From Amoebophrya sp. A120 (taxonomy: Eukaryota > Protista > Dinoflagellata), in the NCBI GenBank assembly GCA_905178155.1, contig CAJINV010000016.1:773386-837385 (forward strand): a stretch of DNA of 64,000 bases. The letters are read 5' to 3'. How positions within the stretch are numbered: the first letter of the stretch is position 1; the number at the start of each line of letters is the position of its first letter. Shown in pieces: positions 1 through 64,000 of this stretch. The notes under the pieces are model-generated. The model was given only the letters and a program-made list of their open reading frames with translations. It had not been told where the DNA came from and ran no database searches. The position numbers and the translations under genes were made by a program.

Positions 1-3000
1 GTGCACAACGCTGCTCCCTCGTCCCGCTCGTTTGTCATGCAAAATCCACCAACGTCCACAGTAAGTTGAAGTTCATCTTGCCTTCACGGACTGTCTGCGG
101 GACAGGTTCATGAACTCTCGAAATCGTGTCCTCTTCTCACTCCGGTGCGGTCGTGCAGATTTGTCATGCAGACGAGGCTCTCTGGCGGGACGTCCTGCCC
201 GTAGATCATGCGGACGAGACCGCATGACATTCACCTTGACCGATGCTTGTGTTGCTGCTGATGCCCACCTTCAAATGGGGGGGAGTGGGGACGAGGTCGT
301 GCACTCTCATACGCAAGCCGTGCCAGCTACGAAGGGGGAGCAGCCTCAATAAACATGGATGTGGAGGGTGTCACGCGGGCGTCGGGGAACGAAGGCAGGC
401 TGGGCGCGGCGGCTTCTTTTTCTCTCGACGAGGATATGAACTGCAAAAGTATCGTACTCGTATACATGCATTGCAAATTTCCTCACCATGAGAAATGAAA
501 TCTGTCATGCTGCTTTACCCGAAGAAAAAGATTTGTAATGCAAGACTTGCAATACGAGTACGATACTTATACTTTTGCAGTGGATAGAGGAGGCAAGTAA
601 AAACGGCAGGGAGAAACTGCAGCTGCTATGATCCACAGGAATTTTTTTCCCGTAGTACACGAGGACGTACAATTACAAATGCGATTACTGCATGACAAAC
701 CTTCTCGCCGATGATCCTATTCAGCATGACAAGTGGCAGGATCTGAGTTGACAAAATTTGTGAAGCATGGTTTTGTACGTGTGCTGCGGGAAAAAATGAC
801 TTGTATTGCATAGCTGCCTTGGGTGCTCAAGATGTTGGTCCGGCGTCGTGCCTATCAAATGCAAATATGTGGTCTGGGTCCTCATCTTCTTCCCTGCGTA
901 CTAGTTGTACAAAGGTCGTTTTCTACTTCCCTTTGCTGTACTGAGGTCTTGTTTATTATGTATTCCAGACAAAGAAAAGCAAAACACCAGACATATTTGC
1001 AGTTGATAGTGCCTCGTCCGAGGACGTTCTTGGGCAGCGTCGTAGCCACCAACCTGCGGAAGTCCCGGAGGGGGCAGATGAATCTGTCCTGAACAAAAGC
1101 AAAGCCGCCGAAGCGCGTCGCGGGCGCGCAGAAGAGCAAACGGAGGTTGCTGAACTGTTGCGTGTATCAAATGTAAAAATGTCTGGGTCTGGAAAGTTGT
1201 GGTGCATGTCACTGAATAATAAGGACACTGTAATGCGCCGCCAAGCATGACAAGTTTTTTCATGCTTCTGTGTTGCGTATTCCGCATGAGAAACTGCGTG
1301 TTTGCATGACAGGCTAAGTAGAGGAGCTCTTGCTTGCCACGCAATACAGATCCCAGAGTCGTGTCAGACTAGCATGACAAATCTCGCAATCTCCCAGACC
1401 CAGACATTTTTACAATGTATAGCGTGCCGAGCGGTTTCTGACGGAGGTCGAATCTCTCACCAAGGAGTATGACCCGCTCAGACGTTACAATCTCAACTGT
1501 TACAAATACAATAGAATCTGGAAATCTGTGATGCAAGAACTGCATGATCTAGCCTACTCCCATAGGATTGCGCATGACAAGTTTCGGAGTCCCAAACCCA
1601 CCTCAAATCCGGCATAATTTGTATTTCGAAGCGCTCAATTCTCTCTGCGTTCCTCATGCTCTGTATGCAATACAATTACAAATTCCAGACTCTATTGTAA
1701 CGTTTGAGATTGTAACGTTTGAGCAGGCCATAAGGAGGAAGGCCAGCACCTCGCCCGGCCGCGGAGCCGCCCGGGTCCCTCGGCGTACGAGCAACAGTAC
1801 TTCATTCCTTTGTATAATAAGTGGACCTCTTCCATCAACAGTGCGGCCACGTCGTCGCGCGACGCAGCTAGCGGCGCTTTTCCGCCGTCGCACGGCGCTT
1901 CCTTATCAAATGTAAAAATGTCTGGGTCTGGAAGATTGCCAGGTTTGTCATGCATATTTTGAATGACCCATGATGTCTGTGATGCATGCCCTAGCATTAC
2001 AGATTTTTGGAACAATTTGCGATGCCTCTACCGCATGAGAAATGCCCTCTCCGCGTAGCTCAAACTGGAGTCCTCTTGCTGGTCATGCAATACAAATTTT
2101 TTTCGAATCCAGAGACAGCATTACAAGTTTAGAATCTTCCAGACCCAGACATTTTTACAATCCATATTCCTGCGACGCGAAACAAACGCAGCACAGCAAA
2201 CGGCTGCCCATCACTACCCATGAGTATCCTGAGTAAAAACGTACCCACACCAGAGTCAGGATGGGGATTTTGCAACACAAACCTACGAGCTTTGTGAGTC
2301 ACGCATGACAAGTTGCGCTATGCGGTGTAGTGCAGGTTAGCAAGTGCAGCCGCATCACAGATTCATCTGCTCATCCTGTTCGCAGCATCACAAAATCCAA
2401 AACACGATTGGAAATGGCTCTCATGGGGATGCGCATTACAAGTCTTCCTGTCTTTGCAAATCTGCATTACAACTCTGGTGTGGGTACGTTTTTACTCAGG
2501 ATAATGAGAAAAACTGTGTTAGTCTAGGTGTTTTATTGGGGTAAGAGCAGGACAACCTACTTCCCCTGCATAACACAGATATCCTGTCATTCACAGCTTC
2601 TACGTGAAAACACATAGGATTTCACAGTGGCTTCGGCTGGCTGGCATAGCAAGGAAGTGTAACTGTGTTGCATGCTATTTACATTTCACACAGTTCTTTT
2701 CTTGCATAATCACCGACAAACCCGTCCCCGCCAGCGTATACGCTGTTCAGCAGCAGCAGTATCTTCTGTGGCAGCAGCAAGAGCAACAGTTTTACTCGCA
2801 GCACACTGCAGCAGGAACTAGTAGTGCCAGCACTGGAGTTATGCAAAGACAAAAAGTGTTACACTTACAGTTAAGTACACACTTTGTTGCAAAACGTCAG
2901 ACAAACTTTGTCATGCGCAAAATGCTTACGAGACTTTATTTTCCATGTGTGATGGGCCTTATCATCCCCGTATTGCAACAAACTTTCTCTCTCATGCAAC

Positions 3001-6000
3001 GCAAGTTTATAATGCTGAAGCTGAACTCACTACAACGAATGTGTTGTAAAAACTGGAAGGAAACACTTTATTTTTCCTTGGATATTAGGAGTCGAGCTAC
3101 CGTACCACAGAACATCTAGTCGCGGACCAAGCGCCGGCGCTACAACCTCCAACGGCGCAGCTGCACTCGGCTTCGACATTGATATGACCTCCAGGAGCGC
3201 AGGAGCCGGAGCCCCAGGTGCAGGAGCCACTGCGAACAGCTCGGAGTTGGATAGAACTGCGACTGCTGGTGGTGGTCCCACATCAACATCTTCAACTCGA
3301 GGAAATTGTACCGACACGATGTTTGTCGCCGGGGGCCCCGCTGCTCCACATCTCGGCTATAATAATCACACCGCTTCCAGTACAAGTACTTCGCTAGTAA
3401 ACGACGGCAACCTTTACCACCGGGAAGCGGGTGGTGCAGGAGCACCTGTTTCGTCGAGCACCAATGGCCCGCAGCTACATGTACATCAACACCAGCACCG
3501 GCCCTGCGACATGGTAGATGTCAGTGACCCGATGACTTCCACGCAAGGCGTTCTTTTTGATCACGTTTCTACCTGTTCCGTTGTTGCACCACATCAAGAA
3601 TTACTCGCCCCGCACCATCACCCCTACAATACGGCTTCGACTGGTGGAGGCCGCGAGCGCGACTTTTTTGGAACAAATCTCCACCCCGCGCGGGGACGCA
3701 CCGCTGGTTCTGCGTTTGGCAATATGAACAATCATGTCGCATCTATAATTCCAGCACCAGCAGGAGCCGACTACTACACAAGAAGTTCTTGCTCTGTGGT
3801 ACACCCGAGTGCGGGCGGGACTAGTGCTGCTACTGCAACGACATCAGCAGCTTCGGCTGGTAATGCAGCGTTTCTTGGCCGCTCGTCCTCTGGCGCGGCG
3901 TACAAATACAACAATTACCCCAATCACCTGCAACCGCCGCCGCGATCATTATGAGAGTGCACAACCCCTCCTCCTCCTGATTTGTCGCGCAAGAGACCAA
4001 ATATTTTTCCAGGCTGTGGTGCCTCTTAGCACTGTGTGCATGACAAGTTCTGGCAAAATCCCAAATAGCATTACTACACTCCACGTGTGGAGATTTGTCA
4101 TGCAAAACCGGCATTGCTGCTGACGCTTGTAGTGCCGTTCATGCTATACATAGTACAAATGAGGGGAAGGGGGGGCTGTCCACTCGCATAGCGATCCGGG
4201 CGCGCCGCCGGGGACCTTCTGCGAGACCACCCATCTTCGAATCCGGCCATGGACTGGTTTTACCATCGGATTGAGGTTCTCGGCAATATGGATCGCAAAT
4301 ATGTCTGGTTCTGGAAGAATGTTGGCCGTGTTTGTCATGCATCTTTTGGATTCTGCAAATGGTCTGCCATGCACTTAAAAGCATGCCAGCTTTTGCGCAG
4401 GCCTTCTGATGCCTATCCTGCATGAAAAAATCGCGGCTTGCGTAGCAAGAAATGGGCAGGCCTTTTGGCGCTCATGCAATACAAATTTTTGTCTATTCCA
4501 TAATCCGCATCACAAGTTGCAATCTTCCAGACCCAGACATATTTGCAGCTGATAGGCAATGAGCAGCTGCAAAACTGGGATCAGGGATTCGACATCATGG
4601 AGCTCGAGCTTGAGGTTTTGAAGAAACAGAAACGAAAAGCGAGCAGTAAAGACGCAATCTCGTCGTGTGGTCCTCCTGCTGCGGAAAAAGATGACAAATC
4701 TTCTATTACAGCGACCGATGGTGCGATGACTCGGATCCATCCGTCCGCTGGCGAGGAGATGAACAAACCGCTCCAAAGTCGACGCAACGGCGAGGATGAA
4801 CTGCAAACAGGTCCTACTAGTTGTACCTCCGGAGCAAGTTCTTGCGCGGTGGAAGTAGATCAAGCTGCGAACAAAACTACTTCTACGGGGAATGCAGCTT
4901 CTACTGCGCAAAATCATTCCACCACGACCGGGTGTTCAACAACGTCCTCCTCCTCGGCGTCGTGCAGTACGGCCGGTTGTCAAACCAAGCCCACGTCTTC
5001 CACCACCACCACCACCACGACTAAAGCGGAGTTTTTATCCTGAGTAAAAATAATGTCCCCACCCCAGAGTCAAGATGGGGACTTGGACTTCGCAACACAA
5101 ACCTAGAAGCTTTGGGACTCGCGCATCACAACTTTCAGTCCGTAGCGTAGTGCAGGTTAGCAAGGACAAACGCATCACAATTCCATCTGCTTATCCTGGT
5201 TACAACATTACAAATTTTTCAAAAACACAACTAGAAATGCCTCTCATGGAGATGCGCATTACAAATGTTCTTGCTCTTGCAAATCTGCATGACAACTCTG
5301 GGAGGGGGACGCTTTTACAAATGATAGTTTTTCAAGCTCCTGCCTTTCTTGCACCGGCGGACGGAGCAGTGCGGTTTCGAGGCGCTGGACCGGTACGAGG
5401 GTAATCCGAAGCTATCGAAATGGAAAATCCCCCCTCCCCACATCAAAACGAAATTTCTGATGCCGGATTTGCGTACACAAATCAGATTTGTCTTGCAGTA
5501 GGGGACTGCAGGCCCATATCATGCCAATGTAGAGAGGTTTTCGCCTAGGCAAGTAGGATGAGGAACGTCTATGCTGTAGGCCTAATAGCATTACAAACCG
5601 CCTGCATAATGGGGTGGGGCCTATGCCGTTGCTTTCTTGCAAGACAGATTTGTGGTCACAAACACAAATCAGCATCACAAATTCTCTAAGGCGTGCCTTT
5701 TCGATTATATGGGGACGAGGGAGCATTTTTCCTCACGATAGACGCTGCAGCAGATTCGGCAGACCTACCGCATCAAGAACATTGGGGTGAACCCGCACTT
5801 TGCCCACCTGTTTCGCGATTTGGGTCTGGTAGACAACCATACCAAATGTAAAAATGTCTGGATCTGGAAACTTGTGATGCTGGGTGGCGTCTCATGGTGA
5901 GGCCACAATTGCTGGCTCAGCATGACAAGTTTCTGAGCTTCTAGGTGTTGCCTATTCTGCATGACAAACTGCGTTTCTGCATCACAGAAAAATGGAGCTC

Positions 6001-8762
6001 TTGGGTAACGTGCATGACAGATTTAAGAGTCATGCCAGACAAGCATGACAAACATACACTCTTCCAGACCCAGACATAATTTTTACAGTTGATAAGCCAG
6101 CAGATCAAGCAATTCGTCAAGAAATTCGTCAAGGATCCCGGTTTATGCATTGCAAAAGTATCGTACTAGTATAAATTGCATTACAAATTAGCCCAGCATT
6201 ACAAATTGAATTTGTATTGCTGATTTGCCTTGAGAAAGAAATTTGTAATGCATAAATGCAATTACAACTACGAGTGCGATACTTTTGCACAGGATACGGG
6301 TCCGTATGATGTGCAAATATAATGTCGGAGTCTGGAAGACTGCAAGACTTGTAATGCTCCGCTGACAGGAGAGAAAGATGTGTCATGCATGTTGCGCTAC
6401 CAGGCGAATTCTTTGTTATGCAAAAACGTAATTCCAATTTCTCATGCAGTGTACGCAAGACCTAGCCGATCAGAAACTTGTCAAGCGCGTCCCCATATTG
6501 GAGGTTGCTTTATGATTCGCAAACTGGCATCACAACTTTCCAGCCATTATATTTGCAATGCATAGTCCGGACTGATTCTGCGGAACCAGACGCGAATCTG
6601 CACGAGGGCGCAGCTGCTCCAGGCGGTCACGGGCCAGCGTTATCCTGTGCAAAAGTATCGTACTCGTATTGTAATCATGCATTACAAATCCTGTTCTTAA
6701 GGCAAACTAGCATTACAAATTTTATTTCTCATCGTGCTGAGGGAATTTGTCATGCATTTATACGAGTACGATACTTTTGCAGTTCATAAGCGCGCAACCA
6801 TGACAAATGGGGAGGAATTCGCTGGAAAGGTACGCGACATTGTATTGAGTTTACCGATGCTTGAGCCAAGAATAGGTGTCACTGCGGGGGTGTACGAAGC
6901 CCATTTTTGCTTTCGTAACGACCCTGAAGTTTTTTTTTCATCTGTGAAGTCATCTCTCCATCCCTGGCGAGCAGTTGCATTTCTTGGTTTGTGTGCTAGA
7001 CCACGCAAGTAACGAAAGCTCACTGTCACACCAAAACCACGTCAGGTTCGCATTCTCTTGTCCGTCTACGGGAGTTTTGCTCTTTATCTTGGCAAAATCT
7101 TTTCAGAAAACAATTGTGTAGAAGTTGAGTAGAAGTACATAAGTGCGTATCATTCATTGCGGACCCACTTTTTACTCCCGGCAAACCTTTGGAAATTCAA
7201 GACTTGTCATTTGACTGAAGATCATGCAAGAAGCACTTGTTTCTTGCACGTTGGTGGTTCACCATGGAGGATGACGATGAGGAATTGTATCTGGAAAAGA
7301 TTTTGCCAGGTGCATAGTTCGAAACACTTACCGCAAAAGTGGAACAAATTTTTCGGCAGCTGCAGTAGTAGTGATAGCTCCTCCACCTGTGCAGCAGCAG
7401 CAGCTTCTGCAGCTTCACCGGCCACCAGACCAGGAGCTCCTACGACAGATGTTGTTTCTGAGTCCTTTTCTGCCACCAGCACAGCTTCGTACGCCGAGGC
7501 GTTGCGACAGGTGATGGCAGAGAACGAAGAAAATGGAGGATCTTCTTCTTCTTCGTCTTCTTCTAGTCAGGATGTCGACGAACAAGTTGTGGACCAAAAG
7601 AGCAAGCTGCAGCTGCCAGTACACAACGGGATCACGACGAGTAAGAACAAAGGCGACGAAAAACAAGATCTCCTCACGAGCGGCGCAAATGAAGATACGA
7701 CTAAGTTCAACAACAAAGATGACAGCACGACGAAACAAGTTCTTTGTGCAGACCGCGACGAGTGGCAGTTTGTGAAGGCGCTGCTGGAAAAGGAGCTGCG
7801 GGGGGTGGTGAGCTAAGCAGTGCAAAAATACTTAATTGTGGGGTCGTACAACTGCTATTGCTATTGCATTAATATACAAATTTTGTCAGAAGTAGCTCTA
7901 GATGGGAACAAGATCGAGTGTGTCATGCAGATGTAGGTGAGATAGAATTAGAAAGAGATGAAACACATTCATTCTTTCACACAAACGCAATTTAGCAACT
8001 ACTAGTGCGGTCGTTGCGATACTTTTGCACAGGATACGAGGTTTATTTCCAGGCACCCGGCGTCGGGGAGTTTTGCAGATGGCAGTTCGGGTGCGGCTCG
8101 TGGGATGAAAAGGAAGACGCAGGAGAGAGTTCTTGCGGAAGAAGATGTTGCGGAAAAGGAAGACGCAAAAAGTAAACACGACGCGGGACGAAGCAAAACA
8201 CAAGTAGAAGAACATGTGAGGACCATCAACAACTCAGCAGAGGTGGTTGAGATACAGGAGCTACTTCTCGAGGAGACTGGTGCGAATAGCGTTTCAGCGG
8301 ACGCCGTATCGAATGCAAAAATGTCTGGGTCTGGAACGTAGCAATCTGCGATGCTGCCTTTGGATTCTACATCAAATCTGTATTGCATGAACAGCAAAAG
8401 AGGTCCTTTTTTTGCTACGCGGAGGGGGCATTTCTCATGCGGTATGGGCATTAGAAAGTCGTCACAAATAAATCTGTGACGCTAGGGCATGCATCACAGA
8501 CATCATCGGTCATGCAAAATGTGCATGACATTCTTCCGGACCCAGACATACTAATTTGCAATGCATACGCTGTCACGCCAGACGAAATCGAGCTGGGAAA
8601 AGAACTGCCGTGGGCAGACGAGGTATTGCAATGGTTAGAGAAGAATTAATGACGATAAAGTCCAAAGAGTACAACTTCTATTCATTTTCGTATCTGTGTT
8701 GTCTGAGCACGCAGGTAAGTAACTGCAAGAATGAATTTTTAAGCGTGCAACGAAGCTCGTGA
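1..8762 (+). CDS. Large multi-exon protein of unknown function (5'-partial), interrupted by 18 TIR introners and a few GT-AG introns
   Basis: Removing each TAT...ATA element plus one DR joins exons in frame: ...SLDEEASKNGREKLQLPWVLKMLVRRRASSED...AERFLTEVESLTKE...DWFYHRIEVLGNEQLQ...AEFFKLLPFLHRR...KFVKDPGSGLILRNQ...ELGKELPWADE. No recognisable domain; exon structure at 6830-7160 and the 3' end are uncertain. Confidence 0.7.
435..586. mobile_element. Introner family C (TIR core GCAAAAGTATCGTACTCGT)
   Basis: TAT...ATA, DR gagga/gagga. Confidence 0.85.
627..812. mobile_element. Introner, singleton TIR
   Basis: TAT...ATA, DR gctgc/gctgc, imperfect TIR ttttttcccgtagtacac/gtgtgctgcgggaaaaaa. Confidence 0.75.
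853..1008. mobile_element. Introner family A (TIR core AAAATGTCTGGGTCTGGAA), short
   Basis: DR gtgcc/gtgcc. Confidence 0.8.
1165..1421. mobile_element. Introner family A
   Basis: DR gcgtg/gcgtg. Confidence 0.9.
1468..1732. mobile_element. Introner family D (TIR TATGACCyGCTCArACGTTACAATCTCAA)
   Basis: DR aggag/aggag. Confidence 0.9.
1904..2166. mobile_element. Introner family A
   Basis: DR ttcct/ttcct. Confidence 0.9.
2225..2503. mobile_element. Introner family B (TIR TATCCTGAGTAAAAACGTACCCACACCAGAGT)
   Basis: Perfect 32-bp TIR, DR atgag/atgag; near-identical to 12131-12409. Confidence 0.92.
2840..3087. mobile_element. Degenerate introner, singleton
   Basis: DR ggagt/ggagt, right end gata-tta; removal joins ORFs in frame. 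Confidence 0.65.
3950..4190. mobile_element. Introner family E (TIR TATGArAGTGCACAACyCC)
   Basis: TAT...ATA; DR gcgat offset by 3 nt on the left. Confidence 0.75.
4287..4554. mobile_element. Introner family A
   Basis: DR ggcaa/ggcaa. Confidence 0.9.
5036..5326. mobile_element. Introner family B
   Basis: DR gtttt/gtttt. Confidence 0.85.
5413..5740. mobile_element. Introner family F (TIR core GGAAAAATCCCCCTCCC)
   Basis: DR gaagc/gacgc. Confidence 0.8.
5840..6094. mobile_element. Introner family A (TAC start)
   Basis: DR aacca/agcca; paralog of 12458 and 43522. Confidence 0.88.
6144..6296. mobile_element. Introner family C
   Basis: DR cggtt/cgggt. Confidence 0.85.
6305..6564. mobile_element. 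Introner family A, diverged
   Basis: DR gtccg/gtccg. Confidence 0.8.
6641..6788. mobile_element. Introner family C
   Basis: DR agcgt/agcgc. Confidence 0.88.
7814..8036. mobile_element. Degenerate introner family C
   Basis: Left end taagcagtgcaaaa, right end gatacttttgcacaggata, DR tgagc/cgagg; removal joins ORF 7157 to ORF 8105 in frame. Confidence 0.65.
8307..8567. mobile_element. Introner family A (reverse orientation relative to 1904)
   Basis: DR cgccg/cgctg. Confidence 0.85.
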
Positions 8763-10470
8763 ACACGGGGAAGTGTATGATCAAGATCGGTATCAGGATA
8801 GGCAGGACGTTATCAAATTTATCAGAATCAATCAAACTAGTTGTAAAAATTTATGCTCGAGGTCTCTGTACGTCTATGTGTACTCGTCACGGGCCTGCAC
8901 AGTTCCTCCTGACAGCATCCACAGTCAAATGAACTACAACTTTTTCAGTTATATCAGAAAACGACAAGTGTACCTACGGTATGAGAAGTGAATAACTATT
9001 GGACCACGAGAAAGCACGCGCGAGGTCAACAAATAGCATTTTATTATTTTATCCTCCACCTCCGAAGGCGGCGATCCGAATCCGATCAGTCTGATGTCTG
9101 TGTTGAGCTTGATGCACAAATGATGGAATGGATCGAGGACGAGGTGTAGTACTACTTACTTAGTTTCATCGGAGCCCACGTCTCATCTGATCGGCGGTGT
9201 CTTCTTCAAAAATTCCGCCGCACCTAGTATTGCAGTCTCTTTGATGTTGAACTATTTATCTTGAAGCTTGTGCTGAATTCAAGTCAGTGTCGAATTGCGA
9301 TGTGTGAAATGAACTTGTACTTTTGATGGCTATTAGTTTCTGTGGCATTGTTGATGATCAATCAAGTGGTGCTGCTTTGTGGTCCAACGATCTGGAAGAT
9401 AAATTGGCAGAAATGTATACCTGTCTGTCAACCAGTGTCGATGTCGTCACACCAGCACAGGAGAGCCCCTCTGCCTGTTGTTGTTCCGAGGTGAACAGTT
9501 TTAGGCGCAATTTACTTGGGCGGGGACCAAAACTGCCACCGCTGGGAATACGAGAGGTCTAGGGTGGTAGTCGAGAAAACGTTTTTATGTGAAAAACAGG
9601 CGACGACGTGGACATTCAAGCCGCACAATGAACCGATCGGGCATGATTTCCGAAAAAGGGTTTCTTTCAATTTCGTTTTCTCTGATTTTTTTCCGTTTTT
9701 CGCCCCTGTACTTGTTTTGTGTTTCGTCTTTTTGGAGGTTTCGTTTTCCTGCTGAGGTTGCATTGTTTCGTCCGTGCCGAGGGTGGTGCTGATACGAAAA
9801 GGATCAGTATCTTGCGGCCTTGACATCAAAACTTCCATCTCCAATTGAGGATCAACATATTCAGCTTTTTCCGAGAAGTTCGCTATATATGATGTTCAGG
9901 ACGATTTCTTTGGGACGGCCCTTTGAAAGCGACGTTTTCTTGTCGTCTTGAGAATGAAACGCACGCATTTTTTAGTGCGATCTTTAGGTGGTGGCCCGTA
10001 GTTGTTACATGTAGGGACTAGACCATCAACATCAACTTGAACATGTTCTGCACCACCAAGCCGGTCTGGTTACTCTAGGACGGCGGCATGTGTCGTATGC
10101 TAACTGTAAGAAGCTGATTTTTTATGTATGAGTTCTTACATTGGCTTTACTTGTTTGATCCCGCCACAATTTTCTTGAAATTGAATGTCAAGATGAAGTT
10201 TGCGTTGTGAGTTCATCCGGGCGGAAGAGGTATTAAGGGTCAGAGAAACTACTGTGCCCACTTCTCGTGGCTCGTCTTCCTCTTCGCGTCGCCGCAACAT
10301 TTCTGCGTGCAAGGAGCAGCGGGATCGAGTGGAGGGAAGTACTGCATCCTCGCAATTTATTATACGGAAAAACCGAAAGTAGAGTGTCCAGCTCCAGCAC
10401 GACGCGGACGCTGTTCAAGAACCACCGTGCAGCTCGTCTTGAGGCAGCTACTGGCTACTAGCAGTGCAAA

Positions 10471-13400
10471 ATGAGCATGCGAGGCAAAGCAGTTTCGTCC
10501 TCCAGTGGGGCAACCTCCGGGGGGTCTCCTGGCAGCCCTAACGCCTCGGCAAGGCAACGAGGGTCGAAGGAGCTTGACGAGACCAGTACCAGCCCGACAA
10601 ATCGCGGGTCCACAAATGGCGCAGCGCGAACAAGCAAAGAGATCGTCGCGCCAGCATCTTTATCAAATGCAGATATGTCTGGGTCTGGAAGAGTCATGCT
10701 GCTTTTGCATGACAAAGAAGGTCTGGCATGGGAGCTCTAGCATCACAGGTTTCGAGAAGCTTCCGCTATGCCGAATCCGCATGGCAAATGCCCCATTTGG
10801 GTGACAGAAAGTGGGCAGCTTTTGCTGCCTGCGCATGAGAGATTTTTATGCGTTGTGAAATGCGCATCACAACCACAAGTTTGCATTCTTCCAGACCCAG
10901 ACATATTTGCATTTGATAATCTTCTAGCGCGGTTTCCTATGCGGTATCAAGCGGGACATGATGGAAAACAGTGGCGTTTTTATTTGGTTTCACTTCAGTA
11001 CTTTGTCGCGTTCGTCGCAACAATAATTTATAACTTTCTGCCGCCCACTCAGTGTCAGTATCATTCAGCTTTCGAAAGTTTGCAGAGGCTCAAAAGACTT
11101 GGATTATAGGTAAATCCATCCTAGCTCCTATGCGCTGGCGCCCCACAAGCTGCATGTGAAAACGCTTGGTTTCACGACGTCATGATGTCCGTTCCATACC
11201 CTACGACGATATTCTACATGAGCCTGAACTTTGCGGTCTCGGTGCTGATTGTATCAAATGTAAAAATGTCTGGGTCTGGAAGAATGCGCGATTTGTCATG
11301 CAGCTTTTCCATGACCCATGAAGTGTGGAATGCAGGACCTAGCATGACAGATTCTGTGCGATCTCTCTCATGCCCATCCTGCATGAGAAACTCCCTCCCG
11401 ACTTGGTCAAAACTGGACGACTTTTGGTAATCACGCAACACAGATTTTTGCATGTTTCAGATTTAGCATGACAAGCTGCATTCTTCCAGACCCAGACATT
11501 TTTACAGTCGATAGATTGTGTGGGTAAACAAATTCGCCTTCCAGCAGGGGTTCCGTATCAAGATGAAATTTGTGCTGATCCGGGATCTTGTGAAAAATGT
11601 GGTGATCTTGGTGATGCTCTTACTTATTTTCGTCAGCATGGTGAAGAGGTAAAGTAGATAACAGAAGATAAGACGGAAAGATGACAGAGGATAAGACGCC
11701 GCACGCACACTGGATCAGGATATTGCCCATTTGTTTCATACGCCGATGGAACATTTCCCTGACGACACTACATTTCCTGTTCACCTACATTGGCTTGGAA
11801 ATAAGCGCCAGGTTTTCATTTTTGGTCTTTGTTTTTTGATATGGGAAGAAAAGACTTTATGCTTAGTAGCTATGTCATGCGTTCGATGCGCTCCACCAAA
11901 ACCAGTGCCAGCGAGCGACGACTAGTTTACTGTGGACTGAAGAACTTCTTGATCGTCAACAGCACGTCCTCGCGCGGCGAATTTATTTGTTTTTCTGCAT
12001 AAGGAGAAACAAACTCTTTTTCTTTTAGGTTCTTCAACCTGTTTGAGCCCGTGAAGATCCCGGCCCGGAAAGTCGCCCCGATGTGCGCCGCCTTTTGCGG
12101 CTTTGTGGTGTTTAACAACCTTTCTCTGCATATCCTGAGTAAAAACGTACCCACACCAGAGTCAGGATGGGGATTTTGCAACACAAACCTAGGAGTTTTG
12201 TGAGTCACGCACGACAAGTTGCACTATGCAGTGTAGTGCAGGTTAGCAAGTGCAGCCGCATCGCAGATTCATCTGCTCATCCTGTTGACAGCATCACAAA
12301 TTCCAAAAAACGACTGGAAATGGCTCTCATGGGGATGCGCATTACAAGTCTTCCTGTCTTTGCAAATCTGCATTACAACTCTGGCGTGGGTACGTTTTTA
12401 CTCAGGATACTGCAGTACAACCCGGTCGGCGTGTACCAATTGTTGAAAGTGTTAACCTACCAAATGTAAAAATGTCTGGGTCTGGAAACTTGTGATGCTG
12501 GGCGGCGTCTCATGATAAGGCAACAGATTTCGGCTCAGCATGACAAGTTCCTGAGCTCCTAGGTGTTGCCTATTCTGCATGACAAACTGCGCTTCTGCAT
12601 CACAGAAAAGCGAAGTTCTTGGGTAACGTGCATGACAGATTTAAGAGTCATGCCAGACAAGCATGACAAACATGAACTCTTCCAGGCCCAGACATTTTTG
12701 CATTTGATATAACCACACCTGTCATCGTCGTTCTACAGAAAGCCACGCTTCCGACGAGCCAGATGCTGGCGCTGATCCCCACCTGCGTGGGCGTCGTACT
12801 GGCCACGGTGACGCACTTGGACGCCAACCTGCTGGGCGGCATCTTCGGCACCCTGGGCATACTCAGCACCTCCTTCTACCAAATCTGGGTCAAGTCAGAA
12901 CAGGTATAGAGTATTGCCATCGATGAATGATGTTGTGCGCTGCCCATGAGAAATTTAAATTTTTGCAAGCCAGCTGCTGCTCGACCAGCAGCTGCAGGGT
13001 TACATTTCATCTACCGTCAGAAGAAAAATTCGAAACCTGTCAGGACGCCCTGAAAGTGAGCGCTCCGCAGCTCCTCTACAACCAGAGCTTTTGGAGTTTC
13101 TGGGCGCTTCTTCTCTTATCTCCTTTCGTCGAAGAGGTTTTTCATGATACGGGAAGGAAAATTGACTTCTGTAGAAAAGAACTGCAGAACAAGAAAATGA
13201 AGTACACTGACTCCACGTGGTTGTAACTAAACACGGTTTCGTTGCTCTGGGATTTTTGCCACGACTCCCACATGTTGCAGTTCTCAGTCTGCATTTTTTT
13301 TCATTGATCTCTGCATTCATACATGGAGTAAGTGGTCGTGCTAGCTTTGGATGCTGCAGGTGCGGAGTCGGTGGCAAAACAAAGAAGCGTACCGCAACAG

Positions 13401-16400
13401 GACGCAAAATAAAGTGGGTACTTCACCAAAGAAGTCAATAGTTTTCCCCTCCATGAGAAGCCCAGATCCGCTCGTGGCGTGCAGCTGGGTAAGTTAGTAC
13501 TTGCAAACTCGTTTTTGTTACCTGTTTCTACAACTCCAGCCTTCTCTTTGGCATTTTTTCATGCTGATGTAAGCATGCTGATGCTGCTGAAGTCCAGATC
13601 TAAAATGGCTCCTGCGACGTTTCGATCAGTTTCACAGAAATAATTTTTCCATTTTCTCGTGCAGCACATCCATGTACTAGCTAAGAAAGTCAAAAAAAGA
13701 AGGTCCCCATGAAACAAATAACGACCACCAGGCCTCCTCACCCCTGACCCTAGTCGCCGTGGTCGGGTCCGCCGGCCTGGCGTTCCTCGTCAATTTGAGC
13801 ATTTTCCTGGTCATTGGAAAAACCGATGCGGTTAGCTACAATGTTCTCGGACACGCTAAATTGTGTTGTATTCTGATCTCCGGGTACCTAGTTTTCGGCG
13901 AGACGGCAACCTGGAAAAATTTGGCCGGGGTTGGACTCGCGGTTTGCGGTATCGTCACCTACACGCATATATCAAATGTAAAAATGTCTGGGTCTAGAAG
14001 ATTCTGAGACTTGTCATGCATGTTTTGCATGACCCAGGACGTCTGTAATGCACGCCCTAGCATCACAGATTTTTAGAGGGCTTCCTGATGCCTACTCCGC
14101 ATGACAAACGTCCTCCCCGCGTAGCACAATATGGGTAAAACACACGGAAAAGGAAGAGGCTACGACGGTAACAGTGGAGGAATGGAAAGGGAAAGAAGCA
14201 CACATGGCAACAATTGAAACGAGGCAGGACCACCTAAAGACAGAAGCTAGGGCAGAAGAGCGCAAATTCGTAGCGTATTGCAATAGCGCCATAAGAGCGA
14301 TAGAGATGGCGAAGAAGCAGCAACGCGAAGGGAGTGGAGGGGTGTGCGTGTGTTTGCTGGATTGCGATGAGATGAAAGAGAAAACGCGGGGGCTCCTGCG
14401 GAAGGAGCAAGGGATAGCGCTAGAGCTGCAGGAGGAAATAGAAAAAGCAGAGAAACAGAGCCCGGGCTTAATAATAGCCAGGCGCTGGGGGAAGCAGAAC
14501 GCGCCCAAAACCCTCGCAAAGAGAGAAGCACAAGGGGGCTATACAGAAGTGATACCCCTGAAGGTGGCAAACGTATCGAAGCACGATGACGAATATTCCG
14601 AATGGGTGCAGTACGACTTCAGTGCAAAAAATGTACCGACAAAACCGATCTGGGAATGGCCGGAAATGTCAAAAATAGAAAGACAAGTGCGCATCTACCG
14701 AAAGATAATAAGAGATGAGAAGAAAGAAGGGCAGATAACGGAGAAGGGAAGTGGTGGCGGCGAGGATGACAGAAGGAAAGGCAGCACAAGAGAGAGGAAG
14801 GGGAAGGGGGCAAGTAGCAGCGCGAAGGGAAACCCTCACCGCGGAGAAGGCCCCAAGGGGAACACTGCTCCAACAGACATGAACAGGGAGACAGACAGCG
14901 GGTCACTAGCGGAAACAATCAGAAAAATGGTAGAAGGGGAAAAGATAAGAGCACACAAAGAAGGAAGCGAAATGCTGCAGAGGGCGCTGGACATAATAGG
15001 AAGGGGCACAGACCTACTAGAAACAGCTGAAGACGTTCCACAAGAATCCCGCGCGACGTCGAGCAGCAGTACTAGGAGAGGCGTGCTGGAAGTAACAGAA
15101 GAGCGAAATGATTCACAAAAAGAAGAAAAGCGTGAAGAAGAAGAAGAAGCGTGCTTCTACTCGGCGCGGGAGTATCAGGGAAGCCGTCCAGGATACGCAT
15201 TCAAACTTGGGCGCTTCGGTATGGGGTATCATAAGGATCAAGGACCGGAGGAGGCAACGCGGGAAATGTTCCAAAAAATTACAATAGGGGGGCTAGGAGG
15301 CAAACTGCCCAAGAGGGAAGCCGCGAAAGAACAGAAAACAACGAGCAAAGAAATCGCAGAAGCTGCGACGCGACACGATAAGAAGACGCAGCAAGTGAGC
15401 CAAGTGCCGGAGGAGGGGGAGGAAAGAAACAAAAGCGACACCAAGAGAAGCAGCCGAGCCAGGCGGAGAGGGGGGATTTGGAGGACTGAGACAGAAAATC
15501 GCCCAAGATAAAAGCGAAACAGAGATGGTGAAAGAAGTTAAAAAGGAAGAAAAAAAATTCCCAACGCTGAAGGAGCTGAACGAGAGAGACCGGAAGCGGG
15601 ACCGCGAGGAGGCAACGGAGCGGGAGGAGGAGCGCAAGCGGCAGGAGGAAAGGAGATCTGTGAAAAGAATGAAATATGAAAACCCATTACAAGAAGAGTT
15701 AGCCAAGATGTATAGGGACAAGCACTGAGAAACAATGACGAAGGAAATATATTAAAAAAGAAAGAGAACAGAGAACGAAACAAAACGACGCGAAATGGGG
15801 GCGCAGTGTTCTGGGTGTCGGCGGAGGGAAGAGGAAACAGAGGAAAGAAAAAGAAAGAGAAGAAAGAAAGTGGTCCCTTTGGTTGTCTCAGCTAGCCCGC
15901 AAGGGCTCCGCTCCCGCTAGCTGAAAAGCACGGCGCTGCTAATCATCTCGTCCTCGCCAGCCGGTAGGCACGGCGCTGCTATCCTGTCGTCGTCATTGCG
16001 TCTTTTTTACTAGCGAGTGGAAACAGGGTTGCTAAGTCAAAGACTGCGCTAAGGCAGCGCCCCCCCTTCCCCAAGGGGTCCCCCCGGGGCGGGCGCGGTG
16101 GCGGCTCTGCCAACGCGGAGCTTCAAAGTCCGACTCTACCTATGCGTATACAAAGGGTGCGCGGAAATAGGTCGGTAAAGTGCTTGAAAGGGGCATGCTT
16201 TGGGGTTGCCCGTCATCGTGATAGGGTCAACGTGTGTGACCAATAGACCCCCTGTATATCTAGCGCGCAACCGCAGCAGCGTTCAAAGTTTGTAAGAATA
16301 ACCCAACAAGGCAACGCTGGAGCTCCACCTTGCTCGCGGGCTTGGATGGTAAATCAGGTCAGCCACATCTAGCGCCCACTGGCCGTGCACGCGTAAGAAA

Positions 16401-16745
16401 TCGGAAACGGTTCGGCGGATGCGGTCGGGTGGTGCCTGTAGGACGTGGAACGGGTGTCCACCTAGGGTATTGGCAGAGGCTAGATCTGTTCTAGCGCCAC
16501 GGTATTGGCAGAGGCTAAATCTGTTCTAGCGCCACCCTGACAGGAGTCAAATGTCAAAGCGATACGATACGCGTAGCACGAACTAGACTCCTGGCTCTTG
16601 CTGGTCATGCAATACAGATTTTTTTAGAGTCCAAAGTTAGTATCACAAGTTCCAATCTTCCAGACCCAGACACTTTTGCATTTGATAGCATCTAAAGATA
16701 ACCGCCGGGCAGAGCGCTGCGACGGCGGGGAAGAAGGGAAAGTGA
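10471..16745 (+). CDS. SLC35E3: Nucleotide-sugar / TPT-family transporter, SLC35E3-like
   Basis: Spliced translation: YMSLNFAVSVLIVWVNKFAFQQGFRWNISLTTLHFLFT...[35 protein letters not shown]...STSFYQIWVK...APQLLYNQS...AFLVNLSIFLVIGKTDAVSYNVLGHAKLC...YTH(L/I)KITAG...KKGK*. Six introners; the start and first exons are less certain. Confidence 0.85.
10661..10918. mobile_element. Introner family A
   Basis: DR atctt/atctt; interior is the reverse complement of 56886-57143. Confidence 0.9.
11252..11513. mobile_element. Introner family A
   Basis: DR gattg/gattg. Confidence 0.9.
11556..11740. mobile_element. Highly degenerate introner
   Basis: TAT...ATA, DR ttccg/cgccg; removal gives GFRWNISLTTLHF. 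Confidence 0.65.
12131..12409. mobile_element. Introner family B
   Basis: DR ctgca/ctgca; splits NLSLQ|YN. Confidence 0.92.
12458..12709. mobile_element. Introner family A (TAC start)
   Basis: DR taacc/taacc; splits KVLT|TP. Confidence 0.92.
14129..15511 (+). CDS. 5'-truncated purine-rich ORF carried by the nested element
   Basis: The frame is open from the insertion boundary to TAA at 15511; Lys/Glu/Arg rich; contains FYSAREYQGSRPGYAFKLGRFGMGYHKD. No RT or transposase motif seen. Confidence 0.55.
   Translation: MWVKHTEKEEATTVTVEEWKGKEAHMATIETRQDHLKTEARAEERKFVAYCNSAIRAIEMAKKQQREGSGGVCVCLLDCDEMKEKTRGLLRKEQGIALELQEEIEKAEKQSPGLIIARRWGKQNAPKTLAKREAQGGYTEVIPLKVANVSKHDDEYSEWVQYDFSAKNVPTKPIWEWPEMSKIERQVRIYRKIIRDEKKEGQITEKGSGGGEDDRRKGSTRERKGKGASSSAKGNPHRGEGPKGNTAPTDMNRETDSGSLAETIRKMVEGEKIRAHKEGSEMLQRALDIIGRGTDLLETAEDVPQESRATSSSSTRRGVLEVTEERNDSQKEEKREEEEEACFYSAREYQGSRPGYAFKLGRFGMGYHKDQGPEEATREMFQKITIGGLGGKLPKREAAKEQKTTSKEIAEAATRHDKKTQQVSQVPEEGEERNKSDTKRSSRARRRGGIWRTETENRPR
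16466..16535. repeat. 35-bp tandem duplication
   Basis: ggtattggcagaggctaratctgttctagcgccac x2. Confidence 0.9.
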
Positions 16746-17292
16746 AGATCTGAGGGTTTCATGTTTCTGAGCGGGAACAACTACCCGCAGGACCAGGAGC
16801 GAAGGTTCTCGGTAAGTACCCGGCAAAATTTTGAAATCATCATCATGTGTCTGTGTAGCGTTTGTGTATTAAAAGCTTAAGCGTGTAAAAATTTGTAGAG
16901 CGTTAATGTACCAATACGACCTGAGCACAGCCAGGCCGCTTGCTGCATGACCATGAACGAAATTGAACGTACATCGTATCCTGCTTCTGGGGACAGTTTG
17001 AGCTTTGCTGCGTATGTCAAAGAAAAATATTACGAATGACTGCGCCAGGACGAGCTCGTTTCCGTTTGAAATTAGCATTGATTTGTTCGGTCCCTGGCAC
17101 TGCGACGGGCTTTTGGTGCGCTGCGCTCGGCGATAATAGTATGGAACAAGAAGCGATCTTCAGACAAGTCACGGTCCGAGATCGTAAAGAGAGGCTTGAC
17201 CTCCACCTAGTGGGAAAGAAAGTACTTAAGTAAATCAGGACTATCTATACTGCAGTTCCGACTGTGTAGTTTGTGACCACGATCTTGGGAAA

Positions 17293-17340
17293 GATAAAGA
17301 TCCCGAAGTATAGAGGGATAAAGATCCCGAAGTATAGAGG
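17293..17340. repeat. 24-bp tandem duplication
   Basis: gataaagatcccgaagtatagagg x2. Confidence 0.9.
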
Positions 17341-17793
17341 CTGCAGTGAGTAGTGCGCAAAAACAATCGAAGATCTTGCTGGCACGAAATAGTGCAGATC
17401 TTGGAAATGATGAAATCTTTTTTCATTGGTACAAATGATATGCAGTAGGGTCATCAAGATTCAAAGATCATCAAGAACAAACCCGGCAGGTGGACATGTT
17501 TTGTTCTGCAGCTGAAAATACCCTCTTGCTCTTCTCGAACGCAGATATTCTTTTCCTTTTTAGCGCAGTGATTGATAGTATTAAAGGGGAGTGAGACCAC
17601 GCGCACAGTTCCTCTTTCGCTTTCAGCTAGAAGTCCTTTTCCTGTACCTCAAAAGAGTTTAGGTAGCGATTGTCGAATCTTCGGCACTTTTTACTTTGTA
17701 TTCGAACCGATTTTCGACGACACACGCAAAACAACGGTGGTGAAATAAAGTTTCAGCAATATACTTCTGAAAGAACCGAAATCTTAAACCATC

Positions 17794-18391
17794 ATGGGCA
17801 AAAGCGCGAAGTTTATGCGAGTGGCTTCACACGAGAAGCAGAAGCGCGTTTTGAAGAACAAGGACTGGCGAGACAACGGGCTGAAACAGGCCAGAATAGA
17901 CGCGAAGAGGGAAAAACGGAGCAAGGCCGCACTGGTTTTCGGAACTGAAAGGAGGACAGAGAAGGGAGAATCTGGAATAAGTAGTACGAAGGCAATTAGG
18001 GCGGACCCGACGGCCGCTCAAGGCACACCAGGAGGTACGTAGTTGTCACTTTCTGGATAGAAGTTCTCTACGATAATCTTCTTAGAAGAGAGTTTAAAAG
18101 TTGAGTTCCAAGAAGAGCATCATCAAAACCAGAAGATATGGTGCTGTTGTTTGTCATTGTCATACTCCTAGCTTCGCACATCACAAAGACACTGACTACA
18201 ATCTTGTTACAACAGGGCTTCCCTTCGGGTCTGATATGATGGCGAAAATGCGGGCAAACGTAGCAGAGCAAGCTGTAGCGAAGGACGGGAACAACAAACC
18301 GCATCAAAGTGGGGCCAACATTATGACGGGACAAAAGCCGAAGTCGAAGAAAGTGAAAATGGGGAAAATCAAACTACGACAGGCGGCATAA
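17794..18391 (+). CDS. Small Lys/Arg-rich protein, probably two exons
   Basis: ORF MGKSAKFMRVASHEKQKR... ends near a GT donor (gaggtacgt, ~18035). A downstream exon ...LPFGSDMMAKMRANV...KIKLRQAA* follows acag at ~18215. Confidence 0.45.
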
Positions 18392-19520
18392 ATATCCTAG
18401 ATGCAGCTCGAAGATCATGAGCATGCGGGACACATCATAAACGACAAATTTTTCCGCCTGACAAGAATTGCACGAAGTCAAGAGCAGCACACTGTAACTG
18501 TTTCAAGCAGCTGTCAGAAATAATTCAGTAGGCGCAATAGCGAAGCATAAGCAGATAATGACTCTGACATCTTGTGGCCATGTGTGCAGTGTCTCGGGAC
18601 GGCTCTACTACTGCATAGGTCTAAGCAGATGTGCCCCAGTATGCTGCCGATGTTGTTCCCATGAATTGCCGCCCTTCATCATGATCATCATCATGTGATT
18701 TATTTCGGAAGTAGGTTCGTCAACTGTCTCTGTCTCCCAGCGGTTTTTTTGCCTGAGAAAGGAGTTATAACTAGACATCCATCGTGTACTAGTAAACCAG
18801 AAAGTGAAACGTCGACATTGCAAGTTTGTACTGAGAATTGCCGAAAACCGTAAGGAAGAACTTCGTACACCATCCGACGACAAGCCCCGAAATTGTCCGT
18901 CTAAAAAGATCGGTGAACTTGAGTCTGTCATCGGTTCGTTTTTTCTGCCAGAAAAAGTAGAATCAGAGCCTACCAGCCGTGCACCTGCTCGTTCAAGAAA
19001 GTGACATCAAGAAAAATCCTCGTGACCACCTAGAAAACGATCGGTTTCGTTTTTTCTGCAGCTCGAATTATGACGAAAAGCCTTCAGAATCAGAACAAAT
19101 TGAGTGCGTAAAAAATAAAGAGGTAGATGACATCGGTTCGTTTTTTTCTGCCAAGTATCACGTGAAGAATGAAGATGAATCTCAAAGGTGTATGGAAAGA
19201 CACACAAGTACCAGCCTCGTACGTACATGATACAACAACCCGATTATAGTGCCATCTGTAAAATAAATCACATTCATAATTTGTCCTCCACTACATAACA
19301 GTCCCTCCTGCGGATAATTCTACTCCAGAATTCCCCCACTAGATTACTTAGGTGTAGTAGTACTCCTGCTCAGCTGGATTGCTGAATTACAGCAACCGTC
19401 GTGACTTGTACAAAAACAAGTTTACTTTTTCCAAGTGACAAAACCATAGCACAAGCTAGAGCATAAAGTTGCAGTAGCACTTTTAGAAGCTTCGATCGAA
19501 AAGAAAAAAAACTCGAAAAA

Positions 19521-22500
19521 ATGCCGCCACGTCTGCAACGTGCGAACTCGCAGTCTATTGACGCGCAGCAGGTTATGCAGCGTCTGTCGACCGTCGAGGA
19601 CGATGTTTTGAACTCCCGTGATCACGCCGGTGGCGAAGGCGCAGTCGGCCAAGCCACGCAGCAGGGGTAAGACTTATATCAGTACTGGATTTTCTAATTC
19701 TAAACCTTGATACAAGATGATGTGCATAGAGATGAAGCATCTTTTTTCCACTATGGCGTCGTGTGTTTGTCGTCGCTGATTCAACATCTTGTTCGCCTTC
19801 TGTGTTTATTGTATCGCTGTCGCATCAAAATCAAAAACACCTTGATAATGAACAACATAACACGACAACTTGTAGGTGCGACCCGACGGGGTGCTTTGAG
19901 GGCATCTTCGGTGGCGCCTCGGACGTCGCGGACGACGGCGAGGTCGATGTGGTCCTGGTCGGTGGCGGGATCATGTCCGCCACCGTCGGTGTGCTGCTGC
20001 AGCAGCTGGAGCCCATATCCTAGGTAAAAACGTTCCCACCTCAGAGTAAAGATGGGGATTTTGCAAGACAAACCTACAAGTTTTGGGCGTCACGCATGAC
20101 AAATTTCAGTTCGTACTGTAGTGCAGATCAGCGTGGGCAGACGCATTACAAATCCATCTGCTTATCCTGTTTACAGCATTACAAATTTCAAAACACGACT
20201 GGAAATCATGCCTATCATGGGTATGCGCAACACAATTGTTCCTGTCATGCGAAATCAGCATGACAACCCTGAGGCGGGGCCGTTTTTACGCAGGATAGCC
20301 CACCTGGAAGATCCGCATGTACGAGCGGCTGTCGCAGTGCGGCGAGGAAGCTTCCAATGGGTGGAACAACGCGTATGGAGTTCTCAAATGTTACATTTTC
20401 AATTGTTACATGATTTGTCATGCAAAATTCCAACCGAAATCGACACGATCAAGCTGCTCCGCATGACAAATCCTCGAAAGGCCAAACAAGCTGAGAAACT
20501 GTTGCAAATCTGTCATGCAAGACGCGGAAGGTCACCCCGTCCACGTTTTCCATTCTTGCATCACAAATTCATGGAGCTATGCCGTTCCGGAGCCTGTGGA
20601 GGCTTGCCTCCTCAGCTATGCTGGACAATGGCAATGTCGGTGCGGTTGTTTTAGCATCACAAATTCATGGAAAAGTTGAGAATGTAACACTTGAGAGCGC
20701 CATAACGCGGGCACCGGGCACGCCGCGCTGTGCGAGCTGAACTACACCCCGGAGGTGAAGGGCGAAATCAACATCGAGAAGGCGGTGGCTATCAACGAAA
20801 AGTTCCAGGTGTCCCGCCAGTGGTGGGCCTGGCTGGTCACGCAGGGCGTGCTGTCGAGCGACACCGCGACCTTTATCAACAACACCCCGCACATGACTTT
20901 TGTGCACGGGGAGAAGAACGTCGACTTTCTGCGCCGCCGGTTCGCGTTGCTGAAAAAGGAGCCCTATCAACCGCAAAAATGTCTGGGTCTGGAAGATTGG
21001 AACACTTGTCATGCACATTTTGCATGAACGATCATGCCTGTAATGCATAACCTAGCATCAGAGATTTTGCGAGGGCTTCCTGATGCCTATACCCCATGAG
21101 GAATACCCCCTCCGCGTAGCATAAACTGGACTCCTCTTGCTCCTTACGCAATGCAGATTTTTTTGGAATCCAAAGACAGCATGACAAGTTTCATCCTCCC
21201 AGACCCAGACGTTTTTGCAGTTGATAAGTTCCTGTTCTCGGACATGGTCTATTCCGAGGACTCCCGGCAGATCAAACAGTATTATCCAAGCAAAAAACGT
21301 TGTTAGTGTAAATTTGTGATGCGCAACCTGCAAGATGATTGCGTCTGTCATGCTTGGCATGCGTCGTAGGGTCCAATAAAGGGCGTTTTCACGTACTATC
21401 TGCGCATGACAGGTTTTTGCTGTCATGCCAGACAAATTTGTAATGCTGTTCCTCCAAAAAAGTTACACCTACAATGTTTTTTTCTTGGATAAGTATAGAT
21501 AAATAGCTAGTTGGTCGTGTCGGATTCGTATGCATTCGGTTTGCTGGATTTGCGTATTTGCTAGTGATGCAGCTACAAATGCAAGTTTTTGTCATGCGTG
21601 TGTTCTTTACATCCATGGGACGCGGCTTCTTCGTGTGCTGTCATGCAAAAAGAAGGCAACTATTAAAACTAAAACTCCAGGTGGGCCCCGCTCCTGTACT
21701 CCGGCCGCCAGGGCAACGAGCCGATTGCGTGCACCTACTTCCAGAAGGGCACGGACGTCGACTACGGTGCGCTGACCAAGCAGCTGGTCACCGGATTTGT
21801 GCGCAACGGCGGACAGGTCCGCATGAATCACGATATCAAGGCCCTCGAGCAGATGCCGGACAAGTCCTGGAAGGTCACCGTCTACAAGCGCGACTTGAGC
21901 GCCGGGAGGCTCAGCGCCGTCAAGGCGAAGGTATAGTACTCTAGATGGACAGCTGTCATAGTGTTTTTCTTTTTCAGCGAGGGGGTTGAGGGTATAGGAT
22001 TTAGAGTGCACCACAAGCTTCCTACTAAGTAATATTGCTGGTTGAACATGAAAAACAAATCCTTCACACCAGTTCATCTTCGTCGGTGCTGGGGGTGCAT
22101 CGCTGCAGATCTTGCAGAAGTCGGGGATCCCGGAGATCCGCGGTTTCGGCGGCTTTCCCATCAGCGGCGAGTTCTTGGTTATGCAAAGAAAAAACTGTTT
22201 CACTGTGAACTTGTGATGCAGAAAATGGAACACAAAACCATTTGTCTTGCTACACCTGCAAGGCAGTGGATTTTCAAGCTTCTTTTCCCTTGGGAAGCGC
22301 GCATGGCAGATTTTCAGTGTCATGCGTAACAAACTTGTGATGCGGATCTTGCAAAATCATCACAGTGAAACAGTTTTTTCGTACGATATTGGTGTGCCAG
22401 AACCCAAATATCGTGAAGCAGCACCCGGCCAAGATCTACGGCAAGGCCGCCGTCGGCGCGCCACCCATGTCCGTGCCGCACTTGGACGCCCGAATCATCG

Positions 22501-23329
22501 ACGGCAAGCCCATGGTGCTCTTCGGACCCTATGCCGGCTTTTCGCCACGGTATGTTTACTACATTTTTGTTCTACTTGGCTATGGATGCGTGCTGCTGTG
22601 TGTGTGTTGCATGACTTTTGTCCTTATTTCTCATAGACCACAGCTCCATCGTGTTAATAAAGAGTTACTTCCATCAATTTGCAGGTACCTGAAGACCGGT
22701 TCTTTGACCGATATGTTTTCCACCCTGCGTCCGCACAACATCCTCCCCATGGCCGCCGCGGGCCTGCAGAACTTGGACTTGACGCTGTACCTGATCAAGG
22801 AACTCATGGCCTCCAAGGAGAAGAAGCTCCAGGCTCTGAAGGAGTTCATTCCGGACGCGCGGGCGGAGGACTGGACCATTGTCACCGCGGGGCAGCGTGT
22901 GCAGGTCATGAAGGCCGACGCAAAAAAGATAGGTACTTACTACTATTTGAGGTGTGATGTATCTTGTCATGCATGAAAACAAAGCGTACAAACAAGTAGT
23001 CGTAGTACACGAAGATGATTTCTTGTATAGCTCCTCTACAACGGTGGTGAAACTTCTGCGAAAATAACTGTACAGGTATTCTGCAGTTTGGCACCGAGGT
23101 GGTGGCCTCCGCCGACGGAACCATTGCGGGCTTACTCGGCGCTTCTCCCGGTGCGTCGGTGTCAACCCAAGTGGGCGTCGACGTTTTGTTGGGCTGCTTC
23201 CCGGACCGGGTGGCCGCCTGGACCCCGAAGTTTAAGCAGATGATTCCGTCCTTCGGCACCGAGCTCAGCTCGAACCCGGCCATGGCAGAAAAGATCATGG
23301 AGGCCAATGCCCGGATCTTGAAAATCTAA
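19521..23329 (+). CDS. mqo: Malate:quinone oxidoreductase (FAD-dependent, bacterial Mqo type)
   Basis: Motifs [100 protein letters not shown]. Five introners plus GT-AG introns. Confidence 0.95.
20016..20297. mobile_element. Introner family B
   Basis: DR gccca/gccca. Confidence 0.9.
20374..20704. mobile_element. Introner family G (TIR TATGGmGTTCTCAAmTGTTACATT) with a 78-bp nested insert
   Basis: DR acgcg/acgcg; splits WNNA|GTGH. Confidence 0.9.
20965..21226. mobile_element. Introner family A
   Basis: DR agccc/agttc; splits KEP|LF. Confidence 0.88.
21283..21491. mobile_element. TIR element at the donor site of a GT-AG intron
   Basis: tatccaagcaaaaaac...gttttttttcttggata, DR agtat/agtat. 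Confidence 0.8.
22180..22388. mobile_element. Introner family H (TIR core GAAAAAACTGTTTCACyGTGA)
   Basis: DR ttggt/ttggt. Confidence 0.9.
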
Positions 23330-24650
23330 TTTATTTCTACTGCGGTTTACTACTAGAGGATAATAAAGTAGTAGTCATAGGGAATGTTATGAATAGGAAG
23401 CACATGATTTGTTTCTTGTCAAAACAAGAATCTTCGGTTTCTCTTTCTGTAGTTTCATCAACAAAACGATAACGTAAAAGCAACAAGCAGTAGTGTCAGA
23501 ATCTTCTCGAAAAATCTATGCAGATATAGTATACCTGCGCACGACCACGACGAAAAAATATATGTACGATCGACTCTAACTAATTTTTGCGGTTTGTGAC
23601 GAGTGGTCACTCACAATCAACTAAGTTTCAAGCTAAGCGGCAACGGTTGCAGCCCCTGCACAGATGAGACCTGATTTAGGACAGCAAAAAACCTGGCTCA
23701 CAACCGAAATTCTGTAGGCTACTGAATCGTTTTTACTACAGGATGAAATGAAATGGACAGGAGCATTCTACATATTCTATTCAATCACACATGTTTTTGC
23801 AATATCTATTCTCTTCTTATCCGTATGCTGGTTCTATTGAACAATAATCTATCAAGCCCCTGTAACTCTATATGAAACCAGACGACACATCAATCTGCAG
23901 CAGAGTTGACCGCACTTTCTTGCCGCGCAATTATTTGCGCGGCAGGAATTTTGACGAAATCTCTGCTGCAAAAGCCCCCAAGTACCCTCTTCCTATGCCC
24001 AAACCTAACGAGGGTTGTCGCGGTCTGCACAGTAGACCGTAGGTTCGTCATCTTTTTATTTCGTCGTTTGCTTCATCACACACTTTTTTTACCATTTTTA
24101 ATATTCTGTGCGCCGTTACTAGTACAGCGACGAGCAAGGTCTTTAATAGTTTCCCCAAGTTTATTTGCTCTAGGGAGGTTAATACGGGAGTGGCAAAGAC
24201 TTCATAGTTTCTCCTCGAGGTTACGCTCTAGGAGGATGCGATATCACACGGGAAAAAAAAGATACTCTCTGCAGTAGACGTCTAAGGTGCTTCTAGAGGT
24301 CAAGCAGATTGTTTGTTGGCAGAAGATGAAAAAACAACTTGTTTCAAGCTCTTTTTCTCGGGAAAGAATGGTAAGAAAAAGCGAAAATAAACCCTCAGCA
24401 CTCGGCGATTTCGTACGCCGACGGTGGGGAACCAACCAAGACCTCGAGGTTTCCTGCTCGCGGGCAGCCGGTGGAGAAATAAATGTTCGTTGTCCTGTCA
24501 TGAAGATTAAGTACATTCAACGGTGTCGCAGTCTCAATATGCTCTTTCGCCGGACGTTCTTTTTGGCGGTTACTTTTCGTGGCAGGGGCCAATAACAAAG
24601 CTGATGTAGTTCCACAAGAAAGATAAATTCGTGACCAACAACATCAAAAA

Positions 24651-25953
24651 ATGTCTTCTCCCGACGTCCCTGTGTCGCCCGGTTCCACCTCTTCTCTCCC
24701 TGCCCTCGACGCCCTTGGGCTGTCAGACTCCGAGATCATCACTCTAAAAGCCGAACAACCGGACAGCAACGCCGAATGCGTGATTTCCCTGCACGGCGCG
24801 CACGTGCTTTCCTGGACTGATAAATTTGGCAATGAGCTGCTTTACATGAGCAAACGTGCGAAATTCGACGCAGCAAAGAACCAAGCCTTGCGCGGCGGGA
24901 TTCCGATTTGTTGGCCGGCGTTTGCGAACAAAAAGCCGGCGATCGGCAAACACGGGTTTGTGCGGACGAGTAAGAGTTGGACAGTAATCGATAAATCGGA
25001 AAGCTACTGCAAACTCCAGTTCTCCACTATCTACCACCGGTGTGCACACGATGCCACCTGTGACGAGAAAAGCTTCGACATGGCGAATGACGACTCGTCT
25101 TCCGTGCTGTTTCGGGTGGAGTTCTTGTTGAAGGAAAATGCTCTTGGAATACAGTTGTCCGTGCTCAACGACCACGTAGAAAAGCCGTTGCCGTTTTCTT
25201 GTTGTCTCCACACGTATTTTAAAACCAACGTACTGGACCACGGAGTAAACGGTGCGAGTTTGCAGGTAAAAGGGCTGAATTTCGCTTCGATTTACGAGAA
25301 GACCCGGGAACTGGGGAAGGAATGGAAGGTGGAAGCAGATGCAGCTGCTGGTGCCAATGGCCATAAACAAGACGAAACAAGAACAAACGCGTCGTCCTGC
25401 GTCGTAGTGTCTGTCGATGGCAAACAAGAGGTGGAGCGGATGTTTTTTGTCGACAAGGTGGAAAATCCACTACCTACCTGCGAAACCAGTCTCGGCGACT
25501 ACTGGGAGTATGACTTGACGGACCTGTTTCACGAGGGGAAGTACCGGGACAAGGAACAATGTGCGGCGTTGTGGTCAATAGCAGAAATTCCAGATGCGCA
25601 GCGGATAATATTGCAGCCAAGTGGTGGAGCTGCTGCGAACAACGAAGAGCAGAGCAATGACGTCGGCACAACAACTTCTAGTACACCAGTAAAGCGCGCG
25701 ATATCGGATATCCTTTAAGCTCTATACCTCTGTCGGGTTACCGGACTTTGTGATATGGAATATTGGGTCGTCCAGTCCGGAAAAAATCCCGAAGGACATG
25801 GAGAAGGGAGATGAAATGAAATACTTCTGCGCCGAGCCGGGGATTGTTGAGGTCGACGCAGAGGTGCAGGCGGGGAAAAAATGGCAAAGTTGGCACGTGA
25901 TTGAGGTGGAGAATCGGGAGGTCGTCGTGTCCTCTACAGAGGGTGGATTATAG
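24651..25953 (+). CDS. D-hexose-6-phosphate mutarotase / aldose 1-epimerase-like
   Basis: Motifs HGAHVLSW, LRGGIPICWPAF, KHGFVR, LHTYF, and C-terminal DFVIWN and FCAEPG in a second frame (joined by a possible 31-nt intron at 25689-25719). Confidence 0.85.
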
Positions 25954-26632
25954 AGCAAGTACTTCTTGGCTGCATGTAGAAACTCCGGTGAATTGAACCG
26001 ACTACAACGTGCTCGAACGAAGCGCAACCCGGTGCGGCTGCCTGTGTCACGGGAGTCGTGTGGGACTGTAGTGACAGAATTACAACTCCTGCATCTTAAG
26101 TAGAACCTTCGGGCAAAACTCTTTTTTCCTCGGCTGTTGTTGGTTCAACCATTTTCCTTTCGACTAGAGAGACGATAGCGTGGGTCCTCTGCATTGGTCT
26201 GCTTCTGAGTAGTTGAGTGCTTAAGAACGGGGGAGTAGAGTAGACCTGCCAGAGTCGTGCAGACTTCGAACCTGCAAAAGTGAACAAGAGTAGTTTTTAA
26301 ATACATTTACTTGGGCAACAATTTGATATCAATTGAAGTTATCGACGATTGAGAAGGAGACCGGAGTGCAAACAAAAGTGCCGAAAAGTGGAAATTCGTC
26401 CGGTGTGAAGAGGGGTGAACCTCCCAAATCTGCTTTTACTCGGAGAGTGAAATCGTTGTGCGAATTAGAGAGCACAGGTGGAGCAGGTGGATGCGGATTG
26501 CCATTACTTCTTTTTGTCAGAGTCCTCAGGCTAAAACATCAACCAGAACAGTTGCGTTTGAACACTTATTTTCACTACGTCCGCGTGAATGTCCCTAGAA
26601 GTTCTCTACTCGTAAATCTTTGACATTCCAAA

Positions 26633-29600
26633 ATGGCTCCAGGAGCGGGCGCGTCTTCCTCCTCTTCCTCGACGAAGCAGATGTCGAGTACGGCTTTGGA
26701 GGTGGAATTTTGGAAGTTTCTTGCCGGTGATACCGTTTCCCTGAAGCAGAAAATCCCCGATGTGGCCATTTTCACCAAGCGGTTCCACTTCGAGGGGCAC
26801 TACCACAGCACGAAGACGGGGCTGTTGGCGAAGAAGCCCAACGCCACCGTGGATTCGTTTCTCGCCCGCGTGCTGGATATCGCCCAGGAACGGCACACGG
26901 CAAAAAACCAGCCGTTCGGCAGTCACACGCCGGCCGCCATTTTGCGGAAGGTCGCCCCGGTGGCCGGAGCGAAAGACAAAGAGGGGTGTCCGGTGGCGGT
27001 CATACTCACCTCGTCGGAACTCTCGCAAATCATCCAGCAAATAAAAAACAAGTCCTTTGACGACTGCGATGTACTGATTTGTACGTAGGATAGCCTTCCG
27101 TAGTACGTGGCTTGTTTCGGTTTCATGTTGAGAATGCGTGTACGTACTAATTTTTGCTACATATTTTTACTGCTGGACTAACATTGACACACGACATCGG
27201 TCTCGATCTCCATCTAACAGGTATTCAGCATCCAGGCGATTGTCGAGCCGTTCGAAGACCAGAGAATAGTGTCTGTCTACAGCTGCGATCTGATGGGTGA
27301 GGAGCGGTCGGACATCTTTGGCCGGACGTTCCAGAAAGTTTATCCAATCGAGCAGGGAAAACCAATAGAAATACAAACGCCGCAGGACGTTGCGATGGAC
27401 AAGTAGAATGATTGAGAAACCTAAATTTCGTTTAGTGCTTCTTTTTGCATCAGGACATCTATTAGCATACAGTATGCTATCATCATTCCTCTGCGAGCGA
27501 GTATACTTTCTGGTCCTTGCTTCTTCTTCAAAAATCTTCAACGACGTAATAATCTACGAATCACTTCCAGGTGCGAGCAGATTTTTCCGGCCCGCCGTGC
27601 GCTCGTGGAGTCAAAAACGCTCGCCTTGGTCCGGTACGCGAGGAGATTTTACGAAATTGCACTGGACGGATTTATATCAAATGTAAAAATGTCTGGGTCT
27701 GGAAGATTGGAACTTGTAATGCTGGTCTTGCATTCCTGTGAAATCTGTATTGCGTGACCATCAAGAACAGTGGTAGCCTCTTCTGTCATACAAAAACGCA
27801 GTTTCTCATGCGGAGTTCGTATGAGCAAGCGTGCTGCAGCCTCGTCATGCTTTCCTGCATGAGCAAGTGACTTCCTCTTGCACATTTTAGCATCACAAAT
27901 TTCCAGACCCAGACATTTTTACATTTGATAGTTTATCGCCGAGTGGCTCGTGGACAAGAATGACCAGCTGGTTTTGCACGGCTTCTGGTCCGCGACGGTC
28001 TACAAGGGAACCTTGATCCCAGCGGATCCGGGGAAGAAGTTGCAGGACCGACCGGGGCCGGCGAAGGCTTACCCTTTCCCGACAGACGTGAAGTCCATGT
28101 CACTGCCGGAGTATAGATTGCAAGTCTTTGGTTTATTTGCGAAAGAACTTTATTTGCGTGATGATCATTCTGCATGGCAAAGTCGGTTTTGTATGGTCTC
28201 TGCGCATGACAAGTTGTGAGAACTACAAAGTTCTTCTACGCCACTGCAGGTACCGATACGACCCCAACACCACAAAAGCACACGCGACCATGGAGGAATA
28301 TGGCGTTCTCAACTGTTACATTCTCAGCTGTTACATGAATTTTTTGTCATGCAGAACAACCATCGAGATCCACACAAGAAAGCTGCTTCGCATGACAAAT
28401 TTGCGAAGGGCTAAACAGCACCTAAATCTGTGCAGGACTTGTAATGCTAGAGGTGCAACCTCCCCCCTTTCACTTTTGCAATTCTTGCATCACAAATTCA
28501 TGTAACAGTTGAGAATGTAACAGTTGAGAACGCCATAAGGAAGAAATCAAGAAGAAAAAGCTCGGACAGAAAGAAGTTGACGAGTTGGTCGACCGGATTG
28601 TCGGGAGAAAACGCGGCGAGGAACCGCAAATCCTGCTGGAAGCCTGGAGCGACGACGATTATTTAGGCGAGGTGGTGTTGCCGCAGTTGTCCAACCTAGA
28701 AGCAGTCAAGGGACTGAAAAGCTACGAAATCGGGCGTCCGAACCAGAAAACCACACGGCTGGACGGAAAGAAAACCAGATTCATGAATGACAGCACGGTA
28801 CAAGTTGATGGATTTTGTCATCAGCGAATTCTTGTTTTCTCCTAGGTGGAATCTGCTCGATCATTACATGTGACATTTGCACCGGGGACCACGAAGGTAC
28901 TAGTCTTTTTTTTCATTCTGCACGACCGCATGACAAAATGGCCAATTTATATATAATTTATTTCTATCTCAGGTAACTCTCGAATTGAAGTGGCAGGGCA
29001 ACGGGGAGCCCTTCGCAAACGAACTGCGCATTTTACTTTCCCACGGGCAGTTTGCCATGCCCTGCAACCCGAGGATACAGCTGTGGCTGCGCTACGAAGA
29101 GGAATATTCCCCGCTGTGGACGAGTCAGGTGCACAAACAAACCGCGTTTCCGCAGTTTAAGGAGCAGGCAGATCTTATCAAATGGAAAAATGTCTGGGTC
29201 TGGAAGATTCTGACACTTGTCATGCACGTTTTGCATGAGCCATGATGTCTGTGATGCATACCCTAGCAATACAGATTTTTTGAGAGCTTCTCGATGCCTA
29301 TTCCGCATGACAAATGCCTTCTCAGCGTAGCCAACATTTGCCCACGCAGAGCCGTCCTCTTGCCGGACACAACCAACATCTGTCCGAAACAGCCTAGGGC
29401 CAAGACGACACCGTGAGGACGACCACAGGGGGTCCGTCTCAATGATGATGATGATGTAGCAAAAATTGCATTCCCTTTGGTACTCATGCAACACTCGATT
29501 TTTTTGGAATCCAGATGCAGCATCACAAGTTGCATTCTTCCAGACCCAGACATTTTTACATTTGATAGATCTGAAGATAGATTTTAGCAGTGGCGACGAC

Positions 29601-31707
29601 AACGGGGCCGTGCAGCAGTGGGACAAAACCAAGAAAGTGGCCAGGTCCGCCGGGTCCGCAGAAGCGGGGGCTGGGGGGATCGGCGGTACTGAGTTTTTTC
29701 TGGTTTGGCTGTTTTACTTGTCTCTAGCATGATGCGCAACTCGTTTTGACCTTCGCTGTCATGCGAGATGACACAATAGGTTCATTCTTCTTGCCTCACA
29801 ACATCTTTACCTGTTGAGAAGCACTACTACAGCCACTACCAGCAAAAATGCCCGAGCGCGATCAGCCGGGCCGAGCAAAGTGGGGCCAAACACACACGTC
29901 GCCGGGGCAAGGTTAAAAGAGCACTGGGGCGTCGACGGTTTGGAGGGAATTATGAGCACCCACGTGCTGGCGTCGCAGGTTTTGTCCAGGTAAACATTTT
30001 TGTACGACTTGTGCATGAGACTCAGGCAGCTGCTTTCCATGATACGTAAAGAGAAATCTTCTACAGGAGAAAAGATTTTTTTTGTCTTCGCATGAACTAC
30101 TTACGACCCAAACAAATCAAATCCCAGGTATCAAACCGAGCGCACAAACCGGTGTCAGATGCTTTCTGTTCTCGCGAGACAACTGGAGCGATTCCGGGAC
30201 GTGCAACTCTCCTGGCAGGAGCAAAGAATGGCCGCACGCGCGGCGGTGTCGAAGGCGCAGCAGGACGTGGTAGAAAAAGAGGAGGAAGTGAAAATGCTGA
30301 TAAAAGAGAAAGAGGACCTGGTCCGGGATTACAAGAAGAGACTAGAGGTACTTACTACTAAATGTTCCAGTTTGATGAAAATGCAACTAACATTGCGGGA
30401 CTCTAGCTCTACCGTGCAGATGAAGATGACACACCGCTCTTCTCATGCTGTTGACGCAAGATGAAAACTGATTCAGAATTCTATAGTACGCATAGAGTAA
30501 AGGCAAAAACTTTATTATTTCCTCTCTATCAGGCGATGTTCCGCGGGGTGACCAAAGACCTTGACGATATGAAAGCCCAGAAGATCATATCGGAAAACAA
30601 GCTCGCCGAATCGGTACAGATATGAAAGTGCACAACTCCCCCTCCCCCTCATTTGTAATGCAAAATAGCAAATCCACGTCTTGCCTCCAAGCACAGTGCG
30701 CATGACAAATTTATTTGGAGCCTCAAAGAGTACCATAATCCGTCTGCAAATTTGTCATGCGGATGAAGCCACATTTCTGGCGTTGCTTGTGTTGCTGCTC
30801 ATGCAATACAAATGAGGGGGAGGGGGAGTTGTGCAGTCTCATAACAGAGAGAAGCTGAGCAAACACGGATGATCGAGAAGCTGGAGCAGAGAAATATGAC
30901 CTGCTCAAACGTTACAATCTTAAACGTTACAACAGCGTCTGGGTTTTGTATTGCATGATGAGCATGACAGGCTCGGACAGCATTCGACTTTCTGCAATAC
31001 AAATTTCGCCGGATTGTAGTGCGAATTGGGACTCCAGAACTTGTCATGCGCAATCCTATGAGAGTTGGCGAGATAATGCACTTCTTGCAACACAAATTCT
31101 AGACTCTATTCGTAACAAACGAGATTGTAACACCTGAGCAGGTTATAGGAAATTCCGCGCTGCGCGCGACGGTGGATAAGACCATGACCAAGATGAACCA
31201 GCTCTCGGACGGCGCGCCGGCCATATGAAAGTGCACAACTCCCCCTCCCCTTCATTTGTAATGCAAAACCCCAAATCCAAGTGCTTCTCTGTGACACTGT
31301 TCGCATGACAAATTCCGGAAGCCCAAACAGTACTACACTAGGCGCATGAATTTGTCATGCACAGGCTCCACGTGTGTTAGTGCTTGTATTGCTGTTCATG
31401 CGTAAGTATACAAATGAGCGGGAGGGGGAGTTGTGCACTGCCATAGGCCATGCGACAGGTCGACAAAGAAATCGAGAAGTCCGGCGCCGGAGGGGGTTCT
31501 AGCGCCCAGTCGGCGGACGCGAAAAATGCGGAGCTAGTGCTGGCCTTGGAGCAGGTGAAAGTCCTGCAGGGCGAGAAAAAGGCGATGGCGATCGATTTAG
31601 AACATGTGAAGGCGGAATTGCGGAAAGCAGCGCTGGAAAAGGGACAAATCGAGGAAAAGGCACAGAAACTGGAGCAATTTATCCGGAATGTAGCTTTGAA
31701 ACCGTGA
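26633..31707 (+). CDS. Unknown protein with C2-like segments and a C-terminal coiled coil; 6 introners
   Basis: Exons join in frame after element+DR removal (FYEIALDGFIAEWLVDKNDQ; EQADLKIDF; VQREAEQTRMIEKLEQRNSALRAT; GAPAMRQVDKE...ALKP*). Segments ILLEAWSDDDYLGEVVLP and NPRIQLWL...WTSQVHKQTAFPQF look C2-like (inference). Confidence 0.7.
27675..27930. mobile_element. Introner family A
   Basis: DR attta/gttta. Confidence 0.88.
28299..28537. mobile_element. Introner family G
   Basis: DR aggaa/aggaa. Confidence 0.9.
29176..29567. mobile_element. Introner family A with a 124-bp nested insert
   Basis: DR gatct/gatct; otherwise near-identical to 43206-43467. Confidence 0.9.
30621..30843. mobile_element. 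Introner family E
   Basis: DR acaga/acaga. Confidence 0.9.
30895..31147. mobile_element. Introner family D
   Basis: DR agaaa/ggaaa. Confidence 0.88.
31224..31445. mobile_element. Introner family E
   Basis: DR ggcca/ggcca. Confidence 0.9.
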
Positions 31708-32507
31708 GAGCGATATTACTGTGATTTTTTCCATTTCCTGAAAGAAGAATGAAACAGTATCATGATGTGATGGGACAAAAACAATTCGAAGGTTGATGAA
31801 AAATTCAGTCTGACACCTTTCTGGTGCCGGTGATAAGCTGAAGCGAAAGAACTTTTTTACATTACACTCAAGCATGAAAGCGAACTTGTTTAATTGGAAT
31901 AGTCAACCACGGCTGCAACGGGAAAAGCAAAGCCGAGAACTTACGAAAATCAGAGAAAGAACAAGGAATGAGACTAAAAATAGCGGCTTACCAGTTAAAA
32001 GTAACTGGAGGAAATTAACGTCGCAGCGTTGGAAATTTACTTTATAGTTCTTGGAAAGCAGTGACGGATTTGGATTAAGATCGTTTTTGACCTTACAAAG
32101 GATGCTAGCGCAGATGAAATCTGTGACAACAATCTGCAAGTGCGGTATCTTAGCTGCGCTAAGAACTACAACGAATCTGGAACTTCGTCGTGAACTTGTT
32201 TTTGGAGAAATGAACAATCAAACTCGCTGGAATTTTCGCCATTCTCGTCACCAGGCGCACGGGTGCTTGATGTTGCTGTTGTCTGTTCTTCTTGAACTTG
32301 CCGGGAAACGACAAAGAATACCTGTCGGCCCCTGTTGAGGGGAAAAGTTCACGATGCAGATACAGGTGTCGCACGTCAATTTGAAGAGATCTCCTGATCT
32401 GAGGACCGCGATCTCACTAGGCGTAGAGATTTACAGGCCGGCGCTCTACTAATCTTGGATGCTTCCATCCAGTCGTAAAACAAAAAGAAGACACCACTAA
32501 CTACAAA

Positions 32508-34553
32508 ATGTCCGTCGTAACGCTTCAACTGGGGCAGTGCGGCAACCAGGTCGGGGGCGCTTTTTTCGACTGCCTGGCCAAGGAGCACGTCCGATTTGAG
32601 CCGCGGGAGAGCTACGGAACTGGTGGCTCTGCTCACTCCTCTTTGTTCCCAGCGAGTGCCGTCCTGGAAAACATGTTTTTTCGGACACCCGAACAAGAAC
32701 ATTCTTCTATCGACCGGAGCGCTAGTATTTTTAAAGCCACTTCCTCCAAACAAACACCACGATTGGTTCCCCGCGCAGTGTTGATCGATTTAGAACCGCG
32801 AGTGGTGCAGAATTTGCTGTCGAGTAAACGGTCTTCTTCAACTACATCAACAGGATCATCAGCACAGAAAACTTATTTCCGCTACGACCCCTCCCAGGCG
32901 TTTTACCAGCAATCTGGTGCGGGCAACAACTGGCTGCATGGGTTCAAGCAGGGGAATTTGATGGAGGAGCAGCTGGAAAGCTTAATCCAGCGCGAAGTCG
33001 ATTTCGTCGAAGACCGGTTAGAAGCCTTCCTCGTGTTCGTCTCCGTCGCGGGAGGCACTGGTTCGGGGCTTGGCTCGTTCGTCATGAGTCTGTTGAAAGA
33101 CCTGTACCCCGAAGTCCCGATTCTCGCGTGCTGCATTCTGCCGTTCCAGGAGGGGGAAGTGGCGGTCCAGAGCTACAATGCGTGCCTGGCTTTACACGCC
33201 GCGTACGAGTTTGCGGACTTGATTTTCCCCTTTGAAAACCAGCGGACGAAGGAAGAGAAGAAAGTTTTGAGTACCAGTGTCGCGCAGCGGAGGATGAACA
33301 AATTCTACAACGAATTCGCGGAAATGAACTACTTGATCGTGAACACGCTTTTGCATTCTGCGCTGCTACCGGTTGCCGTTTCGAAAGTAGTTTGCAGTAA
33401 CGACGAAGTTCTTGTCAGTAGGCGCTCAAATTGGTCAACAACAGCTGCAAGAAGTGACGCACGATTGAAAAAGCCAGGTGTATCGTCCACTTCATCTCGC
33501 AGGGAAGGAGCTGCGTCGACAAATAATCGTCGCTCGCTGTCTCCGAAAAAAGTGCGGGAACTCTTTGCGTCGCAAGGAGGAGGAGGCGGAAGTAGTGGGC
33601 ACGACCGATTTTTGAAGGAGAGAATTATAGCTGGATCGAAGTCTTCTTCTTCATCCTTGTCCACAGCGACATCAACCACAGGGTCACTACAGAAAAGCCG
33701 AATCTGCGACCTGTTGTTGACCCACGGGTCCCACCCGAGCTACCGCTTCTGCACCCTCCGGCACTTGCCGACGCCGCAGAATTTGCAAAATTTGTTCGAC
33801 GGGAATAGAATTGCAAACGCGTGGACCAACACAGACAGTTGGAGTGCGCTGGCGAAGCGGATCGCTCACATCACCAACGCGAAGACGGTCGAAGATTTCT
33901 ACGCGCGCATGTCCGACAGCGGGAAAAACCGGCTGATCAGTTGCGAAGCAGTTTGTCGGAGAGGAACGGATAATTTTTCAAGTGGAGCAAGTGCAGCGTC
34001 GACGTCCACCCAGCAACAGCAGCAGAACACGGTGCAAGAGGTCGCGCAAATACTCGCCGCCGAACTGGAGTTCAGCACTCACGTGAGCTGCGTTAGTAGG
34101 ACTGACGGTTGGGGCAGCTGTAGCAGTTCTTCCTCTTATAATTTTTCACCGCGGGCAACAGCTACCTTTTCGGCAAACAACTGTCTACGTGTGGTGGAAA
34201 GTTACACACCACCAGCGCCGAGGGGACTGAGTAATTCTGTGAGGCACGGCGCTCCAGCGGGTGGGTCAGCGAGTTCTTCTAATACAGTCTCCTTAGCGAC
34301 GAATTGTCAAACCGTTTTAAGACCTTTGGAACAGTACTTGCAGAAAGCGACGTCTCTAGCAAGAAGTGCTTGCTACAGACACTACTTTGATGAGGAACTT
34401 TTGACGAACGCAATTCTTGGGGTGCAACAAATTTGCGAAGATTATCGACAGCTATCTGGAAGTGGTCGGCGGGGTACTATGAAAACCCAGAACTTTACTA
34501 CTCTGAGAAAGTCTGCAAGACTATTGTTCTGCAAAACCTATTTTGCACTATAG
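32508..34553 (+). CDS. TUBD1: Delta-tubulin, uninterrupted ORF with low-complexity insertions
   Basis: MSVVTLQLGQCGNQVG, RAVLIDLEPRVV, QSGAGNNW, tubulin signature SVAGGTGSGLG, and GEVAVQSYNA typical of delta-tubulin. Confidence 0.85.
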   Translation: MSVVTLQLGQCGNQVGGAFFDCLAKEHVRFEPRESYGTGGSAHSSLFPASAVLENMFFRTPEQEHSSIDRSASIFKATSSKQTPRLVPRAVLIDLEPRVVQNLLSSKRSSSTTSTGSSAQKTYFRYDPSQAFYQQSGAGNNWLHGFKQGNLMEEQLESLIQREVDFVEDRLEAFLVFVSVAGGTGSGLGSFVMSLLKDLYPEVPILACCILPFQEGEVAVQSYNACLALHAAYEFADLIFPFENQRTKEEKKVLSTSVAQRRMNKFYNEFAEMNYLIVNTLLHSALLPVAVSKVVCSNDEVLVSRRSNWSTTAARSDARLKKPGVSSTSSRREGAASTNNRRSLSPKKVRELFASQGGGGGSSGHDRFLKERIIAGSKSSSSSLSTATSTTGSLQKSRICDLLLTHGSHPSYRFCTLRHLPTPQNLQNLFDGNRIANAWTNTDSWSALAKRIAHITNAKTVEDFYARMSDSGKNRLISCEAVCRRGTDNFSSGASAASTSTQQQQQNTVQEVAQILAAELEFSTHVSCVSRTDGWGSCSSSSSYNFSPRATATFSANNCLRVVESYTPPAPRGLSNSVRHGAPAGGSASSSNTVSLATNCQTVLRPLEQYLQKATSLARSACYRHYFDEELLTNAILGVQQICEDYRQLSGSGRRGTMKTQNFTTLRKSARLLFCKTYFAL

Positions 34554-34739
34554 TAATAGTTGGCATCTTGAGGTTGAGTTTTCAATGAGTGAAAAACCGG
34601 GAAGCTTACGGGTGAAGATGGTTGCGTGTGCGAGCCATTTGAGAGACGCTTCGGCCTGGTTGTTCCTGAGTCGCGCTGCGGAGATAGATAGTTGATTTGA
34701 GTGAGGCGCGCCAGGTGGTGCGGAAGCGAGCCTGGTTTT

Positions 34740-36660
34740 AGCACAGATGTCAGTCTAGTTTTTGGCTGAAATGCGACGAACAAAATGGCTGGACACGCAG
34801 ACGACCATCGCAGCGCGTCGCTTCTGCTTTTTGGCGGGCGCGTCTCTGAAGTCGGGCCATGGCGCGCGTGGCGCGCCCTATCGGGGATGGCCAGCCGGGG
34901 GGAGGGGTTCCGTTGCGTCAAGGCTTCCCGGCCTATTTTGTGGCGCCGGCGCCATCGGAAGCCGCGGAGGCGACCAAACTGTTCATAACTCTGAGGGGCC
35001 GAGTGCCCGCGATGGCGCAGCGCTAGCAGCGCTACCCGGATAGACTTCGCGAACAGCCATCGCCCGACAATGCTACCCCGACGCGAGCCAGGAGTGGGCG
35101 GAAGCAATGGCGCACCAGCTGCGCCGCGTCGCGTAGTACGTACCGAGATGCGTGAGCTCGTGCGCAGTGCTCGTAGCCGCCGAGGAGCAAGTCAGGGTCC
35201 CAGCGCGAAGCGACACCGCCGGCCTCGTCCCGCGCGCCTTACTTTTGTTCCGCCTTGCCGCGCGCCTGTGTAGCTCCCCCCCAAACCTCCGCGCGCCCCC
35301 GGCGCCTTCCTTCGCGCGCGCCCCGGCCCGCCCCGCACTATTTTGGACAGCCGCGACGCCAGCCCCTCGGCTCTAGCAGTTTTGGCCATCTTCTCCTCGC
35401 CCTCCCCGGTGCCGTTGTCCGCGCCGAGCCGTTTCCGCGGAGGGGGGCGTTGGCGACATACCCGCGCGGCGCGCTTCTTCCGCTCTGCAGCGAGCAGTGG
35501 GGGGGCGCAGCCAAGGGCGGCTCGTCCGTGCTAGGGGATTGAACCTTATCCGGGATGATTTTCGCGGGCGTGGGCCAAAAATCAGTTTGCGTTGTTTGAT
35601 GAGAAGGGCAGGGAGGCGACATTATTAGCCGAACCCATTCGCTGCAGTTGGTGTTCTCCCTTTGACGAGCGTATCTTGTGTAAAAAGTGCGGAGGGTGAG
35701 CGTTCTTGCAGTGCTTCTGTATTTGAGAGAGCAGTTTTGCTTTTAGCCTGAAAATGCAGATTGAAACAATGTCGCGCTCCTTCTGGTTTCCACGTAAGAA
35801 AAAAGATGGCTCACGCATCTTCCGTATGTCGGCGAGTGTTGGCGCGCGGCCTTCTCGACTCGAGTCCGGGTCAGTCGGTCTGGGCTGCCAGAAAAATTGC
35901 TTCGGGTGTCTGGTGGTGCTTGAAGGTTCCGGCGCGCGGTGCTCTGTGGTGTGCCCGGAGGGCGTCCAAGGTGTTTCAGGATGGAATTGGGGCGCCATGG
36001 CGTCTTCTGGCCCGCCTCCCTTGCGTGCCTGCCAGCGGGCTTCGTGGCTTTAACCGGCGGCGCATCGCTTCGCTCGGCGATTCGCGCCGCGCGCCTCTTT
36101 CTGCGTGCGCGCCGCCCGACCGTGCGCGACCCCTGCGATTGCGGGGACACCGCGGAAGCCCCGCACCGCGAGACGGCCTGTTCGAACTTGTTCGAGCCTG
36201 CAAACTCGGCGAACGGCAAGCGCGAAAAGGCAAAGAAAAAAGGCAAAGAGCGCGCCGGCGCCGCCCCCCCCCCCGCCCCCGTCAGCTCTGCCGGGCCTCA
36301 TTACCCAGCCCCGCCCGGGGGCCCTTCTGCTGCGCTTGGGCATTATGGGGGCCGACCCCAGCCCCACGCCTCCCGGGGGGCCACAACGCGCCCGCGCGGC
36401 CCGGACGGCCGGGCCCTCCTGCAATTTTACTTCGCCAAGCAAAGAAGTGGGGACGTGCCCTGTGGCCTCGGCGGGGCCGGGGCCGGGCCCATGTGCATGT
36501 GGCCCTCCGTTTTCGATTGTCTGCGCCCGCGCTCCCGCCAGGCCGCCCTCGTGGCCGGCGGGCGCGTCCGTGGTTGGGCGCCGGCCTCATTTAGCCGGCA
36601 AGCCGCTGACGGCCTCACACCGCTTCGTCCGTATCGGGCGAGCGAGGAGTGCTGTCAGAG
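34740..36660. other. GC-rich intergenic island, possibly a non-autonomous mobile element
   Basis: Sharp rise in GC content, only low-complexity Arg/Pro/Ala ORFs, boundaries approximate. Confidence 0.35.
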
Positions 36661-36840
36661 ATAGGTGTGGCGGGCAGGAGGTTGAAGACAAGACAGCGAA
36701 TTGAGCTTATTGATCGAGGCCACGTGGTGACGCAGCGAGCCGTTGTTCATTCTCCCGGGGATCAACGAGCGTCATCTGTGATTGAAGTCGAACAAGAGAG
36801 CTTGCTAGAAGTTCGCGGCTGAGAACTACGCGGCAGAGAG

Positions 36841-39800
36841 ATGAATGAAGACGATTTTTTGATGCAACATCGAACGACGACAAATAAAGACTCCACATCC
36901 AAGAGACCAAATTGCAATACAGCCCCCCTCCAAAAACTCTATAGTATACACAAGATGCCCGAGGACTCTGCGCCCGACCCGAACAAGATGTCCCTGGTAT
37001 CCGTCGACATCGACGGGTCACCAGAACAAGACGGGCAACAGACAACCAACCAAGAACCCAAGGCTTCCGCAGTATCCTTCGATCCCGATGTTGTGGACCA
37101 GCGCATCACCGTATCAGAGTGCACAACTCCGCTTCGTTGCCTCGGTTTATTGACGGGCATGAGCAAGAAGAAGAATTATACAAGCATCGCAACTTCTACA
37201 GAAAGCAGGCGTCAGCGTGACAAATCTGCACACAGTTTGAAGTACTGCTTGAGGTTCCACCGATGTTTGTCCTCTAGACAGGACTGTAGGGCGAGATGTT
37301 CTTTACTTGGCTTTTTGAGTTTTACAAACGTATGAGGGGGACGAGAGGAAGTTCTTGCGCACTCTCATACACCACGGGCACCGCTGCCGATCAGCGCGCC
37401 ACCACGGGTACGACAACCACGGCCGTCACGGCGTTATCCATGCTCACGGCGGCTTCCCGTCTCCAAGCGCTGCCGGAGGAGGCAAAGGAGGACTCGAAGG
37501 GCACTAAGCAGCAAGCGCAACAGCAACCAGGAGACACGAAAATTCAGCTGCAACCACTGGACGGGCGCGACAGCACGCTGACACAACCCGAGCTGATCGA
37601 GATGTCGGGGCGCGACGAAAATTACCGAAAGAAATTCACGGACCCCTCTATGACCTGCTGAAACGTTACAAGCTCAAATGTTAGAATAGAGTCTAGATTA
37701 TTTTGTCTTGCATGCTTAGCATGACAGAATCGCAGAGCGTTCCATTTTCTGCAATACAAATTTCGGTAGATTCTAGTGCGGCTCTTTGGGGCTCCGAAAC
37801 TTGTCATGCGCAATCCTGTGAGAGCAGGTTAGCTCATGCATTTCTTGCATCACAGATTTCCGTACTCTACTGCAACGTTAGTTTGAGATTGTAACACCTG
37901 AGCAAGTTATACCCTCGCAGCGGAAACTCGCGATGGAACGGGCAAACCAGGAATGTTTGAAATCCATGATCACGGAAACGGATGAGAACAACCAGCTGCG
38001 CCTCGTCAACTGGCGCACAGCGGACGTGAAAAAAATCGGAAAAGTCACGCAGAGCGTCGGTATGATAATTCGGATGATTGATAGATGAGATGACTTTTAT
38101 CTTTCACGGGCGAGTTCTTCTGCTTCTCGTCGTTGTTTCAGATTCAGCTTTCGCATGGCTATCGTCAAAACAGCACTTCAAATCCGCATTTATTCCGCAT
38201 GACAAACTTTCACCTATTGCTATTGCCCTCTCTCAGGTATCGAGCTGTATTTTCAGTTCCTGCGCTACGGCGTGTTTTTCTTCTTTCTCTGGTCCCTGCT
38301 CACCGTGTTATTGGTAGCCCTTCGGGCGCGATCAGATGACTTTTATTTTTCATGGACAGGTTCGTCTACTTTTCGTTGTTTCAGTTTCAGCCTCCACTTG
38401 ACTATCGTCACAAGACTTCACATCCGCGTTTATTCCGCATGAAAAACTAACACCTACTGCCCTCTCTCAGGCATCGAGCTGTATTTTCAGTTTCTTATGG
38501 CGATGGCAGAAACTTTTTGCTTCAAAACTTTTTTTTTTGGGGCATGCAAATCATCAATCAGGAAAACTAGACACCTTCTGGGCGGTGAATATTCCGCGCA
38601 TGAACAGGACGGGTTTTTCTGTAGGCTGAGCTAGTTAGTCTGAATGCAGGGACAGGGTAGGCCTGCCCGCCGGCTGCGGCACGGATTCGTCCTGAGCCCT
38701 TTGGCCTCGAGGTGTGTGACAGCTAGGTCCCCCGGCGCGGCCTTGGCATGTCGGGAAGTAGTTCAGGATATTGCAGCGCAATTCTGACTGGTCGCACAAG
38801 GGCGGCAATCTCGAACGAGCATGGCCACGGGGCCTGGCGTGCCATAGCTTCCAAAGTACTCTGCGAGGCACAGACAGTGTAGGCGTACTGAGCCAATAAA
38901 GTTGCCCACTTTATTCCGGGCCCGGCTGCGTAACACCCGTCCTTGCCGGGTTCGCGTGATCATTTTTCCGGACATTGCTTTTGAAAAGCTGGAAACTTGC
39001 GGAAGCCAAAAGAGGGCGCGGGCCCCCCCTTGGGGGGGGGGTTTGGGGGACCCCCCTTCGTGGAGATACTAAGGGGGAGTACCCTTCTTAGGAGGCCCAA
39101 AAAGGGGGGGGGTTTGGGGGTGGGTCGTGGGGGGGCTTTCGATTTGCTTCCAGAGTCGGGGGGCTTTCGTTTTACTCAGCCGCGGCGCCTAAGTCGTTGG
39201 CGCCGTCGCGCTTAGCTTTCAATTGTTCGGCAGCCGAGCGTGGCTGCCTGTTTTGTTTACCGGGGCATGGGCCGGCTGTTTGCCACGGACCGCGGCACAA
39301 ACGGCCTCGGCTTGGCTGCGTATTTCTTTTTATTCGACCAGCGCGATCCCATATGGTGTCTGTCCGGCTCCTGCGCCTGCCGTCACGGACCGAACCCGGG
39401 ACGCAACCGGCGGCAACGTCCGTTCTGTTCCTGCATGCAGACCAGCAAATTTGACAGGGTCTTAAAGCCGCAGCGCTCATGCGTGAGATAGTTGCCGCTG
39501 GGACGATATTTACTTTTCGCGCTGGGTGATTCGCATGCCCAAAAAAAAAAAAGTTTTGACGCAAAAAGTTTCTGCCATCGCCATATTTCTGCACTACGGC
39601 GTGTTTTTCTTCTTTCTCTGGTCCCTGCTCACCGTGTTCATCCTCCTTGCCTGCTTGGCCCCCAGTGAAGAGTCCGACGACAAGACCGGCGCTGGGTTCC
39701 TCGCTTTGTTCTCCCTCGCCTCCTTTTCCGACGTCAGACAGAAGGACTTACCTATTGGGTCCAGAAAAATCGATTTCTACGGCGACAAACTGACCACCGT

Positions 39801-42800
39801 GGACGTGACCCCCTGGATGAGTGCCATGTCGGCGCTCGGCGCGTTTCTCTACCTGGGTTACGTACTGTGGTTCCGGTACGTCAACATTGCGAAGACGGCG
39901 GAGGCGTTGGACGCGCAAACCGTCACACCCGCGAACTTCACGGTGCTCGTCGACCAACTCCCCTCGTTCGAAATGGTGAAGGCAGAAGACTATGCAACGG
40001 AACTGCGGAAGCACTTTGTGAAGGTCCTCAACATGGAGAAATTTCGGCTTGAGCAGGTATCTGCGAAAGAAAAAGCGAAGCGGGAAGGTATCGATGTGAA
40101 GAAAGTGGAGTTACCGGCTCCCCCTGCCGACGGGTTCGAGGTGACGGACGTGGCGGAATTGGAAAGAATCATACCGGAAATCTCCTTCGCGCGGAACTAC
40201 GGCGGAAAGTTGGCGGCGATTCAGGACGAAGTATGCATTGCAAATATGTCTGGGAGGTCTGGAAACTTGTGATGCTAAGTGGCGATGATTGAGCACACTC
40301 CTGAGTGCAGCCAAGCATGACAAATTTACAGCGCGCTTCCTCGTGTGTAATGCGCATGAGAAACTGGGTTTTGCATGACAAAGAATTCGCGCTTTTGTCG
40401 GTCACGCAATACAGATTTCACAAGAGTGCAACACACGCAATACAGATTTCCAGACCCCGACAGATTTGCAGTTGATACGCAGCCCGCTTGAAGCAAAAAA
40501 TCATCGAGGCGAAAATTGACAACGACGAGAAAAAGATTGAAGCGGTGAAGAAACAGGTATACATTCGATGAACTGCTGAGTTGTTTCAAAAGTTTGTATT
40601 GCATCGTCGCAGCGTTCAAACTGTTTGTCATGCGAATTTCGAATCATCATACTGACATACGCATATTAACTCTATCAGGCCGAGAAACTGGACAAGCGCA
40701 ACCAGAAGCGAAAAGACACGTTTGGGGACATTTTAGAGCACGAGCGGGAAATTTTTCGCGCCTACGTCAGTTTCCACCTCTCGCACGACAAGGCTCTCAT
40801 CGAAGACCTCTACCGCATGTCTCCCTACACGTTTGGGTATTTATTTCAACCAAAGAAACTCCGGTTCCAGGGCGTGAAGCGAATCTGCGTCACCAAAGCG
40901 CCCGAGCCGTCGAACATTTTATGGGAGAACCAGGATTGTCCAGCCATGACGCGGTTCATCCGGCGGTCGATCACGAAAGTGCTGGTCATCATTTTACTGG
41001 CGATCTCGACCGGCGGCATCCTCTGGGCGCAGCAGAAACAACAGAGCGAAGCGAAAAAGGCGCAGGGCAGCGATTGTCAGTTGACGCTGTTGGACGGCGA
41101 GGAGGTGATGACAGTGCGGAACGACCCGACGAAGAAATTGACCGCGGCCACCGCGAAGGTGTTTTTGGATTCCTTACCCGCCGGGACAGTGAAAAAGGAC
41201 TACTTGACCGACTGCGAGTGCAGCGCCATCGGGATCAGTGCGATGAGCGGGGACGTGAAGTTAGCCTGTGAGACGTTCTACGACACGCAAGTCACCATGT
41301 TCATCATCACCACCGGGTCGTCCATCATCGTGGTCGCAATCAATTTCCTCTTGAAGATGTTCCTCGTGAAACTAGCGAATTTTGAACGCCCCTTGACCGT
41401 TTCCGGGCTGGAGTGTGCGATCAGTCTGAAGGTGTTTGTCGCTTTGTTTCTCAACACGGCGCTGCTGGTGTTTTTGTTAAATCAAGAGTGGTTCTACCCG
41501 ATGAGCGAGTTTTTACGGGGGGAGCGGCCGGACTTTGACCACGTTTGGTTTGCGACGGTCGGGCTAGCGATTTCCACAACACTGATGATCAACATCGCGT
41601 CCCCGCATCTCATATCCACGGGAAAAGTATCGTACTCGTACGTAGTAATTGCAGTGTTGCATGACAAATCTCACACTCTACCTGAACCAGCATGACAAAC
41701 TGCATTTTTCAGATTGAAAAAAATTAGAATTGTGATGCAAAAATTTACACTAAGACTGATCAGCTCGATACTTGTGTAAAGTGCATATCTCATCCAAGTT
41801 GCGGTATCCTACGTTCTACGGCTCAAAGCCTACTGCTGCGGGCACTGCTGCGCGACTACCGAGGAGCAAATCGTGAATGCTTTTGAGCCGATCGTGTTCG
41901 AGCTCGCGCCGCGTATCAAATGCAAAAATGTCTGGTCGTCTAGAAGAGTGCAAGATTTGTCATGCAAATTTTACATGACCCATGACGTTTGTAGTGCATG
42001 AACTAGCATCCCAGAATTTTAGTGGGCTTCCTGATGCCTATTTCGCATGAGAAATGCCATTATTTCCATGTAGCACAAACTGAACCCCTCTTGCTGGTTA
42101 TGCAATACAGTTTTTTTTTAGATGCAGAGATATTCCGCGTCTCTGAGCGTTTTCGATTTCCGCATCGCAAATTGGCCCCTTTGTTTTAGTTAGGAATGTG
42201 TCCACATCAGACGCTATTCCTGCCTTGCTCGTGCGCATACGTACGTAGATCTCTTGACTTCAGTCTCGAGGCTTAGGGTCGGAGTACTCTCAGCACTGCT
42301 GAAGCTTTAGAACCAGACGGGAGTTTAGAACCAGACGGGAGTGCACGCCCTGAAGGATCAGAGCAAAAGGCTTTTTGATAGCGCTTTTTTACAAACGGCT
42401 TCATGGTCCGCTTTCTCTGTTGCGCTCTTCCTTTTTCCTCGGGCCCTACTGGCACCAAGCAGTTTTTTCTTTCGGGGATCGGGTTATTGGTTTAGGATTA
42501 GACAGGTGGTAAACCACCCCATTTTAGGAACATCACATGTTACGCGCATCCGGATTCTCCACCAGCATGCCGTCGCGACTTCTTCCCTCCGTCGACTCAG
42601 CCACCGCGGAAGGGTTCCAGGGTTTAGAAGGATTTAGTTTAGGGTTCCTATTTGATTTTAGATGCAGAGACAGCATCACAGGTTGCAACCTCCCAGACGC
42701 AGACATATTTGCAATGCATACCGCGAACGGGGGCGCTATTAAACACGTTGTACAGCACGTTGGTTTTTGCTGCCGGTTGTCCGATCTATTGTGAGGAAAA

Positions 42801-45631
42801 ATCCCCCCTCCCCAAATATCGAAAAGGCGTGCTGTTCAAAATTTGTGATGCTGACTTGTGGTCACAAATCGAGTCTGTCTTGCGAGAGAGCAAAGCCAGG
42901 GCCTCCGCTGCATTTCGCGGGCGATTTGTAATGCTGCTACGCTACTAGGGCAGACGTCTGCCATGCTAAGTGCTTACCCCAAGCCACCCCCTTCCGGGCT
43001 TTGTATCTGTCTGCAGTCCTCTACCGCAACACAATTCTGATTTGTGTACCCAAATCCTGCATCACAGATTTCCATTTCGATATGGGGAGGGGGCATTTTT
43101 CCTTTTGATACGATCTTGATTTGGTTTGCGACGCTGAACCACATGCTGTGCTTTCTGGCGGACAAGTATTTGTTACTTCGGGTGTCCAAACGGCCGCCGG
43201 CATATTATGAAATGTAAAAATGTCTGGGTCTGGAAGAGTGCGAGGTTTGTCATGCACGTTTTGCATGAGCCATGATGTCTGTGATGCATACCTTAGCAAT
43301 ACAGATCTTTTGAAGGCTTCTTGATGCCTATTCCGCATGACAAATGCCTTCTCAGTGTAGCAAAAATTGCATTCCCTTTGGTACTCATGCAATACAGATT
43401 TTTTTGGAATCCAAATGCAGCATCACAAGTTGCATTCTTCCAGACCCAGACATTTTTACATTTGATACATATGACGAGCAGGTGATTAAGGACGCGATTG
43501 GAATCGTGCCGTATGCGCTGCTATCAAGTGTAAAAATGTCTGGGTCTGGAAACTTGTGATGCTGAGTGGCGTCTCATGATGAGGCTACAAATGCTGGCTC
43601 AGCATGACAAGTTTCTGAGCTCCTAGGTGTTGCCTATTCTGCATGACAGACTGCGCTTCTGCATCACAGAAAAACGGAGCTCTTGGGCAACGTGCATGAC
43701 AGATTTAAGAGTCATGCCAGACAAGCCTGACAAACGTGAATTCCAGACCCAGACATTTTTACATTTGATAGCTGTTGCTGCACGTATGGGATGGGTGAAA
43801 GAGGTTTTATCGTATTGGAACTTCGTCTTTGCATAGAAGGGAGGCCTGGAGGTTGTTTTTAGCATGACGAACTCGCCTCTGCCGCAGCTATGTACGAACA
43901 GGTATTTTCATTTTTACAGTGAACAAGCACGTCGACTGCACATGCATGACTCTGCAATGCGATACTAGTTTGCACTCCATACCACGCCATTGTCGGGATT
44001 TGGATGTTGGGAAATGTGGAAGTGTTTCCCTCAGAGGAATTTATCGAGATGACGGTGCCCCAGGACGCACCGAAAGCCTTCCGACCACTGTTGACGCTGG
44101 TATAGATGCATTCACTTCTACTTGATCCGGAGTGCTACTTTGTAAGTACGCGGTTTGGAGCATGACAAACGTGCTTTGTTTTGCTAATTTCCGCATGACA
44201 AAAAACAATTCAGATCGACCGCAGTTTGGTTGCCGCCGGCGTCCCCTACTTCCTTCTCCTCTTGGCTCTCCTCTTCTTCGTCGCGATCGAAATCCTGAAG
44301 CTCTTTCTCGGGCGCGCGTTCGACGCAGTGGGGAGCTGCCTGTTCAAGTGCTGCTGCAACAATAAAGTGACGAGGAGCAGTATCGAGGAAAAAAGCTGTG
44401 TAAGTGTAACTTTGTACGCTTTGCCTTACAGGGAAAAGCTGTCATGCGCAGCTACTACGTTGAAACACGTATGAAGTAGCCTATGACGCAGATTCAGCAT
44501 GACACGTGTAATAGTTTTGCATTTTCTGCATCACAGACTTACACTCACATAGTCTTTTTCTGGCATAAGTAGCCTGAACTTCGTGGATCTGGACGCTTTA
44601 TCCCCCTCCATGGTCCACGCCGAGGACAAAACGAACTACCGCGACGCGCAGCAAGAGTGGCGGGCGCAGAAGATCTGCGCGTCTTATTTCCTGATCGATA
44701 ACGAGAAGTACGAGTTTATGCGGACCGCGGACGTCGACCTGCGCACCTTCGTGTCCCGCGGCGAGGTTTCGCGAAAGAAATCCTCCGCCCACAGCCTCCA
44801 CAGCAGTGTTAAAACGAGTGTTAAAAGCGAGGGCGAGGCGAAGCAGGGGGAGGAAGTGGTTGTTTCCGAAGGGAACATATCAAATGCAAAAATGTCTGGG
44901 TCTGGAAGATTGCCAGGTTTGTCATGCATTTTTTGCATGATGCCTGACGCCTGTAATGCATGACCTAGCACCACAGATTTTTAGAGGCCCTCCTGATGCC
45001 TAATCCGCATGAGAAATAGCCTCTACTCCGCGTAGCACAAACTGGACTCACTTTGCTGGTCATGCAATACAGTTTTTTTTGGAATCCAAAGACAGCATTA
45101 CAAGTTGCAATCTTCCAGACCCAGACATTTTTGCAATCCATAGAACAATGACGGAGACGCCACGCCGCTGAAAGTGTCCTCTGTCGGTGACTATCAAATG
45201 CAAAAATGTCTGGGTCTGGAAACTTGTGATGCAAATCTACGAATTGTGGGCGCACTGCAGTATGCATCCAAGCATGAGAAGTTATTGCGCTGCTGTGTGT
45301 TTCGTTTATCGCATGACAAACTGCGTTTTTGCATGACAGGTAAGAGGCCCTTTTCCTGCTCATGCATCACAGATGTAAGAGTCATCCCAGACAAGCACGA
45401 CAAACTTGCATTCTTCCAGACCCAGACATATTTGCTATGCATAGTGACCCGACGAGTCCCAGCAAGCAACCCGGAGCGCTGAATGTCGGCGATGAAAAGC
45501 GGACCGGCGCGGACAGGGATAATGCGGATCGGTACTCGTATGCAGATGGGGTTGAGGGTTGGGTCAAGAGCATGAGAATTTGTGTTGCATCGATCGATGT
45601 GCATATGGAGAGTTTGCGATTTGGACAGTAG
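36841..45631 (+). CDS. OSCA/TMEM63 (CSC1)-like multi-pass ion channel; 13 introners
   Basis: GIELYFQFL, TVTPANFTVLVDQLP, APEPSNILWENQ, FVALFLNTA, DFDHVWFATVG, FELAPRTGALLNTLYSTLVFAAGCPIL, DKYLLLRVSKRPPAYD, reassembled after element+DR removal. The 3' end is uncertain. Confidence 0.8.
37112..37369. mobile_element. Introner family E, diverged
   Basis: DR caccg/cacca. Confidence 0.8.
37649..37911. mobile_element. Introner family D
   Basis: DR ccctc/ccctc. Confidence 0.9.
38089..38495 (+). repeat. Tandem duplication of intron 3' part plus exon start
   Basis: gatgacttttat...ccctctctcag|gyatcgagctgtattttcagttyct occurs twice (from ~38090 and ~38335). Confidence 0.85.
38496..39585. mobile_element. 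Long (1090 bp) TIR introner with a GC/G-tract-rich interior
   Basis: ~60-bp TIR tatggcgatggcagaaactttttgc..., DR tttct/tttct; splits YFQFL|HYG. Confidence 0.9.
40232..40477. mobile_element. Introner family A
   Basis: DR cgaag/cgcag. Confidence 0.85.
41613..41787. mobile_element. Introner family C, diverged
   Basis: DR tctca/tctca. Confidence 0.8.
41914..42720. mobile_element. Introner family A with a 525-bp nested insert
   Basis: DR ccgcg/ccgcg. Confidence 0.88.
42131..42655. mobile_element. Nested insertion with 15-bp TSD
   Basis: TSD ttttagatgcagaga (42116-42130 / 42656-42670); internal 18-bp tandem repeat; TTTAGGG-like end. Confidence 0.75.
42787..43110. mobile_element. Introner family F
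   Basis: DR cgatc/cgatc. Confidence 0.9.
43206..43467. mobile_element. Introner family A
   Basis: DR catat/catat. Confidence 0.9.
43522..43770. mobile_element. Introner family A
   Basis: DR gctgc/gctgt. Confidence 0.9.
43785..43981. mobile_element. Degenerate introner
   Basis: tatggga...ctccata, DR gcacg/ccacg; removal gives LLH|AIVGIWMLGN. Confidence 0.65.
44381..44567. mobile_element. Introner, singleton
   Basis: DR agcag/agtag, imperfect TIR. Confidence 0.7.
44878..45142. mobile_element. Introner family A
   Basis: DR gaaca/gaaca. Confidence 0.9.
45192..45443. mobile_element. Introner family A
   Basis: DR gtgac/gtgac. Confidence 0.9.
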
Positions 45632-46190
45632 GTATTGCGAGATGCGATTCTGATCTCCGCGTTTTTGTCTTGCTGTGCAGTAGAAATTCTCAGTGCTGCA
45701 TGATCACAGATTCTGTGCATTGACTCGTCCTCGGAATTTGCCATGCATAATCTGAAGCACTCGTTTTATCACCATCAAGATTCGGGATTGAACCTGATGA
45801 CCGACCCAACCGTGGAAATAACATCGAGTGGACACGATGAGGCATAGACTCCGCTTCGTGGTCTCATGCAGTTTCATTACCTGTGGAAAAGGAAATCAAA
45901 TGGAACCTTCATGATATGTAAATGTAAGGCAAAAATTTGAATACCGGCGAACAAGGGCTTGTTGTAGGATTTTAGTGTCAGAATATGCTAGAACTAGTAC
46001 AAAAGTTTCTTCAAGCAGGTGTAGAATTTTTCGAAAGGAAGATTACGCGATATTTCTCAAGCATTTGCGGGTGGCCAATCGGCGAAATCTGATTTATGTA
46101 TGTTGGACAAAATGGACATCAACTTTCGGTTTCGATACCTGTAGGTACGTAAGTATCCTCCCAAGGATAACGCTTCATCTGAAAATAATT

Positions 46191-47989
46191 ACGGATGCAC
46201 CTTGGTGCATCATTTTCGAGTAAGTGACGGAAAGGACGAAACTTCTATGGAAAGGGCTAGCAGATCCCTGGTAAGCTAATGCAAGGCGGCACGACTGGAC
46301 CCGCAGTGGAGGCGGGGGTCGTGCCACGGTTTCTCTTATTTCGATCGGCTGGACCCAGTCTAGGTTGTGGTTGACTGGGGGCCGATGTAGGATTGGCACG
46401 GCAAGAGCCAGAGTTGGCGGTGCGACGACTGGGCCTGGTCCTTGTGAAAAAAGTTGCTGGTGGGTGGGCGCAACGACCTTACACTCGTCGCTTGGCTCTG
46501 GGCAATGTCGGTTTGAATCCGTTATCCTATGACCACGGGGGGTTTTTGGTTTTCGTTGGCTGCGCCGGGGCCAAGCGGGTGCTCTGCACTGGGTGTAAGG
46601 TCGTGCCCTCCTGTAACCTGGTAGGTGCTATGGACCGGGGACATTTTCACTAGGTTTTGGGGTCTTTCTCGACCCCCCTTTCGCGTAGTTTCGCGGCCTT
46701 GGACAAGGGATGGTCGCCGTTGTTGCGTCTAGGCTGTCTCTAGCATTTGGCTCGGCCCCGCATGGTATTGGTGCTGGTTGTTGGTTTGCGGGCGTACTTA
46801 CTTTCCTGCATCGTCCGGGGACGGAATCTTTCGGAGAGGAGGCTAGGGGCCCTCTCAGTCTGCCCGGGGAGAATCGTTTTTGTTGCCTCTGCCCCGGCGG
46901 TAGTGAAGGTCGGGCGCTTCGAAGCTGGGTATATGAAGCTGCTGAGTCGATTGCTTTTGCGCTGGGGGGTTGGCCGCGGCCGCGCAGACAACTTGCAGGT
47001 CTAGGTGTGGCCCACCTGGGTTCGCGAGGATTGGCGTTACGAATCAAGATCCCCTCTCCTGCGGGTCCGTTAGGGTTTCCCATGTATCCGGGCTGGCTCA
47101 ACGCGTCCACTTCATGTGGTAGGGCTTCTGAACCTCGGAGTGCAGCGGACAAGGGTAGAAGATTTTTCACGCACTGGCGGAGTCGGTTGCGCTCTGCGCC
47201 TTGGGTTCTCTGGTATAACGCTTGTAGTATTCATTCCCCGGCCAATTTGTTTGGTCTGCTCCCCGGGGGGCGGGATTTGGGTTAGAGAAGGTGGCCGCAG
47301 TTGCGGTGAAATTGTGCACGTTCGCGTCAAGGTTGGTCGTTGCCCTACTCGAAGGCCAGCACCATTATTGTACACACCCACGGGTGGAGGGTGGAGCCTA
47401 TTCATCTTGGACTTCAAGTCTTGGCGCGGTCTAGGGCCACAGGCGGCCACGCCACTTCGAAAACGCTCACGGCCGGGCTTACCGGGGATACCTCGGACGG
47501 TTTGGGGCTAGCTTTATTACGGATGCTGGCATCAAGCCCAGGGTGGTTGGGCGAGCCTTCGGCTGGGCGGTGCGCCACTAGCTCTCGTGGGGTTGCGCGG
47601 GTAGTTCCGTTCATGGGGTTGGCAGGCTGTATTCGCCACCAATTGGCTGCTGGCTGGGCCAGTCGGTTTCCTGGGCATGTGCCTCAGTTTTGCTTGATGG
47701 TTTGGGGTAATGGCCTCGGAGTCCTTTTTTTTTTTTTTCGCCTTTACTGGCCAGAGTTTCCCACCGGGCATGTCTGGCGCACCAGTTGCGGGGGATGGCT
47801 ACTTCCGGAGCGGTCTGTCTGTCGTAGCACAAGCGCCACTTCGGGGGGTGTTCGCGCTGATATCCGTAGCGCTACCGGCTCTGTCTGGGTTTTCCAATTA
47901 CGGGTCGGGCCGTAGTGAGCTGTGTAGGTGTTGGGGGCTGACTTTAGAGGGGATTGCGGGCGCTGCTACATCTATCGACTTCTTTTGCG
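46191..47989. mobile_element. 1.8-kb G/T-skewed insertion flanked by a perfect 48-bp direct repeat
   Basis: aggtacgtaagtatcctcccaaggataacgcttcatctgaaaataatt at 46143-46190 and 47990-48037. Confidence 0.7.
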
Positions 47990-48453
47990 AGGTACGTAAG
48001 TATCCTCCCAAGGATAACGCTTCATCTGAAAATAATTCAGGAAGACGAAACGCCAAGAAACTTCGCAGCGCTTGTCTCAGAACGAAAGAAAATCAATGTA
48101 GAGAAAGTGCTGCTGCGAGAAAATTGCTTCTCTTGTTGGTCTTGCTTGTTGTTCCTTGCTAATTAGCACTACAAACATACACCGGAAACTAAATTTCTTA
48201 CGATGCACCAGCGACGCACTGAAGGCTGAGAAATCTGTTTGTATCGTTTTGGAGCTGTAGGGAAAAGAATCGAGTGCGTCGCAACCTGAAAACTGAGCAC
48301 TTTGGAGCTAATTCTGGAAGTGTTTGCGGCTGCGCAGCTGTGATTTACAGATAGATGCCAGTTCTTTCGAGTTAGATTGTTATACGTACTGTTTGTTGTA
48401 AAAAGTTGTTCATATCCATCGAAAACAGAAGATCAAACAAAGCCAAAGAAAAA

Positions 48454-49843
48454 ATGCGGCCACTCTCATCTCCCCTCCGCCACTTCCGTCTGGCGTCTTT
48501 GAAAAAAGTCCTAAGTTGGTCCGCAAAAATCCTCCCACCAGCTATTCTCGTGAAGGACCAGCTCGGCTGTCTCTCGACCGTGCGGGGCCAAAGCATGGCG
48601 CCCTTGTTGAACGACAGGAATTACGGGATTGCTTCATCAACTTCTGATGCGGACCCCCGAGTCGACACGCAGGACCCCGGGCCGCTAGGAGAACAACAAC
48701 CATCCAACCCTTTTTCGAAACTGCAACATTTTCTTTCCCAAAACCTCCGGTATTTCGCCAACCACCTTTTCGACGATATTGTGCTGGTTCTTCGCCTATC
48801 AAATGCAAATATGTCTGGGTCTGGAGGAAGATGCGAACTTGTGATGCTGCATCTGGATTCTACAAAAATCTGTATTGCATGACCAGCAAGAGCAAGAGGG
48901 GTCCAGTTTGTGCTACATGGAGAGGGCATATCTCATTCGGAATAGGCATCAGGAAGCCCTCTAAAAATCTGTGATGCTCGGTTGTATTACAGGCGGAGGC
49001 GTCATGGGTCATGTAAAATTTGCATGAAAAGCCCTGCATTTTCCCAGACCCAGACATATTTGCAATTCATATCGGCTCGGACACGTGCCCGATATCCGCA
49101 CGGGCGACGTTGTCGTCGCGAAGGACCCGAGAAAATCCGGTCCCTGGGAGCGGAAAATCGTGAAGCGAGTCGTTCTTGTCGGCGGAGCGGGGGAGCACGG
49201 AGGAGGTGATAATTCTCTTCTTGGTGTTGTTGCAGACGATGAGGAAGAGCAGCACGAAGCGGCTTCGTTCGACCAGCCGAGTCTCGATGAAGGAACGGGG
49301 ACCTCCGCACGAGGACCCAGGACAACGGCAGCAGCGTCGGCCGCTGTTGCTGCATCAGCCGAAATTCCTAGAACCCTTGACCCCGAGGACGAAGGGGATG
49401 AAAGCGACCAACTGTTTCGAGGACAAGGACAGCTGCACGAACTTCACAAAGGCATCAAGAACCCACCTCGACGTCAACATGAGGCCGTCGTGAGCTCGGA
49501 AGTTGTGGAGATGCTGGTGTCCCCACCGTCGTCCTCTTTTTCCGGCGGCAGCAGAACATCAAGCGCTGTTGGTCTTGAGAGAGACAACAACTACTACTAC
49601 ACAACGACAAAATTATCGAGGGGAAAAAGTACTTCTACAGCTACGACATCAACAAAAAATATCCCTGATAACATTCCGACCGGGCGCTGTTGGCTTCTCG
49701 GCGACAACTTGGCGCTGTCCAACGATAGTAGGAAGTTCGGCCCGGTGTCAGTGTCTCTGATCGACGGGATCGTCGTTGCTGTTGTCTTCCCTTTCTGGCG
49801 CATGCGGTGGCTCGTAGACGAGGAGGGGAATTCGATAGGATAA
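48454..49843 (+). CDS. IMP2: Mitochondrial inner membrane peptidase (S26 family, IMP2-like)
   Basis: VRGQSMAPLLN (catalytic Ser), GDVVV...IVKRV (Lys), CWLLGDN...SNDSRKFGPV...VVFPFWR. One introner. Confidence 0.85.
48797..49071. mobile_element. Introner family A (reverse orientation)
   Basis: DR tcgcc/tcggc. Confidence 0.88.
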
Positions 49844-51826
49844 ACGTAGGACATAAACAACTTTTTCTGCAGTGAAATGATTCTTGTGCTGATCATGCGA
49901 CCAATGTTCATCATCTCCACTTCTGAATATAGAAAAAAAGGAAGCAAAGTCGAACTGTGTCCGTATCAGGTATAGTACGTACTCCTGTTTAATAGTGTAG
50001 AGGAATTGACAATAGTGAACGCGTGATCGATCATAGCAACCTGCTGACGACAAACGACGATGAAAGCTGGACCGTGAAAATGATTTCTGTGATTAAAAAC
50101 TCAGTGTCGTCGTGTTCCACCGTGGTATCACACGAATTTCACTTGTGCAAAGCGAAAGCTCATCAACTAGATAATAGATAAACATGACAGGAGGGGGCAA
50201 CTGTTTGAAAATATGGACTGAGTCTGAGCGATGCGATGTTTAAGCTCATTGAATGTGCCGGCGCGAAGCTAGTAAGAGTAGCCCAATTTTTTAGTTTCTC
50301 GACCTGTTCATCTTGGCTTTATTCAGTAGGTTCACTGAGGTGAAAATTTTGATGGGCCCGCACAACCAGTATCGTGATGTGCAAGAAGATCTAGCTCTAG
50401 TACAGGATGCATTTTAGTAATTTTTTCCGTGCTAATATCCCAGTTGTTTGGAAGATGTGCTTTGAGGAAATTAAACCGGTTCTTCTACATACAGCGGCAT
50501 AACACGCAGCGCAACATGTATGTGCTGCTGCACGAGCGGTAGTCGCATAATGCTTTTGTTGTTCTTGACACGACAAGAAGAACCTCTTTCCATCAAAAAA
50601 CTGAAAAACAGCGACAACCTGAAACAGCGGTGTGTAGTAGTGAGGACGTTATTACTAGTCTCTAGAGAGTAATAATTGCGCTACCTGGCCTGGGATTGGA
50701 GCTTTTTTGTTGAGGCGGAAAATCAAAGTAACAAGAGTATAAACTACATCTGTTATAATTTATTCCAATCAGATTTTCACAATTATGGAGTGCTTCATTA
50801 TCGCTTTTCAAGATATTTTGCTAGCACACCCACCTTATTAGTATCGGAGACAAGAAACAAAGAGGCGACTTGTACACTTTTCTTCTATACGACAGCACCA
50901 AAATATACAGAAAGCCGACACTGAACACAGAGTGAAAGTCAAACTGCCACTTAGATAAACGGAAGCAAGAGCAATTTAAGTAGACGCAAGTAGCACGAAG
51001 AACACAAGTGTAAAACCACGTATGAAAAAAATTTCCAATACAAGGATGTTGCTTCATAGTAAAGAAGAGGAAGCATTTTTGTTGTGACCACAAATGAATA
51101 TGCCACCTAAATAATACTTGAAATTTTTCCCACTAAACCAACACTATCTAGCCTCTACTAGAGATTGCTGGCCGTAAGAAAACAACAGCATTAAGTTCGG
51201 CGATCGAGATCGACCACGTCGTGTTAGGGTAAAAAAAATCTCCAAAGGCGGCTTCATCTTTCTGGAGTAGTAGGCATAATTGAAAATCCCACTTGGAACA
51301 CAGATACACTATAAAAATTCTTGGGTTCTGTCGCCCAAAAAGTCTTTATTTTTGGGTCGCGTAAGAACCTACACGACTGGTTGTATCCTGTGATCATTCA
51401 TCATTTTCATGCACTTCTACAGTGGCACGTCCACGTGCCGAGCCGCCAACCTTTTCATAGCACCCAAAACAGGTCGTGGCTGCAAGATTCAGAATCAGAA
51501 GAGTTGACAAGAACTCTATTACGCCCACCCAAAGAACCTGTACCTTAGCAGAATATAGTCCGGCAAAATTTTTTCCAGAATAATTTTGAAATCAAAGTTC
51601 CGTTTAGATAGCATGTTCATGATTTACAGCTCTGGCAGCCAAGGAGAACTTCTTTTATGTGGGAACTACGAGAAGGACCGGCATAAGGGGAGTACTACAT
51701 GCCATTCGAAATAATACACAAGTCAGTGACCCTTGACGTTGACCGGCAAACATCGAAGAAGCAAAAATGCTGTAGCCTACATCTTGATTTTTTTGCTCCG
51801 TGCTCGGGTAGTTGCACCAGTACACA

Positions 51827-52142
51827 TATTGTGAGGAAAAATCCCCCCTCCCCATATCGAAACGGAAATTTGTGATGCTGATTTGTGACCACAAAGAAAT
51901 CAGGTTTGTCTTGCGTACAAGGCAAACGGCACCCATGTGGCGCAGTGTTAGCCCAGTCTGTCATGCGTTTTCGCCTACGCCAGACTTGTTTCTCATGCGC
52001 AGCTGCTAGCCGGATGCGTACCCAAATGGGCTTAGAGTATGCCGACAAGCTCTTGCTGCAATACAAAACTCATTTGTGTACACAAATCCAGCAACACAAA
52101 TCGGCTTTTGAGTATGGGGTGGGGGCTTTTTTCACTTTGATA
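51827..52142. mobile_element. Introner family F outside any recognised gene
   Basis: DR acaca/acaca. Confidence 0.85.
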
Positions 52143-52959
52143 ACACAACCGCTCCGGTCTTCCATGCAAGCCGGGTACTGCGTACTCGCTGCCGGAGCAG
52201 AGCCATCAATGGAAATTATATTAGACGAGGCCTCTTTTACTTTTTAAGTACAACCTTTTTTTTCAGAAATAATTCAAGAACGCGTGGTGGTGCACGTGCG
52301 CCGTCTTTGGTACATGATTTTTTTTTCGACGAACGATAGATTCATCTCGACTAGAGGAAATGCAGGGGGCGTTTGTGCAACAATTCTATATCGTCGTTGA
52401 TTTTCATGGTGCGCGACAGACTCTCTCACACGGTGACACTTTACATTAGCTGTGCCGTGTTTTTTTTTAGAGTCGTTGCGCTAATACTAATAGGCGGTGC
52501 CTGCTACTGTCACGTTTCAGTGTTTCGGGTATAGAAATCTACTACCTTACGGAAGTTTATTTCTTGATACCGGAAGTAAGAACTAAGCTATTCACTCTCT
52601 CCTAGAAACCAACTTTTTCGATTCTTCGCATTTGCTTTCTAGCTGTGCTGCCGCGCTCTCACATTTGATTCTTAACGAATTGGGTTGTAAATAGCTGTTT
52701 GCAGTTGAAAATAAAGTAGCAATTCGAACGTTTAACTGTATCTATATGATTATGTTGAACACCTGGAGCTGTTGGCGTTGTTGTTGACTGACTTCCAGGA
52801 ATCCGGATGCACTTACCACAGGAGGAAAAAAACCTTCGAAGCACGACTGGCGCAAGAAACTTTAGCCACCAATGCTACACCTAGATCGGCAAAGATAAAA
52901 GTAAAACAGCGCAAACTTCTTTGCATGACAAGAAGGCCCACGTAAAGCCGGGTAATATT

Positions 52960-53029
52960 CATCACGCGCAACCTTAGTTAGCGTAGTAGCGGCGCATCAC
53001 GCGCAACCTTAGCTAGTGTAGTAGCCGCG
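52960..53029. repeat. 35-bp tandem duplication
   Basis: catcacgcgcaaccttagytagygtagtagcsgcg x2. Confidence 0.85.
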
Positions 53030-54586
53030 GAAGCAAAAATACGAATCATCGCGTTGCGTGTTGTGCCCGCTAAAGATAGGTGGTTGTCAAATACTACTTC
53101 GCGTAGAAGTTGACCCATTGAATATGTCTAGCGTGGGCGCAACACGGCACGATGACGTGATTTTGGAGTAATTTTGTTCTGAACTTGGTGAAACTGATGA
53201 ACTGACAAACTAAACCTGATAAAAACAACTACAGAGCGTTATTTTTTTTCGATGCAGTGAGAAGAGCATCCAACATTTGATAGATACTTTTATTGTGAAC
53301 AAAATCAACAGACCAAGACTGCCCTTTAAGACAAAACCAGCTCGAAGGACTGTAGTGAATGTTTTATCCTTACGGGCTTTTCCTTTTCCATTCCTAGTAC
53401 CAGAACCCCCGCCCCGGATTTCAATCCTCTTTCTATGCTTCTCCCCTAGCTGCCCTTTGAGACCTGATTGGTGGCACTATTCAACTCTTCTGGTTTATTC
53501 CACAAAGTTTTTTTTTCCTATTTTCTGCCGTAAATAGTACACCCACCTAGTCCGTCGAAGCATCTACGTGCAGCAAGTATCTATTTGCAGCACCTTAAGA
53601 TCTGTAGAAGTAAGTACTTCTTCTTTATCTATCCGCGCGTCTTTCATTAACGATCGTCTTTGTGTCGATTTTCATTTTTTTTTTTGGCGTGAAGCCAAGT
53701 CGGTGTCGGGCATCAAGAAAGCTCCAACGCCTATCCGAAGCTAGCAGCGCATGAAATCACTAAAAATTTAAACTCTTAAATAAACCTACTGGAATAGTAA
53801 GTATCTGAATCTGTCGAATAGGAGGAGTGCCCGCAATCATACATTCCTCGACGAAATGATACAGAATTTGTCGGGAAATAAGTGATTCTGGCGGCAAGGC
53901 TGAACTATAGTGCTCGACGTAGCTGCTGGGACATAATAATTGTTCTACTCGACTTGTTGTACAGAAACCACGATGGACCTCCACATCAGCAACGGAACTC
54001 CATCTTGATCCAGGAGTCGGAGCAGGGTGGTCGTGGAGGCTCATTTTCAACATCGCGGCGCTGGAGGCAGATAACTCGCTTGCTCTATTATTTACCCTGT
54101 CGGCAGGAAGTTTTTCTTGCGCACCATCGTCGACACACCCTCCACGTGTGCCGCAAAATCCTAAACCCCCAGCCGCCTCTACAACGACGTCTTCGTGCCA
54201 CGATTTTTTTAAACTGCGACAGTCAGCAGAAGTTGAACATCGGCGACAGGCGGTGGTCGTCCCGGATCATAGTAGTACGGTGCCACTACATGATGATCTT
54301 CATGTGCAGCTAGGAACAACATCTTCCAAACCGCTTCTGCAGCACACACGAACATCTTGCCCGTCGCAGAAGCACTCCTTCTCTTCGTTGCCGGAAGCGA
54401 ACATATTGCCGGAAAAAGACACCACCAAAGTAGCACCAGCACGACTTCCAGCTAGGACCAGTAGGAGCAGTACAACAACTTCCCGTGGTGCTATAGTAGT
54501 ACAACCACCTTTCGGTAGTAAGTTTCGCGCGATCATCATACACGGCAAGCAGAACTCTTTTCGAGAACAAAACGGATCACAAGAAG

Positions 54587-57500
54587 ATGAAGCGCAACCG
54601 TTCTGTGTCCGGGGTCCCCATGATCCCGGTCCTGAACCCGCTCCACAGCTACGCCCAGCTGTTCCCCACGTTCGGCAAGGGGCTATACCGTTCCCCGAAG
54701 GATTTTCCGCAGGACTGGGAGGTTCTGAAGCAGCTCGGCACGGCGAACTTCGGCAAAGTTTTCCTCTTGCGGCACAAGCCGACGAACCAGGAGTTCGCGG
54801 TCAAGCGCATGGCGACCGACGAGAGGAACGCGGACGGACACATCAGCAGAACGGGCGTGCTGGAGCGGTACACGCAGCGGGGGGAGGGCGAGAACGCGAT
54901 CGTCGAGCTCGGCGTCTACACGTACTGCTCTTTCGGGAAGAATTTAGACAGGAAATTGAACTACCTCCGGGAAAACAAGGATTTAGAGACGCTCGGCGAG
55001 CTGAAGGGCGGCGAAAGCATGGTCCAGGACGTTTTGGATCAGACGAAAATATGCATTGCAAATTATTTGAAATTATCCAGCGATCTGGGTTTTTTTGTCA
55101 TGCAGTGAATAGCAAGATAAAAAAGATCTGTGATGCATAGAATCAAAAACATGCCAGCTTTCTTGTCATTCTGTGAACAAATAACTCAGTTTATTCCCAT
55201 GCGTTTCACGAATGAATTTGCAAGAACAAGCTGCCTGAAAAACCTGTGAAGATGCTGTGATGCCGTAGTACAAGCGTCCTCCTCTCTGCGATCTTCATGC
55301 GAGTTGTACTAACTATCACTTAGCATGATCAACTACACATAGTTTAGTATTCCAGACCCGGATCATCATGATCGATGATAACTTCTGAATGCATAGCAAA
55401 AGGACATGGCGTTGGTGCTGGTGAACCGGGGGCGGAGTGGGGGCTTCAGTGACGTCATGGGCGGCACCAACGTGAACAACTTGCATCTATCGCACGAAAA
55501 AACTGTTTCACCGTGATGATTTTGCAAGATTTGCATCACAAGTTTGTTACACATGACAAAGAAAACTTGGCATGCGTGCTTCCTAAGGGAAAACACAGCT
55601 AAAAATCCAATATCTTGCATGTGTAGCAAGACAAACACATGTGCGTTCCGTTCTATGCATCACAAGTTTACAGTGAAACAGTTTTTTCTCGTGATAGCAT
55701 CTAGACGAGGTGTACTACAGCACACCCGCAGGCGCGAAAACCTTTGCGAAGAACCTGGGGAACGATCCCAGACCGAACGGCGACAGTTTGGTCATGGGGG
55801 AGGTAAACGTGCCCTTTGTCAGCGGGGGGAGTGACGCCATCATGCGGAACAAGTTCAACGTGCCCTTCAACGAGGGGGAGCAGACGGGCGCGCCGGACTT
55901 GAGCACCAACCTCGAGAGCACCGAACTGGACGACTCCGAGTACGCGCCGCCCTACTGGATGGAACACAAACCCTGTCCGAACCTGCTGCGCATGTCGTTT
56001 TGCCTCATGGACAACGAGTACGTCTACGTGGGCACGGAAAAGTGCACCCGCGGCGAGCTGTTCGAGCTTGTCGCGGCGAAGAAGCGGCTCGGCGAGGCGC
56101 TCTGTATCACACAGAAAAAAGCAGGCAGGTCATATTTGTAATGCGAAAATAAATACACAAGAAAAGTTTGCATATCCTAAGCAGGATGCTATGAGGCCGC
56201 CCATGTCAGATTTTTCTGTGTATTTATTTTTGCATTACAAATCTGCCCTGCCTGCTTTTTTCTGTGGGATACTCTGCCGGTGTTACCTGCGGCAGGTGTG
56301 CGAGGCCGTGCTGTGGCTGCACGACCGGGGCATCTATGAACTGCAAAAGTATCGTATTCGTATAAATGCATTACAAATTTCCTCAGCGTCAGAAATAAAA
56401 TTTGTAATGCAGACTTGCCTTGGGAACATGCAAGACCTGCATTTATACGAGTGCGATACTTTTGCACAGGATAGCATCGGGCACCGGGACATCTCGCTCG
56501 AGAACATTTTGCTCACCGACGAACCCGTATGGATGTGTCAGGTTTGAAATCGTCAAAGTTGAAATAGTTTGTCATGCATAAAACGGATACCAGTTAGACC
56601 TACAGTTTGTAGTCGGCGCATGACAAATTTTCCCGGCCCTGGAAGCGAGTCTGTCATGCGGTTTAGGGCAAAAGAGCTGCCTTCTGTCATGCTAGTTAGC
56701 AGCCCAACTTTTGACCCTTGCCAGGACTATGACCTGCCTCCCGTTGGTCCGCTGCAATAGAGTCACTTTTTGCATCGCATTTTATGCATTACAAATTATT
56801 TCAACTTTGACGATTTCAAACCTGACGCTTCCATAACCCGAAGACCGGTGTATCCGGCTGATGGATTTCGGGATGTCGTGCAATCTATCAAGTGCAAAAA
56901 TGTCTGGGTCTGGAAGAATGCAAACTTGTGACGCGCATTTCGGAACACACAAAAATCTCTCATGCATAGGTAGCAAAAGCTACTCACTTTCTGTCACCAA
57001 AGTGGGGGATTTGTCATGCGGGTTCGGCATTGCGGAAGCTTCTCGAAACCTGTGATGCTAGAGCTTCCATGCCAGACCTTCTGTGTCATGCAGAAACGTC
57101 ACGACTCTTGCTCTTCGAGACACAGACACTTTTACATTTGATACAATCTGTACCGCGAGCGCACCGACGACGAGCAGGCCGCAGCGGAGGCCGCTGCGGC
57201 GGCCGGGAATAAATCCACAGCAGACGGGACCACCCGGCTGACGGAAGCCAATCACGACGCCTCCGAGCTGCAGCCGAAAGTCGCGCGGACCGCGGGGAAG
57301 GTCCGACTCTCGGAGAGCGGGCGGGAGCTAGAAGACGTGCACTACTCCTATGACTTGCTCAAACGTGACAATCTCAAACGCTACAATAGAATGTGGAGTT
57401 TGTATTGCATGATGAGCATGACAGACTCGCACAGCTTTCCACCTTTTGCAATACAAATTTCGCCAGATTATAGTGGGGTCTGGGGCTCCGGAACTTGTCA

Positions 57501-59014
57501 TGCGCAATCCTATGAGACTTGGCTAGATCATGCAATCTTGCATCACAGATTTCCATATTCTATTGTAACGTTTGCGATTGTAACACCTGAGCGGGTTATA
57601 ACTCCGGGTCCGTCGGCAAGGACTTGTACCGGCCACCGGAGTATGGATTGCAAATATGTCTGGGTCTGGAAGATTCCGAGATTTGTCATGCAGTTTTTCC
57701 AAGCTCCACCAAGGCTGGAATGCAGGGCATTGCATCACAGGTTCTGCAGCCCCTTGGTGATGCCTATTCTGCATGAGAAATCAGCGCCCTCTCAGCATGG
57801 CCAGAAATGGGGACCTTTTGCAAGTCATGCAACACAGATTTTTGTATGATGCGCAACACGCATGACAAGTTCGCATCCTTCCAGCCCCAGACATTTTTTG
57901 CAGTTGATACGGAGCTGTACCACGGCACCCAGCAGAACTTCTACAAGGTAGCCCCAGTGGACGTGTTTTGCTGCGGTGTGGTATTTATCAAATGCAAAAA
58001 TGTCTGGGTCTGGGAGATTGCGAGATTTGTCATGCTTGTCTGGCATGACTCTGAACTCTGTGTTGCATGGCCGCGAAGAGCTCCTCCTCCCTGTCATGCA
58101 AAAACGCAGTTTCTCATGCGCTCGGCTAGCTGGCCGGGCTGTACTGATCAGGTGTGGTGGGTAGCTCCCGACTGGTTGGTACTTTTCATGGGGCGACTTG
58201 CCGTGGTAGCGCTCGGCTTTTGTATGATGAGGTCGCCGAAAGTGCTTCCTCGCCCACCCCCCGGGGAGGGGATCCTTGACCTGTGGCGCTGGGAGCGGGT
58301 GTCCACTACATGATGATGATGATGATGACGCAACTCAGAGCCATGGAAAAAACTTGTCATGCTTGGCAGCGCATTATAGTGAGTTCACCATTCCCTTTTT
58401 TGCGTCACAAGTTTCCAGACCCAGACATTTTTGCATTTGATAGCAGTCTTCATGATGCTCACCGGCAAACCGTTGTGGAGGAGATATCCTAAGGAAAACC
58501 GTCCCCACGACCCCATAGTCAGGTTGGGGAATGTGCTACACAAATCCACACGCTTTGGCGGTCCCGCATGACAAGTTTTCATCTGGTGTAGCATGGTGCT
58601 GCTTAGCAGGGAGAGCCGCATCACAAAGACGCCTGCTCATCCTGTTTGCAGCATTACAAATCCCAGATCACGTCGACTGCAAATATCTCTCATGCGGATG
58701 TGCATTGCAGTTGTTTCTGTGGATGCAAATCTGCATGCCAACTCTGGGGTGGGGACGTTTTTACATAGGATAGGAGATGCACCATGAGCGACAAAGTCAC
58801 TGCTTTCCTTGCGGAGGGCGGCGCGGCGAGGTTCGACAGTAACTGGCAGCGGTTAGTCGACGGCTGGGGCTTCCGAGAACGGTTTTCCGCTGATGCGCTG
58901 GATTTGATACCAAAAATGGTGCACTTCGATCCCGGCAGAAGATGGTCGATACCGGAGATTTTGAAGCACCCCTTTTTCATAGAACCGGAAGGAGACGGAA
59001 AAACGGATCTGTGA
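54587..59014 (+). CDS. Ser/Thr protein kinase (CAMK-like, HRDISLEN type); 10 introners
   Basis: LGTANFGKV, FAVK, GELFE, IGHRDISLENILL, LMDFG, VGKDLYRPPE, DVFCCGV, DPGRRWSIPEILKHPFF, assembled in frame by element+DR removal. Confidence 0.9.
55050..55395. mobile_element. Degenerate family A-like introner
   Basis: tatgcatt...aatgcata, DR gaaaa/gcaaa; frame restored. Confidence 0.7.
55488..55696. mobile_element. Introner family H (reverse orientation relative to 22180)
   Basis: DR gcatc/gcatc. Confidence 0.9.
56105..56271. mobile_element. Introner, singleton with a long fold-back TIR
   Basis: tatcacacagaaaaaagcaggcagg...cctgcctgcttttttctgtgggata, DR ctctg/ctctg. Confidence 0.9.
56335..56473. 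mobile_element. Introner family C
   Basis: DR gcatc/gcatc; splits GI|GHRD. Confidence 0.92.
56528..56835. mobile_element. Introner, singleton (TIR core GTCAGGTTTGAAATCGTCAAAGTTGAAATA)
   Basis: DR acccg/acccg. Confidence 0.9.
56886..57143. mobile_element. Introner family A
   Basis: DR caatc/caatc. Confidence 0.88.
57349..57600. mobile_element. Introner family D
   Basis: DR actcc/actcc. Confidence 0.9.
57642..57909. mobile_element. Introner family A
   Basis: DR cggag/cggag; splits RPPE|LY. Confidence 0.9.
57986..58442. mobile_element. Introner family A with a ~207-bp nested (TGA)n-tailed insert
   Basis: DR gtatt/gcagt; frame restored. Confidence 0.85.
58485..58772. mobile_element. Introner family B
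   Basis: DR ggaga/ggaga. Confidence 0.88.
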
Positions 59015-60905
59015 GGAGGGCGGGTTCATCTGTTTTAAGTATTTATGGACCCACGTCGACGGACATCGACCCAGCAAGTCATCGACTACTTTTTTTTCAA
59101 CACGCGACTTTTACTTTAGAAAGATTCATTAGAACAACTTCAAGCTAGCCTGTGAAAAACAATACGAAGAACGCTGACGCGGGTTGTAGTTGACTGTGGA
59201 AGTACCTTTTCTGTTTCGTATGAAGCAAGAGGAACGACTACAGCGGCGAAACCGAAATCCTAGCGAGCAGCTGTGTAGTAGCTCCGAACCCGGGGTGATG
59301 TTTCAGCACCGAAGAATGTGTGGGTTGTTGTCTCACCAAGAAGACTAAACACACAACCACACAAAGACAACTTTATTCAATTTTTTAGAAGCGCGATCGT
59401 TGTCATCAACGCGATCGAGAAAGTGATCAAGCAAGTGTGTTGGAAAATAAACTCTTACCCTTATCAATCTCTCGTGTGTCGGACTGCAAATCAGTCGATG
59501 AAAATGATTTTCCGACTTAGGGCTGCGAACAGTTTCTCTTGCTCACCTTCTTTTGGAAAAATCGCAAAAATCGAAGAAGGACGGAGTGGTCTTCGGACTG
59601 TTTCAATTTTCATTTTGGGCGGTATATTAATTATAGGTACTGGCTTTTCAGGAGGAAAAGATACATACGGACGATATTGTTTTTACAGAACTTATTTCCT
59701 GGTACGTACTTCAACTTCTAGACAGATGGATAATAGCATTCGCATGTCCGAAACTTTGACAACAGGGCGGCGGGCTATTCTGTCTAAGAGAAAATCATCG
59801 ACACACACATGATATCAGGTTTTGATTGCAGCTAGGAAAAGGAATGATGGTGGCCAGATGCAGCCATACTTCGGAATAAAGCGGAGTAGCTATGACTCGA
59901 GCACTGAACATGAAGCCACAAAATTCGTAAAAAAAAGCCGCCAGTCTCTTCGGAATATCAGACACACTACTTTTCGAACAGTATTGACGTGAAATGGTGA
60001 CTTTAAGAGCTTCAATGACTGCCACAGACCAGCAAAGGTTCTTGCTCACGGATAAAACAATAAACTCTTTATAACAAAAGGGATGAACCATCATCGAGGG
60101 TATGACCAACATGGTCCTCTTCTAGAAGCGGAACATCGAAGTTAAAAATGCCCTTGCTGCATGAGAAAATTTATACCTGATTGATAATTGCTGGTAGCAT
60201 CACCAAGCGTAGAGAAGAAATAGTACTATAACCCTTCTGCGTGTGGTAGGAGAAGCTCGCGGAGGTACTGTAATTTCTTCGCAGACCGGCAGGGAAGGAA
60301 GCAATTTGTTGTTGGAACTTGCGCACGTTTTCCAACAATAAATCATTGCAGAGTTCTAGTAAAAATATCAAAAAGCGACAGCAGCAGTAGAAGTACCTCT
60401 ACCTATAATTTGCACCCAGAAGTAGAATTACAATTACGACCCTGAGCTAGGCGATCAGAAGGCCGCTCTTTCATTTTAAGAAAGCAAAATCGCTTTCGTT
60501 ACAGACGCAAATAACGCCCACGGAAAATTATGACAACTACGACACAAAAAAAGAAAAACTGTCAGTGCTTTATGGGAGAGATTGAAACCGGCGAAATCGA
60601 GAGCATGATAAGAAGTGGCACGACGTCACTTGAACGCAGCTGCTCGATTATCCGACGATTAAGTAGATAGTAATCCTACATCCCGTAATAGAAACTTTCT
60701 CTGTTTAAGTACTTTTCGGATATTTCCCTTTTCGGATACTCGCACTGCTATTGTGGATTAACTTAGAGTGGTAAAAAATTGGAGCGCAATTGTTTTTTTT
60801 TACGTCACAAGAGGAGGGTGACGTCATGGAGATTCCCCGAAGTAAATTCGAGGTTGAGTCTTCGTGTCTTTGACACTAGTTCCAATTTTGAAACTCTGTC
60901 GAGGT

Positions 60906-60934
60906 AGGATAGCACTTTAATAAAGTGCTATCCT
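60906..60934. repeat. Perfect inverted repeat, 14-bp arms
   Basis: aggatagcacttta-a-taaagtgctatcct. Confidence 0.85.
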
Positions 60935-61283
60935 CCCCTTAGGGAACCGGAACAAGTACTAAAAGGAAAGAGTAGCTGTCACGGGGTACGAAAGTACTTA
61001 TGATGTCAACAGGGCATCGGTCTACTTGGTAAGGGAACCAGCAGTGACAAGTAGAAGTAGAGTCTCTAGAAGTAGCAGACAACACGAGCTATATTTTGAA
61101 AACGATAATTCCTTCGCCGTGCAGGCGCAAGCGAAAGCATAAGTATCAACGCCACTGAGGCCGACGACCTTCTTGTGCAAAGAAAAACAAACGCCCTAGA
61201 AATCAGAGGTCTTGATATGATGTCATTTGTAAAAATGCGCGAACGAAAAGGGCAAGAGCCCGCCAATCGTTCCTGAGTTTTTC

Positions 61284-61329
61284 TAATCGGAATAGCAGCA
61301 AAATCGTAATCGGAATAGCAGCAAAATCG
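61284..61329. repeat. 23-bp tandem duplication
   Basis: taatcggaatagcagcaaaatcg x2. Confidence 0.9.
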
Positions 61330-63691
61330 CGAATACATATGTCGACCGAATAGGTAGATAGTGTTCGCCCACAATAGAGCAGAAAACATCTGTTTGCCTT
61401 TCTATTCGTCTTTGCTGCAAGGAAAGTTTCGGTTTCGATTGCAACCACGTCCGAATTATACTAGCTAAGGATTACATTTACAACACAACGCACTTTTTGC
61501 ACCACTTTTTCTGAAATTGGAGATTTATTTCTCACTTGCGACGACAAGAAATCATATTCGTGCAGCACGACGAACCGGCGACAATCACAAGAAGCAGAAG
61601 GGTGCACACTCTCTTGTGTACTATTTTCTCGAAATGACAAAATCAAAATCTCTACGCAACGGCGCACGACTGGCTCCTCTCTTCCGCATTTTTCGCTGGC
61701 TTCGGCGAGAATTGAGATTGACGCTACGAAAGAGCTTTTTCCGTGTGTCTGTGTTGTATGTACTCATGAAGACCGACAAGCAAGGGCTTGTTCTATTTAC
61801 GTTTATGGCAACATTTCTCCCTCGGCGAGCAATATAATCTCTCGTCCTTGGCTCGTGTCGGCTTTTGTTGCAAGTTTCGGAAACCAACTCTTCATCTTCC
61901 AATGTTGTTTTCGTTTCGCTTTCCGATTCGTTATTTTTAAGTTTAGAGAGAATCAAATGGGCGTCAAAATAAACGGCGTCAGGCCGATGGCTGGAAAAAT
62001 TTCTTCTAGTTTTTTTTTTCTAAATGTCAATGACAACTCAATAAAGCAGTTTTCAAATAATACCAAGCCCTCTGCCGTCAATAGGAAATGAGAGGTTTTT
62101 CATACAGAAAGTATAAAAAAGGAGGGGTTCTGTAGCAAAGCGCTTCTGGTTTCGGGAAGTTAAGCAAATCTCTGTGGCAAGAATCGGCCTTATGTACTAC
62201 AAAGTCTTGTTGTGTGTAGCTAGCGAGACAAATACAGTCAAAGCAGGGTTTGCTTTGTCTCACACAAAAGTCGCTTTTCGAGAACTTCTTCGTACTCACA
62301 GATTGCTTGTATTTTTCAATATATAGAAGTCAGAATTCTTCTACTTCTGAAGAAAACGACAAAAGTTCCAGTACTAGTCCGCCCGTATTTATTATTTACT
62401 ACGACCACCTACTTATATTTTGATTTTTCGCTTGCGCGTTAGCTAAGCAGTGCGACCTCCACCGCTGCAGTACCGCTGCTACTGAAAATAAGTAACGCGG
62501 AGCAAGGGACATTCATACACTTACACCCGAATCAGGATGATGGTACCGCTCACCGAAATAATCAATTTCGAAATGTTTTGTTGAAAAAAATCGATCGACT
62601 GGACTCACTAGGGGCGTGATTTACCTACTGTTGTTTCATGACCTGCTGGTTCACTGCATTTATTTTCTTTTGTGTAGGAAAAGAATTTAGAATAAGAAAC
62701 CTTAACTTTATTGACTGGTTGCAATTGCATCAATCTTCACTCTCATCATGCCACCGCTGGCAATGACAGTCTCGCATCCACCGTCGTCGAGACCAAAGCC
62801 TGGGCAGCTACCGCAGTATTTCCTGCATCCGGTTTCTTGAAAGATAGCCACTCTCGTTCTGTTCTTCCTCTTCCGAAGTAGATCGGAGGGTCTCACTTTC
62901 TGACGATCGCCTGCAACGATTGAATAGCAGTTTCGATCACAGGAACTACGCTCTTTAGAAGTTTGTTGAGTATTGAAAGATCCGATTGCAGGAGGCGCGC
63001 TAAGGATCTCTGACGCACCACTCAGATTTTAGCGCCCTGGTTTGCCACTGCGCTTGCTTTTCATGCACGCTCACATTCATCATACTGTTGCTCTTGCTGC
63101 CGATGACTTTGGCATGGAGAAGCTTATAATTCAGGGCTGATCATGATCAACGTGAGGATAATGATAGACAAAATGCATGATGGTGGTTCTGTCACAGGCC
63201 GCCGAACACGCAGCAGCGTGTTGTGATGTGTTTCAAGGAAGAACGATCAAAGCAGGATCAGACTCCAACTGTATTTTTACAGCTTTGTTTCGATCCAGAT
63301 TTCCATTTACTCTTTTGTAAAGCCTACATCTTCGAGTTCGAGTTCCACTTTAAGCTGCTGTTTTGGTTGTCTACTTTGTCAGTCCAGAAACCATCATCGC
63401 ATGAAAATTTTGGAAGAAATTGTATGATAGAAACGAGGAAACTATAAGAAGGTTACAGTACTCGCTGTCGCTACAGATTTTTGTAAAATCGCGAAACCGA
63501 TGAATCAAGTACGAGTATCGGTACATCTAGTGTATTACAAGAAGAAATCCTAAAGCCATATACAAAATTTCTCAGAAGAACTTTATCCCGAGGTAAAAGA
63601 AACTTACCCGCGGCATCAAGAGCCTTCTAGCTATCGATAGAGCCGGTCAACATCAACTTTTCCAACAACAGAAGACAGAAACAAACAAGCT

Positions 63692-64000
63692 ATGCCCTCC
63701 ATTAACAGTCTGCTTCTGATCGCGCCGCCAGGTGGTGGCAAGGGAACGGTGACGAAACTTTTGCTGAACCGGTGTAAATATGCATAATGCAAAAGTAACG
63801 TACTAGTATAAATTGCATTACAAATTTTGGCAAGAAAAAAAATGGAATTTGTAATGCTGTTTTACCTTAGGAGGAAGATTTGTCATGCGTATTTGCAAGT
63901 AGTACGAGTACGATACTTTTGCACAGCATAGTAAAGCGCTTTTCTCCCAGTACCCGCAGCAGCATTTTTCCATGGGGGATGTGTTGCGGAAAAATTTGGA
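63692..64000 (+). CDS. adk: Adenylate kinase, 3'-partial
   Basis: MPSINSLLLIAPPGGGKGTVTK...RCK|ALFSQYPQQHFSMGDVLRKNL (P-loop and HxSxGDxLR), joined across one introner. Confidence 0.8.
63779..63930. mobile_element. Introner family C
   Basis: DR gtaaa/gtaaa. Confidence 0.9.

Follow-up and report, generated by a model that had tools for sequence, protein, structure and literature searches.

The window, a 64,000-nucleotide stretch of contig CAJINV010000016.1 of Amoebophrya sp. A120, contains an MQO gene, a kinase gene, a transporter gene and a total of 63 elements with terminal inverted repeats (TIRs), flanked by 5-bp direct repeats (DRs). The initial annotation had proposed about 61; that many were catalogued between 435 and 63930, and the elements at 2215-2708 and 43785-43981 were added later. 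The features are listed below with DR identity, where scored, and the source of evidence; k is the number of letters of the upstream DR copy kept at the RNA junction, and strand is given where assigned.

435-586: TIR element, ~150-nt family, DR 5/5; scan and BLAST; ORF restored on removal
627-812: TIR element, singleton, DR 5/5; scan and BLAST
853-1008: TIR element, major-family ends, DR 5/5; scan and BLAST
1165-1421: TIR element, major family, DR 5/5; scan and BLAST
1468-1732: TIR element, DR 5/5; scan and BLAST
1904-2166: TIR element, major family, DR 5/5; scan and BLAST
2215-2708: outer element, TAC start, DR 5/5, twintron-like with a second element in its 5' arm; missed by first scan
2225-2503: inner element nested in 2215-2708, DR 5/5; scan
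2840-3084: decayed element, DR 2/5, k 2-4; RNA joint 2836>3087
3950-4190: element, DR 2/5, k 3-5; RNA joint 3947>4194
4287-4554: element, DR 5/5; skipped in RNA contigs
5036-5326: element, DR 5/5; skipped in RNA contigs
5413-5740: element, DR 4/5, k at least 3; RNA joint 5410>5744
5840-6094: element, TAC start, DR 4/5, k 2-5; RNA joint 5836>6097
6144-6296: element, DR 4/5, k 4-5; RNA joint 6142>6566 (double joint with 6305)
6301-6303, + strand: inferred 3-nt micro-exon between two elements with overlapping DRs; skip of 423 = 158 + 265, not 426
6305-6564: element, DR 5/5; skipped, with low-depth unspliced contigs also present
6641-6788: element, orientation opposite to 6144, DR 4/5 with mismatch at position 5, k at most 4; RNA joint 6635>6789
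6830-7045, + strand: host GT-AG intron, control; absent from RNA-type contigs, joint 6827>7044
7085-7316: key element, DR 1/5, inner stem off register by 3 nt; RNA joint 7083>7321, unambiguous k=4
7814-8036: element, TAA start, DR 3/5, k 1-4; RNA joint 7809>8038
8307-8567: element, reverse orientation within its family, DR 4/5, k at least 4; RNA joint 8305>8572
10661-10918: element, DR 5/5; scan and BLAST
11252-11513: element, DR 5/5; scan and BLAST
12131-12409: element in transporter gene, DR 5/5, 96% identical to 2225-2503; scan and BLAST
12458-12709: element, TAC start, DR 5/5; scan and BLAST
13970-16687: element with nested insert of ~2.4 kb, DR 4/5; scan and BLAST
20016-20297: element in MQO gene, DR 5/5; scan
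20374-20704: element in MQO gene between WNNA and GTGH, DR 5/5; scan, motif restored
20965-21226: element in MQO gene, DR 3/5; sequence
21283-21491: element at +5 of an inferred GT-AG intron (21279-21680); sequence
22180-22388: element in MQO gene, DR 5/5; scan
27675-27930: element, DR 4/5; sequence
28299-28537: element, DR 5/5; scan
29176-29567: element with internal insert, DR 5/5; scan and BLAST
30621-30843: element, DR 5/5; scan
30895-31147: element, DR 4/5; sequence
31224-31445: element, DR 5/5; scan
37112-37369: element, DR 4/5 with mismatch at position 5; public protein residue gives k at most 4
37649-37911: element, DR 5/5; scan
38496-39585: 1090-nt element, 25-nt perfect TIRs; scan
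40232-40477: element, DR 4/5, k 3-5; RNA contigs
40557-40678, + strand: host GT-AG intron, control; in DNA-type contig, absent from RNA-type contigs
41613-41787: decayed element, DR 5/5; removed by RNA length sum
41914-42720: element with nested insert, 807 nt; removed by RNA length sum
42787-43110: element, DR 5/5; removed by RNA length sum
43206-43467: element, DR 5/5; removed by RNA length sum
43522-43770: element, DR 4/5; removed by RNA length sum
43785-43981: decayed element, DR 4/5, missed by first scan; removed by RNA length sum
44381-44567: element, DR 4/5, k 3-5; RNA contigs
44878-45142: element, DR 5/5; removed by RNA length sum
45192-45443: element, DR 5/5; removed by RNA length sum
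45539-45749: decayed element, DR 2/5, k 4-5; RNA contigs
48797-49071: element, DR 4/5, k at least 4; RNA contig piece begins at 49076 (read by hand)
51827-52142: element outside any long ORF; RNA contig piece stops at its DR
55050-55395: element in kinase gene, DR 4/5, k 2-5; RNA contigs, unbroken in DNA contig
55488-55696: element in kinase gene; removed by RNA length sum
56105-56271: element in kinase gene; removed by RNA length sum
56335-56473: element in kinase gene between GI and GHRD; removed by RNA length sum
56528-56835: element in kinase gene; removed by RNA length sum
56886-57143: element in kinase gene; removed by RNA length sum
57349-57600: element in kinase gene; removed by RNA length sum
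57642-57909: element in kinase gene between RPPE and LY; removed by RNA length sum
57986-58442: element with internal insert, DR 3/5; public protein fits solely k=4 or 5
58485-58772: element in kinase gene; removed by RNA length sum
63779-63930: element, DR 5/5; BLAST and gene reading

Among the first 61 elements, 58 start with TAT, two with TAC and one with TAA, as originally described, and all 61 end in ATA, although the end scan accepted solely ATA or GTA. The DR copies match at 5/5 positions in 40 elements, 4/5 in 14, 3/5 in three, 2/5 in three and 1/5 in one, and flank identity is 0.89 at a repeat length of 5 nt versus 0.22-0.34 at lengths 2-4 and 6-8. Perfect-DR and TIR pairs of 100-500 nt numbered 36 in the window compared to a mean of 0.05 (maximum 1) over 20 dinucleotide shuffles. 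BLAST clustering of 59 elements gave 9 families and 11 singletons rather than the 8 and 9 proposed, and the families proved not to be unrelated: they share TAT-N7-AAA ends, and the subterminal motif GCA[AT][GCT]ACA is present in 58 of the 63 elements. The 1090-nt element at 38496-39585 contains neither this motif nor a convincing ORF. The largest subfamily is split 34:30 between orientations.

The initial annotation noted that introners of this type are described in Amoebophrya. Protein hits at 100% place the window in A120, and these are the already published introner elements of the same organism, whose TAT start and 5-bp DR were known before. The introner sections of Farhat et al. 2021 (PMC7789003) describe 29,850 copies of ~240 nt with RNA-seq support, inverted repeats starting with TAT, then 7 nt, then a run of A, and DRs of 3-5 nt (with a 5-bp example in Fig. 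S19), and they give the intron border as variable or unknown, with no splicing signature. We consider the elements likely to be non-autonomous DNA transposons.

RNA-type contigs lacked all 37 elements in the stretches compared, and in each of the 35 that were length-checkable the missing segment equaled the element plus 5 nt, upholding the proposal of precise removal under one rule. All 12 elements in 2710-8800 were skipped in this manner (10 single joints and one double joint) across four RNA-type contig sets, representing at most two samples from one study. Contig-length sums were exact in 7 of 7 cases, covering 21 elements and two GT-AG introns. For element 2215-2708, the loose end of an RNA contig before 2709 maps to 2180-2209, a skip of 499 nt (again the element plus 5 nt) if the pieces are adjacent. 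Low-depth unspliced RNA-type contigs were also observed at 6305 and 7814, where the contigs that keep the 5' edge unspliced have a depth of 6-7 versus 63-77 for spliced ones. All RNA evidence derives from one study and + strand genes as assembled contigs, which drop rare variants and leave minor registers invisible; a raw-read RNA run yielded 7 reads. Deleting an element with one DR restored the motifs anticipated for MQO (WNNAGTGH), the kinase (GIGHRD and RPPELY) and the transporter (LSLQYN), and removing each element plus 5 nt together with GT-AG introns likewise restored a 1102-aa ORF over 352-8646. Public A120 proteins already lack element sequence.

Where the DRs are decayed, the position of the cut can be read. 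A single register, with the intron as N-TAT…ATA-NNNN, fits all 14 informative elements: cuts fall 1 base before TAT and 4 bases after ATA, so that the RNA retains 4 nt of the upstream DR copy and 1 nt of the downstream one. Elements 2840, 6641, 7085 and 7814 require k of at most 4, and elements 6144, 7085, 8307, 45539 and 48797 require k of at least 4, leaving k=4 as the common value; a single shared k has a chance of 5e-5 if k is uniform over 0-5 (13 elements). Public A120 proteins agree with k=4 at every discriminating residue, as annotation rather than independent evidence. The earlier rule of a 5-bp DR on either side of TAT...ATA stands for the length removed, but the cut is fixed within the DR. 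The accompanying claim that no shift of the junction yields a consistent GT-AG is supported, with a GT-AG register in 0 of 61 elements.

A hairpin with direct repeats is a recognized template-switch signature in the literature drawn on, and all RNA data are cDNA contigs, such that reverse transcriptase jumping between DRs of genes not really spliced might be considered. Removal was nevertheless exact, always by the element plus 5 nt and in one register, at DR identities of 1/5 and 2/5 (7085, 2840, 3950 and 45539). Because the register holds at 1/5 identity and in both element orientations, DR homology is unnecessary and slippage is unlikely. RNA depth was zero in all four runs over two 210-nt bins within elements (3977-4187 and 5032-5242), and the ORFs obtained by removal (557-1102 aa) show gap-free alignment with relatives across 6 conserved junctions. 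We regard this artefact as the least credible explanation. Only marginally more credible is excision at the DNA level, in certain nuclei or at some stage, as with ciliate IESs or precise transposon excision, with transcription from cleared templates. TA-type ends bounded by DRs resemble IES pointers, and since the joints listed for the DNA-type run are 15 of 1372, rare empty sites could remain. Against this, the DNA-type run keeps the elements: contigs of depth 38-45 run from exon into element, and contig 52115-55522 spans the whole of element 55050. The unspliced RNA-type contigs and a single register asymmetric relative to transcription also fit an RNA event.

The register coincides with that of the host spliceosomal donor. 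At k=4, positions +2 and +3 are T and A in all 63 elements, all 19 host donors read GTA (two with RNA joints or edges, one more by length sum and 16 inferred), and position +4 takes T, C or A in both. If the two registers are unrelated, the odds of such a match are one in six, and TIR symmetry also holds TAT constant. In 13 terminal variants from another assembly, +2/+3 vary once versus five times at mirror positions, a weak signal with strand inferred. In the portions of Farhat (PMC7789003) concerned, the top non-canonical sites of Table S4 are NT-NN in 9 of 9 cases for A120 and TT-NN in 9 of 9 for A25, whose repeats start with TTA; both strains would accordingly present T+2 and A+3, although the NT-NN pattern may be partly a product of aligner preference. 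Those portions also report U2, U4, U6 and (in A120) U5, with U1 not found. These findings point to a modified general spliceosome as at least as favored as a separate system, and we assign a probability of roughly 0.55 to a U2/U5/U6 spliceosome that cuts at the fixed -1/+4 register without U1 and without GT/AG checks.

The initial annotation had instead favored a dedicated system recognizing paired TAT/ATA ends. Tests for RNA pairing came out negative: the terminal pair was predicted at p>0.5 in only 38 of 60 folds and at p≤0.04 in the RNA-confirmed elements 2840, 5840, 7085 and 7814, and G·U showed no bias over A·C (248 versus 220, p=0.21). A spliceosome-independent endonuclease and ligase reading these ends, as proposed for euglenid nonconventional introns, would give the same RNA-level removal and register, and we view it as a plausible second choice. 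In its favor, removal is orientation-blind, and terminal dinucleotides are wholly free in 291 oriented elements: +1 is G in 85 of them, in line with the 29.5% G of coding sequence, and -2/-1 is AG in 24. No branch-point candidate held up either, as each letter of the 3' ATA varies in other loci and the subterminal motif has no sense-strand bias (152 versus 167 of 294, p=0.20). The free dinucleotides and the missing branch signal also count against the spliceosomal reading, for which no lariat, branch point or intermediate was observed. Countering this reading are the coincidence with the host donor (+2T, +3A), the fit of the A25 TIR (TTA, with TT-NN sites in the part of that work used) to the same donor positions, the several removed elements without predicted terminal pairing and the fact that no such enzyme has been identified.

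For the spliceosomal reading, we propose that a putative transposase would insert elements in either orientation and make the 5-bp target duplication, with the GCATNACA subterminal repeats as its likely binding sites. Inverted arms in the pre-mRNA may bring the element ends close together, N-T-A would be read as a 5' splice site freed of the +1 G requirement, some end-binding factor could stand in for U1, and the 3' site would be set by distance from ATA rather than by AG. Introners of Micromonas and Aureococcus are reportedly also non-autonomous DNA transposons whose target-site duplication (TSD) gives exact removal, but their splice sites, either carried or taken over from the TSD, are said to be canonical or nearly so, whereas the window elements need no canonical site.

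The A120 families of Gozashti et al. 2025 (PMC12130899) are likewise intron-generating TIR DNA elements, mostly of 100-350 nt; in supplementary file 8, of whose 118 Amoebophrya rows 22 were compared, automated TSDs are 2-5 nt with mixed carry and co-opt modes per family, whereas the window elements all have a 5-nt TSD that contains both sites, in one register. Euglenid and hemistasiid diplonemid introns, in the passages used (PMC11282704, PMC11170887, PMC12621601), similarly lack GT-AG and have paired ends at set offsets, TSD-like repeats and an unresolved mechanism, but with CAG at +4..6 and CTG at -8..-6 rather than TAT at +2..4 and ATA at -7..-5; the circular products reported for euglenids parallel the endonuclease and ligase proposal. 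Fritillaria borealis (PMC13326754), as far as the sections concerned describe, also has MITE-derived non-GT-AG introns and a retained spliceosome with altered site recognition, but it keeps U1, preferred AG-AC/AG-AT ends and U2AF paralogs, in contrast to A120, where the terminal dinucleotides mirror the composition of host coding sequence and Farhat did not find U1.

The contribution of the decayed-DR elements is to fix the junction, which the introner account of Farhat left variable or unknown, at one register (-1/+4) in all informative elements. With offsets (1+4) that add up to the 5 nt of the target duplication, the exon would be exactly restored for each new insertion, regardless of sequence or orientation.

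Scanning the window for elements that start with TAT, TAC or TAA, end with ATA, and have inverted arms and a flanking 5-nt repeat, together with manual reading, yielded 63 elements (61 at first count, with 2 added later), 59 of which start with TAT. The perfect scan pattern occurred 36 times versus 0.05 times per shuffle (20 shuffles), bearing out the initial annotation in its claim of many TAT…ATA elements with 5-bp direct repeats (DRs). Among the repeat lengths compared in the window, flank identity was high at length 5 only, and this 5-nt DR was perfect in 40 of 61 elements. Positions 11, 12, and 13 of the terminal inverted repeat (TIR) were A in 45, 49, and 55 of 61 elements, respectively. 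Nine families defined by BLAST take in 48 of the 59 clustered elements. The grouping into families, eight in the initial annotation, thus held with a revised number, but their description as unrelated held only in part, since TAT-N7-AAA ends are common to the families and a subterminal GCA[AT][GCT]ACA motif is present in 58 of 63 elements. Due to these shared features, the families look like one superfamily.

With TIRs, a target site duplication (TSD) of fixed length, many copies, and no coding capacity, the elements have the properties of MITEs, or non-autonomous TIR DNA transposons. The density of the GCATNACA motif was 11.3 per kb in elements, 2.75 in GT-AG introns, 0.23 in intergenic sequence, and 0 in exons, and this shared motif is likely a DNA-binding site. 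We did not detect a cognate transposase in the long elements of the window or, with open reading frames (ORFs) judged by eye, in three elements of ~1 kb among at least 131 loci of another assembly. Searches of the elements against the structured and self-splicing RNA families of Rfam gave no match at the gathering score, and the major TIR had no match in viral contigs. The element at 38496-39585 (1,090 nt) has perfect 25-nt TIRs and neither the subterminal motif nor an obvious ORF; from its sequence, it is possibly a deletion derivative of an autonomous family. Another, at 13970-16687, holds a ~2.4-kb insert with a 468-aa stop-to-stop ORF (14105-15511) for which we found no Pfam match.

The major TIR matches at least 131 loci in this second public assembly. 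Among the loci listed, the identity of copies to elements of the window reached 96%, with no overlap of unique sequence between these loci and the window. An end-agnostic scan of the listed loci and the window found TAT…ATA in 242 of 318 perfect-DR candidates, and most of the remaining candidates were chance pairs inside repeats. A targeted scan of the loci listed gave 284 elements (at least three of five DR positions required), 235 with a perfect DR and 231 with a confident strand. Strand was assigned by a codon model that was correct in 57 of 59 confident window cases, as scored on its own training genes; the other 53 of the 284 elements do not enter the GT/AG and orientation counts.

Two exon queries were 100% identical to proteins named Amoebophrya sp. 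A120, and all host genes in the window lie on the + strand. Removing each element plus 5 nt, along with GT-AG introns, restored a 1,102-aa ORF over 352-8646, MQO (557 aa), a kinase (561 aa), and an anoctamin-like protein (1,114 aa); a homolog search with the MQO exons gave no match. In the anoctamin-like gene, an acceptor together with the start of an exon is partly duplicated in tandem (38217-38330 and 38456-39640), and the second copy is the one represented in the public protein. Unlike its neighbors, an intronless 661-codon tubulin-family gene (32508-34490) contains no element, and 24651-25950 is also free of elements. A ~46-nt direct repeat (46143-46188 and 47990-48035) surrounds 1.85 kb of GC-rich intergenic sequence, possibly a mobile element of another kind.

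The elements and the TAT rule are already known, because the accessible text of Farhat 2021 (PMC7789003) reports for A120 introner repeats that start with TAT followed by 7 nt and an A run, with 3- to 5-nt DRs, 29,850 copies, and RNA-seq support, as the initial annotation recognized in stating that the phenomenon is not new. The window elements share with these introners the host, the TAT-N7-A run, 3- to 5-nt border DRs, absence from mRNA, and non-GT-AG ends. The same text describes the border position as unknown, with no signature in the first and last two nucleotides, and reports that U1 snRNA was not found in A120. Strains AT5 and Kv, by comparison, have canonical introns, and U1 has been reported in Kv. 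The new content of our analysis is one junction rule, a fixed register that we did not find stated in the published text searched, although figures such as Farhat Figs 3 and S19-S25, or Roy et al. 2023 (Curr Biol), may show it.

Contigs from four sequencing runs (X3-X6) lacked GT-AG introns and also lacked the elements. We judged these runs to be RNA because of the missing introns, although this run type is a guess and the runs represent at most two samples from one study; a raw-read RNA run (X9) contributed only seven reads and was uninformative. In contrast, run X1 had a depth of 42-53 wherever bins were free of high-copy elements, even in stretches with no X3 or X5 coverage, and its contigs enter elements, cross a GT-AG intron, and cross the entire element 55050 (elements are named by start coordinate), indicating DNA that keeps the elements. 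Over 2710-8800, all 12 elements were skipped in RNA-type contigs. Over 39600-59100, seven contig-length sums were exact to the base, accounting for 21 elements and 2 GT-AG introns, and the remaining 2 of 23 elements showed an RNA contig edge at the DR. A contig loose end supported removal of a nested pair at 2215-2708. In total, RNA evidence covers 37 of 63 elements, with the other 26 lying outside the stretches compared with RNA contigs. The elements are therefore real and removed from RNA, and the precise removal of element plus 5 nt proposed in the initial annotation is upheld by the 12 skipped elements and the seven exact sums.

Unlike ciliate-type IESs, the elements persist in the majority contigs of the DNA-type run, although rare excised forms may exist. 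Excision from DNA is very improbable, and reverse-transcriptase slippage as the source of the gaps even more remote, since DNA contigs keep the elements, low-depth unspliced RNA contigs occur at 6305 and 7814, and removal is exact without repeat homology.

Several individual elements add detail. In the nested pair, the inner element (2225-2503) is inserted 10 nt into the outer 5' arm, and RNA contigs contain neither; such a twintron-like pair may have to be removed from the inside out. A 3-nt micro-exon (6301-6303) is implied between elements with overlapping DRs (skip of 423, not 426). The sole TAA-start element (7814-8036) had unspliced 5'-edge contigs at a depth of 6-7 versus 63-77 spliced in two runs, hinting that roughly 10% is retained, and the +4 base may tune removal efficiency. 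An RNA contig edge also borders an element that lies outside any long ORF (51827-52142), so noncoding sequence seems to be subject to removal as well. At 52650-55046, an RNA-type contig runs unbroken over ~1.9 kb of sequence preceding the start of the kinase and continues >2 kb past the surveyed stretch, suggesting long UTRs or read-through.

Perfect DRs leave the cut unplaced, but decayed DRs place it. We scored k, the number of upstream-DR letters kept at the RNA junction, for 14 informative elements on the + strand of the window sequence.

Values of k allowed by RNA contigs, by element start coordinate
2840: element, k 2 to 4
3950: element, k 3 to 5
5413: element, k at least 3
5840: element, k 2 to 5
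6144: element, k 4 to 5
6641: element, k 0 to 4
7085: element, k exactly 4
7814: element, k 1 to 4
8307: element, k at least 4
40232: element, k 3 to 5
44381: element, k 3 to 5
45539: element, k 4 to 5
48797: element, k at least 4 (contigs read by hand)
55050: element, k 2 to 5

Only k=4, one base before TAT and four after ATA (-1/+4), fits all 14, so the intron is N-TAT…ATA-NNNN. With 13 elements tested, the chance of this common fit under uniform k is 5e-5, and that of any common k is 3e-4. Public proteins, which derive from similar data, match k=4 at every discriminating residue. Although its DR matches at 1/5 positions and its inner stem is shifted by 3 nt, element 7085 is cut at -1/+4; the TAT/ATA triplets, rather than the repeat or the inner helix, therefore appear to set the cut sites, a reading that rests most strongly on this one element. 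Both orientations are removed from RNA (6144 versus 6641, and 8307), and orientation in genes was nearly even for the largest subfamily (34:30 among matches listed).

As the initial annotation had maintained, no junction shift gives GT-AG (0 of 61 window elements at any register), and the elements lack U2-type GT-AG/GC-AG ends. At k=4, 7 of 231 elements among the other loci listed had GT-AG; GC-AG was not tallied apart, +2 always being T at this register. TSD letters followed coding composition, with no residual G+1 or AG excess among matches listed. At k=4, the elements do resemble host introns at donor positions +2 and +3, with T and A in 63 of 63 elements, as in the GTA of 19 of 19 window GT-AG donors (most of them inferred by reading frame). 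Elements starting with TAC or TAA (5840, 7814, and 2215) do not escape removal, which matches the free +4 of host donors. In the accessible parts of Farhat 2021 (PMC7789003), A25 repeats start with TTA, and the top nine motifs of Table S4 are all NT-NN in A120 and all TT-NN in A25. This is the genome-wide footprint to be expected if T+2 and A+3 are presented by both strains, so the register appears latent in published data, although the aligner may have favored it. In the MQO gene, an inferred GT-AG intron (21279-21680) has an element at +5, and its donor stays GTAT whether or not the element is removed first. The subterminal motif lies 21-54 nt before the 3' AG in 4 of 19 host introns (28111, 28897, 38060, and 44100), and old elements may be the origin of some canonical introns.

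We give a probability of about 0.7 to the following reading. Splicing in Amoebophrya would disregard the dinucleotides at both termini and measure its cut sites from the transposon ends, at -1 from TAT and +4 from ATA. These offsets sum to the 5-bp target duplication of the transposase, and an insertion would therefore be silent whichever way it is oriented. The thousands of "variable" splice sites in the literature would then follow one rule, N-TA…TA-NNNN, with the +2 T facing the -5 A, common to A120 and A25, and catalysis would fall either to a spliceosome that lacks U1 and uses a new factor to read the ends, or to an mRNA endonuclease-ligase of a new kind.

We rejected the idea that branching requires the A of ATA, because none of the three letters is invariant across loci of the other assembly (3, 2, and 3 of 13 variants at -7, -6, and -5, among loci listed; strand inferred, one call weak, DNA only). 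A role of GCATNACA as a two-way branch point was not supported either, as its UnAC-like motif had no sense-strand bias: 152 sense near the 3' end versus 167 antisense near the 5' end of 294 among matches listed (51 elements lacking a confident strand set aside), and 4 versus 2 of 19 in host introns. Among matches listed, 260 elements gave no signal of selection on RNA pairing (248 G·U versus 220 A·C; p=0.21), and arm asymmetry at 1 of 30 positions (p=0.002) was not significant after correction and was opposite in direction to wobble. The terminal pair was predicted at p>0.5 in 38 of 60 folds (3 window elements >600 nt left out) and at p<=0.04 in four RNA-confirmed elements, and 14 of 63 elements had an inner stem that was not in register.

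Considering the match to host donors at T+2/A+3 and the Table S4 footprint in both strains, we lean toward a U1-less spliceosome that would remove the elements with relaxed checks at +1 and -2/-1. Against this stand the missing G+1/AG excess, the failure of every branch-point candidate, and the lack of RNA-pairing asymmetry (among matches listed), as well as a one-in-six prior for k=4 matching the donor. By analogy with the endonuclease and ligase proposed for nonconventional introns of euglenids (PMC11282704, PMC11170887, and PMC12621601), a similar nuclease-ligase might remove the elements instead, which we hold as a tentative alternative to the spliceosome.

How Amoebophrya removes its majority non-GT-AG intron class is stated as open in the accessible text of Farhat 2021 (PMC7789003) and a 2024 review. 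A single register turns seemingly chaotic splice sites into one substrate geometry, shows where lariats or circles should be sought and which bases to alter in reporters, and guides re-annotation of about 30,000 introns. The agreement between splice offsets and target duplication also accounts for the tolerance of these transposons in exons, and one junction rule makes the mechanism of their removal directly testable.

Follow-up and report, generated by a model that had tools for sequence, protein, structure and literature searches.

The introners described from the dinoflagellate Amoebophrya sp. A120 are non-canonical introns of about 240 nt, with short direct repeats and inverted repeats composed of TAT, seven variable bases, and an A run (Farhat et al., 2021, PMC7789003). 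According to the same report, canonical introns make up 35% of A120 introns, and introns at positions shared between strains, nearly all of them canonical, represent approximately 19% of the total. Farhat et al. reported no transposase from A120 and detected U1 in neither A25 nor A120; the genome paper left open how introners, tens of thousands in number, are copied without a known transposase and spliced without GT-AG (PMC7789003). Among the rows listed in Dataset S7 of a later study, TIR families measure 148, 209, 252-260, 278, and 305-320 bp, and family 38 is annotated with "5-bp TSD, TA/TA termini" (Gozashti et al., 2025, PMC12130899). The window analyzed here, a contiguous stretch of 64,000 nt, contains elements that resemble these introners in their terminal rule, short direct repeats, and TIR family lengths.

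The interior of these elements invites comparison with other mobile DNA. In the P element, the TIR is separated by 9 and 21 bp from internal 10-bp sites (PMC7776569), and both the P element and piggyBac/piggyBat (PMC11707139) carry short repeated internal sites, apart from the TIR and at set distances specific to each end, as is the case here. Unlike those arrays, a single motif is found here across families with differing TIR bodies; its sites fill the whole element and also occur as pairs in single-copy GT-AG introns, and no cognate enzyme was found. The TA…TA termini of IS3EU/GingerRoot and the 5-bp duplication of Tdd-4 and Tdd-5 (Ginger2/Tdd) are likewise as here (PMC10045372, PMC6839031, PMC2836005). 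However, the IS3EU/GingerRoot duplication is 6 bp, whereas that of the present elements is 5 bp directly at the element ends, and Ginger ends read TGTNR, unlike TA…TA. In the text of the A120 introner publications, terminal motifs alone are described; the internal word GCATNACAR is a feature of the elements in the present window. "GCAT" occurs 0 times in the text of the Farhat supplement, GCATGACA occurs 0 times in 12 of the 14 Gozashti supplement files, and the literature searched yielded no description of the internal motif, which figures or subscription papers could hold. The carriers are known; what appears to be unreported is the code in their interior with its rule of spacing, the occurrence of that code in predicted ordinary introns, and a fixed splice register.

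The six-copy array and its carrier elements

The array lies in a 279-bp element that is itself nested in an older one. Their features are as follows.

2225..2503, no strand assigned: 279-bp non-coding TAT…ATA element, an A120-type introner carrying all six sites
2225-2255 and 2473-2503: perfect 31-bp TIRs of this element, starting with TAT
2220..2224, plus strand: 5-bp target duplication, left copy (ATGAG)
2504..2508, plus strand: 5-bp target duplication, right copy (ATGAG)
2272..2280, plus strand: site 1, GCAACACAA, one mismatch; inward-facing, centred 52 nt inside the left end
2303..2311, plus strand: site 2, GCATGACAA, 31 bp from site 1
2352..2360, plus strand: site 3, GCATCACAG
2385..2393, plus strand: site 4, GCATCACAA, 33 bp from site 3
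2433..2441, plus strand: site 5, GCATTACAA
2464..2472, plus strand: site 6, GCATTACAA, 31 bp from site 5; outward-facing, centred 36 nt inside the right end
2215..2708, no strand assigned: older TA…ATA outer element, flanked on the left (2210-2214) and on the right (2709-2713) by its target duplication ATCAC

The initial annotation had listed six same-strand copies starting at 2272, 2303, 2352, 2385, 2433, and 2464, spaced 31/49/33/48/31, and this description is exact. It had also stated that the sequence between motifs diverges; indeed, the spacers in 2272-2472 are mutually no more alike than shuffles. The A at position 4 of site 1 is a regular variant, with a share of 23% in the PWM. Insertion of the 279-bp element into the left TIR of the outer element broke that TIR after 10 nt. 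Relatives of the 279-bp element begin at 5036, 12131, 20016, and 58485 (five copies in total within the window), and its superfamily has 42 members in the sample described below. An Rfam search of the window gave no match.

To enlarge the set of elements, the TIR pattern of one family was run on a metagenome assembly of a related organism, which returned at least 145 loci (559 kb); the family that supplied the pattern is over-represented among them as a result. The window and the fetched loci together provided 448 elements, 443 of them simple, which form 126 clusters at 80% identity and 31 superfamilies at 60%; 47 elements in the window passed the filter. Elements of this kind crowd the window and account for the majority of its introns. 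All 62 of the element ends aligned carry TAT (the ends having been picked by a TAT search) and are A-rich at positions 11-15, so that the published A120 rule of TAT, seven variable bases, and then at least three A describes the carrier-type ends. When ends were set by family alignment with no duplication filter, an exact 5-bp target duplication was found in 337 of 473 cases and one with a single mismatch in a further 85. The carrier-type element thus has the published 3-5-nt direct repeat at the exon/intron border, and it is repeated, non-coding, and cut from mRNA at non-GT-AG junctions, as introners are. The carriers are therefore already known introners, matching the published Amoebophrya A120 elements, and their ends point to a genome of the A120 type.

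Several longer elements depart from this pattern. A 1090-bp TATG…CATA element at 38496-39585 has a perfect 5-bp duplication, an imperfect TIR of approximately 108 bp, and central G/C-run hairpins; it lacks a long ORF, none of its motif scores exceeds 7.1, and no copy was found among the sampled loci. Another, at 13970-16686, is split by an A-rich insertion of approximately 2.4 kb that harbors a 468-codon open frame (14105-15511), for which a Pfam scan gave no hit. The elements 41914-42720 and L051:5001-5972 were lengthened by insertions flanked by direct repeats of roughly 15-18 nt, and the insertion in the former contains TTTAGGG-like text.

Conservation, placement, and spacing of the nine-letter word

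In the window, GCATNACAR matches 183 times, against a shuffle mean of 5.18 and a largest shuffle of 11; the N base over these matches is G in 95, C in 51, T in 36, and A in 1. The assertion that nearly every element bears the word also holds, with at least one strict copy in 427 of the 443 non-nested sampled elements and 26 of the 31 superfamilies represented. The top gapped 8-mer in the sampled elements, GCATNACA, was found in 113 of the 126 cluster representatives, and the profile fitted to element sites reads GCA(T/A)(G/C/T)ACA(A/G)(A/G). The motif is real and far above chance.

Conservation by column, which the initial annotation had put forward as a check, was examined in 13 family alignments (families of at least eight members). 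Mismatch per cell is 0.041 in the motif core, 0.143 in the flanks, and 0.153 at the N position; the core is thus 3.5 times more conserved than its flanks, and the N column varies as the flanks do. For alleles common to several copies the core rate is 0.24 of the flank rate, compared with 0.69 for single alleles, and private changes in sites occur at 0.43-0.85 of the flank rate, comparable with TIR positions 17-30 (0.49-0.83). The depletion of shared alleles exceeds that of private changes, which points to selection between copying lineages. An age-increment test for decay after insertion gave a core/flank ratio of 0.5, with a 95% interval of 0.15-2.0 that includes both neutral and selected decay. 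When the flanks of 300 sampled sites were compared with other superfamilies, 24.75 of 40 positions matched, against approximately 20 of 40 for shuffled or random intron flanks; the families thus share some ancestry or mosaic parts. Calling them unrelated, as had been done, is therefore too strong, although their TIR bodies do differ. Because the TIR bodies differ between families, the motif may be the shared copying signal of introners.

The sites are not scattered evenly. Element ends are nearly free of site weight within 33 nt, except for TIR-internal look-alikes near position 9. Measured from the element end, outward-facing sites peak at 36-37 and 44-48 nt and inward-facing sites at 50-53 nt. 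Same-strand pairs at 31-33 bp reach a superfamily-weighted count of 24.0, against a null of 4.0±1.5 (maximum 9.1 in 500 runs), and are present in 20 of the 31 superfamilies; the excess agrees with the expectation that spacing is not random. Opposite-strand pairs peak at 15-17 and 48-50 bp. The period of approximately 80 bp noted earlier exists in the family of 2225-2503, where it is composed of 31 and 49 bp, but does not extend to a general rule, the weighted same-strand count being 0.7 at 80 bp and 3.5 at 83 bp. The sampled pair spacings also rule out an 80-bp or nucleosome-turn period as a general rule. The 31-33-bp peak could be read as three helical turns, although a Fourier test of first-site distances showed weak phasing (R about 0.32 at 10.5 bp and 0.31 at 16 bp). 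Taken as a subterminal array, the sites are repeated, lie at fixed distances from the ends, and are more conserved than their flanks; they are not confined to the elements, being found also in predicted GT-AG introns that lack TIRs.

Splice register and strand of the sites

Splicing was followed through contigs of runs X3, X5, and X6, which are RNA-like, their RNA nature having been guessed by a tool; contigs of run X1 read into the elements. Among the 15 of 41 joints listed, RNA-like contigs (X3, X6) skip a GT-AG intron and, in each case together with one copy of the duplication, the nested composite, a twin pair, and a further 11 single elements. The nested composite, 499 nt long, is skipped as one unit, giving an intron at 2214-2712 in the common register, and the skip follows the ends of the outer element although its left TIR is broken. 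All 12 single non-canonical joints examined, 11 of them from this listing, fit one register, in which the intron begins one base before TA and closes four bases past the final TA, that is, N|TA…TA-NNNN|. By comparison, the legend of Fig. 3 in Farhat et al. describes splice sites that vary relative to the hairpin. Joints fitting the register lie at 1903-8571 and 48796-49075 in the window, and the clearest belongs to the following intron.

7084..7320, plus strand: control non-canonical intron, unambiguous N|TAT…ATA-NNNN| junction, no motif site scoring at least 8.5

The splice register is set by the TAT/ATA ends together with the target duplication. In this register an AG-G target yields a GT…AG intron, which suggests that the spliceosome kept the geometry and dropped the G and AG requirements; among young elements, AG-G targets are not preferred (7 of 254). 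In 6143-6568, adjacent elements are separated by a predicted 3-nt micro-exon (6301-6303), and a contig joint agrees.

The orientation of the sites has no counterpart in the direction of transcription. A strand classifier, correct for 17 of 18 loci in leave-one-out, gave a strand call for 313 of the 443 elements, in which sites reading GCATNACA number 861 sense and 848 antisense, in a mirror pattern. Of 23 families tested, one showed a lean of 10 to 2 (p=0.04); in its superfamily, which also includes 2225-2503, predicted exon junctions place 16 elements in sense and 12 in antisense orientation. RNA-like contigs skip the all-plus element 5036-5326, and the all-minus element 56886-57143 is removed along with three neighbours, as judged from piece lengths (1044 nt minus 892 leaves 152 nt in the contig); both are thus removed from plus-strand genes. 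The site-free element 7084-7320 is skipped as well, so that the motif is not in every spliced non-canonical intron. Being strand-blind and dispensable in this element, the motif is not a needed RNA splicing signal, and the suggestion of a splicing factor acting on RNA is not supported. The word had also been proposed as the true recognition signal of the system; as far as splicing is concerned, that role falls to the TAT/ATA ends, which splicing tracks instead. Any action of the motif would be on DNA in double-stranded form, and splicing can do without it. The fixed register separates the splicing signal, at the ends, from the internal code.

Sites in predicted ordinary introns and a candidate binding protein

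A simple gene finder, run on 54 of 60 strand-called sequences (six overlapping loci were left out), predicted 184 GT-AG introns, of which 75 were kept as 45-260 nt long and free of introner homology. The finder is crude: of the exons that RNA defines in the first gene, it found many but missed some. Intron boundaries are backed by RNA-like joints in that gene and by Pfam continuity in the Mqo gene and in the adaptin gene of locus L027, the others being predictions only. Host genes and three site-bearing introns of the window are listed here.

19490-23329, plus strand: malate:quinone oxidoreductase (Mqo) host gene
24627-25718, plus strand: aldose 1-epimerase host gene
32427-34553, plus strand: tubulin-family GTPase domain host gene
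49028-49843, plus strand: signal peptidase S26 host gene
22933..23075, plus strand: predicted GT-AG intron of Mqo, no TIR; TTGTCATGC at 22964-22972, centred 36 nt downstream of the 5' splice site
28111..28249, plus strand: predicted GT-AG intron, no TIR; 32-bp same-strand pair of GCATGGCAA then GCATGACAA at 28204
44100..44213, plus strand: predicted GT-AG intron, no TIR; GCATGACAA at 44160 and 44193, 33 bp apart

The exons flanking 22933-23075 match positions 322-402 and 406-489 of the Mqo profile. In L027, an adaptin N gene, four predicted GT-AG introns have strong sites, two of them as 31- and 35-bp pairs. The predicted GT-AG introns of the window and loci tend towards T-rich 5' ends and A/C-rich 3' ends, with no pyrimidine tract.

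Among the 75 TIR-less introns, 21 have strong sites, 29 altogether, where shuffles give 1.7; exons are at background (12 vs 11.3). The remaining 54 introns have no strong site, and any host role is therefore optional. Site density is 16.1 per kb in elements and 2.3 in GT-AG introns. The top word in these introns is again GCATNACA, with N=G in 16 of 19 cases, mostly GCATGACA and on both strands, so that the sites are sharper than those of elements. Pairs at 30-35 bp number 6 against 0.48 expected. Sites avoid the intron ends (3 of 29 within 27 nt, 9.1 expected), and 15 of 29 lie 33-50 nt from splice sites (7.8 expected, p=0.003). A second set of 26 longer introns contains 8 sites against 1.1 expected. 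For sites outside elements, a donor-distance test gave 8 of 53 against a background of 3.9%; the corresponding acceptor-distance test showed no excess (6 of 51, background 9.5%). Donors are mostly GTAT or GTAC (46 of 75), both of which the starting model favoured.

The preferred explanation, which we hold with about even confidence, is that one protein, likely kept by the host, binds the sites on double-stranded DNA in pairs, and that introner lineages have been selected to keep the sites since binding helps copying. The protein would bind in pairs, on a single face of the DNA and at a distance of three helical turns, and in introners could serve as a subterminal end-organiser for a cut-and-paste enzyme of the integrase type, a mover suggested by the TA…TA ends and the 5-bp duplication. 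Lineages retaining the sites would spread, and single inserted copies would slowly lose them. The protein may be host-encoded and possibly a domesticated transposase. The best version of the motif is also present in predicted ordinary introns, and the protein is thus likely to be kept by the host; between a transposase and a host chromatin factor, both named in the initial annotation, the sites in TIR-less GT-AG introns tip the balance towards a host-kept protein. The idea of a binding-site code for one protein is supported in that the word is enriched, its columns are conserved, element ends are avoided, and the spacing is fixed, but without its RNA splicing-factor option; none of the outcomes that the initial annotation had named as refuting it was observed. 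Against the preferred explanation stands the element at 38496-39585, with its intact duplication and its lack of sites above 7.1. More speculatively, and in our view unlikely, the sites could form an intron code written in DNA: one host protein on paired GCATGACA, three helical turns apart and approximately 35-50 bases inside intron ends, would be hijacked by introners bearing seven times more sites, with copying coupled to intron definition, GT-AG relaxed, and U1 seemingly lost.

A rather unlikely alternative is that the sites are subterminal sites of the elements' own transposase, in the style of P, hAT, or piggyBac. Those in GT-AG introns would then serve no host role and be left over from introners that are old or were not sampled. 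The fixed end distance, the mirror symmetry, and the occurrence of one motif under differing TIR bodies all suit such an enzyme, as do the stronger depletion of shared than of private alleles and the precedent of the P-element internal sites. Aged non-canonical introns with TIR remnants, such as 37111-37373 and 7084-7320, have lost strong sites and kept their ends, and GTAT/GTAC donors would result from N|TAT with G as the first base, with the caveat on the starting model given above. The ratio of one-mismatch to zero-mismatch excess in GT-AG introns, about 2.0, also fits mild neutral decay of 15-20%. However, Farhat et al. found no transposase in A120, and several results tell against relics: end complementarity of site-bearing GT-AG introns is 7.79 against a null of 7.83, ATA at -7..-5 occurs in 0 of 75, and site flanks match introners at 20.3 of 40 positions (shuffles 19.9), whereas elements mutated by 35% still give 23.5. 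The greater sharpness of the intron sites also argues against relics, as does a neutral-decay simulation matched to 0.39 sites per intron, which placed pairs in 0.6% of introns when 6 of 72, about 13 times as many, were seen.

Less probable still is a marker of introns at the DNA level, whereby a chromatin protein some 35-50 nt inside each splice site would aid co-transcriptional intron definition where U1 is seemingly absent, and introners would carry many sites because they lack GT-AG. The clustering 33-50 nt from splice sites, the background level in exons, the density in elements relative to GT-AG introns, and the failure to detect U1 (PMC7789003) are consistent with it, but two introns devoid of sites, one non-canonical and one GT-AG, are skipped, most predicted GT-AG introns have no strong site, and sites tolerate private mutations to about the same degree as the TIR body does. 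That the motif acts instead in pre-mRNA, as a branch point, a site for an RNA-binding protein, or a pairing stem, is very improbable: outward sites at both ends are complementary and could pair, and the folded intron 2214-2712 is stable (z -6.5), though its long stem is the TIR, and the absence of strand bias and the removal of all-plus and all-minus elements alike from plus-strand genes speak against it. Scarcely credible, finally, is a functionless remnant of a unit repeated in the common ancestor of the families; the partial sharing of flanks across superfamilies would fit, but a core so much better conserved than its flanks, around an N position that varies like them, would not, nor would the presence of sites in single-copy introns.

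For the preferred host-kept protein, the shared internal site and its spacing rule offer direct bait, and the motif in ordinary introns suggests that the elements exploit a host DNA-binding system, or donated one. Searches for a transposase, an integrase, or a motif-binding family gave 0 hits in 85 of 199 ORFs of at least 200 aa (about 0.6 Mb), and the nine listed elements longer than 420 bp contain no long ORF. The apicomplexan ApiAP2 site TGCATGCA (PMC4117751) shares a TGCATG core with the most frequent form of the motif, TGCATGACA, and AP2 domains reportedly occur on integrases and endonucleases of mobile elements. This likeness is a lead only, TGCATGCA itself not being enriched (0 vs 0.6 in GT-AG introns and 0 vs 4.6 in elements). 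In viral contigs, the TIR pattern had 0 matches, and the pair pattern occurred at 109 loci, 75 of them with the two matched copies alone and none with more than 8 copies. Three viral contigs, L155, L197, and L203, have 7-8 motif copies within about 4 kb, which may be coding repeats.

Follow-up and report, generated by a model that had tools for sequence, protein, structure and literature searches.

We analysed a 64,000-nucleotide stretch of Amoebophrya sp. A120 DNA (hereafter the window) and found that its terminal inverted repeat (TIR) elements are MITE-like introners: they occupy exons facing either way, and spliced RNA-like contigs lack them. All 12 informative junctions intersected at a single cut register, 1 nt before the TAT that opens an element and 4 nt after the ATA that closes it. 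A modified spliceosome that reads both ends and cuts the pre-mRNA at this fixed inferred register has, in our judgement, about an even chance of being the agent, and we favour it over a stem-guided, non-spliceosomal enzyme.

The window elements (n = 62) shared one plan, with a 5-bp repeat, TAT...ATA, and the 5-bp repeat again. The repeat was perfect in most of them and in 203 of 248 elements of further loci, where the scan admitted up to 2 mismatches; it had decayed in elements 7085, 10945 and 45539. Arm positions 11-13 were A in 46, 50 and 54 of the 62 window elements, and in 132, 137 and 142 of 145 loci elements, and in these 145 the 5' and 3' arm profiles were mirror images. The elements formed repeated families, with a repeat depth in the DNA-like run X1 well over the flank depth. 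They had the traits of MITEs, being short and non-coding, with a TIR, a constant target site duplication (TSD) and many copies; inspection by eye of the 1.1-kb element 38496 gave no obvious transposase frame. None of the fetched loci was orthologous to the unique DNA of the window in the loci comparison. Relative to the predicted host strand, the 122 family-assigned elements of these loci were oriented 60:62, and a bias seen in the window (17:6, p 0.035) was not replicated there.

The preliminary description had named several element pairs as reverse complements of each other inside + strand genes. Comparing the window with itself by blastn, we found that all of these pairs are reverse-oriented relatives, at 74-86% identity; they are diverged, so exact complements they are not. 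The subfamily A2 element 10661..10918 (+; repeat ATCTT), from the gene of a TPT-family transporter, matched the reverse strand of 56886..57143 (-; repeat CAATC), which belongs to the same subfamily and lies in a + strand kinase gene (10661-10918 vs 57143-56886, 83.7% over 264 nt, E 1e-76). The element 22180..22388 (+; repeat TTGGT), in the malate:quinone oxidoreductase gene, was related in the same way to 55488..55696 (-; repeat GCATC) in the kinase gene (22187-22388 vs 55689-55488, 85.2%, reverse strand). The subfamily B element 1165..1421 (+; repeat GCGTG) matched its reversed relative 57986..58442 (-; repeat GTATT/GCAGT) on the reverse strand in two pieces (80.9% and 85.6%), because the latter carries a nested insert of about 200 nt. 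In subfamily A, two + elements, 1904..2166, a window self-match, and 44878..45142, in an anoctamin/OSCA-like gene, faced two reversed ones, 8307..8567 (-; mismatched repeat CGCCG/CGCTG) and 48797..49071 (-; repeat TCGCC/TCGGC), the latter in a peptidase S26 gene. Reverse-strand identities were 77.9% for 1904 vs 8307, 75.6% for 1904 vs 48797, 77.7% for 44878 vs 48797 and 75.3% for 8307 vs 44878. Finally, the region of the subfamily E element 1468..1732 (+), which is opposite to 30895, 37649 and 57349, matched its relative 57349..57600 (-), in the kinase gene, at 74.4% on the reverse strand. The relationship extended to the interiors: with the terminal 35 nt removed, 6 of 6 tested pairs scored 119-245 reversed and 16-28 forward, against a maximum of 22-35 for shuffles (200 per pair).

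The placement of all host genes on the + strand held for most genes and weakly for the one with 1165, 1468 and 1904. Pfam matches were obtained for 9 of 12 + strand exon translations (Mqo three times, TPT/EamA twice, Pkinase twice, Anoctamin and Peptidase_S26), those to Pkinase, Anoctamin and TPT/EamA being under the curated cut-offs. A Pfam match and reading frame marked both the TPT/EamA-family transporter gene (10471..16745, +) and the malate:quinone oxidoreductase gene (19521..23330, +); in the latter, removal of 22180 reopens the reading frame and the following exon matches PF06039. The host of 8307 is on the + strand, as its contig has lost a GT-AG intron and the coding model agrees. The host of 1165, 1468 and 1904 was called + by the coding model only (-12 vs -51), and its locus has open frames on both strands (229 and 233 aa). 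This model made 68 of 70 confident calls correctly in leave-one-out trials; its training set included a malate:quinone oxidoreductase gene model with a one-base error (4 stops), and it was not retrained after the correction.

In RNA-like contigs, 33 of 34 compared elements were removed, and removal was seen for both orientations; elements 1165, 1468, 1904 and 22180 were outside this comparison. The RNA evidence consists of assembled contigs from two samples of one study, in runs whose RNA-like status is inferred from the loss of GT-AG introns; the contigs that lack elements also lose these ordinary introns. Removal was supported by exact length sums (2177, 565, 373 and 3093) and by 10 joints over 11 elements, and the removed length was the element plus exactly 5 nt. 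For 51827 there was no sign of removal in the RNA-like contigs covering its stretch.

Opposite-facing relatives were found within one transcript. The protein kinase gene (54588..59014, +) carries ten elements in both orientations and, after their removal, reads through 562 codons without an internal stop. Its elements 56886 and 57986 were removed in X3 record 13 (56886 with the exact length sum of 2177) and 55488 in X6 record 19 (565), while the subfamily A element 57642..57909 (+) faces opposite to 56886 in the kinase transcript common to both. Element 44878 was removed in X3 record 9 (3093). For 10661, the joint 10655>10919 skips 263 nt (258+5), corresponding to a predicted intron at 10660-10922; it occurs in X6 only, at a depth of 5.3, and its short side is 25 letters long. 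The subfamily D element 6144..6296 (+) lies 8 nt from the next element, and the joint 6142>6566 skips 423 nt, that is, both elements plus 5 nt each; 6641..6788 (-), subfamily D reversed, shares the transcript with 6144 and is bridged by the joint 6635>6789.

Where the two repeat copies differ, the mismatch narrows the position of the cut. It lies 4-5 nt past ATA in 6144, 0-4 nt past it in 6641, and 4-6 nt past it in 8307, whose joint 8305>8572 is present in both X3 and X4. X6 record 15 begins at 49076, which implies, from that one side, the removal of 48797 with a cut 4-6 nt past ATA; its other 38 letters map elsewhere. The register was unambiguous at two old elements without a direct repeat and with no orientation assigned, namely 7085..7316 (flanks CTCTT/GTTCG, intron 7084-7320, joint 7083>7321, depth 41 in X3 and 38 in X4) and 10945..11198 (flanks TGCGG/CCCTA, intron 10944-11202, joint 10943>11203, depth 5.3 in X6), each with 0 shared letters at the joint. 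The repeat is thus not the required pointer that had been proposed. The mirror register (4 nt before, 1 nt after) was excluded by 10 of the 12 informative junctions; since the tested genes are all on one chromosome strand, transcript direction is confounded with strand in these data.

Two further explanations would place the loss of the elements outside RNA processing. Ciliate IESs are transposon-like inserts in coding sequence with short-repeat borders, which leave one repeat copy behind and are removed from somatic DNA. A rival account of these elements is a comparable excision from DNA, IES-like as had been suggested or by a transposase, in which the 5-bp repeat serves as pointer and RNA is copied from an element-free template; their TIR and repeat are transposon anatomy, and one repeat copy does remain after removal. 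IES excision takes the inserts out of the DNA, whereas X1, with a flat depth of 40-47 over intergenic DNA and its GT-AG introns intact, enters the elements at flank depth, and single X1 contigs span 55050, 43785 and 45539 entirely. RNA-like runs, whose intergenic bins have a depth of 0, contain unspliced contigs at 7783-8067 (depths 7.2 and 6.4) and 55020-55400 (3.8). Because X1 retains the elements and RNA-like runs include unspliced contigs, IES-like excision is unlikely. The exact removal of the two repeat-less elements also speaks against it, as do the retained repeat bases, which keep one direction whatever the orientation of the element. The joints seen in X1 were 15 of 913 and contigs lose rare variants, so rare excision is compatible with these data; as a general account, we regard cutting from DNA as very improbable.

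Equally improbable, in our view, is that the junctions are artefacts of template switching by reverse transcriptase, for which strong hairpins with flanking direct repeats are the usual setting, and the contigs examined were cDNA-derived only. Against such an origin, the spliced form prevails (depth 41-96 vs 2-7), retention of the elements would shift the frame or introduce stops (23 of 24 elements whose removed length is a multiple of three carry stops in all three frames), long conserved frames reopen once the elements are removed, and the two junctions with no shared letters follow the register too.

Turning to the ends, at the inferred register the elements begin N-TAT and finish ATA-NNNN. 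Position +1 was random (A17 C15 G17 T13 of 62), and 40 different end-dinucleotide pairs occurred among the 62 elements. GT with AG was found in 0 of 62 window elements at any of six registers tried; at the inferred register AG ends occurred in 4/62 only and GT-AG in 4/206, with at most 4/145 among loci elements. We detected no covariation of +1 and -1 in 206 elements (p 0.19) and no gain of G+1 with element decay (p 0.10). The random +1 and the lack of covariation weigh against a spliceosome, and a standard one would not tolerate them. In the 19 native GT-AG introns that we placed by hand (3 supported by contigs), the donor was GTA in 18 and had a pyrimidine at +4 in 15, and the 3' ATA of the elements was lacking. 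Of the 62 elements, 62 carry T at +2, 61 carry A at +3 and 61 carry Y at +4, counts that partly reflect how the elements were found; the donor match may be coincidence, as the transposase could by itself account for a fixed TAT...ATA.

A modified spliceosome would meet identical signals whichever way an element faces, since its ends are an inverted repeat. UAU would take the place of donor positions +2 to +4, as in the native GUAY donors of the genome, and AUA, or a U-run within the 3' arm, would set the distance to the 3' cut in place of an AG. Pairing of the arms may draw the ends together, leaving +1 and -1 to -4 free. Together, the offsets of 1 and 4 nt equal the length of the 5-bp duplication, which makes the restoration of the mRNA exact. 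Several published observations bear on this reading. Farhat et al. (PMC7789003) describe a near-complete spliceosome in Amoebophrya in which U1 and snRNP27 were not detectable; in yeasts, loss of SNRNP27K accompanies +4 U donors (PMC10581693), and the branch A proposed for Stentor sits 6 nt ahead of the 3' end (PMC9505925).

The competing reading, a non-spliceosomal RNA nuclease and ligase that reads the paired terminal stem and places its cuts 1 nt upstream of the stem base and 4 nt downstream of it, as has been suggested for the nonconventional introns of Euglena, is a possibility to which we give roughly one chance in three. It accommodates the free terminal bases, the predicted fold pairs the arms in 57 of 58 elements, and neither interiors as long as 807 nt, nested inserts included, nor a predicted 3-nt exon separating two elements prevents removal. 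Euglena introns likewise have a stem set in asymmetrically from both cuts (PMC12501133). The pairing itself speaks less clearly for such an enzyme: within the arms, G-U was not in excess over A-C (window, 35 vs 29 and 73 vs 55; loci, 57 vs 75), which gives no support for selection on RNA pairing, and the transcript strand was more stable than its reverse in 31 of 58, again no excess. Arm positions 4-8 were frequently unpaired, and 16 of the 58 folds left TAT/ATA unpaired. Near its base, element 7085 has arms that are out of register, with only the outer TAT/ATA aligning ungapped, yet the cut tracks TAT and ATA; a stem enzyme also leaves the native donor match at +2 to +4 unexplained. The earlier proposal of removal through a symmetric TIR stem stands as regards the irrelevance of interior orientation and the symmetric ends common to both orientations, while the pairing bias is absent. 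Its premise of directional splicing signals was weak, as the TIR presents identical linear signals at the 5' and 3' sides either way; orientation alone thus proves no hairpin mechanism, though a role of the hairpin in removal is possible.

The elements themselves, and introners working in either orientation, are already known, so the surprise is limited. In the available text of Farhat et al. 2021 (PMC7789003), A120 introners have a TIR beginning with TAT, seven looser bases and at least 3 A, direct repeats of 3-5 nt and a length of about 240 nt; they are non-canonical introns in repeated families, for which a hairpin was proposed and the mechanism left open. By description the window elements are alike in TIR, repeat of 3-5 nt, non-GT-AG removal and families. 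According to that text, the splice sites vary in position with respect to the hairpin; it leaves the border open and gives orientation for genes only; we add a cut at one register, a dispensable repeat and neutral orientation.

Introners of Aureococcus anophagefferens and Polarella glacialis form introns in both orientations (bioRxiv 2020.10.14.339549; PMC10228655) and, in the portions available, resemble the window elements in TIR/TSD and mRNA restoration. They differ in GT/GC/GA-AG sites, supplied by element or duplication (0/62 GT-AG in the window), and in having an orientation bias, against 60:62 in A120. The nonconventional introns of Euglena, as far as the accessible accounts go (PMC12501133; PMC11282704), share the lack of GT-AG, paired inset ends, frequent direct repeats, a suspected MITE-like origin and a cut rule also defined by non-slidable junctions. 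Their motifs are CAG near +3 and CTG at -8, offsets that differ from N-TAT / ATA-NNNN, and they are backed by circular products and genetic tests. Those of Fritillaria borealis, in the text available (PMC11282704), are alike in TIR/TSD transposon origin and non-canonical ends, with removal by the spliceosome stated; they prefer AG-AC and AG-AT ends, whereas the terminal dinucleotides of the window elements are nearly free save for T at +2.

We did not find this cut rule, with its offsets of 1 nt ahead of TAT and 4 nt past ATA, in the literature that we located. For Amoebophrya splicing without GT-AG or a detectable U1, the published description, in its available part, leaves the cut position open; a fixed register N-UAU...AUA-NNNN, independent of the direct repeat, provides exact intron ends, which makes tests of the mechanism well defined and gene models correctable. 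It also explains how a transposon can enter an exon at any position, facing either way, at no cost. We put at slightly below even the chance that such a geometric rule governs the removal of thousands of nuclear introns in this lineage, through a spliceosome without U1 and without the need for G+1 and AG or through a new nuclease-ligase, with an offset fitting the 5-bp duplication. If true, insertion at any site in either orientation would create a perfect intron, and host RNA processing would render a whole transposon family harmless.

Two candidate signals were discarded. An AG acceptor just past ATA, suggested by a G excess in the window (26/61, p 0.02), would need a register excluded by the junctions. 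The motif GCAT[GCT]AC was rejected as a branch site, being strand-neutral (256 sense, 263 antisense); in some reversed copies the sense strand almost lacks it. As regards the AG acceptor, repeat positions 2 and 4 of the loci elements (n = 145) had G just as often, and a paired difference of G1 vs C5 (p 0.03) can be explained by sense-strand composition. One of 12 families was oriented 7:0 (p 0.016, uncorrected).

We catalogued 62 introners in the window, nearly all consisting of TAT...ATA between two copies of a 5-bp repeat, the same anatomy as in the available text on Amoebophrya A120 introners (PMC7789003; for introner context see also the accessible parts of PMC9860276 and PMC12130899). They measured 139–457 nt, except for three longer copies holding nested inserts. 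Five elements, named like all others by start position, were detected only through RNA-like contigs: 7085 and 10945 were recognised from joints (contig junctions skipping window sequence), while 43785, 44381 and 45539 were picked out by sequence inspection to complete a length sum, which was then exact. The reverse-oriented pairs of the preliminary description were real, with 74–86% identity between partners; after trimming of the ends, interiors in all 6 pairs tested scored 119–245 when reversed versus 16–28 when forward, with shuffles reaching no more than 35. Its placement of all host genes on the + strand was borne out for most (9 of 12 exon translations matched Pfam), the gene at 262–2500 being weak. 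A pattern scan gave at least 148 loci (260,359 bases among the matches listed), whose 80 named rows all belonged to one assembly, possibly the same organism. Those listed loci held 248 distinct elements, of which 103 lacked a confident host strand and were dropped; 23 of the remaining 145 fitted no family, and the other 122 were oriented 60:62 relative to the predicted host strand.

Five of 14 sequencing runs listed for the window, none of them annotated as RNA, were compared with it, their RNA status being inferred from contig behaviour. Runs X3, X4 and X6 behave as cDNA, since their contigs lacked ordinary GT-AG introns and depth in X3 and X4 was zero over silent bins; all signs of removal trace back to two samples from a single study. 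Between 39500 and 59499, the gaps between contig pieces equalled exactly the element lengths plus 5 each: 2177 nt for 8 elements of the kinase gene (54588–59014), 565 nt for 2 further elements, 373 nt for one element and a 122-nt GT-AG intron, and 3093 nt for 10 elements and a 114-nt intron. Between 4900 and 11300, 10 of all 14 joints spanned 11 elements, one spanned a GT-AG intron and 3 fell within or between elements. Removal was evident for 33 of the 34 elements wholly inside these two intervals, counting 48797, which was read from one side only; 51827 alone showed no sign of removal in RNA-like contigs. No gene could be modelled around this element (51827–52142), which has low-depth contigs nearby and may lie in a UTR or a non-coding transcript. 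Loss of both orientations was observed directly: for each of three opposite-facing pairs of relatives (6144/6641, 5840/6305 and 56886/57642), a single contig lacked both members. Removal of 10661 was seen in a single X6 contig (depth 5.3) and in no other run. Elements 41914 and 57986 were removed exactly despite nested inserts. At 6144–6564, 8 nt separate two elements whose repeats overlap; both were removed, and the intervening exon would be 3 nt under the register proposed below.

A perfect repeat hides the cut position, whereas a mismatched or decayed one reveals it. Twelve junctions were informative, four of them (40232, 45539, 48797 and 55050) read from a single piece end, assuming that length plus 5 was removed. 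The allowed cuts after ATA were 3–6 nt at 5413, 2–5 at 5840, 4–5 at 6144, 0–4 at 6641, 1–4 at 7814, 4–6 at 8307, 3–5 at 40232, 4–5 at 45539, 4–6 at 48797 and 2–5 at 55050; at 7085 and 10945 the cut was directly and unambiguously 4 nt. The sole register common to all 12 lies 1 nt before TAT and 4 nt after ATA, and probably applies to all elements. Its mirror (4 before, 1 after) was excluded by 10 junctions, including forward copies 5840, 40232 and 6144 and reversed copies 8307 and 48797; the register therefore tracks one direction rather than the element, transcript direction being confounded with chromosome strand in these genes, all on +. Since both unambiguous junctions lack a usable repeat, the repeat is an insertion scar and not the required pointer formerly proposed.

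At this register, +1 was random and +2 to +4 read TAY, with ATA at −7 to −5, a T-run at −18 to −15 and −4 to −1 free. None of the 62 window elements offered GT-AG in any register. Among 19 native GT-AG introns set by hand, 18 began with GTA and 15 had a pyrimidine at +4, so native and element donors agree at +2 to +4. The 5′ and 3′ arm profiles were mirror images, with positions 1–3 and 11–13 almost always complementary and 4–8 loose. We found no G-U excess in the arms (window and listed loci), no stability advantage of the transcript-strand fold over its reverse, and no strand preference of the internal motif GCAT[GCT]AC. This motif occurred at 1.7/1.9 per kb (both strands) in the 19 GT-AG introns versus 0.05/0.11 in exons (~15–30-fold); either these introns could be old elements or the motif could work at the DNA level.

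The preliminary description argued from the two orientations for a hairpin-guided or DNA-level route. Neither is forced, because the inverted repeat presents identical linear ends either way. In the DNA-like run X1, depth was flat (40–47) over intergenic DNA and GT-AG introns were kept; contigs ran into elements at flank depth and spanned three whole, though with 15 of 913 X1 joints listed they leave room for rare excision. In the RNA-like runs, unspliced contigs of depth 2–7 stood beside spliced ones of 38–96, which fits retained pre-mRNA. Excision from DNA is unlikely on both counts, indeed very improbable; an RT artefact is equally remote, and removal probably takes place in RNA.

A modified spliceosome would remove the elements from RNA by reading both ends. 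We favour this machine with roughly even confidence because of the agreement between donors, a near-complete spliceosome reported to lack U1 and snRNP27 (PMC7789003), the link between SNRNP27K loss and +4 U donors (PMC10581693) and the short branch-to-end distances proposed in Stentor (PMC9505925). Against it count the random +1 and −1 and nil branch point support. A stem-guided nuclease-ligase, a somewhat less probable but serious contender, fits the free element ends, whereas wobble pairs lend it no support. The element kind is known, as is the either-orientation property in other species: Aureococcus and Polarella introners also occur both ways, but with canonical sites (accessible parts of bioRxiv 2020.10.14.339549 and PMC10228655). 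The splice rule is apparently unreported, our literature search, with most subscription journals outside it, having found no fixed register or orientation neutrality for the Amoebophrya class; such a rule would make the open mechanism testable.

Other mobile DNA seems to find shelter within introners. Element 13970–16687, in the TPT/EamA transporter gene (10471–16745), contains a 2.4-kb insert (14130–16569) that carries an open frame of 468 aa and is flanked by a ~10-nt repeat, and further nested inserts lie at 29332–29455, 58121–58327, 42117–42650 and 38540–39540, two with ATG/GAT-repeat tails. The element at 21283–21491 lies within the donor of a conventional intron in the malate:quinone oxidoreductase gene (19521–23330), the duplicated donor bases forming its repeat. 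In the anoctamin/OSCA-like gene, an intron end and short exon are tandemly duplicated at 38084–38495 (79% identity). Finally, the intergenic DNA includes a ~1.9-kb insert at ~46144–48038, with a direct repeat of ~48 bp on both flanks, and a GC-rich, repeat-like stretch at 34700–36700.
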